A stretch of 64,000 nt of DNA from Lepidodermella squamata (taxonomy: Eukaryota > Animalia > Gastrotricha), in NCBI GenBank assembly GCA_047495785.1, contig JBLDXI010000034.1, forward strand, positions 806,001-870,000, read 5' to 3'. Below are positions 1 through 64,000 of the stretch, piece by piece. A program made the translations under genes and the position numbers. The notes under the pieces were generated by a model. That model worked only from the letters and a program-made list of their open reading frames with translations, searched no databases and had not been told where the DNA came from. The number at the start of each line of letters is the position of its first letter. Positions within the stretch are counted from its first letter, which is position 1.

Positions 1-1768
1 CCTACACCATGCAGTCAACCGTGACGATTGATGCTAAAGGCGCAGCCCAGTTCGGAGATAATTCAGGACTGGATGGAATTATGTACTCGAAATTGGTAAG
101 GTCTTAATTTCATCCCAACATAATTTACCTTTGGTTGTTGAATAAGAAACTAAACGAGCTCAACATCGTGAATTGGCGAGTTGAAGCATCGCTGAACATC
201 AAATCTCGTGGGGACCTGTTTTCGCTGTTCGTCACTCCTCGCAGCTCTATGGCTGATAATCTAGCCAGATGCGACTCTAATTCGGGCGAAATGATGTGCT
301 TGCAAATGGAGAAACTACGCGGTTTCATGATCTATATAAAACCCACCCAAGGGATTATCTACCCGTTCAACTCGGATCAAATCACATCAGATTCTCCGTT
401 GACAACGCTGCCCTACAACGATCCTCGTTACATTGGGAAAAGCTGTAATTCTACGTTCAAAGATAACCAGTCGTTTGACATTGTGGTCGAGGGTTTCGAC
501 AATGTGGCCACAGTTTACGTTAGACTTCAGGATATCGGGACAACATCACCAACGCCATTCTTACCATGCTTTAAAACCGATATCACATCAAATCTAATAA
601 AATGGGACGAGGTTCGCCTTGGGATTGGTTTGAAAGCCGGGACGAAGTTCGATCTAACAAAGCTCGCATTTTTCAACATTTCAAAGGATGGCGATGGATT
701 GAATGAAGAACTCGACGTATCAGGCGTTGTGTCTCTTATGGCTTCACAGAAGGGAATTACTGATAGATCGGCCAAAGATTTTCTCCAGTATCTCTACCCT
801 GACTTCCCGCCAGATACTTCGAAGCCAGCTATAACAGCGGAAGAGTTGCTTCGTACTTGCGACGATTTCTCGGTTGAGCGGGTGGCTCCTCCTAACAATG
901 GCAACTCAACCCCCGTTACCACTGTATTCCTCATCGATAAAATCATGAAAATGGAGGATGCTAACGAGAGGTTCACGATCATTGGCCTATACCTACAAAA
1001 TTGGGTGGTTTCAACTTGCCACCTTGAATCCAAACATATGTTCTCAGTTAGAAAAACTGAGCGCTTATTCGCTGTTGATAAATCCATCGTCTGGTATCCT
1101 GATTTCTTATTCTTATCGAGCAGTGATGATATCTACATGAGTGGTAATAACTTCGATGATGATATGGTTGCGCTTCTGAAGAGGAAGGGAGCAACTGGGT
1201 TGGATATATTGTTTTTCCAGCTGAAACAAGGTTTCTTCTCGACTGAATGCCCTCTCGATATCTCCAAATTCCCATTTGATTCTCAAACTTGTGAGTTCAC
1301 TTTTTCGCAGCAACAATCGACCGATCTTGTGAACTTCGGGGATGTTTTCTTCATTTGCCCGGAACAAGGCTCGACTGAATGGAGAATGTTGCAAATTCTA
1401 TCGGGCCGAGTTTGCTACTGGCTCTTTTGGAGCTAGCAACCTTTGTCATGCCTTCAAGCCAGCCCGATCGGCCCATGTTCTCAGTCACTTTGCTCCTAGC
1501 TCTGACAGTTGCGATGTCCGATGTTCTGAGTCAAGTTCCGCATTCTTCGAAGCGAGTGTTTCTGGGTGATTATGTTCTTGGCCTCACAATGATTGCTGCT
1601 ATTATCACGGTATACCACCTTTTCGCTTGCTACCTTGCGAACAAAGGCGACAAAATTGAGCGCAAAGCAAGTGGAGTAATGAAGAAAATCGATTTGGCCG
1701 TTTTGGTTTTGGTAACCGCCGGATTTTTAGCTTTGCAAGGCTACGCTGCTAAAGCTATTTTCTACTGA
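1..1768 (+). pseudogene. 3' part of a lectin-like-domain/Cys-loop ligand-gated ion channel gene (copy of 31452-36841), frameshifted by a 100-bp deletion
   Basis: Colinear with 34974-36841. Exon to 95, intron 96-146, terminal exon 147-1768. Cys-loop CPLDISKFPFDSQTC present. At 1387/1388 (ggagaat|gttgc) the 100 bp equivalent to 36361-36460 are missing, splitting the ORF into 135-1436 and 1379-1768 (M1-M4). Confidence 0.85.
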
Positions 1769-2467
1769 GAGAAACCATAATTTCAAAATGCAAAATGTAC
1801 TCCGTTATATCAAGCGACCTGATTTTCTTTCAGGGATGTTCTCATATGGCCTTTTCTAATAATAAACTTGTTTATCGTGAATTTGTTCAATACTCATGGT
1901 AGAGAGAACGAGTCCCAATTGTAGCTTACGTGTTGTCGAGTCGTCTAAAGTTCCAAGATACATATGATCTTCGTGAATGGCGTCGTCCTTCAGACCTCTA
2001 TATCGGGGTTATGGTTAGGGTTGGGACATGCTAGCCGATATTCGTTTGATAACGACCGATAGCACGCGGATTCTGTATTACATATTTTCTGAAATTACGG
2101 TTCACATTTTTTACTTGTTTTGGTTTGCATGAAACAAGTTTTGGTTTCGCGTGATTCCGAGCTGCGACGATACAGTACTTCTACCAGGCGCAGCTCGTAG
2201 GGGTGGCATTTTGATAACGTAAGGGGGGCCGATATGCTTTTTCAAACAACGGCACAATTTCCGGATCCCGCACTCCTTGATCACGCGGGATCGCTCGGAG
2301 CTGCGTCGGAAAACATCGAACAATCCACGCTCGCTTGCCCTGTATAAAGAAACGATTTTTGTGGGCTTGAAGAATATTAGTTTCGGATATCAGTATTTCA
2401 AGCGTTAAATTTTAGATTGGAAACACATCGTAGTCTATTCGCTTTCGCTTCTTGGCTTATTGGCAGC

Positions 2468-5400
2468 ATGATTCAAGTTTACGGATTACTTTTGCTCACG
2501 ATACGCCCGACGCTGATTCACGCGGGCGGAGGTTAGTTTTCTGTTCACATTTGACGCATCCAGATAAATATTATGGTAAAAAAATATTGTTCAGGTTTGC
2601 CACTATCGAAATTGCCACTATCCACAACATCCACGAGTTCTCCAGACTCAACAGGCCCTTTTGCAACTCCACTGGGCTACAACGCAACTCTGATCGATGA
2701 CCGTTCCGTGCCCGGTGGAAAGGTTTCAACGACGCTATTTCAAGCATCCGTAGGCGTACTTGTAGACATGCCATCTGTTGTTTTGTCCGGTACTGGAATA
2801 GCTTCTAAAAATGCAAGTGATATTAGCTCGTTTCACACATTTAATGCTTTCTGTTTCATTTCGCTCTAGAGCCTCAACAGCTTGGGCGAAAATTTCCTAA
2901 TCGAGACTAAATTCACATTTGCAAGTTGGATGACATTCCAACAGGCGGACACTTTTGCGATTTCAATCATTCCAAGATACGCCTTTTCCGTGTCACCATC
3001 ATGTATTCCTACTAGTAGCGATTGGTTTGCATGCCTCCGAATTTCCAATATAACCGGCCTGGCAGTCTACGTGAAACCTGCCCTCAATTTCATGTATATA
3101 TTCGCAAATTCGAAGCCAGACATCAGTAAACCGAACACTTTGGCTGCCTGGGACGACAAGCTATTAGGCTGTAATTTCCCCGCAGGAACGCTTTCCAATT
3201 CAATCTATGTATACCTGCGAAGAATTGGCGATGCTTTCTCTATATCTTACGCCGTCGATCCAAACCCGAGCTCAGCTACTAACTGCACGTCATTCAGCAG
3301 TGCCGCAGCGTTTCCGTCTGATGAACAACTCTACTTGGTTGCTTCGGCTTCAGAGCTTTTGCCAGTCACGTTGAACGATCTGCGTGTTTACAAATTGGAT
3401 GAATCTATGCAGACAAGTGAGCACTTTTACATAGGATTTGCTCTGTAATTTTTCAATATCCTGTTTGAAAGCTACGACCGCTTCGACTACTTCAACAACG
3501 GGTAACCAAGTTTGCTTTTACGCGCTGATATTTAATAAAAAAATGTCCAAATATATTTCAGCTGGAGGCGCGAGCTGCGTGCCTGGATCAATACTTCAAG
3601 GTAGATTTAAATTTTGAAGATAACTGTGAATGAAATGAAAATATTTAGAAAGGAGGATGAGAAAATAATAAAGCTTGGTGAAAAATCCCAAGCACCTTGA
3701 GAAATGAAGCCTAAGAGGAATCTAGAGGTCGAGGTGACTGTGGTGGCTTGAAGATTTTCCAGGCTAGGAGTTTCTCCTGAATTTCTACTTCTATATTCTA
3801 AGTTAAGCATTTTCTCGGTAAGTTTTGCCAAAACCATTGGACCATACTTTAATATTCATCTAATATTTAATATACTTTAATTGGCATCTAAATCATTTTT
3901 TTCTGCATCTAATATCTTTTTTCCACATCTAAATATTTTTTTCGCATCTAGGCATTTTTTCTACAGCTAATTCTACTTTTTCTCACATCTAATTTAAAAA
4001 TAGCTCGAATGACTTCAAAAAAATTGAAATATGATTCAGCGCGTTTTTCTCGATAAGAAAACATATGTTTCGTTGCCAGATCAGGCGCGCGGAAAAAGGC
4101 ACGTGGGAAAATGTTAATAGAACGCAAATGAACGATTGCACACGGGTTCCGTCTTTCAAAACCTGCTCACTGGCCGCCGGTCGCAGCAGAGGATTGTCAG
4201 ATTTGAATCTAGCGATTGCTTCCTCCCACGTCGAATCAGTTACTCGGAGCTTCTCGAAGTATCTAATGTTTTTACCCCTAGTGGGCTTTTCTCCAACAAC
4301 GGTATCATCCGATGACGATACTACCGTTGAAGGAGACGAAAAAATGAGTTGTTTCATGATTTGAGCAAATGAGCAAATGGGCCGATTCAATTTTCAACAA
4401 CTGATGTGGAGCTGGAAAATTCGCGTTATTTACTACGCCTTTCGCACGTCCATTCCTCTATTAACATTTTCCCACGTGCCTTTTTCCGCGCGCCTGATCT
4501 GGCAACGAAACATATGTTTTCTTATCGAGAAAAACGCGCTGAATCAGATTTCAATTTTTTTGAAGTCATTCCAGCTATTTTTAAATTAGATGTGAGAAAA
4601 AGTAGAATTAGCTGTAGAAAAAATGCCTAGATGCGAAAAAAATATTTAGATGTGGAAAAAAGATATTAGATGCAGAAAAAAATGATTTAGATGCCAATTA
4701 AAGTATATTTATTGCCATTGATTGAGCTTGGCATTTTTTAGCTCCAATAAATTAGGATTAAACATTGTGTATCTAAATTTCAATGAGGGCGTCGCTGAAA
4801 AGGATGTTGCCTGAACCATATTTCTTTTACCAGCTCCCATAATAGTGATGCAACAAGATCCGAGCAGTTATCAATGCAGCGAGCACTATGCATTCCCCGG
4901 AGTGGACTTCGCCCCGGCGTATGGCAATTTGGAGACTATTGGAAGCTCCGTTTTAATGGGCCAGAACAATGACCAAGGCTTAGTTTTCAATGAGGTGAGT
5001 TGTCGCAAAGTGAACTTGATTGCAAGCAAGGGTTCCTTCCGAATCTCAAGGATGTTAAGTGGATTGGCTCGACAGGTTTTGCTCTTGACATATCACTAAA
5101 TGTCGCTGACACTACAGGCCGCAATTCGTTCGGCATTTTCATCGCGCCAAATACAAACTTCATCTACGATTGCCCGATGACACGAGATTCGACAGCGAAC
5201 ATGTGTTTCAAGATTGGGCAAACACTCGGCCTGGCATTTATCGTTCACGTGGGCAAGAACACTATCTACCATTACGCGGCTATGGATTCACCACTGGCCA
5301 TAAATACCATTGCACCGACTACGGGTATGGGGTGCGAGCCAGTATTCCCTTCTGGCTCATTTGATATGAGAATCGTCATCGAAAAAATAGGAAAAACGTT

Positions 5401-8400
5401 TTTCATCCATTATTCTTTATCGAGCAGCCTGAGTGACTTGAAGGCTTGCAGTAGCATTGAGGCTGCAAATCTGACATCTGGCAAACTAGCGGATACTCGA
5501 ATAGGGATTACAACGCTCAAGCTGACAGTTTTGAAGATCAAAAGCATCGAGTTTTATACGGCGGACATTCCCTCAACATCAACGACTACTACTACAACAA
5601 CGTCTTCACTGCCGCAATCGACGACTCCTATTTCTACGTCAACAAGTATTGCAACATCAGCCTCCACGCTATCGACATCTTCAACAGGTGAGCATAATAG
5701 GAATAAGACATATTAAGGGCATATAGGATTTAATTGAGGTTAAAATAAAAGCTGAAACGGTAAGCTAAGATTTTCCATGAATTTCAGCGAACCCCGCGAT
5801 GATGCCGTGTTCGCCTGGAGCTGCTTTTCAAGGTAAAATTCACTCGCGAATCACTCCCTTCCTCCCTTGAAGCTTATAGTTTGATGTGATTTAGCTCCTA
5901 ACAGTGTTCTACAACGAGATCCTAAGACTTACCTGTGTCGCAGCGAATTCGCTCATCCCGGAGAAAATTTCCGCGCGACCGGAGATGGCGTCGAAAATGT
6001 CCCTGGCCCAACGAGCTTTGGAACTAACGATGACAACGCCATTCTCTCTAGCAAGGTAATTTTACAGAAATCCAGGGTTTTAAGTTTAATTTCTCGTTAC
6101 AGTCAATCAAATTCGTGAATACGAGTGGATTCATAGTGGATGTGTCATTAACAATCAAAGCCAGTGCTGATCGGGATGCGTTTGGTGTCTTTATCACACC
6201 TCGTAGTCGAATCTCGGAAATTATTTGTCCAGGCAACGACCGAAGCGTCATAAGTATGTGCCTGAACACTGGCGCATTTCGGGGTTTCGCGGTTTTCGTT
6301 CTCCTTAAAGCGGGCAAAATTTATACAGCCTCTTCGACTGACAAGGACAATGCAATCAATCCTACAGTGGATATTCCCACGGATGAAAGCCGGAAATGTG
6401 ATCTCGCGGTTCCAGTACCATCTACCCAATTCGATTTTCGTTTGGTGATTGAAAGAGCTAGCGAAACAGCCTTTATCTACTATTCGACATCGAGCGACCC
6501 AAATTCTCTGAATTCCTGTTGTAAACAAAACGTTGAAGGGCTGACTGTGAGAAGTGAAGATCCAGTCATTGCTATCGGGACCATGGCAAAGACTGCCTTG
6601 ACAGTTGAAGGCGTTGAATTTTACATGGCTGAAGATTCTACAGCCAGTACATCTTTGAGCACAACGCCCCAACGTCTATCAACATCGGCATCGAATTCTA
6701 TCTCAGTAGCCCTTACTCCCACTTCGGAAGTCCCGGAAATCGCCTTATCAGAGCAGTATAACTTCAAAAATGACATGTCTTACATCGGAGTTGAAGGTAA
6801 GCCGTTAGTGTTAATAACTCAAGCTTCGATTTGATTGATTTCAGGTAAAAATTATTACCTGCTAAGAAGTCCTGTCGCGAACCATCCTACCGGCTTTGCT
6901 CAGTTCGGAGTTGATCCTAGCTACGATGGAGTTATGATGTCGAAATTTGTTAAATTTCTTTTGCTCTACTTCACTTTCTTCATTCAAATCTTGATCTAGG
7001 TTCTCGATGATATGAACATCATCAATTGGCGGTTAGAGGCTTCGTTCTATATCGACAGGCCTGGGCAGCTGTTTTCGATATTCGTAGCCCCTAGATCATC
7101 CATGCCCGATGTAGTTGAGAACTGCGATGTTACAGGAAATCAAGTCATGTGTTTGAACATGAGAGCATTGCGTGGTTTCGTAATCTACATCAAGCCAACC
7201 CAAGGCATCATCTACCCGTTCGTCTCCGAGCGAAACGCAACTGATGCTCCGTTGCAGGTGCTTCCTTACGACGACCCTCGGTATCTGGGGAAGAGCTGCA
7301 ACGTAACAATTATCGGAAACCAAACGATTGACATAGTGGTCGAAGCTTTCGATAATGTGGCGGCGGTTTACGTTAAATCTCCTACGTACAGCCTATGCTT
7401 CACTACGGAGATAAGCCCGAATCTCATGAAAATGGGCGATGTTCGACTTGGCGTTGGGGTCAGGTCTGGGACGCGTTTCGATCTAACAAAGCTTGCGTTT
7501 TTCAATATTACAAGTTATGATCCGGAATTATCCGGGGAACTCAGTATTGCAGAAATTGTGTCTCTAATAGTTTCACATGGAATTACTGATAGATCGACCA
7601 AGGATTTTCTCCAGTATCTCTATCCTGACTTCCCGCATGATACATCAAAGCCTGGTATAACCGCCGAAGAGTTGCTAAGTTATTGCGACGATTTCTCGGT
7701 TGAGCGAATGGCTCCTCCTAACAATGGCAATTCCACCCCGGTCACCACCGTATTCCTGATCGATAAAATCGTTAAGATGGATGATGCTAATGAGAGATTC
7801 ACGATCAGTGGTCTATATTTACAGAACTGGGTGGTTTCAACTTGTAACCTACAATCGAAACATATCTTCTCGGTCAGAAAAATTGATCGTTTATTCGCTG
7901 TTGATAAATCCATCGTCTGGTATCCTGAGTTCTTATTCTTATCGAGCAGTGATGATATCTACATGAAAGGCGATAGCTTTGATGATGATATGGTGGCGCT
8001 TCTGAAGAGGAAAGGCGCAACTGGTTTGGATATCTTGTTTTTCCAGCTGAAACAAGGCTTCTTCTCGACTGAATGCCCGCTTGATATCTCGAAATTTCCC
8101 TTTGATTCTCAAACTTGCGAGTTCACTTTTTCACAGCAACAATCGACTGATCTTGTGAAATTTGGCGACGTTTTCTTTATTTGCCCAGGACAAGGCTCGA
8201 CGGAGTGGAGAATCTCGGAATGCCAGGCTACGTGGACAACCATTCGCCAATCTGGCCATGATGTTGTAACAGCGACGTTTCAAGCCAAAATTAGTAGGAA
8301 ATCTGCGTACTACGTGGCGAATTCTATCGGACCGAGTTTGCTATTGGCTCTACTGGAACTAGCAACCTTTGTCATGCCTTCGAATCAACCCGATCGACCT

Positions 8401-8694
8401 ATGTTTTCAGTCACTTTGTTGCTAGCTCTGACTGTTGCAATGTCGAATGTCCTGAGCCAAGTTCCTCATTCTTCGAAGCGAGTATTTCTGGGTGATTACG
8501 TTCTATGTCTTACGATGATTGCTGCCGCTATCACGATATATCATCTCTTCGCTTGTTTCCTGGCAAATACAGGCGATAAAAAGGAGCGAAAAGCCAGTGG
8601 ACTGATGAGGAAACTTGATTATTTTGCAATTGTATTGGCTATGGCAGCATTTGCCGGTCTTCAAATATACGCATACAAAACAATACTTGGCTGA
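2468..8694 (+). CDS. Signal peptide + 4 L-type-lectin-like domains + Cys-loop ligand-gated ion channel (~1464 aa, 12 exons)
   Basis: Exons 2468-2531, 2595-2812, 2870-3416, 3472-3501, 3562-3600, 4834-4994, 5051-5687, 5788-5832, 5895-6055, 6103-6796, 6845-6948, 7000-8694 join in frame. N-terminus MIQVYGLLLLTIRPTLIHAG. Channel motifs WYPEF, CPLDISKFPFDSQTC, EW, M1 YYVANSIGPSLLL, M2 DRPMFSVTLLLALTVAM. Confidence 0.85.
3840..4714. mobile_element. Non-autonomous foldback/MITE-like element in intron 5
   Basis: ~250-bp inverted arms (~3869-4120 and ~4458-4710) with ~21-bp modular subrepeats (ttttt..catcta), flanked by CCATTG at 3834-3839 and 4715-4720. Absent at the homologous site of the second copy (~38875). 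Confidence 0.8.
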
Positions 8695-9320
8695 AGTTGG
8701 TATACATTTTTTCATCTAAAACAGCTATCAAATTTAGGAAACCTCTTGTCTCCAGTCTCTGGATCCTTTCGTGTTTTGAAAATAAGTATATTCTTCTCAA
8801 GTGATGAAATTCTACTACATTAAAAATGCACAATATTCAGCAATGTACACCTCTGCTTCTTATATAAAATTTTGCTGCTATTAATTGGTAGAATTGTTTC
8901 TGGAACTATTCATCACCAGTAAATTTTCAACCTAATGTCTCTTTTGCTTCATCATATAAATTTTCGTCAGTCTTCATTTTGCTGCTAAGGACCGGTGACT
9001 GGTCTGTTAGGGATGATTACTAACATGCCTAGTGGTACTTCGCTCTCAGTTTTGCTGGTTATGCTAAATAGTTCTTATTCAACGGCTAAAAAACCGACAT
9101 TGGCGGTAGACAATATTCAACAAAAAATTATTAATAAGCTTGATCAAACAATCCTATACATTATTTGTTTACGCGATGCTTCCATGAGCTTTCAATTTAT
9201 TAGGATTGGAAAAAAATATTTTGCAGATTTTTAGCTGCGGAAATTAAGATTGAGCAGATCTAGGTAGAGATTGTTTTAGATCCAACAACATTTAATTCGC
9301 TAAGCCTATCGTTAAATGAA

Positions 9321-12300
9321 ATGTTTCGCCTCTCTCTAATTTGTTCATGCCTCTGTTGGCTGACTTCAGCTGCTCAGGGTATGGTTTTATTCGGGATTTT
9401 CTATTTGCTGTAATTCCCTTCTTGATCATTCAACAGTACCTCGCGTCCCAGTGAATGGCTTTAAGGCGACTCTCATCAGCGATTATTCACTAGAGAGTGC
9501 CAGCCCACCTAAGATCTCAACATCGTTGTGCAATGTTTCTGCAAATTGCGCTGCCGGCAAGTCATACATAGCGTACCCAAACTCAACAGACGGTGGCTTC
9601 ATTTTCAAAAAGGCAAGACTACATAATACAGAATGGAAGATTTTAGTGTCATCCCTTTCCATCGCAGAGTCTCAAATCTGTGTTTCAAAATTTTCACATT
9701 GAGGTGAAATTCTCAACTGTAGACGTTTTTTTCGATGAATCGAATGCTTTTGCTGTTGCCTTGGTGCCATCTCAGAAGTTTTCAACCAACTGCCCGGGTA
9801 ACAGTGGCTGGTATGCCTGTATTGGGATTGTTGATTTTCGCGGTGGGGCAATTTTTGTAAAACCAAGACTTAACATGGTCCTGATGTACGGTAAGGCCAC
9901 GAGCAGTTCAATTTTGCCTGGACCTGCAACATCTCTCGGTGGCGGAACGTACGGTTGCCCGTTACAGAATTTCTTCTATGGCTTGCAAGTGAATTGGCTG
10001 TATATCGACAAAATCGGGAATAATCTATCAGTTTCGTACGCGAATAAAACAGATTCTCCCAAGTACTGCTCGTCGATGGTAGCCGACCTCACCTTCCCAG
10101 CCACGGAAGACATTTACTTGGCCTTTTCAGCAACTAAAGGCTTACCCGTCTTCATAGGGCAAATCGATTTCTACTCCCTGGAAGATTTGTCAACATCAAG
10201 TAAGCAGTTTTTGTTATGCGAACTTTTTTAATATCCTTAAACAAAGCTGCCACCCCGGCTGGCAAGCAAACAACTATAGGTTTGTGAATTTTGTTGGCTC
10301 AACTAAAAATGATGTTCGATCTATTTAAACACAGCTGACTACGCTTTAACCACCTGCTTGGATGGAGATAACCCAAGAGGTGAAATCAAATTTTACTAGG
10401 TCGATTTTGCTAATGAACTCGGGAGATGATTGTTAAACAGGGCCCAGTGGTGGTTTCCAGCTTGATCCAACCAGATATGCGTGTAATAGCAAGTACGGCT
10501 ATCCGCCATGGACTCAATACTCGGCTGCTAACCAAGTTGATGCGGATTTGCTTGTCGAAAATGGTTTGAATGTGTTTGGCAGCAGCGATGACAATGTTCT
10601 CTACTCAAAATATGTATGAAAGTCAACATTTTAGATTAATTTCTATATTAGAATTACGGACAAAATCATTTGATATCGCCTTTCATCACAAGAAGAGACG
10701 AAAGACGTTGAAAAGAGACTGAAGTTGTTGTGTAATGCCCTGAACTCTTGTTATTAAACAGTCATTTGACGAGAGAGATTTTCTCATCGACGTATCGCTG
10801 CAAACGCTGGAGCAAACATCTCGTGATGCCTTTGGTGTTTTCATCGCTCCGGCGGATCGTTTTGTAACAACCAACTGCCCGTCGAACGAATGCGACGCCG
10901 AGTGCATGTGTGTAAAAGCACCGGAAATGATCGGCCTATCCGTTATCGTGCAACTAAAAACTGGACGGATCGCTATTTTCTCAACCCCACCTAACGTTCA
11001 GAAATCGTTCACTCCTTCATCAAGCGTGCCTACGGATCCGTCGCAATTCTGCACCCGAACCTTCGGAGCTGCAGCCTTTGATTTTCGCATTGTAATCGAA
11101 CGAGTTGCGGACATGGTTTACGTGTACTACTCAACGTTGAACGATCCAACCCAGCTCACCTTCTGCGGGAATGCTAGTATCCCAGGGCTGATAACAGCAA
11201 GGTTGGCACCGATCTTGGGCGTTGGCACAATGCGGAACACTATCGTGAAATTAAAGAGCATCAAGGTTTTCTCCGGTCAAGACGATTCAACCTCAACGAG
11301 TTCTACTCCAGCCATGACAACGAGCCAGCTTACAACTTCAACGACTGAATCTTTAGCACCATGGGCTACATCCGCCCCGATTTCATCTGCGAAAACACGA
11401 TCTACAACGAATCCATATCAGACGCTTCAATCGACAACAGTTGAAAATGGATTATCTGACGATTTGAGTATTAAGGAAGTGATTGCTAAGTATGTCTCTT
11501 CAAAAGGGCTGACGGAAAATCCTAGAGACGTTGCTCGAAGGCTTTACCCTGATTTCCCACCTGATACTTCTCTGGCGTCAATAACTGCTTGGGAACTACT
11601 CCAGTATTGCGACGACTTCTCGGTTAATAGAACCGCTCCACCTAACTATGGTCAGTCAACCAACGTTACGACTGTTTTCCTTATTGATCGTCTGGCTGGT
11701 ATGGATAATGCTGGCGAGAGTCTAAGTGTAACGGGGCTGTTTTTACAAAACTGGAATGTTACTACGTGCCGTCTTCAGTCGAAGCACATTTTCTCAGTAA
11801 GGAAGAAGGACAAATTGTACGCGGTTGATAAATCAATCGTTTGGTGGCCTGATTTCACTTTCGAGTCTAGTTCTAACGATATCAACATGGAAAGTGATGA
11901 GTTCGATGAAGACATGGTTGCTTCACTGACGAGAGTTGGCTACAGCGGCTTGAAAATCGGGTTCTTCATGGTGAAACAAGGCTTCTTTTCGACTGAATGC
12001 CCTCTAGACATCTCGAGGTTCCCATTCGATTCTGAAACGTGTGATTTCGTGTTTGTGCAAAAACAGCCCAATGGCCTGATAGGTTTCGATGATGTTTTCT
12101 TCGTTTGCCCTGAGCAGGACTTCACGGAATGGGAATTCTCTGAATGTCAGACTACAACATCAATCGTTCGCCAATCAGGTCATGATGTTCTATCGGCGAC
12201 TTTCCAGGCTAAAATCAGCCGGAAGTCTGCGTACTACGTGGCGAATTCTATTTGCCCAAGTTTGCTTCTGGCCCTACTGGAACTTGCGACTTTTGCCATG

Positions 12301-12618
12301 CCTTCGGATGAGCCTGATCGGCCGATGTTTGCTGTAACGTTATTGTTGGCTCTGACAGTTGCTATGTCTGATGTCCTGAGCCAGGTTCCCCACACCTCGA
12401 GGCGAATTTTCTTGAGCGATTACATTCTTGGACTGGCTATGATTTCGGCTGCCATCACGTTATACCACCTTTTCGCTTGTTTCCTAGCCAACAAAAGAGG
12501 CAAGGAGGAGCAGGAAGACACTGGGCTGATGAGAAAAATCGACTTGGTTGCTGTTGCCTTGGCTATAGCTGTGTTCGCTGGTCTACAGGGCTTTACTTTG
12601 AAAACAATTTTCGGCTAG
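9321..12618 (+). CDS. Signal peptide + 2 lectin-like domains + Ser/Thr linker + Cys-loop channel (~957 aa, 7 exons)
   Basis: Exons 9321-9378, 9437-9612, 9668-10199, 10247-10279, 10335-10379, 10441-10613, 10762-12618 join in frame. Signal MFRLSLICSCLCWLTSAAQG; WWPDF; CPLDISRFPFDSETC; four hydrophobic helices. Confidence 0.85.
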
Positions 12619-13275
12619 CTTTCCTGTTTCAATGAGATGTTTGAAGATGTTTTCAAACTTTATTTCTTCTTCTATAGCTAACCTTTCTTGTCAACTTGGT
12701 GAACATCTTATATCCTATGCATACAGATAAAATTCTGGAAATTGATTTTTTAGTTTTTTTTACCATTTCTTCAAATTACGGTTTTTGGTTTGAGCTATCG
12801 AGGAAAATAAGAAGCTGTCAATTTTCGGCTAATTCGTCCCAAAGATTCATTTTGCTCCTAATACTTTCCTTTTATTAACGTTACAATACTCCCTCGATAA
12901 AAGCCCGGGTCCCGGCTCCAGACCCGTTCTGTCACCGTCTTTTAGATTGTTGAGACTTTACAGGCCGTTCTCGAGTTAACCTACTAGCATAACATATATT
13001 TGGATGAGCTCGCCAAGAATCTTTAATGAAACTTCAACTTCCATGAACAAATTGTAAAATATTTCTCCATTTATTTCATTTGCATGGTTCGATTGAATAA
13101 TTATGATTTGTAGCTGAAATTATAGTAACAATCGATTCCTCAATCAATGAGCAAGCAAGTCCAGTAAAATGAGGCTAAAGATCATTTCTCAAACGAAATT
13201 TGTACTTTCTAGCCACGATTTAGATACATTGCTTGAGCATAACAAAGAGTTAACGCATGATTGAAACTGTCGCTG

Positions 13276-13875
13276 TCATTTGCGCCTTGCATTGACATGA
13301 TAGCAGAAAATAACGGCTGCATCCGTGGACCTGTGACTTCCTTTTCCTTTGGCAAGTTGCCCTGATCCAAGCACCTGTATAATGGGCATGGATAAGGGAA
13401 AGAAGAGCCGACATACGCCTTGCTCTAGCTTTTGGATACGCTCCAGAAACATCACAGCGCCTGCAATATCGGTACTAGTCTCGAAATTTTGTTGCAATCG
13501 ACGCAAAACATCTTCGCAGAAATGGCGGCAGTTGTTCTTCAAAAGGTTGTAGCCCCTGCCAGCTGGCAACATCAACTTTAGCTTTGCGACAAAATCCGAC
13601 CAGGAGACATTTCGGACGACCGTTGCCAATTGAATGTGGTCGAACTGACTTCTGTCCAAGTAGTTTTCAGATTCCAATCGGAATATCTCGCACGTACCTC
13701 TGTCTTGCAAGTTGGCTACCTCATGGATGTAGAATCGTCTGATGTAAAACGAAAGCTGTTTGCGCTCGAACAAAATAGCCGTGTGTTTCACGAGAGACTT
13801 GTCCCGGCTGTATTTGATGACGGAGACGTTGATGTCGATTGGAACATGGTCCGGATTGATAATGGCAGACGTCAT
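13276..13875 (-). CDS. PPPDE/DeSI-like permuted papain-fold peptidase
   Basis: N-terminal KHTAILF (catalytic His) and YNLLKNNCRHF (NCxxF catalytic Cys motif). The 3' end could be spliced differently. Confidence 0.65.
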   Translation of the reverse strand: MTSAIINPDHVPIDINVSVIKYSRDKSLVKHTAILFERKQLSFYIRRFYIHEVANLQDRGTCEIFRLESENYLDRSQFDHIQLATVVRNVSWSDFVAKLKLMLPAGRGYNLLKNNCRHFCEDVLRRLQQNFETSTDIAGAVMFLERIQKLEQGVCRLFFPLSMPIIQVLGSGQLAKGKGSHRSTDAAVIFCYHVNARRK

Positions 13876-14495
13876 GATTTGCCCGAGACGATCCGAATTT
13901 TTGTGTTTTCAAGAAGTTGATGGTTACGCTTAACGGAAAATTATCATGAATCATGACAGTGACTTGTTTACTGAGCTGTTTACGACTTCTTATCTATCGG
14001 GTTATTTTCCGGTCTTATCAATATGGTTGCCCAATTATTTTCTGGTGGTAAACGGTGGCAAATTGCACATTAATAACAAACAAAGAAAACAGCATTTATA
14101 AATGCATGGTTTGTCCCATCCGTAAACAATTTGGTCAAAAATAACCGATAAATAAACTTGTTTAGAATCCGCCCGATAGCGTAATGCATCAAGTTTTTCT
14201 GATATGTTTTGGTTTATCTACCCAACAATTTTGCTCCAGTCACTAATTCACAATATCTATAGAATATTATAAACCACTTAAATAGGATAAACCACTTTCG
14301 AATCTCATTGACGCTAAGATATCAGTAAGATAAGGATCATGTCCGAAACAATATCTATCAGTCCCGCCGTAAAAATTTGTTTACCTAATTGACTTCATTT
14401 GATAAGATTAGATATTCTAATTATAGAAAATATTCACCGTTTTGTGACTCAGCTTAAAATCTTGAAGGGCGACTTGTACAATTTCAGAATTAACA

Positions 14496-15701
14496 ATGCA
14501 ACCGAAAATTGAAATGCATGAACAGTTTGGCCCCACATTTGACGTCGATCTTGATGGGGAACAACTACCTATCGTCTACCATCCGGATTACAACATGGAA
14601 GCGTGGGGTTACGAGCAAATGCACGCTTTCGATTCCGCGAAGTGGGGCAAAATTGTCGACATTTTACAAGGTTTCATTCTCACCCTTTTAAATGTACACG
14701 CTATATCTGTCAAATAATGCTCAGATAAAGGGATCCTGCCTTACGGCGCACGTAGCACGGTTCGCCCAGATGAAGTGACAGCTGAAGATCTGCTGACAAT
14801 TCACAGTGAAAAATATCTGAAATCTCTTTCGTGGAGCTACGAAGTAGCGCGAATTGCTGAGGTGCCGCTCTTAGCGCTAATTCCTAATAAATACCTTCAA
14901 GACAAATTACTACGACCTATTCGGCTACAAACAGGTGGGACTTTGTTAGCCTGCCGTCTGGCACGTACATTTGGATGGGCAATCAACATTGGCGGAGGCT
15001 TTCACCATTGCTCAAGGGACGAGGGCGGCGGCTTTTGCTTCTACGCTGACATTCAGCTGGGTAAGTTGATTTTCTTCACAAATCTACCTTAATAATTCAA
15101 TTAATTTCTAGGCATCAAGTATTTGATAGAATCAGAGCCAAAATTAGAGAAAATCCTGATTGTTGATCTGGATGCCCATCAGGGAAACGGGCACGAAAAG
15201 GATTTTGCTGGTTTGAAAGATCGCGTTGTTATCATGGATGTTTACAATGGAGAGATTTATCCAAAAGATGAGTTGGCAAAAGGTCTGTTCATCTGTTGGG
15301 CTTAGATAACTGTCACAAAACATTTTCATTCAGGTTCAATTAAATATCCTGTGATCCTGAAGACAGGGACAACCGACGAAACGTATCTCCCATTAGTTCG
15401 TGAAACCTTGGAGAAGGCACTGGAAGCTGACAAGCCAGATTTTGTCTTCTATAATGCTGGCACTGATATCATGTCTGCCGATCCGCTCGGTCAATTAATG
15501 ATTAGCCCTAGGGGTATAATTCAACGTGACGAAATGGTTTTCGAGGCAGCGAGAAGGCGAAAAATTCCTATTGTCATGGTGACTAGCGGAGGCTACAAAC
15601 GAATCACGGCATTGGTCATTGCAGATTCGATAGAGAATTTGTGGACGAAAGGCCTGCTGAAACTTCCGCATCGATCTGCTGTAGTCAATGGGGAAACTTG
15701 A
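14496..15701 (+). CDS. HDAC11: Histone deacetylase 11 (class IV HDAC), copy 1
   Basis: Exons ~14496-14670, 14725-15060, 15112-15282, 15334-15701. Motifs PIVYHPDYN, HAFDSAKWG, GWAINIGGGFHHCS..GGGFCFYADI, DLDAHQGNGHEKD, YNAGTD, MVTSGGY. 5' start uncertain. Confidence 0.9.
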
Positions 15702-15944
15702 TTTTCTGAAAATTTCACCATGAAGTTGTTGATTGAACCCATTAACGCTCAAGTCTCAAGTCATTTCGTGGCTTCGAACTTCTTTTATTACGCTAATTAT
15801 CAATAAATAAATCAATATTTATGGCTCACAGTGTTTATTCAATTATTCCCTTGAAAATCTATAGCTTCCAGCTTAAAATATGGTTTTAAATACAAATAAT
15901 AACATCCTGGTAAATGACCTGAAAACGACCCAGGGGTCTCCTTT

Positions 15945-16879
15945 CATTGAATTAGTATGAGTTTGCCGTATTTCTGTAGAAATTGCTCAAAATTCATCAT
16001 TTTCGGGTTCAGCTTCCTTGACCCTTTCGGATCTCGAATGGCACCAATTTTATCCGGAAAATCATGCCAGGCCTGGAACATATTCCCCAGATCAGAAAAT
16101 TCCATAAGCACACCGACCGATATCGTCGGCAGCTATACCAGGAATTTTGATGTGCCCCCAAGGCACTGAAGACGATAGTTTGCCGTCAGGATCGCGATGA
16201 ATTGGGAAAGCGCCGTTGTAGAAGTTGTCCCAGAAACAGGGCGTCATCATGTATGTAACAGGCTGATCGGCGAATAATTTGTCACAGAAGGCTTTTGTTT
16301 CGTAATGCGGCACCTTGTATTTACCGTATAGAGTTGGCATTCGGTCATCACTCAGAGGTATCAATTTTGAAGTATCATCCAAGGTCGACCATATAACGTG
16401 TTCAATGCCAGCCTTCCTATTTTGAGAAAAGAAGAAGTTTCTTAAACAGCCAGTGCGCAAAAGGAGAGGGGATACCCCCACCCTCTCCCGATTGTCCCGA
16501 AATTTTCGAAAAAAGTATACCTCGAAGCATTGGCCATTGATTGAATTTGAGCAATTTCCTTATCCGGATCTTCCCAATCGATGAATGAGACGCAAAACAA
16601 GCCATACGAGCCTTTGATGGCCTCAGTTAGGGCGTCTTCATGATTCGCATCGACCTGAACCACTTCCACCCCTTTTTCAGCCAAGGACCTGGCTGCAGCA
16701 GAGTTGGCATCTCGGGTCAAAGCTCTGGCTTTAAATTCTGTATCAGGATCTTCTAAAATCGCTCGGACAACGCCACCGCCCTTAAAAAAATTATGATTCA
16801 ATTGATAAATTAATGAAAAAATAATCACCTGCTGTCCTGTTGCCCCAATGACAGAAATGATTTTCTTCTCTGTAGTCAT
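15945..16879 (-). pseudogene. NmrA-like (NMRAL1/HSCARG family) gene, copy 1, with a 158-bp frameshifting deletion
   Basis: VIGATGQQ|GGGVVRAIL, RALTRD, VPHYETK. At ~16095 (gatcag|aaaattcc) the sequence equivalent to 50327-50484 of the intact copy is absent. Confidence 0.85.
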
Positions 16880-17419
16880 TACAATTCGGGAAAATAATCA
16901 GGTGAGACCGGTTTTCAGAAGGAAGGATTCTACATGAGTGGTGAATGATGGCTGCTGTGTCTTATCTCTTATATAGGCTCCAGCTCACATAGGCATTTGA
17001 TAAGACAGACATCGGACATCGGACCTCAGACTTCAGACTTCACAGCAGCGCGACCGCAACGAACCATAAATTCCAAAATTGAAATTTACGGAATGCAGCA
17101 AGAACCTAAATATAAACCGGTTCCGCTCTAAGTATATGAGCGATTAGTTACTCAAATTTTATAATTTACGAGGGAGCATTGATCCGGCAGCGAATTCCTC
17201 TTCCGGGGTCTGCAAAATCATATTTTATTTTTTCGAGCTGATAGCTTTGTGGTTGGTGAGATGCAGTTCTCTCTCAACAAAATCCCATGCTGGCTTGGGT
17301 TCACCGATCGATTAAAGTTCGGATTCGTGGAATGTCAATAAAACATGCTGAAATTGAATTTTCACAAGCACAGTGGAAGAGATCTGTCGAGCCAGGTATC
17401 GAGTTTTTACAGCACTTTG

Positions 17420-18475
17420 ATGCAGTATTTATATGTGGCATTTCTCGCTCTTACTTACGGACAGAAAGTCCACGCCTCCAGTAGTTTATTAAAACGACAT
17501 ATTACAGGTTAATCGTTAATCATACTGTTATTTTCAGCTCCATCTCCGCTGATTCCGGTATCAGGCTATGCGGCAAGTTACATCAGTGATTTGTCCCTGG
17601 CAGGCACTTTCACTGAATCTCTATGCAATATTTCAGCGAACTGTCTACCCACAGCCTCGATCGCACCTGTGGTAGATGACGGGGGTTTCATCTTCAAGAA
17701 AGTAAGACCTTGATGTAGGCTATAGCTAGATGATATGCATTTCTCACTTCGAAGAGCGTCAATTCCGTATTCGAAAATTTCCGCCTTGAAGTGAACGCGC
17801 TTATTGCTGGAATGGCTTTCACGGTGGACCATACTCTCGCAGTTTCCATGGTTCCATCTGAAGTATTTTCAACTGGCTGCACACGGGATAGTAACTGGTA
17901 CGCCTGCCTTCGCGTCAGCAAGCTTCGAGGCGGAGCTTTCTACATTAAACCAAGTCAGAAAATCGCGTTTTTATACGGCGATGTTAGAGATCTAAGCAGC
18001 GATGCTCGAACCCGTGACAAACTGGACCCGACCAACCTTGGTTGTTCATTCCCTTCTGATGATTTCGCAAACGCTGGCTTCATTGGCTCGAATTCTCTGT
18101 GGATCTACATCAATAAGATTGGCAGCAACTTTTCTGTCTCGTACGCGAAAGGTTCGACTCCTGCCAGCCCAGTTTATTGCTCGTCAATGAATGCCAGCTT
18201 TGCTTTCCCGCTCAATGAAGACCTGTTCCTAGCATTTTCAACTACAAAAGGCCTTCCGATGGCGTTTTATCAGGTGAATTTCTTTAAGCTGGAACTGGAA
18301 TCTGCGTCAAGTAAGCCTGGACAAATTTTTCGTCCTAATTTCTACTCAGTTTTTAATTTCCTGTGTTGAAGCTTCTACTTCGACTATAATTCCGACAACA
18401 ACAGGTCTGAATTGTCACGGCATTTAATAATTATTAAAATATCGGATTTCTACCGGCAGGTTTCGCATCAAAGAG
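17420..18475 (+). pseudogene. 5' fragment (signal peptide + first lectin-like domain) of the channel gene at 51809-55281, truncated at the duplication junction
   Basis: Matches 51809-52864. Exons 17420-17480 (MQYLYVAFLALTYGQKVHAS), 17538-17701, 17755-18310, 18372-18404, then breaks inside micro-exon 5 at ...catcaaagag|acgatg. Confidence 0.85.
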
Positions 18476-20760
18476 ACGATGAGGCCCGGACGATGCAAGG
18501 CCGTGTGAAACCAGGACAAATTACGCCCGCACCGTCGGATGACGTGGTGTATGTGGGGCTTCCAAGTGAGCTTTTCATCGAAGATGAGCCCGAGTATGCG
18601 CGACGCTGTCACTTGTGGAGCGGCGACGCCGCGTAGTTCGACTTGAAGGACTGAGGGCTGGCGAAAGAAAGGGATGGCTTCGCTTTAAGAGGCATTAAAT
18701 TGCTGGCGCCCACGGCAAGCACAGTCGGCAATTCGATCGACCTCGGTCTGGGCGAGCGTCTGAGCATCGAAAAAGGTAGCACCCGTGCTGGCGAGGGTGA
18801 GGTCCTCGGCACCAGCGTCCAGGGAGGTCCCAGTCGCACTCCAGGGGCGGAGTTCGTCGCTGGTGTAGGTGGTGTAGAGGAGCGGAGAGAGCAGGAACCC
18901 TTGCGGAACACTGTAACGTGACCTGCCGGCTGAGGAAACCGGCCACACGAGCTTGGAGCTTCCGGTCGCGTAAGTAATCTATGAGCCACCCGATGAGATT
19001 GCGCGGCCGGGGCAGTTGACCAATCTTTGGACCAATGGACGAAGCCAGCGTTCCAAACCGTACGCGGCCATCACATCGAGACCAACCACTATCATCTTCC
19101 GCTTGGGCCTAATGCACGAGGTGGCGACACGAATTGCAATTTCAGCCGCCGAGCGATGCTCACGTAAAGCATACTGTAAAGACCAAGCCCCGTAGTGACG
19201 TGATGGAGCCGGTAGCCGTGCGATTACCAGAAATCTTTTGTACCCCACAGAGGGGACTTGGCATTCAAATCACCCGCAAAAACACAGGGTAGTCAATGGA
19301 GGGCGGCATCGGTAAACCCCCGTTCTAGGATCGGGTATAACATCTAGACAGAGCCACTCACTGCGCTTTCGGCCAGCCATCGCCAGCTTACGCTCGGCAC
19401 CTCAAAGGAACCGTTAGAAAGTTGTAGATCCCATTCGAGAGATCGAACAGCGACGACTCAAATGTATCCCGCCACCGCTCCTGCTGGGACGCGGTCAGAC
19501 GTCACGGCACTGAAGTTGTGCATGGCTCCGCTCAAGACCGGTAGAAAATCCGGCAACAGCAGTACTGAGTTGAGCAGTTGATTGGTCGGGGCCGGTGAGG
19601 GCGCAGAGAGAGCAGGGTGAGACAGAGGCATCGGCGGCGGAGGCGGGGCAGTAGCATGGGCAAAACTGCGACCCGGCACCACTGGCGACAACTTGCCAGT
19701 GCCAGGACGACCAGTAGCTCCCGAGCTTCTCAGTTTTCGCGGCGGTGAGAGCCTTCGAGTTTCGACTTGACCAGCATGTGCAGCTTTAAACGCTGGGCAG
19801 CCGCACCAGGTACTGAAATGGTGAAACGGAGCTCCGCCATCCCGGCAGCTGCAGCAGGAGGCCTGTTCGGATGTCGCCTGGCGGCTCTGTTAGGTAAGTC
19901 CGGTAGGTCGCGAACTTCTTCGACGTAGTCAGCGGCGAGGTGAGCGGTATAGCAGCCAGACAGTCGAGAGGTAAGCGCGCTGGGGTTTTCTTTCTCAACC
20001 GCGGGTAGGATCAGTCTCATTGGGGTGGTGGACGCGGAAGTCGCTACCCTTGAAGGCCCAAGCAGGAAAGTCCTTATTCAGGAGGCGGGCAGCAGCGGCG
20101 GGCGTAGAAAAAATAACACGGAGGACGGAGGCCGCCACTGTGCATATCGACAGCTGCGTTATACTCCAGCCAAGGCGCAGCGCGCACTAGTTCAGGCTCG
20201 AGCTCGCAGCGATATTGTTGATTATCACGACGCGCGTACTAACAGGGTTGCCTGGGCCGGGACTCGACGAGGTGCACCCGCAGCAGAGCCACTGAGCGGC
20301 GCGACTTTCGGCCAGCCGCTGACCGGTGGCGCACTGGACGAAGCCGCAAGGGCCGGAAACTCCCTATCAGCATCCATGTGGTCGTTTGAGGACGACGGTG
20401 AGGCAGCTGCGCCGCAGTGTTGCGAGATGAGAGCTTTCACCTTCACCTGCAATTGCAGCGGCGTTCAGGCCCCTAACGTAGATTTTCTCCGGCAGCCGCT
20501 CGCCGCCACTCGCAGACGCAGGCAGCGGCTCATCCGGCTTCTGTTTCTTCTTCGGAATGCCACCCTTAGGCGGGCGGGCAGGGCGGCGAATAGTCGTCGA
20601 CGCTCCTCCGATGTCGACCATGAAATAAGTTGTCGCAGGTTAGCACAGACGATCACCAACAACAATTGATAAAATAATTACACAACCTCAGAAAATGTAA
20701 TATTCAATCGCTGATAGAATAAAGCGCGAATCTTCACGACTCGCTCAGAATAGAAACGGA
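18476..20760 (-). mobile_element. Decayed, internally deleted non-LTR retrotransposon (LINE, I/Jockey-like RT remnants)
   Basis: Visibly GC-rich island. Minus-strand fragments in RT order: YALREHRS..VGLDVMAAY (~GFR..RS / LDxxKAFD), SVPQGFLLSPLLYTTYTSD..GAEDLTL (~GVPQGSxLSPxLF..YADD), ILGLIFDEKLTWKPHI (~YLGxxLDxKLxWxxHI). Basic/Pro-rich ORF1-like start at 20621. Many frameshifts; right boundary approximate. Confidence 0.8.
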
Positions 20761-21402
20761 TGGCGTGAAATTAGAGGAGCGCCGACACGTGGGATAACTT
20801 GTGTTCTTCGCTGTGTAGATTCCCAATTATCCCATATTGGTTTTCCTGATCGTGTTCGATGTCTGGCTGGCAGTTCGCGCCTCCGATCATTAAAGCTCAA
20901 AGAAGAATATGCAGATATGATATAAATATTATATTAGAGAAAGATGAGGCTTCTTTTGCCTTCGAATTCGTATAATTCGTATCCTTCATTCTTGAAATAT
21001 GTTAAATGTACTTGAAAAAATTCACGATTTCTGTGGTGAGACGCCATGATTTAACGTATTGTTAATTCCAAATTGCTAAATGTTGAAAGACAAATTGCAA
21101 AATAAAACATATCAGTATCAGTATTGGACCCTCCAGAAATGCACGCCGAACGCCGAAGCCTTCGACTGTTATATTTTCAAAAGCATTTAACGCGGTTGAC
21201 TGTTTGATATGAACCAATTGTTCCCGACGTCTGCGCGTTAAATATCATTTTGTTTGATTTAGTTAAAGTCACGTTCTGAGAATCGGGCTGGCTAATTCAG
21301 TGCGCTCGAAATTGACAGGAATGCTGATCTCTGATGAACACGATCGGCTTAACAGGCTGATATTTTTAATTGGAGTGGTAGAGCACATTCAGCTAATATC
21401 TT

Positions 21403-21434
21403 TATAAAAACTTCAAACAATCGCCATCTTATCA
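21403..21434 (+). promoter_or_regulatory. TATA box and GATA site upstream of the class C GPCR
   Basis: TATAAAA at 21403-21409 and CTTATCA at 21428-21434, shortly before ATG 21458. Confidence 0.4.
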
Positions 21435-21457
21435 CTTTTTCAAATTCAAAGTGAAGA

Positions 21458-24047
21458 ATGTCGCTGAATATTGCGGTTATTCTGATAGCTTCGATACTGA
21501 AATTTTCAAATGGCGTTACTTTGACCAAGCCTTACACGCTACGAATCCCTGTCACACTGCCCATCGGAGGGCCCATTGCACCACTCGGTAGAATGTGCAC
21601 CGAGTCGATTGAGCTGTTCCTTCGAACTATCAATGATCAAACCGATATTCTACCCGACTACAACATCGTCGTAGACTTGGTCGACGATCAATGCAGTGCA
21701 ACTCCTGCGGTAGACCGCCTGATTCCTTTCTTCGCAAGTGGCAGTCGAATGTTCGATGAAACGAAGCGTATCGGGCATTATACGCTGCCAAACGGGGCTG
21801 AATTCTTGAAGGATTCCGCTAAAAAGAGCTATGTTCCACCGCTTTTGATTGGCTCGATGTGCTCAGGTGTTTGTCGCGTTGTTTCGAGATACACTCAACT
21901 TTTCGATATCATTAATGTTAGTCCCAATTCCTTTCATTTTTCGAAAATTAAATAGCTATTTTAATCAATTAATTCATGTATATCCCCATCAATTTGGATT
22001 TTTCAATTTTTAGTTCTCAGCAGCGTGTAACGATGTATATCTTTCTGATCGGAAGTTGTACCCTAATTTGTACCGCGTAATGTCAAACAGTCAAATTATA
22101 ACCACCCTGATGCCGTTTCTACAAATCATGAATTGGCGGAAAATTGCCCTAGTTTCGGACACTTCGCCATCGAATTTCCAAACAACGAACGACATGATTG
22201 AATTATTCCCTACTGGAAATTTAACAATTTTGGCCAGCGAGTTTTTCATCGATGACCCGACGGAAGCTGTTCGAAGAATCAAAGAAAGTAGAGCTAGGGT
22301 AATTGTGGCTAACTGCTATTTTGATATATGTCCAAGTCTTGCGTGCCAGGTATTTTATTTAATTAAACATTCAAATGACGAAGCTAACCTTATTTACTAG
22401 GCCTATCTCCAGGGTGTTTATGGTCCAAATATCGTCTGGATTTTGCCGGCAGTCACTGATTTTGTAAATATTGAAACATTTCCAAAGGGCTGTAACGCGG
22501 AAAACCTTCAAATGATCGACTCTGGGTCGATGTACTTCCGCCAAGTTCCAAATGATTACCAATCAGGTCTAACTGCACTAGGAATCACAGGCCAGCAACT
22601 CGACGACTTTTTCACGGAAAATGTCCCGGAGACATGGCGAAATCCTCTACTAGACTCGAGATACATGTGTCTGGACAATGTTATACCTTCAGCGTTTATC
22701 CTCGATGCTGCTGAGAAGAAACTGAATCAGAGAAACTCATCACTACGTCACTACATTGAAAACGGGTCGATGTTATCGGAACTGAGCAAAATAGTTCGAG
22801 AGCAGGTGGCAAATCTGAACATCCGTGTTTTCTCTGGCCGAATCCGGTACGAAAGGAACGAGCAGCAAACCTTAGTGCCAACAGGATATGAGCAGTCTCA
22901 GGAAAACGGAACAAAGCGAATGGTTTTCGTCGATAATGGAGTAGATGCGGTTGATCAGTCTAGAAGATTCGAAATAAAACGGACCTTCGTTTGGAAAACC
23001 CCCAACGCCAAACAGCCGAAAGATGAAATCACAGTCAAAAAAGCTTCAAAATTACTCGTCAGCTGGGCAATAATTTTAATTATGGTTTTGGCAGTTTTTA
23101 CGTGTCTCATTGCGTTTTCCTTGGTATTCTGCCTCGTCACATTATTGAAAGACTCGAGATTTAACAAGGCTGAAATCCGAGGAAGCATTTCGATAGTCAC
23201 TGGGCTGATTTTCCTGCAAATTTCCATCCTATTACATCCTTATCAAACAACTGATTCGAATGGCATGGTTTACTTCTGTAAAATCGCTCCATTTCTCACG
23301 TCAATCGCTTATTCACTCATTTCTAGCGGATTGTTCTTGAGACTGAAGTTAGACGTGGTCATACATGAATTGCGCTTAGGTCGCAATGCTTCGAGGCCTA
23401 GCCGCATCAATGTATCTCGAATGTCTTCTTTCAATAGAGTGAAGCATTCCCAGGTCACTAGACCTCCGCGCCAACACGTGACGAGGAGCTCGTATTACAT
23501 GATTGCTGGATTTGCCATTTCTAATTTGCTGCTCCTCGTCGGTTGGTACGTGTTTGGAGGGGTTCCAAGCGTTCGTGTCATAACTACGTCGCGTATTGAT
23601 CTTTACAACGACGTGATATTTGTAGAAATATCAAAATACTGCACGTCTTACGGCTCGAAAATTGTGGTTTACATATTCGCCGGGGGTTTACTTGCGATTC
23701 ATGGTCTTGCGTTGATCTCGCTGTTCGTCTTAGCTTTGATTAGGAGTCAAACTAGAGATGAAGAGCTTCGCCGTAGTGTGAAATGCTGCTTCGTCGTTAT
23801 GCCGGCTACCTTAGCTCAGGTTCTAGCTGTACTGATATTTGTGGAGCCGGAGGCGAAGTTCTACTTCCTAAGTTCTGCTGCAATATCGACAAGCACTGCG
23901 ATGGTTTGGATACTTTTCGCCGGTAAAAGGAAGATCATTATGCAGGCGATCAAAAATGTGGTTCGACCGTGTTGCTGCCACCCTGTGATTGGTATCAGGA
24001 TCACAGAAGCAACACCAGCATCACAGAGGCAATTCCATGACTTGTGA
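21458..24047 (+). CDS. Class C GPCR, divergent GABA-B-receptor-like (Venus flytrap + 7TM, no Cys-rich domain), ~813 aa
   Basis: Exons 21458-21916, 22014-22349, 22401-24047 in frame. Signal peptide; INDQTDILPDYNI..DDQC, LIGSMCSGVC, LSDRKLYPNLYRV, MNWRKIA, ARVIV, AYLQGVYGPNIVWILP, WKTPNAKQPKD, then seven hydrophobic segments. Confidence 0.85.
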
Positions 24048-24499
24048 TCTAACTGGCGTACTGTTGCGTTCTCCACCACGTATCACGACTAAGGTCGTGG
24101 TGTTTCGCAGGGGCTTTGAAGCTTCAATATTAGGTACAGCCAGCCGCGCGAAAAAAGCAATAATTGAACAACATGGATAGATATTGAGCTTTAGCTTTTC
24201 CAGTGTGATGCGTATCCTAGCTAATAAAAGATCTATTGATAGGAGGAAATTGGAGGAAATAGAAGCAGACAGCAGCGTCATCAATATTTGCCAATTGGAT
24301 ATTAGAAATCGCTGCCATTGTTCGATAGATGATCTGAAGTTCCATCAGCAAATATCGAAACCTCGTTGTTTAGATTTATATAATATCACAGGCCATAGCG
24401 CGGAAATTGAAAAAACTGAGATTAAAATACAACACAATTCATAAGATTTTATTAGATTTCAGTCATTTCAAGCTTCAAGGAAAAACCGCTCGAAAAAAC

Positions 24500-27400
24500 A
24501 TGATTTCATTATTCCTTGGGATAATTTTGATCGCCGCAACAAAAATCTTAGGTAACCACACTTTCGGAGTTCTCTGGTAAAGCTGAAGGGGTAATGCTTT
24601 ATAACAGGTCAACATGTGAAGCCAAGCGGCTATACTTCAACCCTCGTCGATAGCGTTTCTCTGCCAGGAGGGATTTTACAGCTGAGTAAGTATGATCCGT
24701 CCCTAGGCGTTGCTTCTTTAACGACCGAACCGGTGTTGCTCGGTTTTGCTCCGATATACGATTCCGGTATCATTTCGAGAACAGTAAGACTGCGAATCGA
24801 AGGATTTTATACCTAATTTATGCCTATTATTCCTCAGAGTGCAAACGGTGGCAGTCTTTTCGACAACTTTTTAATCGAGATAAAATTCAACATCACAAGC
24901 AAAACTGTCGAACCGAAGCATACCTTAGCGTTTGCTATCGCTCCGCGTTACGTATATTCATCTGAGACAAGCTGCAACACTGGAACTAGTGGTTGGCATG
25001 CTTGCCTGCGAATTTCCAACATTACAGGTTTTGCCGCTTACGTGAAGCCGAACGGGAATTTCATGTATTTCCTCGCGAATTCGGCGATGGAAACGAGTTA
25101 TCCTGACAGAAATACGGCATGGCAGAATGATTATTTCGGCTGCAAATATCCCGAAGGATTTCTGATGTCTCCATTCTTTCTTTATATACTTAAATTGGGC
25201 AGCGATTTCACGATTTCTTACGCTCCGGCCTCGAGCTCAAACAGTTCCACTGTTTGCCAAGTGTTTCCAAGTAGCAAAGCATTTTCTAGGGATGAGCAGC
25301 TGTATCTAGCTGTGAGTACATCGGCTGGGCTTTCGGTTTCATTGCTGGATCTGAGGTTTTACAAATTGGAGCGAATGACTACAACAAGTAAGATTTTCTA
25401 TTATCTTCATCATTTTTTCTATTTGCTTTTCTCGAAGCTACGTCAACCACTTCGACTTCAACTACAGGTAAAGCAGTGAGAGTAGTTATGGCTCGAAATA
25501 ATTAATGTCTCTCTAGCTGATTACGGAAGAACAACCTGCGTGGCAGGATCCACACTACCGGGTAAGTTTTAATCAACTTTTTCGAAAATTAAAATATGGC
25601 GCAATATGTTCGTGACGTCAAAACTAACAAAGAGAAATTGACGCATTTTACGAACTATTGATTGATTTTTCAGGAGTTGAAGGACTTCTACAGCAACAGT
25701 TGAGTCAGTACAAATGTAGCTCTCACTACGCCTTCCCACCAGGGGCGAGCTATACTTCCGCGAATGGCCCTTATTATGCGGAGGACCTCTATATCGTTAT
25801 GGGCGTGTCCCAAGACCAAGGTTTCGTTTTCGATGAGGTGAGTTACTGTTTATTAGCAAACCCGATCTGATGCGAACGTTATAATCATTGTTTTCCAGAA
25901 CTTGAATTCGATTGGTTCGACCAGTTTTGTTCTCGATATGTCATTCGTCGTTCGACAGTCTAACGGCCGCAATTCTTTCGGCATTTTCATCGCGCCAAAT
26001 GCCAGTTTCATCTACAGCAATTGTCCAACAGATCGAACCCAGCCAGCTAACATGTGTTTCAAAAACGGGGAATTGCTCGGCCTGGCAGTTGTCGTTCATT
26101 CGAGTAAACGAGCGATTTATGCCTTCGCAGCAACGGATTCCCCTATAGCAATCAACACAATAGTGCCAGTGTCGCAAACGAATTGTTCGACAAATTTTCC
26201 TACGTCCGACTCTTTCCCTTTAAGAATCGTTATTGAAAGAGTGGGAAGCACCAATTGGATCTATTTTTCTCAATCGACCAACCCGAGTGACCTGAGGTAC
26301 TGCTGCAGGAATGATGCGCCTGATCTGACGTCTGGGAGATTGTCAGACCTTCGAATCGGGATTGCAACTCTGAAACTGACAGCTTTGAGGATTGATAGCA
26401 TCAAGTTCTACACGGCGGACAGTTCCTCAACATCGACTACTACTACAACGACTACTCCTACTTCAACAAGTACCACATCGATCGCACCGATATCGACAGT
26501 TTCAACACGTAAGCACGTGGGCATGACTCTAAGGAGTAACCTTTCAACATTTTGAGGATGCTTTTAAGGGTGCTGGGGAGCTATGTTCCGACACCCCAGC
26601 TTCAAAATTCAAACCCCAGGAAGGCTAAATAAATCCCCTTCAGGGTTGAGCTTCTTCAACTGGACACTAGGAAGAACCTCAGCTTCAGAATCCTACCTAA
26701 TTCTCATACGGAATGGGGGAAGCGCAACCCCTCCCCTCCGCCAAAAGGTGGTAAACCCCAAAAAACCACAGGATTTGTTCATGCAATTTGGGCCCGAAAA
26801 TACCGAGGTTCGAGAATCGTACTTCGCGCAGATCCCAAACGCAGATCATCGTTCAACTATACCATACTATACCATGATAATATAGGTACTAGTTAAGAGT
26901 GGGAATTTCGGTATTGTATAGTTTTTTATTTCCTTCCTATTTTTCAAGCTGATTATTCCAAGATGCCATGCTCAGATGGAGAAGCTATTCGAGGTAAACA
27001 TCATTCGATAATCACAGCAATCATCGTTAAGAAATCATTTAAACTTCAAGCTCCAACTAGTCTTTTGAAGGACAAGTCAGCAAACTATCTATGCCGCAGT
27101 ATCTTTACTCATCCGGGGGATAATTACGAAATAGGGAGTACCGTGCTTATTGCCAATGACCTTGCGACGCTTGGCATTGATGATGACAACGTTATGGTCG
27201 CTCAAAAGGTATTATTTGTCCACTAAATCTTTATTAATTTTCGTATGAGTTTGTTTCAGTCAATTCAATTTGTTGGGCAAACCGGTTTCATTCTCGATAA
27301 TTGGTTCAAAATTTCTTCATACAATGACTGGAATAAGTTCGGCGTCTTCATCACGCCCAGAGATCGCATTACTATAGCTCCGTACTGCCCACCTGAAAAC

Positions 27401-30036
27401 CCAACAGCATACAGCATGTGCCTGAATACCGGCGAATTTCTCGGATTTGTTGTTTTCGTTGATGTGAAAAATGGCCGAATCTACTCCTACTCGACTACTG
27501 ATGTAGTGGCAAAAATCGACCCATCTGTGGTTCCACCAGATGCCTCACGCCATTGTCAGTTTACCTCACCTTCATCACCCAACGAATCTACGGAATCGAC
27601 TTTTGACTTTCGTCTTTTAATTGAACGCGTCGGAAACGCGAGCTATATCTACTATTCGCTGTCGAAAGATCCGAACGAATTGACCTACTGCAGCGAGGAG
27701 AATATTGAAGGGCTGGTTGTGAGAACCAAAGATCCTACTATCGCTATCGGATCCCAAACAGGCACTATTTTGGCGGTTAAAAGCGTTAAATTCTACATGG
27801 CTGACAGCTCTACTACAACAACAAGCACTGAAACGACTACAGTTACGAGTCAGACACAAACTCAGGGTCAGTCAACTGCAAATTCAGAATCTACATCAGC
27901 TCAGTCGCCATCCATCCGAAGCAGTTCAACCGCCACTCAAGGCCTAGCAGTCACGAATTCGGAATCTACAACAACTTTGTCGTCAATCATTCCAATCAGC
28001 TCTGTCACATCAATTTCGAATTCGTTTCCTCTCACCCTCAACTCGGAGGTTCCAGCCAATGCCCCGCCAGAGAAATACGTTTTCTTCAAAGAAATGTCTT
28101 ACCCAGAATCTCAAGGTTAGTCTTGCAAAACCTTGAATTCGCTTCAACTTATTAATTTTCAATTAAAGAATCGTACAACATGCAGTCGACGGTAACGATG
28201 GATGCCAATGGCGTAGCTCAATTCGACAATGCAGGACTAGATGGAATTATGTACTCAAAATTGGTAATGTCCTTTTTTCATTCCTATATTAATTACGTCT
28301 GACTTTTGAATAAGAAACTAAACGAGCTCAACATCGTTAATTGGCGAGTTGAAGCATCGCTGAACATCAAATCTCGCGGAGAACTTTTTTCGCTGTTCAT
28401 AGCCCCACGCAGCTCTATGACTGATAACTTACTGGAATGCGAATCTAGTCAGGATGAAATGATGTGTTTGCAAATGGAGAAACTGCGCGGGTTCATGGTC
28501 TATATCAAACCAACTCAAGGGATTATCTACCCGTTCACATCGGACCAAATAACATCAGATTCTCCGTTGACTAAAATGGCCTACAACGACCCTCGTTACA
28601 TTGGGAAAAGTTGCAACACTACGTTTAAAGACAACCAGTCGTTTGACATTGTGGTCGAGGGATTCGATAATGTGGCCACAGTTTATGTTAGACTTCAGGA
28701 TATTAAGACAACATCACCGTCACCATTCGTGCCATGCTTCAAACTAGATATCACTCCTAATCTCATGAAATGGGACGATGTTCGACTTGGGATTGGTTTG
28801 AGGGAGGGGACTAAGTTCGATTTAACAAAGTTAGCACTCTTCAATATTTCAAACGATGGCGAGGAATTGGACGATGAACTTGGCGTATCGGGCATTGTGC
28901 CTCTGATGGTTTCACCAAAAGGAAAGATTGAAGGATCAACACGGGATTTCCTTAAGTATCTCTACCCAGACTTCCCGCCAGACACTTCGAAGCCAGCTAT
29001 AACAGCGGAAGAGCTGATTCGGTACTGCGACGATTTCACGGTTAAGCGGATAGCTCCTCCGAATAATGGAAATTCCACGCCGGTAACCACCGTATTCCTG
29101 ATTGATAAAATCGTGAAAATGGAGGATGTCAATGAGAGATTCACGATCAGTGGTCTGTACTTGCAGAATTGGGTGGTCACAACGTGTCACCTTGAATCCA
29201 AACATTTGTTCTCAGTTAGAAAGATTGATCGTTTATTCGCTGTAAACAAATCACTTGTTTGGTATCCCGAGTTCCTATTCTTATCAAGCAGTGATGATAT
29301 CTACATGAAGGGTGATAACTTTGATGATGATATGGTTGCAATTCTGAAGAGGAAGGGTGCAGCCGGATTGGATATATTGTTTTTCCAGCTGAAACAAGGA
29401 TTCTTTTCCACTGAGTGCCCACTTGATATCTCGAAGTTTCCGTTCGATTCTCAAACCTGTGAATTCACATTTTCGCAACAACAATCGGTTGACCTTGTAA
29501 ACTTTGGCGATGTCTTCTTTATTTGCCCTGAACAAGGCTCGACTGAATGGAAAATCTCGGAATGCCTAACTACATGGACAACCATTCGCCAGTCTGGTCA
29601 TGATGTTGTATCAGTGACCTTCAAAGCCGTAGTTAGTAGAAAATATGCGTACTATGTGGCAAATTCTATCGGACCGAGTTTGCTACTGGCTCTACTGGAA
29701 CTAGCAACCTTTTTGATGCCATCAAGCCGACCTGATAGACCCATGTTTTCAGTCACTTTGCTGCTTGCTCTCACGGTTGCTGCGTCAAATGTCCTGAGCC
29801 AAGTTCCGCATACTTCGAAGCGTGTCTTTTTGAGTGATTACATTCTCGGCCTCACAATGATCGCAGCCATTATCACGGTATACCACCTTTTCGCTTGTTA
29901 CTTGGCGAATGCAGGCGATAAAAATGAGCGCAAAGCAAGTGGATTAATGAAGAAAATCGATTTGGCCGTTTTTCTCTTGATAACAGTCGGATTTTGTGTT
30001 TTGCAAGGCTACTCTGCCAAGGCCATTTTGAACTGA
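24500..30036 (+). CDS. Signal peptide + 4 lectin-like domains + Cys-loop channel (~1500 aa, 12 exons)
   Basis: Exons 24500-24551, 24608-24783, 24838-25387, 25438-25467, 25517-25561, 25674-25837, 25899-26508, 26949-26993, 27051-27208, 27260-28115, 28169-28263, 28315-30036 join in frame, with the same intron positions as 2468-8694. Cys-loop and M1-M4 intact. Confidence 0.85.
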
Positions 30037-31451
30037 GAGACCGCAGTTTTAGAATACACATTGCAGGTAAATTCAACGAATTAATGTTATTTATATTTCC
30101 GGAATGCATCTTAATGGCCTTTTCGAATAAATAACTTATGTCTCTTTTGAGTCGTCCAGCATATAGAGCACACAAAACGAGATGGTTATGAGACAGTCTA
30201 TTAATTTTTCCAGCCTGGAGCATAAAAAGCATGCCGCCACCTGTGCTTGAATTTACGAAAAAATAGCATTGCCCCCAACAAGAGCTGAACCATCGCGTTG
30301 CTTCTTCGCTGAAACTGGCGAAACTGGCTGAAACTGGCAAGTGTCCAATTTTATATGTTTGACCATGCAGTTGTGCAGCATCTCTGTGATTAGCCAATTA
30401 TGATTTAATTTCCCACACATTTCTCTCGCGATTTGAGCTTTTTCTCGGGGTCTGCTGCTATAAATATCGCAGACTAACATTTATAAACAAATGTTAATCA
30501 AAAGGTGAGTTTTGACGCCGGATAACACCCACATTGGGTCTTATCGCTAGAAATTCTCGTCCTTTATTCGCGACTAAGGCCTGCTGTTCATCCTGATATC
30601 CACCGATAACACCCCGGTATATTGCTATGTTGTATATCCGCGCCACTCCACTTTCAAAAGAAAATCAAAATACTTGGAAAGCGTCCCTTTTTAACAGGTA
30701 AACTGTTCTTCATTATTATTAGTTCGACATCAAACACGGTTTTGCAAGGTTCGGAGTGGCGCTCGATCCAGTGTCCCGACTAGGCTCAAATCCCGAGGGT
30801 GAATTTGTCCAGCCAATATTCTGAAAACCGAGTTTTCGCCGATAAAACGAAGATAACGTTGCAGGCAATCGGGAGAAGCGGTTGAACATGTTGCTGCCAT
30901 TCTGTTCTTGGTATCAGGAAGCGACAACTTCTAGGCAATTCCTTCTAAATCACATGTTAAGCTTGTGTTAACCACTTCCCATTTTGAACATAGGCTGTGA
31001 ATAGCTTGATAATGTCTAAGGTCGTGGAGTGTTTTACGAGGTTTTGAAATTACAATAGGCCAGCGTTGCAGTAAAGCAATAATTGAACGAAATTGGAACG
31101 AGCTTAAGCGAATTATTGTCTTTCTCAGCCTGCTATGTATCTCTCCAGCAAATAAAAGATCAATAGGAGGAAAACATCAGACATTGCGTCGTCAACATTC
31201 GCCAATTGGATATTAGAAATCGCTAGCATCACAAAATAAATAATCTGGTTTGTCTGAAGTTTTAGCGGAACGCGAAACCTCGTCGTGTTGCGTTAGATTC
31301 GTAATATCACAGCCCACGTGTGAACTACCAGCAAGTATGCTTACTTTTATTTGATAGGGCGGAAATTGAAAAACAGCGATCAAAAGTCAAAAGACAATTT
31401 TATTCGGATTACTGCAGTTTCAAGTTTCAAGCAGAAACCACTTGAAATAAA

Positions 31452-34400
31452 ATGATTGTATCTCTTGTGATAGTTTTATTGGCTGTAACAACAAGCTTAG
31501 GTAACCCTTTTCGGTATTCTTTAGTAATGCTGAAGATGAAAAGGTATTTTACAGGTCAACATGCGACTCCGGATGGTTATACATCGAGTCTAGTCGACAA
31601 CGTTTCTATGCCAGGAGGGATTTTACAGATGAGTGTATATGAATCGACTCACAATGTTGCTTCTTCATCAACCGACCCGGCATTGCTTGGGTTAGATCCA
31701 CGATACGCTTCCGGTGTCATTTCAAAAACAGTGAGGCTTGAGTTTGATGCAAATTTTAACATATTTTTCCAAATCACTGCTCAGAGTGCAAATGGCGACA
31801 GTCTATTCGAAAACTTTTTAATCGAGATCAAATTCAACATCACAAACAAGACAATCGAAATCGACCCGAGGTCTACCTTAGCGGTTGCCATCGCTCCGCA
31901 TTACGTATTCTCAGCGGACGCAAACTACTGCAACACTGGCCATAGCGGTTGGCACGCTTGCTTGCGAATTTCGAACATAACAGGTCTTGCTGCGTACGTG
32001 AAGCCTAATGGGAATTTTATGTATTTCTTTGCAAATTCGGTTATGGATACGAGTAAACCTGACGAAATAACAACATGGCATGACGATTATATCGGCTGCA
32101 AATATCCCGAAGGATTTCTGGATTCGCCATTCTTTATATATCTGAGTAAAGTGGGCAGCGCTCTTTCGATTTTCTACGCTGCAAGTTCAAGTCCAAATAG
32201 TTCTAAACTTTGCCACTTGTTTCCAACCAGTAGCGATGCATTTCCTATGACTGAGCAGCTGTATCTAGCCGTGAGTACATCAGTTGGGCTTTCGGTTTCA
32301 TTGCTGGATCTGAGGTTTTACAAATTGGAGCGAATGACTACAACAAGTGAGATTTTCCTCCCGATTTACGTCAAAACTTATTGATTTACTCTTCTCGAAG
32401 CTACGTCGACCACTTCGATTTCAACTACAGGTAATGCAGTTAGAGAATTTATGGCTTGATTTTATCGATGCTTTTCCAGCTGATTACGGAAGAACGAAAT
32501 GCGAGCCAGGATCAACTCTGCCGGGTAGGTTTTAATAAAAAATTTCAAAAATTGGAATATGGCGCAATAGGCTCGTGACGTCAAAAACAACAATGTGAAA
32601 TTCAAGCATTTGACGATTGATTTTTTAGGAGTTGAAGGAATTCTGCAACTACAGCTGAATCAGTATAAATGTAGCTCCCACTACGCCTTCCCGGGGGCAA
32701 GCTATCAGCCCGCGAATGGCCCTTATTATCCGGACGACCTTATTGGCGTATCCCAAGACCAAGGCTTCGTTTTGGACGAGGTGAGTTACTGCTTAGCAAA
32801 CCCGATGCGAACGTTATAATCATTGTTCCACAGGACTTGAATTGGATTGATTCGACCAGTTTCGTTCTCGATATTTCGGTCAACGTTCCTCAGTCTGCCG
32901 ACCGCAATTCTTTCGGCATTTTCATCGCGCCAAATGCGAGTTTCATATACAGCAATTGTCCAACAGATCGATCCCAGCCAGCTAACATGTGTTTCAAAAA
33001 CGGGGAAATGCTCGGCCTGGCAGTTATCGTTCGTTCGAGTAATCGAGCGATTTATGCCTTCGCAGCAACGGCTTCCCCTATAGCAATCAACACTATTGTG
33101 CCAGTTTCGCAAACGAATTGTTCGACAGATTTTCCTGCATCTGACTCATTCCCTTTAAGAATCGTTATTGAAAGAGTCGGAAGCACCAATTGGATCTATT
33201 TTTCTCAATCGACCAACCCGAGTGACTTGAGGTACTGCTGCAGGATTGATGCGCCTGATCTGACGTCTGGGAGATTGTCAGACCTTCGAATTGGGATTGC
33301 AACTCTGAAACTGACAGCTTTGAAGATTGATAGCATCAAGTTTTACACAGCGGATAGTCCCTCAACATCAACGACTACCACCACACAATCGCAATCGACA
33401 AGCCCTCCAGGTGAGCCATAAGGGTCCGAAGCAAGGTATCATAGAGCTTAATTTACCTGTCTCTCGGGCTCTCCCATTCAACTCTAAGGGTTGTTGTATT
33501 TTTAGATTTTATTCAAGTTTGACATTCTTTTTAGATGCCTCTCATGCCAGAGTAACAGATAGCGGGCAAACAACAGGAAGGCCGAAATTCCTAATTCTCA
33601 AATTTGCGTCTACTTCCAGTGCTTGAAGTAGGATCCTCGAACTAGGGCCCAAATTTTAGGCGTCCTTTTTTTATATTAGTCTTCCACATTGGAAACTGGG
33701 GCTGAAGGGGTGCTACGATAGTTCGCGATTTGGCGACTTCGGTATTTATTGACACTAGTACCTAGTACCAAGATTGAGGATTTCAACCTGTAATTCCGTT
33801 TCCTTCTCATTTTTTGTTAAAAGTTGACGACACTTACTCAAAGATGCCATGTTTAAACGGAGAAGCAATTCGAGGTAAACACCATTCGACAATCAAAACA
33901 ATCATCGTTAGAAAAGAATAATTTGTACTTGAAGCTCCTACAAGCATTTTGAAGGCCCAGTCAGTAAACTATCTATGTCGCGTCAACTTTACTCATCCGG
34001 GGAGTAATTATGATGGAGTAGGGGTTAGTGTTACTGTTGTCGATAACCTCGCGACGCTTGGCACCGATAATGATAACGCTTTGGTCGCTCAACAGGTATT
34101 TTACTTTCGCAATTAAAAGCAATAATGTTTCGCACAATTTGTCTTTAGTCCATCCAATTTGTTGGGGCAACGGGTTTCATTCTTGATACGTGGTTCAAAA
34201 TCCCACCTGGCAACCGGAATAAGTTTGGCGTCTTCATCACTCCAAGAAAAAAGATCATTGCAATCGTTGGATCCGTCTGTCCCGCCACTGACCGGACCGA
34301 AATTAGCATGTGCCTTAATACTGGCGCAATGCTTGGATTCGCTGTTTTCGTTGACGTAGCGAATGGTCGAATTTACTCCTATTCGACAACTGATGTAGTG

Positions 34401-36841
34401 GCGAAAATCGACCCGTCCGTGGTTCCACCGGATGCCTCACGTAGCTGTAACTTCACATCAACCGCCTCGACTATAGACTTCCGGCTGTTGATTGAACGTG
34501 TCGGAAATACTAGCTATATCTTCTATTCGCTATCGAATGATCCGAACGTATTGACCTATTGCAGCTGGGAAAATATAGAAGGGCTGATTGCGAGGAGTGT
34601 CGATCCAGTCATCACTATCGGATCCCAAGCGGGAACTATTTTGGCGGTTAAAAGCGTTAAATTTTACATTGCTGAAAGCTTCACAACAACAACAACAAGC
34701 ACTACACTTTCAACTACAGTTAAAACTCAAGGCCAATCAACCTCAATTTCGGAATCTACACCAGCTTTGCCTTCAATCATTCCAAGCCGCCCAAGTTCTG
34801 CAACAACCGCTTCTATTTCAAAGTCGGTTCCTCTCATCCCCAACTCGGAAGCTCCCGCCAGTGCTCCGTCAGAGAAATACATTTTTGAAAAGGAAATTTC
34901 TTATCCTGGAACTCAAGGTTAGTCTCGAAGAGCCTCGAATTTCCTTCTAATTATTGGTTTTCTATTTAAGAATCCTACACCATGCAATCAACTGTGACGA
35001 TTGATGCTAGAGGCGTAGCCCAGTTCGGAGATAATTCAGGGCTGGATGGAATTATGTACTCGAAATTGGTAAGGTCTTAATTTCATCCCAACATAATTTA
35101 CCTTTGGTTGTTGAATAAGAAACTAAACGAGCTCAACATCGTGAATTGGCGAGTTGAAGCATCGCTGAACATCAAATCTCGTGGGGACCTGTTTTCGCTG
35201 TTCGTCACTCCTCGCAGCTCTATGGCTGATAATCTAGCCAGATGCGACTCTAATTCGGGCGAAATGATGTGCTTGCAAATGGAGAAACTACGCGGTTTCG
35301 TGATCTATATCAAACCCAATCAAGGGATTATCTACCCGTTCAGCTCGGATCAAATCACAGCAGATTCTCCGTTGACAACGCTGCCCTACAACGACCCTCG
35401 TTACATTGGGAAAAGCTGTAATTCTACGTTCAAAGATAACCAGTCGTTTGACATTGTGGTCGAGGGATTCGACAATGTGGCCACAGTTTATGTTAGACTT
35501 CAGGATATCGGGACAACATCACCGACGCCATTCTTACCATGCTTTAAAACCGATGTCACATCAAATCTAATGAAATGGGACGAGGTTCGCCTTGGGATTG
35601 GTTTGAAAGCCGGGACGAAGTTCGATCTAACAAAGCTCGCATTTTTTAACATTTCAAAGGATGGCGATGAATTGAATGAAAAACTTGACGTATCAGGCGT
35701 TGTGTCTCTTATGGCTTCACAGAAGGGAATTACCGATAGATCGGCCAAAGATTTTCTCCAGTATCTCTACCCAGACTTCCCGCCAGATACTTCGAAGCCA
35801 GCTATAACAGCTGAAGAGTTGCTTCGTACTTGCGACGATTTCTCGATAGAGCGGGTGGCTCCTCCTAACAATGGCAACTCAACCCCCGTTACTACTGTAT
35901 TCCTCATCGATAAAATCATGAAAATGGAGGATGCTAACGAGAGATTCACGATCATTGGCTTATACCTGCAAAATTGGGTGGTTTCAACTTGTCACCTTGA
36001 ATCCAAACATTTGTTCTCAGTTAGAAAGACGGAGCGCTTATTCGCTGTTGATAAATCCATCGTCTGGTATCCTGATTTCTTATTCTTATCGAGCAGTGAT
36101 GATATCTACATGAGTGGTGATAACTTCGATGATGATATGGTTGCGCTTCTGAAGAGGAAAGGAGCAACTGGGTTGGATATATTGTTTTTCCAGCTGAAAC
36201 AAGGATTCTTCTCGACTGAATGCCCGCTTGATATCTCGAAATTCCCATTTGATTCTCAAACTTGCGAGTTCACGTTTTCGCAACAACAATCGACGGATCT
36301 TGTAAACTTCGGGGATGTCTTCTTTATTTGCCCTGAACAAGGCTCGACGGAATGGAGAATCTCGGAGTGCTCTTCTACATGGACAGCCATTCGCCAATCA
36401 GGACATGATGTTGTTTCGGCGACTTTCCAAGCTAGAATCAGTCGGAAGTCTGCCTACTATGTTGCGAATTCTATAGGGCCGAGTTTGCTACTGGCTCTTT
36501 TGGAGCTAGCAACCTTTGTCATGCCTTCAAGCCAGCCCGATCGGCCCATGTTCTCAGTCACTTTGCTCCTAGCTCTGACAGTTGCGATGTCAGATGTTCT
36601 GAGCCAAGTTCCGCATTCTTCGAAGCGAGTGTTTCTGGGTGATTATGTTCTCGGCCTCACAATGATAGCTGTTATTATCACGGTATACCACCTTTTCGCT
36701 TGCTACCTTGCAAACAAAGGCGACAAAAATGAGCGCAAAGCCAGTGGACTGATGAGAAAAATCGATTTGGTTGTTTTGGTTTTAGTAACCGCCGGATTTT
36801 TAGCTTTGCAAGGCTACGCTGCTAAAGCTATTTTATACTGA
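31452..36841 (+). CDS. Signal peptide + 4 lectin-like domains + Cys-loop channel (12 exons), close paralog of 24500-30036
   Basis: Exons 31452-31500, 31555-31730, 31785-32346, 32401-32430, 32480-32524, 32629-32780, 32834-33410, 33824-33874, 33935-34095, 34149-34917, 34971-35068, 35120-36841. WYPDF, CPLDISKFPFDSQTC, M1-M4. Confidence 0.85.
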
Positions 36842-37069
36842 GAGAAACCATAATTTCAAAATGCAAAATGTACTCCGTTATATCAAGCGACCTGATTTTC
36901 TTTCAGGGATGTTCTCATATGGCCTTTTCTAATAATAAACTTATTTCGCGTGAATTTGTTCAATACTCATGGTAGAGAGTACGAATCCCAATTGCAGCTT
37001 ACGTGTTGTCGAGTCGTCTAAAGTTCCAAGATACATATGATCTTCGTGAATGGCGTCTCTATATCGGGG

Positions 37070-37104
37070 TTAGGGTTAGGGTTAGGGTTAGGGTTAGGGT
37101 TAGG
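37070..37104 (+). repeat. Interstitial telomeric repeat (TTAGGG)5 TTAGG
   Basis: Perfect tandem TTAGGG. The homologous site at 2009-2026 has only three degenerate units. Confidence 0.9.
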
Positions 37105-37530
37105 ACATGCTAGCCGATATTTAATAACGACCGATAGCACGCAGATTCTGTATTACATATTTTTTGAAATTACGGTTTAGATTTTTTATTTGTTTTGGTT
37201 TGCATGAAACAAGGTTTCGCATGATTCCGAGCTGCGACGATACAGTACTTCTACCAGGCGCAGCTCGTAGGGGTGGCATTTTGATAACGTGAGGGGGGGG
37301 CCGATATGCTTTTTCAAACAACGGCACAATTTCCGGACCCCGCACTCCTTGATCACGCGGGATCGCTCGGAGCTGCGTCGGAAAACATCGACCAATCGAC
37401 GCGCGCTTGCCCTGTATAAAGAAACGATTTTTGTGGGCTTGAACAACATTAGTTTCGGATTTCAGTATTTCAAGCATTAAATTTTAGGTTGGCAGCACTT
37501 CGCAGTTTAGTGATTTCGCTTCTTGGCAGC

Positions 37531-40500
37531 ATGATGCAAGTTCACGGAATACTTTTTCTCACGATAATGCCGGCTCTAACATACGCCGGAGGTTCGTATT
37601 TTATTCAGATTTGAACCGGTTAGAAATCTATGGTAGATTAGGTGGTCCTACTCCCGCACCTTCCACGAGTTCTCCACATTCCACAGGTCCTTACACAACT
37701 CCACCGGGCTATACTGCAACTATCATTGATGACCGTTCCGTGCCTGATGGAAAGGTTTCAACGTCGCTGTTTCTAGCATCCACAGGCGTACTTGTTGATC
37801 TGCCTTCTGTGGCTCTGTCTGGTACTGCAATAGCATCTAAAAATGCAAGTGATTTTAGCCGTTTTACACATTTAATTCGTTTCTCGTTGTAGAGCCTCAA
37901 CAGCTTAGGCGACAGTGTCCTTATCGAGACTAAATTCACATTTGCAAGTTGGGTGACATTCCAACAGGCGGACACTTTTGCGATTTCAATCATTCCGAAA
38001 TACGCCTTCTCAGTATTACCATCATGTATTCCTACTAGTAGCGATTGGTTTGCGTGCCTCCGAATTTCCAATATAACCGGCCTGGCAGTCTACGTGAAAC
38101 CTGCCCTCAATTTCATGTATATATTCGCAAATTCGAAGCCGGATATCAGTAAACCGAACACTATTGCGGCATGGGACGACAAGCTATTAGGCTGTAATTT
38201 CCCGAAAGGAACCCTTTCCAATTCAATCTATGTATACCTGCGAAGAATCGGCGATGCTTTCTCTATATCTTACGCCGTCGATCCCAACCCGAGCTCAGCT
38301 ACTAACTGCACGTCATTCAGCAGTGCCGCAGCGTTTCCGGCTGATGAACAACTCTACTTGGTTGTTTCGGCTTCAGAGCTTTTGCCAGTCACGTTGAACG
38401 ATCTGCGTGTTTACAAATTGGATGAATCTCTGCAAACAAGTGAGCACTTTTACATGGGTTTTATTCTGTAATTTTTGCAATATCATGTTCAAAAGCTACG
38501 ACCGCTTCAACTAGTTCAACAGCGGGTAACCAAGTTTGCTTTTACGCGCTGATATTTAATAAAAAAAATGTCCACATATATTTCAGCTGGAGGCGCGAGC
38601 TGCGTGCCTGGATCAATACTTCAAGGTAGATTTAAATTTTGAAGATAAATGTGAATGAAATTCTTAGGATATTTAGAAAGGAGGATGAGAAAATAATAAA
38701 GCTTGGTGAAAATTCCCAAGCTGGAACATCCCAAGCACCTTGAGAAATGAAGCCTAAGAGGAATCTAGGGGTCGAGGTGACTGAGGTGGCTTGAAGATTT
38801 TCCAGCTTAGGAGTTTCTCCTAAATTTCTACTTCTAAATTATAACTTAAACATTTTCTCGGTCAGTTTTGCCAAACAATTGATTAAGCTTGGCATTTTTT
38901 AGCTCCAATAAATTAGGATTAAACATTGCGTATCTAAATTTCAATTAGGGCGTCGCTGAAACGGATGTTGCCTGAACCATATTTCTTTTAACAGCTCCCA
39001 TAATAGTGATGCGACAAGATCCGAACAGTTATCAATGCAGCGAGCACTATGCATTCCCCGGAGCGGACTTCGCCCCGGCGTATGGCAATTTGGAAACTAT
39101 CGGAAGCTCCGTTTTAATGGGCCAGAACAATGACCAGGGCTTAGTTTTTAATGAGGTGAGTTGTCGCAAACTGAACTTGACTCTAAACAAGGGTTCCTTC
39201 CGAATCTCAAGGATGTTAAGTGGATTGGCTCGACAGGTTTTGCTCTTGACATATCACTGAATGTCGCTGACACTACAGGCCGCAATTCTTTCGGCATTTT
39301 CATCGCGCCAAATACAAACTTCATCTACGATTGCCCGATGACACGAGATTCGACAGCGAACATGTGTTTCAAGATTGGGCAAACACTCGGCCTGGCAATT
39401 GTCGTTCACGTGGGCAAGAACACTATCTACCATTACGCGGCTATGGATTCACCACTGGCTATAAATACCATTGCACCGACTACGGGTATGGGGTGCGAGC
39501 CAGTATTCCCTTCTGGCTCGTTCGATATGAGAATCGTCATCGAAAAAATAGGAAAAACGTTTTTCATCCATTATTCTTTATCGAGCAGCCTGAGTGACTT
39601 GAAGGCTTGCAGTAGCATTGAGGCTGCAAATCTGACATCTGGCAAACTAGCGGATACTCGAATAGGGATTACAACGCTCAAGCTGACAGTTTTGAAGATC
39701 AAAAGCATCGAGTTTTATACGGCGGACATTCCCTCAACATCAACGACTACTACTACAACAACGTCTTCACTGCCGCAATCGACGACTCCTATTTCTACGT
39801 CAACAAGTATTGCAACATCAGCCTCCACGCTATCGACATCTTCAACAGGTGAGCATAATAGGAATAAGACATATTAAGGGCATATAGGATTTAATTGAGG
39901 TTAAAATAAAAGCTGAAACGGTAAGCTAAGATTTTCCATGAATTTCAGCGAACCCCGCGATGATGCCGTGTTCGCCTGGAGCTGCTTTTCAAGGTAAAAT
40001 TCACTCGCGAATCACTCCCTTCCTCCCTTGAAGCTTATAGTTTGATGTGATTTAGCTCCTAACAGTGTTCTACAACGAGATCCTAAGACTTACCTGTGTC
40101 GCAGCGAATTCGCTCATCCCGGAGAAAATTTCCGCGCGACCGGAGATGGCGTCGAAAATGTCCCTGGCCCAACGAGCTTTGGAACTAACGATGACAACGC
40201 CATTCTCTCTAGCAAGGTAATTTTACAGAAATCCAGGGTTTTAAGTTTAATTTCTCGTTACAGTCAATCAAATTCGTGAATACGAGTGGATTCATAGTGG
40301 ATGTGTCATTAACAATCAAAGCCAGTGCTGATCGGGATGCGTTTGGTGTCTTTATCACACCTCGTAGTCGAATCTCGGAAATTATTTGTCCAGGCAACGA
40401 CCGAAGCGTCATAAGTATGTGCCTGAACACTGGCGCATTTCGGGGTTTCGCGGTTTTCGTTCTCCTTAAAGCGGGCAAAATTTATACAGCCTCTTCGACT

Positions 40501-42855
40501 GACAAGGACAATGCAATCAATCCTACAGTGGATATTCCCACGGATGAAAGCCGGAAATGTGATCTCGCGGTTCCAGTACCATCTACCCAATTCGATTTTC
40601 GTTTGGTGATTGAAAGAGCTAGCGAAACAGCCTTTATCTACTATTCGACATCGAGCGACCCAAATTCTCTGAATTCCTGTTGTAAACAAAACGTTGAAGG
40701 GCTGACTGTGAGAAGTGAAGATCCAGTCATTGCTATCGGGACCATGGCAAAGACTGCCTTGACAGTTGAAGGCGTTGAATTTTACATGGCTGAAGATTCT
40801 ACAGCCAGTACATCTTTGAGCACAACGCCCCAACGTCTATCAACATCGGCATCGAATTCTATCTCAGTAGCCCTTACTCCCACTTCGGAAGTCCCGGAAA
40901 TCGCCTTATCAGAGCAGTATAACTTCAAAAATGACATGTCTTACATCGGAGTTGAAGGTAAGCCGTTAGTGTTAATAACTCAAGCTTCGATTTGATTGAT
41001 TTCAGGTAAAAATTATTACCTGCTAAGAAGTCCTGTCGCGAACCATCCTACCGGCTTTGCTCAGTTCGGAGTTGATCCTAGCTACGATGGAGTTATGATG
41101 TCGAAATTTGTTAAATTTCTTTTGCTCTACTTCACTTTCTTCATTCAAATCTTGATCTAGGTTCTCGATGATATGAACATCATCAATTGGCGGTTAGAGG
41201 CTTCGTTCTATATCGACAGGCCTGGGCAGCTGTTTTCGATATTCGTAGCCCCTAGATCATCCATGCCCGATGTAGTTGAGAACTGCGATGTTACAGGAAA
41301 TCAAGTCATGTGTTTGAACATGAGAGCATTGCGTGGTTTCGTAATCTACATCAAGCCAACCCAAGGCATCATCTACCCGTTCGTCTCCGAGCGAAACGCA
41401 ACTGATGCTCCGTTGCAGGTGCTTCCTTACGACGACCCTCGGTATCTGGGGAAGAGCTGCAACGTAACAATTATCGGAAACCAAACGATTGACATAGTGG
41501 TCGAAGCTTTCGATAATGTGGCGGCGGTTTACGTTAAATCTCCTACGTACAGCCTATGCTTCACTACGGAGATAAGCCCGAATCTCATGAAAATGGGCGA
41601 TGTTCGCCTTGGCGTTGGGGTCAGGTCTGGGACGCGTTTCGATCTAACAAAGCTTGCGTTTTTCAATATTACAAGTTATGATCCGGAATTATCCGGGGAA
41701 CTCAGTATTGCAGAAATTGTGTCTCTAATAGTTTCACATGGAATTACTGATAGATCGACCAAGGATTTTCTCCAGTATCTCTATCCTGACTTCCCGCATG
41801 ATACATCAAAGCCTGGTATAACCGCCGAAGAGTTGCTAAGTTATTGCGACGATTTCTCGGTTGAGCGAATGGCTCCTCCTAACAATGGCAATTCCACCCC
41901 GGTCACCACCGTATTCCTGATCGATAAAATCGTTAAGATGGATGATGCTAATGAGAGATTCACGATCAGTGGTCTATATTTACAGAACTGGGTGGTTTCA
42001 ACTTGTAACCTACAATCGAAACATATCTTCTCGGTCAGAAAAATTGATCGTTTATTCGCTGTTGATAAATCCATCGTCTGGTATCCTGAGTTCTTATTCT
42101 TATCGAGCAGTGATGATATCTACATGAAAGGCGATAGCTTTGATGATGATATGGTGGCGCTTCTGAAGAGGAAAGGCGCAACTGGTTTGGATATCTTGTT
42201 TTTCCAGCTGAAACAAGGCTTCTTCTCGACTGAATGCCCGCTTGATATCTCGAAATTTCCCTTTGATTCTCAAACTTGCGAGTTCACTTTTTCACAGCAA
42301 CAATCGACTGATCTTGTGAAATTTGGCGACGTTTTCTTTATTTGCCCAGGACAAGGCTCGACGGAGTGGAGAATCTCGGAATGCCAGGCTACGTGGACAA
42401 CCATTCGCCAATCTGGCCATGATGTTGTAACAGCGACGTTTCAAGCCAAAATTAGTAGGAAATCTGCGTACTACGTGGCGAATTCTATCGGACCGAGTTT
42501 GCTATTGGCTCTACTGGAACTAGCAACCTTTGTCATGCCTTCGAATCAACCCGATCGACCTATGTTTTCAGTCACTTTGTTGCTAGCTCTGACTGTTGCA
42601 ATGTCGAATGTCCTGAGCCAAGTTCCTCATTCTTCGAAGCGAGTATTTCTGGGTGATTACGTTCTATGTCTTACGATGATTGCTGCCGCTATCACGATAT
42701 ATCATCTCTTCGCTTGTTTCCTGGCAAATACAGGCGATAAAAAGGAGCGAAAAGCCAGTGGACTGATGAGGAAACTTGATTATTTTGCAATTGTATTGGC
42801 TATGGCAGCATTTGCCGGTCTTCAAATATACGCATACAAAACAATACTTGGCTGA
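37531..42855 (+). CDS. Second copy of the 4-lectin-like-domain Cys-loop channel at 2468-8694
   Basis: ATG 37531 (MMQVHGILFLTIMPALTYAG), same exon structure, terminal ORF 41173-42855 identical in protein to 7012-8694. Lacks the intronic foldback element. Confidence 0.85.
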
Positions 42856-43481
42856 AGTTGGTATACATTTTTTCATCTAAAACAGCTATCAAATTTAGGA
42901 AACCTCTTGTCTCCAGTCTCTGGATCCTTTCGTGTTTTGAAAATAAGTATATTCTTCTCAAGTGATGAAATTCTACTACATTAAAAATGCACAATATTCA
43001 GCAATGTACACCTCTGCTTCTTATATAAAATTTTGCTGCTATTAATTGGTAGAATTGTTTCTGGAACTATTCATCACCAGTAAATTTTCAACCTAATGTC
43101 TCTTTTGCTTCATCATATAAATTTTCGTCAGTCTTCATTTTGCTGCTAAGGACCGGTGACTGGTCTGTTAGGGATGATTACTAACATGCCTAGTGGTACT
43201 TCGCTCTCAGTTTTGCTGGTTATGCTAAATAGTTCTTATTCAACGGCTAAAAAACCGACATTGGCGGTAGACAATATTCAACAAAAAATTATTAATAAGC
43301 TTGATCAAACAATCCTATACATTATTTGTTTACGCGATGCTTCCATGAGCTTTCAATTTATTAGGATTGGAAAAAAATATTTTGCAGATTTTTAGCTGCG
43401 GAAATTAAGATTGAGCAGATCTAGGTAGAGATTGTTTTAGATCCAACAACATTTAATTCGCTAAGCCTATCGTTAAATGAA

Positions 43482-46400
43482 ATGTTTCGCCTCTCTCTAA
43501 TTTGTTCATGCCTCTGTTGGCTGACTTCAGCTGCTCAGGGTATGGTTTTATTCGGGATTTTCTATTTGCTGTAATTCCCTTCTTGATCATTCAACAGTAC
43601 CTCGCGTCCCAGTGAATGGCTTTAAGGCGACTCTCATCAGCGATTATTCACTAGAGAGTGCCAGCCCACCTAAGATCTCAACATCGTTGTGCAATGTTTC
43701 TGCAAATTGCGCTGCCGGCAAGTCATACATAGCGTACCCAAACTCAACAGACGGTGGCTTCATTTTCAAAAAGGCAAGACTACATAATACAGAATGGAAG
43801 ATTTTAGTGTCATCCCTTTCCATCGCAGAGTCTCAAATCTGTGTTTCAAAATTTTCACATTGAGGTGAAATTCTCAACTGTAGACGTTTTTTTCGATGAA
43901 TCGAATGCTTTTGCTGTTGCCTTGGTGCCATCTCAGAAGTTTTCAACCAACTGCCCGGGTAACAGTGGCTGGTATGCCTGTATTGGGATTGTTGATTTTC
44001 GCGGTGGGGCAATTTTTGTAAAACCAAGACTTAACATGGTCCTGATGTACGGTAAGGCCACGAGCAGTTCAATTTTGCCTGGACCTGCAACATCTCTCGG
44101 TGGCGGAACGTACGGTTGCCCGTTACAGAATTTCTTCTATGGCTTGCAAGTGAATTGGCTGTATATCGACAAAATCGGGAATAATCTATCAGTTTCGTAC
44201 GCGAATAAAACAGATTCTCCCAAGTACTGCTCGTCGATGGTAGCCGACCTCACCTTCCCAGCCACGGAAGACATTTACTTGGCCTTTTCAGCAACTAAAG
44301 GCTTACCCGTCTTCATAGGGCAAATCGATTTCTACTCCCTGGAAGATTTGTCAACATCAAGTAAGCAGTTTTTGTTATGCGAACTTTTTTAATATCCTTA
44401 AACAAAGCTGCCACCCCGGCTGGCAAGCAAACAACTATAGGTTTGTGAATTTTGTTGGCTCAACTAAAAATGATGTTCGATCTATTTAAACACAGCTGAC
44501 TACGCTTTAACCACCTGCTTGGATGGAGATAACCCAAGAGGTGAAATCAAATTTTACTAGGTCGATTTTGCTAATGAACTCGGGAGATGATTGTTAAACA
44601 GGGCCCAGTGGTGGTTTCCAGCTTGATCCAACCAGATATGCGTGTAATAGCAAGTACGGCTATCCGCCATGGACTCAATACTCGGCTGCTAACCAAGTTG
44701 ATGCGGATTTGCTTGTCGAAAATGGTTTGAATGTGTTTGGCAGCAGCGATGACAATGTTCTCTACTCAAAATATGTATGAAAGTCAACATTTTAGATTAA
44801 TTTCTATATTAGAATTACGGACAAAATCATTTGATATCGCCTTTCATCACAAGAAGAGACGAAAGACGTTGAAAAGAGACTGAAGTTGTTGTGTAATGCC
44901 CTGAACTCTTGTTATTAAACAGTCATTTGACGAGAGAGATTTTCTCATCGACGTATCGCTGCAAACGCTGGAGCAAACATCTCGTGATGCCTTTGGTGTT
45001 TTCATCGCTCCGGCGGATCGTTTTGTAACAACCAACTGCCCGTCGAACGAATGCGACGCCGAGTGCATGTGTGTAAAAGCACCGGAAATGATCGGCCTAT
45101 CCGTTATCGTGCAACTAAAAACTGGACGGATCGCTATTTTCTCAACCCCACCTAACGTTCAGAAATCGTTCACTCCTTCATCAAGCGTGCCTACGGATCC
45201 GTCGCAATTCTGCACCCGAACCTTCGGAGCTGCAGCCTTTGATTTTCGCATTGTAATCGAACGAGTTGCGGACATGGTTTACGTGTACTACTCAACGTTG
45301 AACGATCCAACCCAGCTCACCTTCTGCGGGAATGCTAGTATCCCAGGGCTGATAACAGCAAGGTTGGCACCGATCTTGGGCGTTGGCACAATGCGGAACA
45401 CTATCGTGAAATTAAAGAGCATCAAGGTTTTCTCCGGTCAAGACGATTCAACCTCAACGAGTTCTACTCCAGCCATGACAACGAGCCAGCTTACAACTTC
45501 AACGACTGAATCTTTAGCACCATGGGCTACATCCGCCCCGATTTCATCTGCGAAAACACGATCTACAACGAATCCATATCAGACGCTTCAATCGACAACA
45601 GTTGAAAATGGATTATCTGACGATTTGAGTATTAAGGAAGTGATTGCTAAGTATGTCTCTTCAAAAGGGCTGACGGAAAATCCTAGAGACGTTGCTCGAA
45701 GGCTTTACCCTGATTTCCCACCTGATACTTCTCTGGCGTCAATAACTGCTTGGGAACTACTCCAGTATTGCGACGACTTCTCGGTTAATAGAACCGCTCC
45801 ACCTAACTATGGTCAGTCAACCAACGTTACGACTGTTTTCCTTATTGATCGTCTGGCTGGTATGGATAATGCTGGCGAGAGTCTAAGTGTAACGGGGCTG
45901 TTTTTACAAAACTGGAATGTTACTACGTGCCGTCTTCAGTCGAAGCACATTTTCTCAGTAAGGAAGAAGGACAAATTGTACGCGGTTGATAAATCAATCG
46001 TTTGGTGGCCTGACTTCACGTTCGAATCTAGTTCCAACGATATCAACATGGAAAGTGATGAGTTCGATGAAGACATAGTAGCTTTACTGACAAGAGTTGG
46101 CTACAGCGGCTTGAAAATCGGGTTTTTCATGGTGAAACAGGGCTTCTTTTCGACTGAATGCCCTCTTGAAATCTCGAGGTTCCCATTTGATTCTCAAACG
46201 TGTGATTTCGTATTTTCGCAGCAACAAGCTACTGGCCTGGTCGGTTTTGATGATGTTTTCTTTGTTTGCCCTGAGCAGGACTTCACGGAATGGGCATTTT
46301 CAGAATGTCAGACTACAACATCAATCGTTCGCCAATCAGGTCATGATGTTCTATCGGCGACTTTCCAGGCCAAAATTAGCCGGAAGTCTGCGTACTACGT

Positions 46401-46779
46401 GGCGAATTCTATTTGCCCAAGTTTGCTACTGGCCCTCCTGGAGCTTGCGACTTTTGTCATGCCTTCGGATGAGCCTGATCGGCCGATGTTTGCTGTAACG
46501 TTGCTGCTAGCTCTTACAGTTGCTATGTCTGATGTCTTGAGCCAGGTCCCGCATACTTCGAAGCGAATTTTCTTGAGCGATTACATTCTTGGACTGGCCA
46601 TGATTTCGGCTGCCATCACGTTGTACCACCTTTTCGCTTGTTTCCTAGCAAACAAAAGAGGCAAGGAGGAGCAGGAAGACACTGGGCTGATGAGGAAAAT
46701 CGACTTGGTTGCTGTTGCTTTAGCTATAGCTGTGTTCGCTGGTCTCCAGGGCTTTGCTTTAAAAACAATTTTCGGCTAG
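43482..46779 (+). CDS. Second copy of the 2-lectin-like-domain Cys-loop channel at 9321-12618
   Basis: Offset +34161 from copy 1. Matches through the lectin-like domains and diverges from ~46010 onward (CPLEISRFPFDSQTC). Confidence 0.85.
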
Positions 46780-47452
46780 CTTTCCTGTTTCAATGAGATG
46801 TTTTAATTGAAGATGTTTTCAAACTTTATTTCTTCTTCTATAGCTAACCTCTCTTGTCAACTTGGTGAACATCTTTCATCTTATGCATACGGATAAAATT
46901 CTGGAAATTGAAGCCAAGCTTTAAGATTCATTTAATTTTTTACCATTTCTTCAATCACGGTTTTTATTTTGAGCTATCAAGGAAAATAAGAAGCTGCCAA
47001 TTTTCGGCTAATTCGTCCCAAAGATTCATTTTGTTCCTAATACTTTCCTTTTATAAACGTTACAATACTCCCTCGATAAACGCCCGAGTCCCGGTTTCAG
47101 ACCCGTTCTCTCACCGTCTTTAGAATGTTGAGACTTTACAGGCCGGTCTCGAGTTTAGCTACTAGCATTACATATATATGGATGGACTCGCTTTGAATCG
47201 CTAATGAAACTTGAACTTCCATGAAAAAATTGAAAAATATTCATCCATTTATTTCTTTGCATGGTTCGATTGAATAATTATGATTCTTAGCTGAAATTAT
47301 AGTAACAATCGATTCCTCAATCAATGAGCGAGCAAGTCCAGTCAAATGAGGCTAAAGATCATTTCTCAAACGAAATTTGTACTTTCTGGTCACGATTTAG
47401 ATACATTGCTTGAGCATAACAAAGAGTTAACGCATGATTGAAACTGTCGCTG

Positions 47453-48061
47453 TCATTTGCGCCTTGCATTGACATGATAGCAGAAAATAATGGCTGCATC
47501 CGTGGATCTGTGACTACCTTTTCCTTTGGCCAGTTGCCCTGATCCAAGCACCTGTATAATGGGCATGGATAAGGGAAAGAAGAGCCGACATACGCCTTGC
47601 TCTAGCTTTTGGATACGCTCCAGAAACATCACAGCGCCTGCAATATCGGTACTAGTCTCGAAATTTTGTTGCAATCGACGCAAAACATCTTCGCAGAAAT
47701 GGCGGCAGTTGTTCTTCAAAAGGTTATAGCCCCTGCCAGCTGGCAACATCAACTTCAGCTTTGCGACAAAATCCGACCAGGAGACATTTCGGATGACCGT
47801 TGCCAATTGAATGTGGTCAAACTGGCTTCTGTCCAAGTAGTTTTCAGATTCCAATCGGAATATCTCGCACGTACCTCTGTCTTGCAAGTTGGCTACCTCG
47901 TGTATGTAGAATCGCCTGATGTAAAACGAAAGCTGTTTGCGTTCGAACAAAATAGCCGTGTGTTTCACGAGCGATTTTTCCCGGCTGTATTTGATGACGG
48001 AGACGTTGATGTCGATTGGAACATGGTCCGGGTTGATAATAGCAGACGCCATGCTTGCCAC
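47453..48061 (-). CDS. PPPDE/DeSI-like peptidase, copy 2
   Basis: KHTAILF and YNLLKNNCRHF; near-identical to 13276-13875. Confidence 0.65.
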   Translation of the reverse strand: MASMASAIINPDHVPIDINVSVIKYSREKSLVKHTAILFERKQLSFYIRRFYIHEVANLQDRGTCEIFRLESENYLDRSQFDHIQLATVIRNVSWSDFVAKLKLMLPAGRGYNLLKNNCRHFCEDVLRRLQQNFETSTDIAGAVMFLERIQKLEQGVCRLFFPLSMPIIQVLGSGQLAKGKGSHRSTDAAIIFCYHVNARRK

Positions 48062-48773
48062 GAGCCACGAGACGATCCGAAGTTTTGTGTTTTCAAAAAG
48101 TTGATGTTTACGCTTAACGGAAAATTATCATGAATCATGACAGTGACTTGTTTACTGAGCTGTTTACGACTTCTTATCTATCGGGTTATTTTCCGGTCTT
48201 ATCTATCTAGTTGCCCAATTATTTTCTGGTGGTAAACGGTGGCACATTTAATTGCACATTAAAATAACAAACAAATAAATCCAGCAACAGTAACTCGTTT
48301 TATTCATCAATTATCCCAGATAAGTGGCGTGTCCCACGCGTAAACAATTTGGTCAAAAATAACAGAGATAAAGCTTGTTTAGAGTCCGCCCGATAGAGTA
48401 GTAACAGTTTTAACAAATATATTTTGGTTTCATGTTTGGTTTCATGTTGCTCCTGTTGCATGTTGCAAGTTGGTTCAACAATTTAGCTCCTGCCACTACA
48501 ATATCTATAGGACGCTAAGATTAAAGCTTACAACCAATTTCGAACCACCTTGACGCCAAAGATACCAGAAAGATAAGGATCATGTCCGAAACAATTTCTA
48601 TCAGCCCCGCCGTAATAATTTGTTTATCTAATTGACTTCATTTGATAAGATTAGATTGCGCAATTTAAGCCTAGATTTGATAGTCTAATTATAGAAAATA
48701 TTCACCGCTTTGTGACTTAAAATCTGGAAGGCCGACTTGTATAATAGAATTAGCAAGACTGACAAAAATTGAG

Positions 48774-49959
48774 ATGCATGAACAGTTTGGCCCCACATCT
48801 GACGTCGATCTTGATGGGAAACAACTACCTATCGTCTACCATCCGGATTACAACATGGAAGCTTGGGGTTACGAGCGAATGCACGCTTTCGATTCCTCGA
48901 GGTGGGGCAAAATTGTCGACATTTTACAAGGTTTGATTCTCACCCTTTTAATGTACGCTATATCTGTTGAATGATGCTCAGATAAAGGGATCCTGCCAGA
49001 CGGCGCACGTTGCACGGTTCGCCCAGATGAAGTGACAGCTGAAGATCTGCTGACGATTCACAGTGAAAAATATCTGAAATCTCTATCGTGGAGCTACGAA
49101 GTAGCGCGAATTGCTGAGGTGCCGATATTAGCGCTAATTCCGAATAAATACCTTCAAGACAAATTACTACGACCTATTCGGCTACAAACAGGTGGGACTT
49201 TGTTAGCCTGCCGTCTGGCGCGTAAATTTGGATGGGCAATCAACATTGGCGGAGGCTTTCACCATTGCTCAAGGAACGAGGGCGGCGGTTTTTGCTTCTA
49301 CGCTGATATTCAACTGGGTAATTTGCGTTTTTTCACTAATCTACCTTAATTAATTCAATTAATTTCTAGGCATCAAGTATTTGATAGAATCTGAGCCCAA
49401 ATTAGAGAAAATTCTAATTGTTGATCTGGATGCCCATCAGGGCAATGGGTATGAAAAGGATTTTGTTGGTTTGAAAGATCGCGTTGTTATTATGGATGTT
49501 TACAATGGAGATATTTACCCAAAAGATGAATTAGCAAAAGGTATGTTCATATGTTCGGCTTAGATAACTGTCACAAAACGTTTTCATTCAGGTTCAATTA
49601 AATATCCTGTGATCCTGAAGACAGGGACAACCGACGAAACGTATCTCCCATTAGTTCGCGAAGCATTGGAGAAGGCACTGGAAGATGAAAGGCCAGATTT
49701 CTTCTTCTACAATGCTGGCACTGATATCATGTCTGCCGATCCGCTCGGTCAATTAATGATTAGCCCTAGGGGTATTATTCAACGTGATGAAATGGTTTTC
49801 GAGGCAGCGAGAAGGCGAAACATTCCTATTGTCATGGTGACTAGCGGGGGCTACAAACGAATCACGGCATTGGTCATTGCAGATTCGATAGAGAATTTGT
49901 GGACGAAAGGCCTGCTGAAACTTCCGCAGCGTTCTGATGTAATCAATGGGAAAACTTGA
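48774..49959 (+). CDS. HDAC11: Histone deacetylase 11, copy 2
   Basis: Same four-exon structure as copy 1; GGGFHHCS, DLDAHQGNGYEKD, YNAGTD, TSGGY. Confidence 0.9.
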
Positions 49960-50174
49960 TTTCCTGGACTTTTCATCACGAATTTGCTGATTGAACTCCT
50001 TCACGCGAGCCATTGCGTGTCTTCAACCTTGTTTCACTCGAATTATCAATAAATTTTAATATTTATGGATCACTGTGTTCGTTAAATAATTCCAGTGAAA
50101 ATAGTTAGCTTCTAGCTTAACATAATGTTTTCAAGTCCTGGAAATGACCCGAAAGTGACAAAGCGTGTCTCCTT

Positions 50175-51268
50175 TCATGGAATTTGAATGAGCTTGCCGT
50201 ATTTTTGCAGAAATTGTTCGAAATTCATCATTTTCGAGTTCAGCTTCCTTGACCCTTTCGGATCTCGAATGGCACCAATTTTATCCGGAAAATCATGCCA
50301 GGCCTGGAACATATTCCCCAGATCAGCTGCGCCGGGAAACGGAAATTTCCGGAACTCGTCAAACGGAACCGGGCGATACGCGATTTCTTCTCCGATAAAT
50401 TGTGAAATTTTCTCGAGATGCTCAGAAAAAGTTAAAAATTCACTGGCAATCGCGATCCTCCTGCCAATCCAGGTCGGATCTTTGAAAATTCCATAAGCAC
50501 ACCGACCGATATCGTCGGCAGCTATACCAGGAATTTTGATGTGCCCCCAAGGCACTGAAGACGATAGTTTGCCGTCAGGATCGCGATGAATTGGGAAAGC
50601 GCCGTTGTAGAAGTTGTCCCAGAAACAGGGCGTCATCATGTATGTAACAGGCTGATCGGCGAATAATTTGTCACAGAAGGCTTTTGTTTCGTAATGCGGC
50701 ACCTTGTATTTACCGTATAGAGTTGGCATTCGGTCATCACTCAGAGGTATCAATTTTGAAGTATCATCCAAGGTCGACCATATAACGTGTTCAATGCCAG
50801 CCTTCCTATTTTGAGAAAAGAAGAAGTTTCTTAAACAGCCAGTGCGCAAAAGGAGAGGGGATACCCCCACCCTCTCCCGATTGTCCCGAAATTTTCGAAA
50901 AAAGTATACCTCGAAGCATTGGCCATTGATTGAATTTGAGCAATTTCCTTATCCGGATCTTCCCAATCGATGAATGAGACGCAAAACAAGCCATACGAGC
51001 CTTTGATGGCCTCAGTTAGGGCGTCTTCATGATTCGCATCGACCTGAACCACTTCCACCCCTTTTTCAGCCAAGGACCTGGCTGCAGCAGAGTTGGCATC
51101 TCGGGTCAAAGCTCTGGCTTTAAATTCTGTATCAGGATCTTCTAAAATCGCTCGGACAACGCCACCGCCCTTAAAAAAATTATGATTCAATTGATAAATT
51201 AATGAAAAAATAATCACCTGCTGTCCTGTTGCCCCAATGACAGAAATGATTTTCTTCTCTGTAGTCAT
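50175..51268 (-). CDS. NmrA-like family NAD(P)-binding protein (NMRAL1/HSCARG-like), intact copy, 3 exons
   Basis: MTTEKKIISVIGATGQQ|GGGVVRAILED..RALTRD..|KAGIEHVIWSTL..VPHYETK..IAADDIG..FPGAADLGNMFQ; two short GT-AG introns. Confidence 0.9.
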
Positions 51269-51808
51269 TACAATTCGGGAAAATAATCAGGTGAGACCGG
51301 TTTTCAGAAGGAAGGATTCTACATGAGTGGTGAATGATGGCTGCTGTGTCTTATCTCTTATATAGGCTCCAGCTCACATAGGCATTTGATAAGACAGACA
51401 TCGGACATCGGACCTCAGACTTCAGACTTCACAGCAGCGCGACCGCAACGAACCATAAATTCCAAAATTGAAATTTACGGAATGCAGCAAGAACCTAAAT
51501 ATAAACCGGTTCCGCTCTAAGTATATGAGCGATTAGTTACTCAAATTTTATAATTTACGAGGGAGCATTGATCCGGCAGCGAATTCCTCTTCCGGGGTCT
51601 GCAAAATCATATTTTATTTTTTCGAGCTGATAGCTTTGTGGTTGGTGAGATGCAGTTCTCTCTCAACAAAATCCCATGCTGGCTTGGGTTCACCGATCGA
51701 TTAAAGTTCGGATTCGTGGAATGTCAATAAAACATGCTGAAATTGAATTTTCACAAGCACAGTGGAAGAGATCTGTCGAGCCAGGTATCGAGTTTTTACA
51801 GCACTTTG

Positions 51809-54800
51809 ATGCAGTATTTATATGTGGCATTTCTCGCTCTTACTTACGGACAGAAAGTCCACGCCTCCAGTAGTTTATTAAAACGACATATTACAGGTTA
51901 ATCGTTAATCATACTGTTATTTTCAGCTCCATCTCCGCTGATTCCGGTATCAGGCTATGCGGCAAGTTACATCAGTGATTTGTCCCTGGCAGGCACTTTC
52001 ACTGAATCTCTATGCAATATTTCAGCGAACTGTCTACCCACAGCCTCGATCGCACCTGTGGTAGATGACGGGGGTTTCATCTTCAAGAAAGTAAGACCTT
52101 GATGTAGGCTATAGCTAGATGATATGCATTTCTCACTTCGAAGAGCGTCAATTCCGTATTCGAAAATTTCCGCCTTGAAGTGAACGCGCTTATTGCTGGA
52201 ATGGCTTTCACGGTGGACCATACTCTCGCAGTTTCCATGGTTCCATCTGAAGTATTTTCAACTGGCTGCACACGGGATAGTAACTGGTACGCCTGCCTTC
52301 GCGTCAGCAAGCTTCGAGGCGGAGCTTTCTACATTAAACCAAGTCAGAAAATCGCGTTTTTATACGGCGATGTTAGAGATCTAAGCAGCGATGCTCGAAC
52401 CCGTGACAAACTGGACCCGACCAACCTTGGTTGTTCATTCCCTTCTGATGATTTCGCAAACGCTGGCTTCATTGGCTCGAATTCTCTGTGGATCTACATC
52501 AATAAGATTGGCAGCAACTTTTCTGTCTCGTACGCGAAAGGTTCGACTCCTGCCAGCCCAGTTTATTGCTCGTCAATGAATGCCAGCTTTGCTTTCCCGC
52601 TCAATGAAGACCTGTTCCTAGCATTTTCAACTACAAAAGGCCTTCCGATGGCGTTTTATCAGGTGAATTTCTTTAAGCTGGAACTGGAATCTGCGTCAAG
52701 TAAGCCTGGACAAATTTTTCGTCCTAATTTCTACTCAGTTTTTAATTTCCTGTGTTGAAGCTTCTACTTCGACTATAATTCCGACAACAACAGGTCTGAA
52801 TTGTCACGGCATTTAATAATTATTAAAATATCGGATTTCTACCGGCAGGTTTCGCATCAAAGAGCTGCGTTGTCGGCGACCATCCTGTCGGTTAGATTAA
52901 ATTTCTTTGCGATAAACAGCTCGATACACACTCTGATGCTTTCCAGGCCCTAGCGGAACGTCGGTGTTTAAAATTGATGCTAGCAGCTATGCGTGCAAAA
53001 CAGAGTACGGCTACCCGTCCGATCGATATGTCGTCATCGGAGAAGTGTCTCATTCTAGCGACGGCGTAGCAATTTTTGGAGTTCTTGGGGACAATGCCAT
53101 TTATTCTCGATTGGTAATTGATAGTACTAATAAGTATGAACCCTACCACATGCCCATGCCAGGCTTCACCCTACCCTAAACCCATTTCTAACCAAAACAT
53201 CAACCTCAGTACTAAGGCCTTAATCCTAAACCTAAACCTAACCCTACGTCTAACATCAGCCTTAACCTTAATCCATACAACCTTCGAACAGCATTCAAAC
53301 CTAACCCCAACCCTACACCATTAGGGAATCTAGCTAAACTTTAACCTTGAACCCTAATCCTAGGCGCGAACCTAAATCTGATTATAATCTAACCTTAACT
53401 GTATCTCGAACATAACCTAGTTGACGGTCGCAATTCGGAACGTTACAACTTAAATTGGCGCTAAGAGTTCAAACCCTCTTGCGTTGTTTTGTTTTGATTG
53501 CTACTGTATTACAGGATTTGATAGCTCAGCAAAGTTTCATCGCCGATGTTTCCATTCGAGCAAGGGAAGGTTCATTTCGCAACGCATTCGGCGTCTACTT
53601 CGTACCCAGTAATCTATTGATTCAACCTCCCTGCTCAGGAGACCGTTCAACCTACCACATGTGCCTGAAAACTGCTGACATGATCGGTGTAGCTGTGGTA
53701 GTTCAGGTTTCGAAAGGGCGAATAGTTGCTTTTTCAACACCACCCGGCATGGCGCAACGCCTAGACGCTATAGGTTACCTTCCACCAAATTCTACTCAAA
53801 TGTGCCAACCAACGGCTTTCCCATCATTATTCGACCTCCGCCTAGTGATCGAGCGAGTCGAAGATACAGTTTACGTATATTATTCAATGTTGAATGACCC
53901 GTCTAAGCTGGATTTCTGCTGCAAAATAAATGGGATCTCAAGGCTGCTGTCTGACACAATTAGACCGGTAATCGCAGTTGGAACAGTGAATGAAACTCCA
54001 TTGGAAATTCGGAGCATCAAATTCTACGTCGGCAGTGACGCTACAACATCGACTACAACTGAGTCATCGTCAGTAAGATCTCAAACAGATCCCACTTCAT
54101 CGATTGCGAATCTTGGCGATGAAAGTCAAACTATGAAACAGGTGCTTTCGTCTATGGTTTCGCCGAACGGATTGGCTGAGCGTCCTACAGATGTTCTGAG
54201 AAAGCTGTATCCTGATTTTCCCCCTGACACATCGAAACCAACGCTCACTGCTTGGGAACTACTCCAGTATTGCGACGACTTCTCGGTAAATAGAACCGCC
54301 CCACCTAACAACGGACAGTCAACCAATGTTACGACTGTTTTCCTGATAGATCGCCTCGCAGGGATGGATGATGCGGGGGAGAAATTGTCAGTAGTTGGTC
54401 TTTATTTACAAAACTGGATAGTAAACACTTGCAAACTGCAGCAGAAACACATTTTCTCAGTAAGGAAGAAGGACCAATTGTATGCGGTTCATAAATCGAT
54501 TGTTTGGTCGCCTGATTTTCTATTCGAATCCAGCTCACATAATATATACATGAAAAGTGACGATTTCGACGAGGACATGGTTGCTCTACTGAAGAGAATT
54601 GGTTACAGTGGATTGAATATCGAGTTTTTCATGGTGAAGCAAGGTTTCTTTGCAACCGAATGCCCCCTTGACCTGTCGAGATTTCCATTTGACTCTCAGG
54701 CTTGTGATTTCACGTTTTTCCAGCAACAATCCGGGGACCTTGTGAATTACGAAGATGTTTTCTTTGTTTGCCCTGAACAAGGCTTCACTGAATGGCAATT

Positions 54801-55281
54801 CTCAGAATGTCAAACTGTTACGTCAATCGTTCGCCAATCAGGTCATGATGTTCTATCGGCGACTTTCCAGGCTAAAATCAGCCGGAAGTCTGCGTACTAC
54901 GTGGCGAATTCTATTTGCCCAAGTTTGCTACTGGCCCTTTTGGAGCTTGCAACTTTTGTCATGCCTTCGGATGAGCCTGATAGGCCGATGTTTGCTGTAA
55001 CGTTGCTGTTGGCTCTGACAGTTGCTATGTCTGATGTCTTGAGCCAGGTTCCCCACACCTCGAAGCGAATTTTCTTGAGTGATTACATTCTAGGGCTGGC
55101 TATGATTTCGGCTGCCATCACGTTGTACCACCTTTTCGCTTGTTTCCTAGCCAACAAAAGAGGCAAGGAGGAACAGGAAAACTCTGGGCTAATGAGAAAA
55201 ATCGACTTGGTTGCATTGGGTCTCGTAATGACAGCTTTTCTTGGACTTCAAGCGTTCGCAGTTAAATCCATCATTGGTTAG
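51809..55281 (+). CDS. Signal peptide + 2 lectin-like domains + Cys-loop channel (~929 aa, 7 exons)
   Basis: Exons 51809-51869, 51927-52090, 52144-52699, 52761-52793, 52849-52890, 52947-53113, 53515-55281 join in frame. WSPDF, CPLDLSRFPFDSQAC, M1-M4. Confidence 0.85.
53168..53420 (-). repeat. Degenerate telomere-like (CCCTAA)n tract in intron 6
   Basis: Runs of ccctaa/cctaaa/ccttaa hexamer variants. Confidence 0.7.
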
Positions 55282-55793
55282 CGACCTAAAATCGCTGAAC
55301 TCATTTTCGATTCGTTGTCTTATTCTTTGCTAGTTTGCTTAAATCAAAATTAGGGTGAAATAGCTTTCCCTTTTGTCAACATTTCCGACTCGTGTCATCT
55401 TTTGTAACGAAACAGCGGAAAATAAAATGTTGTTGATTAGGTCGATTAACAATAGGGTAGGATTGATGATTCATCAGCCTTGCCTTCAGATGGCATCTAC
55501 CCTAGGACGAATCTAGGAAATCAAATTAAAACAATTTTTATTCACGCTCGTGTCGAAAGATTTGATGGCGCGAAAAACAAGTTCCAGGTACGTCATCAAT
55601 ACAGATCAAACATCGCCGCGTCAGAACACTATTGCTACTACGGTCCAACTACAAACATTCAGTAAGTTCGAGTTTTGTTCATCCGTCATCAAAATTTCAC
55701 AATATGGGCCTGGACACGTTCACGAAAGCGGAAATTGTAAAACCGGCTCTGTCTATGTGATGATAAGCAGAAGCCAATCCTTCGCATTGCGCG

Positions 55794-58073
55794 ATGCTGC
55801 CTATTTATCTGAATTTTCTCCTTCTCGCTTTCTCACGAGAACTTCTGGCTGGTTTGTTTATTCTAAGTGGAGATTTCGATGATTATTATCAGAAAATTTC
55901 AGATACTCGTGTTGCAGTGCCAGGCTATTCGGCGACTTATATCCCCGATTTGTCACAATCAGGCACAATATCCCCTGATCTATGCAATGCTTCTACGAAT
56001 TGCGATTCGATGGGCTCAATTCAGGCGGCTAGTAAAGACGGAGGCTTCATCTTCAAGAAGGTATGAAGTTAGAAATTTTCTACTTTTGGTTTAACTGATG
56101 TCTTTAGAGTATAAATTCTGCGTTCTCAAATTTCCATCTTGAAGTTAACGGACTCTTCACGCAAACGGATTTCAATCTCTCACATACTTTCGCGGTTTCA
56201 TTGGTACCTTCTGAGGTATTTTCGACCAGTTGCCCCGAAACCAGTGGCTGGCATGCCTGCCTAAGGGTTAGCGCTCTTCGCGGTGGTGTTTTCTTCATCA
56301 AACCCAGTCAAAACATTTCATTTCTATTCGGAGATGTTACTGATCATGAAAGTAAAGCTAGCTCGATCGAAAAGTTGGAAGCAAACAGCTTGGGCTGCTC
56401 ATTCCCTGCTTACGAATTCGCAAATGACGTTTCCCTGAGTGGTGACCTATTTTGGATCTTTTTCGATAAAATCGGCAACAACTTCTCGGTTTCTTACGCC
56501 CGGGAATCGGATTCAGATAACATAATTCCGTGCTCTTCGATGAAAGTCGATTTAGCTTTTCCGCTCAATGAAGAGTTGTTTCTTGGTGTCTCTACCTCAA
56601 AAGGACTCCCCGTTAATATTTGGCAGGTTAATTTCTTCTCGCTGGAACCAGACTCGACATCAAGTAAGCTTAAAAAAATGATAAACAAATTTTAATTTCC
56701 CGCGACGTAGCTTCTACTTCAACTTCAACGCCAACAACCACAGGTTGGGATTTTGTTCTAATTTTGTTGATTAGAAAACGAATTCTCGAATTTGTTTAGC
56801 AGTTGAAGTATCGTCAACTGACCTTGGGCAATCTTCAACTAAACAAACAGCTACCTCGATATCCTCAATTTCAAACGTTACCTCAACGCCAACCTCAGGA
56901 ATATTGCCATTGGACGGCTCAAGTTTCAAAGGGGTAATTTCCGCCTCGGTTTCGTCGAAAGGACTAGCTAAGAATCCGAAAGAGGTACTTCGGAAGCTTT
57001 ATCCTGATTTCCCGCCTGATACATCGATTCCTGCGATCACTGCCAATGAGTTACTCCAGTATTGCGATGATTTCTCCGTTGAAAGAGCTGCTCCTCCGAA
57101 TGGAGGAAACTCAACTGAAGTCAACACAGTTTTCCTTATTGATCGTCTTGCTGGAATGGATAATGCTGGGGAGAGTCTGAGGATCAGTGGTCTCTATTTA
57201 CAGAACTGGATTGTGAATACCTGCAAACTGCAGCAGAAACACATCTTCTCAGTAAGGAAAAAGGATCGATTGTACGCGGTGGACAAATCAATTGTTTGGT
57301 GGCCTGATTTTCTTTTCGAATCTAGCTCGCGCGATATTTACATGCAAAGTGATGATTTCGACGAGGACATGGTAGCTTCACTGACGAGAGTTGGTTACAG
57401 CGGCTTGAAAATCGAGTTTTTCATAGTGAAGCAAGGCTTCTTTTTAACTGAATGCCCTCTCGATCTATCGAGATTTCCATTCGATTCTCAGATTTGTGAT
57501 TTTACCTTTTCGCAGAAACACCAAACTGGTCTTGTCGATTTTGGGGATGTTTTCTTTGTTTGTCCAGAGCACGGATCTACGGAATGGGAATTAACTGAAT
57601 GTCAGACCTCTGTATCAGTCATTCGCAAATCTGGCCACGATGTTTTGTCCGCTGCGTTCCGGGCGAAGATTAGTCGAAAGTCTGCGTACTACGTGGCGAA
57701 TTCTATCTGCCCAAGTTTGCTTCTGGCCCTACTGGAACTTGCGACTTTCGTCATGCCTTCGAGTGAACCTGATCGGCCAATGTTTGCTGTCACTTTGTTG
57801 CTTGCTCTGACTGTTGCCATGTCGAATGTCCTGAGTGAAGTTCCTCGAACTTCTCAGCGAATTTTCCTAAGCGATTACACTCTGGGTCTTACTATGATTT
57901 CGGCCGTCATTACGCTCTACCATCTTTTCGCTTGCTTTTTAGCCAACAAAGGTGCTAAAAAAGAGCGGGACGCTTGTGGCCTCATGAGGAAAATCGATTT
58001 GGTTGCATTCTCGCTGTCATTTGCATCGTTTGTTGGACTTCAAGGCTTTGCAGCTAAAACTGCCATGGGTTAG
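55794..58073 (+). CDS. Signal peptide + 1 lectin-like domain + Ser/Thr linker + Cys-loop channel (~691 aa, 5 exons)
   Basis: Exons 55794-55851, 55903-56060, 56108-56663, 56711-56743, 56803-58073 join in frame. WWPDF, CPLDLSRFPFDSQIC, M1-M4. Confidence 0.85.
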
Positions 58074-58655
58074 ATTGGTTTAACATTTTGATCGTCTTCA
58101 TTTTCTCTAAACATTGAGCCTACACTTGTGACTGTCATAATCGTTGCTAAAACAATATAGGCTCGCTATCAATATCGGCTTCTTCCTATTTACCTCCAAA
58201 TGTAATTAGAACCTCATCGTCATAATCCTAGCTCATTACCCGTTAACAAAACCACTGGCAGTTGCATGTTCGTTTCTAAGAATAAAATGTAAGCGTAATT
58301 ACTTGGTCTATGAAAGCACTTGGTCCTGATTCAAGGTACCAGCCTGAAATTGTAAAGCTATGCTCTTCTGTTTTGGAACGAATGGGAGCGTCTCTATGGA
58401 GGCCGTTTCATATTCGATTGCATCAACAATTATTTGACGGCAGAAACTAAGTTATGAAACTGCTCACGTCAATTCGCAGAAACACATTTTCATCGACAGC
58501 TAGACTTATTATTGACAGACTGCAGGCTCGTGGATCTCTATGATCCGTTTTTTTGGACTCTCTTCAATTCAAATATACGTTACGGATATTAAAACGGTCC
58601 GGGAGCCGATATAAAGTAAGCTCTGAAGTCATCCCCGTGCCATTTGTACATCGCG

Positions 58656-61088
58656 ATGCTGCATTTTCACCTGATATTACTAGCTCTATGGTACTTGAAC
58701 GAAGCCTATGCTGGTTGGTTTTTTTTCACTACCCACTTCGAGAATAATATGTAAATCTCTTTGCTTGTACTTTAAGATCAATCTCCGATCGCTTCAGTCC
58801 CCGGCTACTCAGCCACGTATGACGCCGATTTGTCTGCAATAGGCGCAATTCCTGACCAGTTTTGTAATTACTCCGCAAATTGTTTCGACAATGGGGTTAT
58901 CATGCCTGAAACTGAAGACGGAGGCTTCATCTTCAAGAAGGTAGATAATTTCACTTTACTGGCTATTTTTGGCTCATTTTTCTCACAGAGCATCAACTCC
59001 TCGTTCGAAAATTTCCACATCGAAGTCAACGCTCTCTTTGGCGTGAATAGTTTCGAACTACCCAACACATTTGCGATTTCTTTGGTACCAGCCGAAGTAT
59101 TTTCCATAAGCTGTCCCAGTGAGTGGCATGCTTGTCTACGGGTTGGCGCACTTCGGGGAGCGGTTTTCTTCATCAAACCAAGTCAGAAAATTGCGTTTCT
59201 ATACGGCGATGTTAAGGATCACAGCAATGATGTTAAAGACCGAACCCAGCTGGACACATCTAGCCTCGGTTGTTCATTTCCAACTGACGACTATGCTAAT
59301 TCCGATTTTTATGCACCCGATGTCAAATCCTTCTGGATTAGCATCAACAAGCTAGGCAACAATTTTTCTGTGTCTTACTTCCCAGAATCAGATGTGAACG
59401 CTGTGACGTACTGTTCATCGATGCAGGCGAACCTGGCTTTGCCGTCTGCTGAGGAATTGTTCTTAGCCTTCTCGAGTACGCAAAATTTGTCGGTGATGTA
59501 TCGGCAGATAGGTTTCTACACGTTGGAATTGGAAACTACCTCAAGTAAGCCAACTCAATATATGAACAACGAAAATATCGCTTAATTTCCGTTTTGGAAG
59601 CTTCCACATCAACACCGGTGCAAACAACCACAGGTTTGGATCACCACGCATCATCATTGCAAACAAAATGTTAAATTTTCAACAGTCGATTTCGCGGCGA
59701 AGAGCTGCGCAGTTGGAGACCAGCCTATAGGTTAGCTTCAACTCGGTAATAATTTTCAAATCGATACACTGCAAATTTGATCTAGGCCCGAGTAGATCTT
59801 TTCAAATCGATCGCAGCAGCTACTCTTGCAACATTGACTTCGGCTATCCGTATCCGCAATATTTCTTCGCTGGGAATCCTTATTTGAACAACGGAGTAAA
59901 CACAATGGGCTACAACGAGGACAACGCTTTATACTCGAGAACGGTATGCTTCATGAAATTATTTCAACGCTACTCAATAATGAATGATGAATAGCGTGTA
60001 AATGTTAACATACCATTGAGCTCGGTGTGCGACGTGCATGGGGATGTCTATCTTAGGGGGAGCCACAAGCCACATCTTATCACTCAGCACAACAGGTTCA
60101 GGCAAGAAATCCTGACAAAAACCATAGAGGAATCCCAAGGTTCAAAAAGGGACCAAAAAGGTTCCAAAAAGGGTTCCCTAGGTCCTTTGGGAATCCCAAG
60201 GTCCAAGGATTTATGGCTAGTTTAGTACCCCTCACGTATTTGGCACTTAGGGTTAGGGTTAGGAATCTAAGCCAAGAGTTAGGTTCAGCGTTAGGGTTAG
60301 CAATCTAAGCAGTGGGTTAGGTTCAGGGTTAGGTTTGGGGATTTGGTTGGGATTAGCGTTTGGTTTAACTAAAGGTTGAGGTTAAGATCCTATTTACTTT
60401 TAGGGTTAAGGTTAGGGTTAAGGTTCGGTTTCGAGTTCGGGTTCGGCTTTGGCTTAGATATAGGCAAGTGACAGGGTAATTCGTAAAATGATGCAGCTTT
60501 TAACGCATGAAAAGGTTTCCCAAGTCAGAAGACTGAAGAGTGAAACCGACATTAAAATTCTTCGCTGCTTTTATTTGAAAGGATTTGAGGATTGACGAGA
60601 AAGGGTTCATCGTTGATGTATCGCTGCGTGTCCTCGCCAATGCAAATCGCAATGCATTCGGTTTCTTCTTAGCACCATCCGACACATTGACAACAAGTAC
60701 TTGCACAATGGATTGCCCAACGCACTGCATGTGCCTGACCACATTGAATATCCTTGGTCTTGCTGTGGTCGTACAGGTATCGTCAGGCCGGATCGTCGCT
60801 TTCGCAACACAAGCAACTAGGAGGCAAAGTTTCGATCCCGTGAATTACGTGCCAACAAACCCGTCCGAGAAATGCACCCAGAGTTTTTCCGCGGCGGATT
60901 TTGAAATGCGTTTAGTCATCGAGCGTATCGGGGATACAGCGTATCTCTCGTATTTCGTATTCGACCTCTACTGATCCGAACCAGCTGACGCCTTGCCTCA
61001 GTATAACCGGCTTCTCGGAATTTCTAACTAGTACAATCATATCTGAGCGGAAGGTTATAATTGGAACACTGAAAAACACCCCCGTGGT
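58656..61088 (+). pseudogene. Lectin-like/channel family paralog with 2 lectin-like domains, frameshifted and truncated before the channel
   Basis: Exons 58656-58713 (MLHFHLILLALWYLNEAYAG), 58777-58940, 58989-59544, 59601-59633, 59686-59730, 59786-59943, 60582 onward. A 7-bp duplication TCGTATT at 60948-60961 shifts the frame; homology (..IGTLKNTPV) ends at the MITE at 61089. Confidence 0.8.
60247..60460 (+). repeat. Degenerate telomere-like (TTAGGG)n tract in intron 6
   Basis: ttagggttagggttagg, gttagg, ttcggg hexamer variants, preceded by a ccaaaaagg-type low-complexity tract at ~60130-60210. Confidence 0.7.
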
Positions 61089-61400
61089 CAGTGTGGTATA
61101 CGGTTATAACCACGGTTTTAACTAGCCGATTATAACCGAGTTTTAGTGGTAAATGGTGCTTTACTTTAATCGCACAGCTATGATTCATATTATTGCTTGT
61201 TGTTTTTTTTTGCATTTTTTTGCTGCGCTGCTTTCAGTAAGCTAATGAGTGAGTCTTCTAGTGTAAATTATGAATAAAAACAACTCTTTTCGATAACTTT
61301 TGATCAGGTTTAGTCAAAACTGGTTGAAACCGCGGTTTTAACTGAGTTAAAACCAAAAGTTGGTTAATTCCGAATTAACCTAGGTCAATATACCACACTG
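61089..61400. mobile_element. hAT-like MITE (312 bp)
   Basis: Perfect 12-bp TIRs CAGTGTGGTATA (61089-61100) / TATACCACACTG (61389-61400), subterminal ggtt..aacc repeats, no ORF, no matching TSD. Confidence 0.7.
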
Positions 61401-61580
61401 GACATAATATAAAATTGAACTGTTAAATTAAATGAAAGGAGTTCGCTCGCTATAAAAATGATCCGATTTATTATTCATTGCTTCTCTAATGGCTTCAGAT
61501 GTGAACTCGACACATGTGAATTTGTTGATATCAGAGGCGCTACTTCTTGCATTCTATAGTAATGTTTATGCTCTAAGTTT

Positions 61581-63162
61581 TCACCTGCTGTGTTGAAATA
61601 CCATACAAAACTCGGCGCATGAAAAAACTATTTTTGCTACGTTGTTGTCGAGAAGTGACTCGGTCGAATTTTCTTGGTATGTAACAGTGCGGCGCTGGGC
61701 TATTATGACTTCACCAGCGCGAAAATTTGCGAAAATTGTGACCAGATTAATGCTCGACGGCTGGCTATTTCGACTTTTCCCGCTCGAGTATTTCGATAGT
61801 CTTGCGCTTGTCATCAGCATTGCATTAACACTTGCATTGCAGTTCTGAGCCCAATGCAAGGCTGTCCTTTTACGGCAATCTACGGCAATCGATGTTAGCT
61901 CTTGATTTCGTGAGGAGAATTTCAGTTACATCATGATGGCCATTGTATGAGGCTGCCATCAACGGCGTCGCGCCATCCTTACATGCAGCATTCATGTTGG
62001 CGTTAAATTGGCTAGCTAGTGCCTCTACCACCTCGGCGTGGCCACTCTCGGCAGCGATGTACAGTGGTGTCGCGCCACATTTATCCGCCGATTCCACGTT
62101 CGCCTTGAACTCGCCAGCCAACATCCTCACCATTTCGAGGTGGCCATTCTGAGCTGCGACGTGGAGTGGCGTAACACCATCACTGGCAGCAGAATTAACA
62201 TCGGCTTTGAACTCGCTAGCCAACATCCTCACCACCTCGGTGTGGCCATTCTGGGCGGCGACGTTGAGTGGCGTACAGCCATCTTTTTCCGCAATATTAA
62301 CATCGGCTTTGAACTCGCCAGCCAACATCCTCATCAACTCGACGTGGCCATGCTGAGCTGCGACACACAGTGGCGTAACGCCATTATCGGCGGCAGAATT
62401 AACATCGGCCTTGACCTCGCTATCCAATATTCTCACCACCTCGGTGTGGCCATTCTGGGCGGCGACGTGGAGTGGCGTACAGCCATTATTGGTGGCAGAA
62501 TTAACATTGGCCTTGAACTCGCTAGCAAAAATCCTCACCACCTCGGAGTGGCCATTTTGGGCGGCAACGTACAGTGGCGTACAGCCACCTTTTTCCGCAA
62601 TATTAACATCGGCTTTGAACTCGCCAGCCAACATCCTCACCATTTCGAGGTGGCCATTCTGAGCTGCGACGTGGAGTGGCGTAACACCATCACTGGCGGC
62701 AGAATTAACATCGGCTTTGAACTCGCTAGCCAACATTCTCACTACCTCGGTGTGGCCATTCTGAGCGGCGACGTACAGTGGCGTACAGCCATTATCGGCG
62801 GCAGAATTAACATCGGCTTTGAACTCGCTAGCCAACATTCTCACTACCTCGGTGTGGCCATTCTGAGCGGCGACGTACAGTGGCGTACAGCCATTATCGG
62901 CGGCAGAATTAACATCGGCTATGAACTCGCTAGTCAACATCCTCACCATCCCAACATCGCGACTGAAGGCGGCGATCAACAGTGGCGTTGTTCCATTTGC
63001 ATTACAAACTTCAACGTCTGCCTCAAATTGCCTGGCCAGTGTTTCCACAACATCGATGTAGCCTTCCCTAGCAGCAAGCAACAGCAGAGAAAACCCTTCT
63101 TCGTCGTTGCAGTCAGGGCTAAGACCGAGATCCCTGTTCGACATTAGCTGCGCCAATTTCAA
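61581..63162 (-). CDS. Ankyrin-repeat protein (about 12 tandem 34-aa repeats plus a 13th beyond a +1 frameshift at ~61881); probable extra upstream exons
   Basis: Repeated ADVNSAADNGCTPLYVAAQNGHTEVVRMLASEFK. ORF 61870-63162 stops at NIDCRRLP*, and the motif KRTALHWA continues in the frame of ORF 61581-61859. Confidence 0.8.
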
Positions 63163-64000
63163 CTCGTTTTTTCTCCGGCATACGCAGTCAACTAGCTACT
63201 GGCAATTTAAATAACTAACAACTGAATCAGGTTTAAAAATAGTATGGAGCTACCTTAATAGCCTCTTTGTTGGGTTCGTCAACTGTTTGGTCAGGCTGTA
63301 GAATAAAAGGTACGATGCATCACGTTTAAAGCAACAATTCAGACGACATGGAAAATCAATCAAACCTTTGAATACAGCATGGGTGCTGATTTCAGCAGGA
63401 AACTAATGGCTTGAAGCTGACTTGAGGTCGGCCGATCATCAGGATTCACGGCTAGCATTGACATAACAAAATCGCGGAACTCATCGGAATAGCCGCGGGA
63501 CTCGTCAAATGGTTTCAGGTTATTACTAAAGTATTATTGAGTTTAGCTTGATTAAACTTGAAATTTTACCTCGAAATATCCACCATCGTGATGAACTATA
63601 TAATTATTAAAACTTAGTGAGTAATCGCTCGAGACCATTCTCATACGGGTTCTTTGAAGTTGGCTAATTTGAAGAGCGCGAATCCAAACGACCAAACATC
63701 ACTTGCAGCTGATTTTGGTTTACGCTTTGATACCTCAAGACTTATAACCTCAGGAGGGGAAGCAGACCACTTAGTTAGAGCAGACATCGGCGAACCGCTG
63801 TAATTATAGAATAGCAAACGTAATACCGCTCCTTTTTAATCCTACGTGTCTGATTTCTCGATGATTCCCAAGTCAGCTAGTTTCGCTGTGCCGCGGTCTT
63901 CCGTTAGTAGTATATTGCTTGTCGTTATATTACGATGAACGATACTCCGGCCGTGAAGATAAACCAAAGCGGATACGAGCTGACGCGACCATATTTGAAG

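What the first reader, a model, noticed from the sequence alone, without database searches (positions are those of the whole stretch)
2468..61088. Expanded family of Cys-loop ion channels fused to tandem L-type-lectin-like domains (candidate lectin-tethered ionotropic sensors)
Seen: the short ORFs upstream of each channel ORF are exons of the same gene. Spliced, they give a signal peptide, 1-4 homologous ~220-aa domains with Ser/Thr-rich spacers, and a full pLGIC module. The domain pattern (NWRVEASLNI..DxFxxFxxP..GxAVxV..C..F..F.L.IER.G....IYYS.....L..C......xxIGxxT......xSIKFY) parallels the ERGIC-53/VIP36 L-type lectin jelly-roll, including the two-Cys spacing near its end. Established: metazoan Cys-loop receptors normally begin right after the signal peptide. 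N-terminal accessory domains are known mainly from prokaryotic pLGICs (e.g. DeCLIC, two jelly-roll NTDs) and Cys-less invertebrate pLGICs, whereas these keep the Cys-loop. Inference: a pentamer would display 5-20 variable binding modules on mucin-like stalks above a cation pore, making a contact chemosensory or microbe/glycan pattern-recognition channel. I do not know of a description of this architecture.
Basis: partly seen in the sequence, partly recalled or inferred. Interest (0 to 1): 0.95.

Follow-up and report, generated by a model that had tools for sequence, protein, structure and literature searches.

The report
Cys-loop channels with lectin-fold heads
This invertebrate genome carries a tandem cluster of at least eight apparently intact genes for neurotransmitter-receptor-type ion channel subunits, each with one to four extra outer domains shaped like sugar-binding (L-type lectin) proteins; a comparable design has been reported only in the lobster genome, with other domain types, and its function is untested.

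Summary
The + strand carries eight apparently intact pLGIC genes: B, C, D, E, B', C', F and G. It also carries two damaged copies (A, H) and one 5' fragment. Canonical short-intron splicing gives uninterrupted proteins of 692-1500 aa. Each has a signal peptide, 1, 2 or 4 homologous domains of about 230 aa, Ser/Thr-rich linkers and a full Cys-loop channel.

The last domain lies in the same exon as the channel in B-F, so that fusion needs no splicing. The head exons are under purifying selection (dN/dS 0.14-0.37).

An AlphaFold model of the first domain matches ERGIC-53/VIP36/Emp47 best (Z 15-17, against 10-12 for generic ConA-like folds). By sequence the domain has no Pfam, PDB or public relative, and sugar binding is not shown.

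The novelty claim is too strong. The lobster genome paper (PMC8221624) already describes Cys-loop receptors fused to C-type lectin, pentaxin and LDLa domains. I rate this a new variant: another fold, tandem arrays, another animal group.

No RNA data were available, so the gene models are predictions. The scan has noted similar channel fusions on other pieces of this genome.

The parts
1..1768 (+). Gene A, cut by the window start: T3 main exon plus channel. It is a copy of the 3' part of gene E with a 98-nt deletion that shifts the frame before M1. Likely a pseudogene or an assembly error.
2468..8694 (+). Gene B: 12 exons, 1444 aa. Order: signal peptide, T1, T2, T2, T3, channel. Cys-loop at 8074-8118; M2 at 8389-8466.
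9321..12618 (+). Gene C: 6 exons, 936 aa. Order: signal peptide, T1, T2, Ser/Thr linker, channel. T2 main part, linker and channel lie in one exon (10762-12618). One GC-AG intron.
17420..18310 (+). Orphan 5' fragment (signal peptide plus T1 exons), 100% identical to the 5' end of gene F. It ends near the edge of the segmental duplication (18475).
24500..30036 (+). Gene D: 12 exons, 1500 aa. Order: signal peptide, T1, T2, T2, T3, channel.
31452..36841 (+). Gene E, the reference model: 12 exons, 1463 aa. Signal peptide 31452-31500; T1 31555-32346; Ser/Thr mini-exon 32401-32430; T2a 32480-33410; T2b 33824-34917; T3 N-piece 34971-35068; T3 main plus channel 35120-36841. Cys-loop at 36221-36265; M2 at 36536-36613.
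37531..42855 (+). Gene B', the duplicate of B: 12 exons, 1454 aa, four domains.
43482..46779 (+). Gene C', the duplicate of C: 6 exons, 936 aa, two domains.
51809..55281 (+). Gene F: 7 exons, 929 aa. Order: signal peptide, T1, T2, Ser/Thr linker, channel. T2 main part, linker and channel lie in one exon (53515-55281).
55794..58073 (+). Gene G: 5 exons, 692 aa. Order: signal peptide, T1, Ser/Thr linker, channel (a single head domain).
58656..61090 (+). Gene H remnant: signal peptide, T1 and T2 exons, with a frameshift near 60955 inside the T2 main exon. No channel module follows before the ankyrin gene. Likely a pseudogene.

Best explanation
What it is. This is a lineage-specific, tandemly expanded family of Cys-loop (pentameric ligand-gated) channel subunits. 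The mature N-terminus of each subunit is extended by 1-4 disulfide-bonded domains with an L-type-lectin-like (ConA-type jelly-roll) fold.

Layout. T1 and T2 sit on Ser/Thr-rich, presumably O-glycosylated linkers. T3 is joined without such a linker to a conserved helical segment in front of the channel ectodomain. A pentamer would therefore display 5-20 heads above the pore.

How the variation arose. Every head cassette begins and ends in intron phase 1. Cassettes can therefore be duplicated or lost without breaking the frame, which explains the 1-, 2- and 4-domain genes.

How it most likely works (inferred). The fast-evolving heads are extracellular recognition or capture modules for macromolecular ligands, which may or may not be glycans. 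The proximal T3 and the pre-helix segment pass occupancy on to an ectodomain that has lost the classical aromatic transmitter site. The pore has Asp at -1' and Leu at 9' and probably conducts cations.

What is shown and what is not. Shown: the gene structure, the fusion, homology among the heads, the fold of T1, purifying selection, and the channel hallmarks. Inferred: expression, pentamer formation, the ligand, gating by the heads, and ion selectivity. My confidence is about 0.85 for the anatomy and about 0.35-0.4 for the mode of action.
For: - Fusion without splicing: T3 or T2 and the channel share one open exon in B, C, D, E and F.
- Eight spliced models have no internal stops and use consensus splice sites.
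- Between D and E, the length differences of all 12 exons are multiples of 3, while intron differences are not. Exon identity is 84% against 75% for introns.
- dN/dS is 0.14-0.37 for the heads and 0.09-0.12 for the channel. Between B' and E the heads are 44-56% identical and the channel 87%.
- hhalign links T1, T2 and T3. Four Cys are conserved.
- T1 model: pTM 0.76, with pLDDT 80-95 over most of the main exon. Best matches are ERGIC-53 (Z 16.7, rmsd 3.3 A over 196 aa), Emp47p 15.5 and VIP36 15.2, against 10-12 for GH16 and galectins. Foldseek gives E 1e-8. The top ESM Atlas match is the ERGIC-53 cluster, PF03388.
- T2 by language-model features: the named nearest clusters are mostly ConA-like families.
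- Channel: Pfam; alignment to nAChR alpha3/alpha6 with -1' Asp, 0' Arg and 9' Leu, and a 4-residue gap where loop B has GSWS. The AF2 model has a beta-sandwich plus four helices and matches alpha7, GABA-A, GlyR, GluCl and GLIC at E about 1e-16.
- Logan contigs of run X1 cover 28 of 30 bins of the stretch laid over gene E, with no indels. The first ~370 bases, including exons 1-2, have no laid contig.
Against: - There is no transcript evidence: no RNA run holds the stretch.
- The heads have no detectable sequence relative. A HMMER profile found 0 hits in 1.84 billion proteins, there was no PDB sequence hit, and the only Pfam trace is a sub-threshold Lectin_legB match (E 0.016) in one copy.
- No conserved Asp, Asn or His that could form the canonical Ca2+/sugar site was seen.
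- T2 and T3 were not modelled well. The T3 part of the second model has pLDDT below 40.
- Flexible mucin-like linkers are poor transmitters of conformational change, so T1 and T2 may not gate anything.
- The nearest channel relatives, in metagenome contigs, have only a signal peptide or a Ser/Thr stalk and no head domain. The channel can therefore presumably work without heads.
- A few junctions in C/C' have weak splice scores.
Confidence: 0.6

Rival explanations
1. The fusion is real, but the heads do not sense anything for the channel. They anchor or cluster it in cuticle, glycocalyx or matrix, or help folding, assembly and traffic, as the L-type lectins ERGIC-53 and VIP36 do for cargo. The pore would be gated by a small ligand, ions or pH at the ectodomain.
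For: - Long Ser/Thr linkers separate T1/T2 from the channel.
- Related channels in metagenome contigs carry only a stalk or nothing.
- The channel module is far more conserved than the heads.
- The closest folds are intracellular cargo receptors.
Against: - The classical aromatic ligand site is degraded: the loop B Trp is deleted and loop C has no YxCC.
- T3 is joined directly to the ectodomain without a linker.
- The heads diversify quickly yet remain under purifying selection, as recognition modules do.
Confidence: 0.27
2. The upstream exons belong to separate genes for secreted lectin-like proteins, or the long models are artefacts of chaining. Only the last exon would make the channel protein.
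For: - There are no RNA data.
- After several head exons the frame runs into a stop within a few codons of the donor site, so intron-retaining short products are conceivable.
- Some junctions are weak.
Against: - The channel exons have no start codon with a signal peptide of their own. They begin in the middle of a head domain (B-F) or of a linker (G).
- The T2 and T3 exons have no start codon or signal peptide either.
- All junctions keep the frame in eight genes, and intron positions and phases are conserved between paralogues.
- Exon length differences between D and E are all multiples of 3.
Confidence: 0.07
3. The array is largely decaying or inflated by assembly: silent young duplicates, or haplotypes laid in tandem.
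For: - A, H and the 17.4-kb fragment are broken.
- B/B' and C/C' lie in an 18.5-kb duplicate with stretches of 100% identity.
Against: - Eight long ORFs of 692-1500 aa are intact.
- dN/dS is well below 1 even between old paralogues with dS above 0.5.
- Identity along the duplicate is a mosaic of 88-100% and includes an 878-nt insertion. That fits a real duplication with gene conversion better than a collapsed haplotype.
Confidence: 0.06

Closest known systems
Chimeric lectin/pentaxin/LDLa Cys-loop receptors of the American lobster (Polinski et al. 2021, Sci Adv, PMC8221624)
   Same: Both are metazoan Cys-loop subunits (PF02931 + PF02932) of unknown ligand, strongly expanded, with extra extracellular recognition-type domains. 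Both are proposed to couple pattern recognition to ionotropic signalling. Pentaxin is also a ConA-like jelly-roll (from memory).
   Different: The lobster domains are C-type lectin, pentaxin and LDLa, recognisable by Pfam or SMART. Here the domains have no Pfam family, have an L-type-lectin-like fold, come in tandem arrays of up to four, and carry mucin-like linkers. The animal appears to be a different group; another agent of this scan suggests a rotifer, which I did not test. The lobster authors state that they did not find such receptors in lophotrochozoans, cnidarians or vertebrates. Whether the channel parts are orthologous was not tested.
Arthropod proteins with Methyltransf_FA (PF12248) + Neur_chan_LBD in the ESM Atlas
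   Same: They have an N-terminal accessory domain in front of a Cys-loop ligand-binding domain, are 565-646 aa long, and are the nearest clusters by language-model features to the T2+channel exon of gene F (score 0.88).
   Different: The accessory family is different, there is one domain only, and the hosts are arthropods. I found no paper describing them. The match is a lead only.
DeCLIC and other prokaryotic pLGICs with N-terminal domains
   Same: An accessory N-terminal module sits on top of the ectodomain and modulates gating in DeCLIC (PMC9897478; 10.1101/2025.02.27.640520). T3 is likewise joined to the ectodomain without a flexible linker.
   Different: DeCLIC is bacterial, has a Pro-loop without the cysteines, and has two lobes and no mucin linkers. 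The genes here are eukaryotic, with introns, signal peptides and a Cys-loop. The packing of T3 on the ectodomain could not be modelled.
L-type lectins ERGIC-53/LMAN1, VIP36, Emp46/47 and legume lectins
   Same: They are the best structural matches of the T1 model in three libraries. The domain size is similar. One copy has a faint Lectin_legB match in the right part of the profile.
   Different: There is no significant sequence similarity. The Ca2+/sugar-binding residues are not recognisable. Four conserved cysteines are present. The context is the cell surface, fused to a channel, rather than an ER-Golgi cargo receptor.
Related single-exon channels on ENA metagenome contigs (P0002 41% identical; P0003 32%)
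   Same: They share the channel subfamily: the conserved pre-helix segment, the Cys-loop, the PDR motif before M2, a very short M3-M4 loop, and tandem arrays.
   Different: They carry only a signal peptide (L001) or a signal peptide plus a Ser/Thr stalk of about 110 aa (L002/L003). The head HMMs find no head domain.

Membership tests
Pentameric ligand-gated (Cys-loop) ion channel superfamily | Ligand-binding-domain profile (Pfam PF02931) above the gathering score | tested here: met
   36.7-45.4 bits against a cut-off of 26 in the four genes scanned
Pentameric ligand-gated (Cys-loop) ion channel superfamily | Cys-loop: two Cys 13 residues apart, with the FPFD motif | tested here: met
   C-P-L-D-I-S-K-F-P-F-D-S-Q-T-C is invariant in all seven aligned modules
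Pentameric ligand-gated (Cys-loop) ion channel superfamily | Four transmembrane helices with a pore-lining M2 (9' Leu) | tested here: met
   PF02932 scores 24.8-29.9 bits against a cut-off of 28.1, so only F passes. The HMM alignment to nAChR alpha3/alpha6 covers M1-M3 with 9' Leu. The AF2 model has helices at 431-454, 461-483, 488-520 and 529-559. Foldseek E is about 1e-16 to many pLGIC structures.
Pentameric ligand-gated (Cys-loop) ion channel superfamily | Pentamer that conducts ions on ligand binding | not testable with these tools
   Needs expression and electrophysiology
Nicotinic/5-HT3-type (aromatic-box) receptors | Loop B Trp and loop C aromatic residues / vicinal Cys | tested here: not met
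   There is a four-residue gap exactly where alpha3 has GSWS. Loop C reads S-G-H-D, with no YxCC.
L-type lectins (PF03388 Lectin_leg-like / PF00139 Lectin_legB) | Jelly-roll fold of the ERGIC-53/VIP36/legume-lectin type | tested here: met
   Tested for T1 only: Z 16.7/16.7/15.5/15.2 to ERGIC-53, p58, Emp47p and VIP36 against 10-12 for other ConA-like folds; Foldseek E 1e-8; ESM Atlas TM 0.63 to the ERGIC-53 cluster. T2 and T3 are linked to T1 by hhalign only.
L-type lectins (PF03388 Lectin_leg-like / PF00139 Lectin_legB) | Significant match to the family profile | tested here: not met
   No Pfam hit reaches threshold in the 19 copies scanned. The best is Lectin_legB at E 0.016, 15.2 bits against a cut-off of 26.3, in one copy. 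There were no PDB sequence hits.
L-type lectins (PF03388 Lectin_leg-like / PF00139 Lectin_legB) | Conserved Ca2+- and sugar-binding Asp/Asn/His residues; carbohydrate binding | tested here: inconclusive
   Across the 19 copies only Pro, Gly and four Cys are (nearly) invariant, and no acidic or Asn column is conserved. A residue-level structural superposition on ERGIC-53 could not be obtained. Binding itself needs experiments.
Crustacean chimeric immune-domain Cys-loop receptors (PMC8221624) | PF02931/PF02932 channel plus an extra extracellular recognition domain in one protein | tested here: met
   the paper's description was read
Crustacean chimeric immune-domain Cys-loop receptors (PMC8221624) | Accessory domains of C-type lectin, pentaxin or LDLa type | tested here: not met
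   Pfam scans of all head copies found none of these
Crustacean chimeric immune-domain Cys-loop receptors (PMC8221624) | Common descent of the channel part | not tested
DeCLIC-type pLGICs with an NTD | Prokaryotic Pro-loop channel with a two-lobed NTD packed on the ECD | tested here: not met
   The genes here are eukaryotic, with introns and a Cys-loop. The packing of T3 is not resolved.

The most novel reading that the evidence does not exclude
Binding of a macromolecular ligand (glycan, microbial surface or conspecific cue) to the lectin-fold heads directly opens or tunes the Cys-loop pore. That would make these proteins one-molecule ionotropic pattern-recognition or contact-chemosensory receptors. 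The design would have arisen independently here and in crustaceans, with exon-cassette shuffling supplying a rapidly diversifying repertoire of heads.
Probability: 0.2. Interest if true: 0.85.

Novelty: new variant of a known kind. Interest (0 to 1): 0.62.

Why it matters
Structural work on pLGICs still states that N-terminal accessory domains belong to prokaryotic members (10.1101/2025.02.27.640520). The one broad evolutionary survey I read deliberately cut off the terminal regions (PMC4795631).

The lobster genome gave a first metazoan exception. This locus gives a second one in another animal group. The head fold is different, and the modular logic is clear: phase 1-1 cassettes, mucin-like linkers, and a proximal head fused directly to the ectodomain.

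If the heads gate or tune the pore, the genes offer a compact test case. The channel part is a single exon with a very short intracellular loop. It could show how extracellular recognition domains are coupled to a Cys-loop pore, and whether animals use such channels for chemosensation or microbe sensing.

If the heads only anchor the channel, the family is still a notable lineage-specific expansion of orphan receptors.

Tried and rejected
- RNA support. The look-up of sequencing runs found one DNA-type run and no RNA. Read laying therefore showed only contig support and an in-frame 87-nt linker variant.
- Relatives of the head domain. A HMMER profile against 1.84 billion representatives gave 0 hits. 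Profiles against PDB sequences gave 0 hits. Pfam at E up to 10 gave only noise plus one faint Lectin_legB match.
- Word-indexed protein searches. The whole F exon gave only a weak 5-HT3A hit. The channel region of a long query gave nothing. Only the profile of seven channel modules found relatives.
- Metagenome DNA scans with two channel alignments found nothing. One alignment was too divergent to use.
- Modelling T3 together with the channel. The channel part was acceptable and the T3 part unusable, so T3-ectodomain packing stays open.
- Mapping the ERGIC-53 sugar/Ca2+ residues. No tool returned residue-level superpositions or lectin sequences, so I left this out rather than type sequences from memory.
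- Rfam on the window gave no hits.
- A bacterial or prokaryote-like origin, suggested by the single-exon channel and short M3-M4 loop, was rejected. The genes have spliceosomal introns, signal peptides, a Cys-loop and eukaryotic neighbours (HDAC, ANF-receptor GPCR, ankyrin).

Full report
WHAT IS IN THE WINDOW

The window is eukaryotic DNA of about 43% GC. All channel-related features lie on the + strand. tblastn with one channel module and two head domains finds nine channel modules and more than 25 head-domain pieces.

Pfam recognises Neur_chan_LBD in the long ORFs (E 1e-9 to 1e-12, 36.7-45.4 bits against a cut-off of 26). It finds Neur_chan_memb close to its cut-off. The translation shows a textbook Cys-loop (C-x13-C with FPFD), four hydrophobic helices and an M3-M4 loop of only about 15 residues.

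The parts in front of the channel modules have no Pfam match.

THE FUSION AND THE GENE MODELS

In B, D and E a head domain (T3) runs straight into the channel within one open exon. In C and F a T2 domain, a Ser/Thr linker and the channel share one exon. That part of the fusion needs no splicing.

For the rest I read the DNA of gene E. I then chained its exons through consensus GT-AG sites. The result is 12 exons, with nine introns of 49-60 nt plus two of 104 and 413 nt, and a 1463-aa ORF with no internal stop.

Projecting these exons onto D gave the same 12-exon structure and a 1500-aa ORF. A small junction solver recovered known junctions in a test. It then gave intact models for the other genes:
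- B', 1454 aa
- C and C', 936 aa each, with one GC-AG intron
- F, 929 aa
- G, 692 aa

HMM scans of the assembled proteins give these architectures:
- SP-T1-channel for G
- SP-T1-T2-channel for C and F
- SP-T1-T2-T2-T3-channel for B, D and E

The linkers reach 40-54% Ser+Thr. Each protein has 6-14 N-glycosylation sequons.

Each domain is coded by a small exon for the N-terminal piece plus a main exon of about 180 codons. T2 is preceded by a mini-exon carrying a Cys. Every cassette starts and ends in phase 1. This is the classical arrangement for exon shuffling and explains the variable domain number.

EVIDENCE THAT THE HEAD EXONS ARE CODING

Between D and E, the length differences of all 12 exons are multiples of three (0, 3, 12, 33, 6, 87 and so on). 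Intron differences are not. Exon identity is 84% against 75% for introns.

Nei-Gojobori dN/dS is 0.14-0.37 for the heads and 0.09-0.12 for the channel module. Between B' and E the heads are 44-56% identical and the channels 87%. Conserved channels thus carry fast-evolving heads.

Logan contigs of the only run that holds the stretch cover 28 of the 30 bins laid over gene E without indels. No contig was laid on the first ~370 bases, which include exons 1-2. One contig skips 87 nt, in frame, inside a Ser/Thr linker.

No RNA run was found. All gene models therefore remain predictions.

DAMAGED COPIES AND THE DUPLICATION

Positions 1-18475 and 34974-52864 form a tandem segmental duplicate with mosaic identity of 88-100%.
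- A is a copy of the end of E with a 98-nt deletion.
- The 17.4-18.3 kb piece is a 100% identical copy of the 5' end of F.
- H has a frameshift in its T2 exon and no channel.

There are therefore six distinct intact gene types, two of which are present twice.

WHAT THE HEADS ARE

T1, T2 and T3 are homologous by profile-profile comparison (97% probability, E 4e-11 and 5e-12). They share four conserved Cys, one Pro and one Gly.

By sequence they are orphans:
- 0 hits for their profile among 1.84 billion representative proteins
- 0 hits against PDB sequences
- in Pfam, only one sub-threshold Lectin_legB match (E 0.016) in the C-terminal third of one T1 copy

I modelled T1 of gene E with AlphaFold2. 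The input included one in-frame 54-nt intron, because spliced sequences could not be submitted by reference. The model has pTM 0.76, and pLDDT 80-95 over most of the main exon.

Three structure searches agree:
- Foldseek against the PDB puts the ERGIC-53 and VIP36 carbohydrate-recognition domains first (E 1e-8).
- The exhaustive VIA search gives ERGIC-53 Z 16.7 (rmsd 3.3 A over 196 residues), Emp47p 15.5, VIP36 15.2, an Entamoeba legume-lectin-like domain 15.1 and peanut lectin 12.4. GH16 enzymes, galectins and other ConA-like folds follow at 10-12.
- The ESM Atlas search puts an ERGIC-53 cluster (PF03388) first (TM 0.63).

Language-model features place both T1 and T2 among mostly ConA-like families.

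Lectin activity is not supported. No acidic or Asn column is conserved across the copies. The metal-binding stretch that legume lectins carry after the central strand (from memory) is not recognisable. I could not obtain a residue-level superposition.

THE CHANNEL

The profile of seven modules aligns to nAChR alpha3 and alpha6 from the Cys-loop through M3 (E 2e-13). M2 reads P-D-R at -2' to 0', has Leu at 9' and Val at 13'. This suggests cation selectivity, but the -2' Pro is the anion-channel type, so selectivity is an inference.

Where alpha3 has GSWS in loop B, these proteins have a four-residue gap. Loop C has no aromatic or vicinal-Cys motif. This agrees with the scan's separate note on the ectodomain.

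The second AlphaFold model (T3 plus channel of gene B) gives a beta-sandwich and four helices at pLDDT 70-85. It matches alpha7, GABA-A, GlyR, GluCl, 5-HT3 and GLIC about equally (E about 1e-16). Its T3 part is unusable.

A conserved segment of about 35 residues with two short helices precedes the usual alpha1 helix. It is present also in genes without T3 and in the foreign relatives.

RELATIVES ELSEWHERE

The only close relatives found are on ENA metagenome contigs:
- P0002, 41% identical, is a signal peptide plus channel.
- P0003 and its neighbours, about 30% identical, are a signal peptide plus a Ser/Thr stalk of about 110 residues plus channel.

These also lie in tandem arrays, and the head HMMs find nothing there. 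The named proteins that come next are Mytilus nAChR-like subunits at about 26% identity. Two scans of JGI metagenomes found nothing.

Another agent of this scan considers the genome most likely a rotifer's. I did not test that.

COMPARISON WITH WHAT IS KNOWN

Recent DeCLIC work says that prokaryotic pLGICs can carry an N-terminal domain, while eukaryotic ones add an intracellular domain. Jaiteh et al. discarded the terminal parts in their survey and called for architecture studies.

The ESM Atlas search with the T2+channel exon of F returned arthropod clusters combining Methyltransf_FA with Neur_chan_LBD. That led me to the American lobster genome paper. It reports 116 Cys-loop proteins, 66 of them of unknown function. 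The authors describe that class as carrying C-type lectin, pentaxin or LDLa domains. Some of them are highly expressed in brain and antennules. [quoted passage not shown]

No other paper with this combination turned up.

The general idea is therefore published at genome level. This contradicts the earlier notes of this scan that such add-ons are described only for bacteria.

What is new here:
- a different head, Pfam-less and of L-type-lectin fold
- tandem arrays of up to four heads on mucin-like linkers
- a proximal head fused directly to the ectodomain
- a phase 1-1 cassette structure
- occurrence outside arthropods

MECHANISM AND VERDICT

The anatomy is well supported; I give it about 0.85.

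The most likely mode of action is that the heads are diversifying extracellular recognition or capture modules. T3 and the pre-helix segment would then couple occupancy to an ectodomain that no longer has a classical transmitter site. This is inference, at about 0.35-0.4.

The main rival is that the heads only anchor, cluster or help traffic a channel that is gated in some other way (0.27). Separate genes (0.07) and a decaying or mis-assembled array (0.06) are unlikely.

I rate the finding a new variant of a known kind, with interest 0.62.

Noticed in passing
window 1-18475 and 34974-52864: An 18.5-kb tandem segmental duplication with mosaic identity (88%, 90-92%, 98% and a 2.4-kb stretch at 100%). 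It carries genes A/E (3' part), B/B', C/C', a PPPDE-peptidase-like ORF, an HDAC gene, an NmrA-like gene and the 5' end of F. The pattern suggests gene conversion.
   Followed up: partly
window 3839-4717: An 878-nt insertion in an intron of gene B, absent from B'. It holds a 133-aa ORF on the minus strand (3989-4390) with no Pfam match. It may be a mobile-element remnant.
   Followed up: no
window 18400-21000: A GC-rich block (55% against 43% around it) just past the end of the first duplicate copy. Its ORFs have no Pfam match. Its origin is unknown.
   Followed up: no
window 21455-24047 (+): A gene with two ANF_receptor exons followed by a 534-aa exon with several hydrophobic helices. It looks like a divergent class-C-GPCR-like receptor, yet it has no 7tm_3 Pfam hit.
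   Followed up: partly
window 13276-13875 (-), 14466-15698 (+), 16092-16879 (-); copies at 47453-48061, 48684-49956, 50175-51268: Housekeeping-type genes sit between the channel genes: a weak PPPDE peptidase match, a histone-deacetylase-domain gene in several exons, and an NmrA-like gene.
   Followed up: partly
window 43774-43828 and 9613-9667: A GC-AG intron of 55 nt (AAG|GCAAGA) in C' and C, at the position where F has a GT-AG intron.
   Followed up: yes
window 34708-34796: One Logan contig of run X1 skips 87 nt, in frame, inside the Ser/Thr linker of gene E. Several alternative contigs differ by clustered substitutions. These may be allelic or paralogous variants.
   Followed up: no
window 61870-63162 (-): A 430-aa ankyrin-repeat ORF (12 repeats), with a long mirror ORF on the opposite strand that is probably an artefact of the repeats.
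   Followed up: no
L002:8229-12765 and L001:2768-5453: Metagenome contigs carry tandem arrays of related single-exon Cys-loop channels with Ser/Thr-rich N-terminal stalks, next to kinase genes and a faint Sushi match. The source organism is unknown.
   Followed up: partly
window 36990-37030 and 60230-60480: Microsatellite-like repeats that read as (GL)n or (RV)n in translation, in the intergenic region before B' and in the long intron of H.
   Followed up: no
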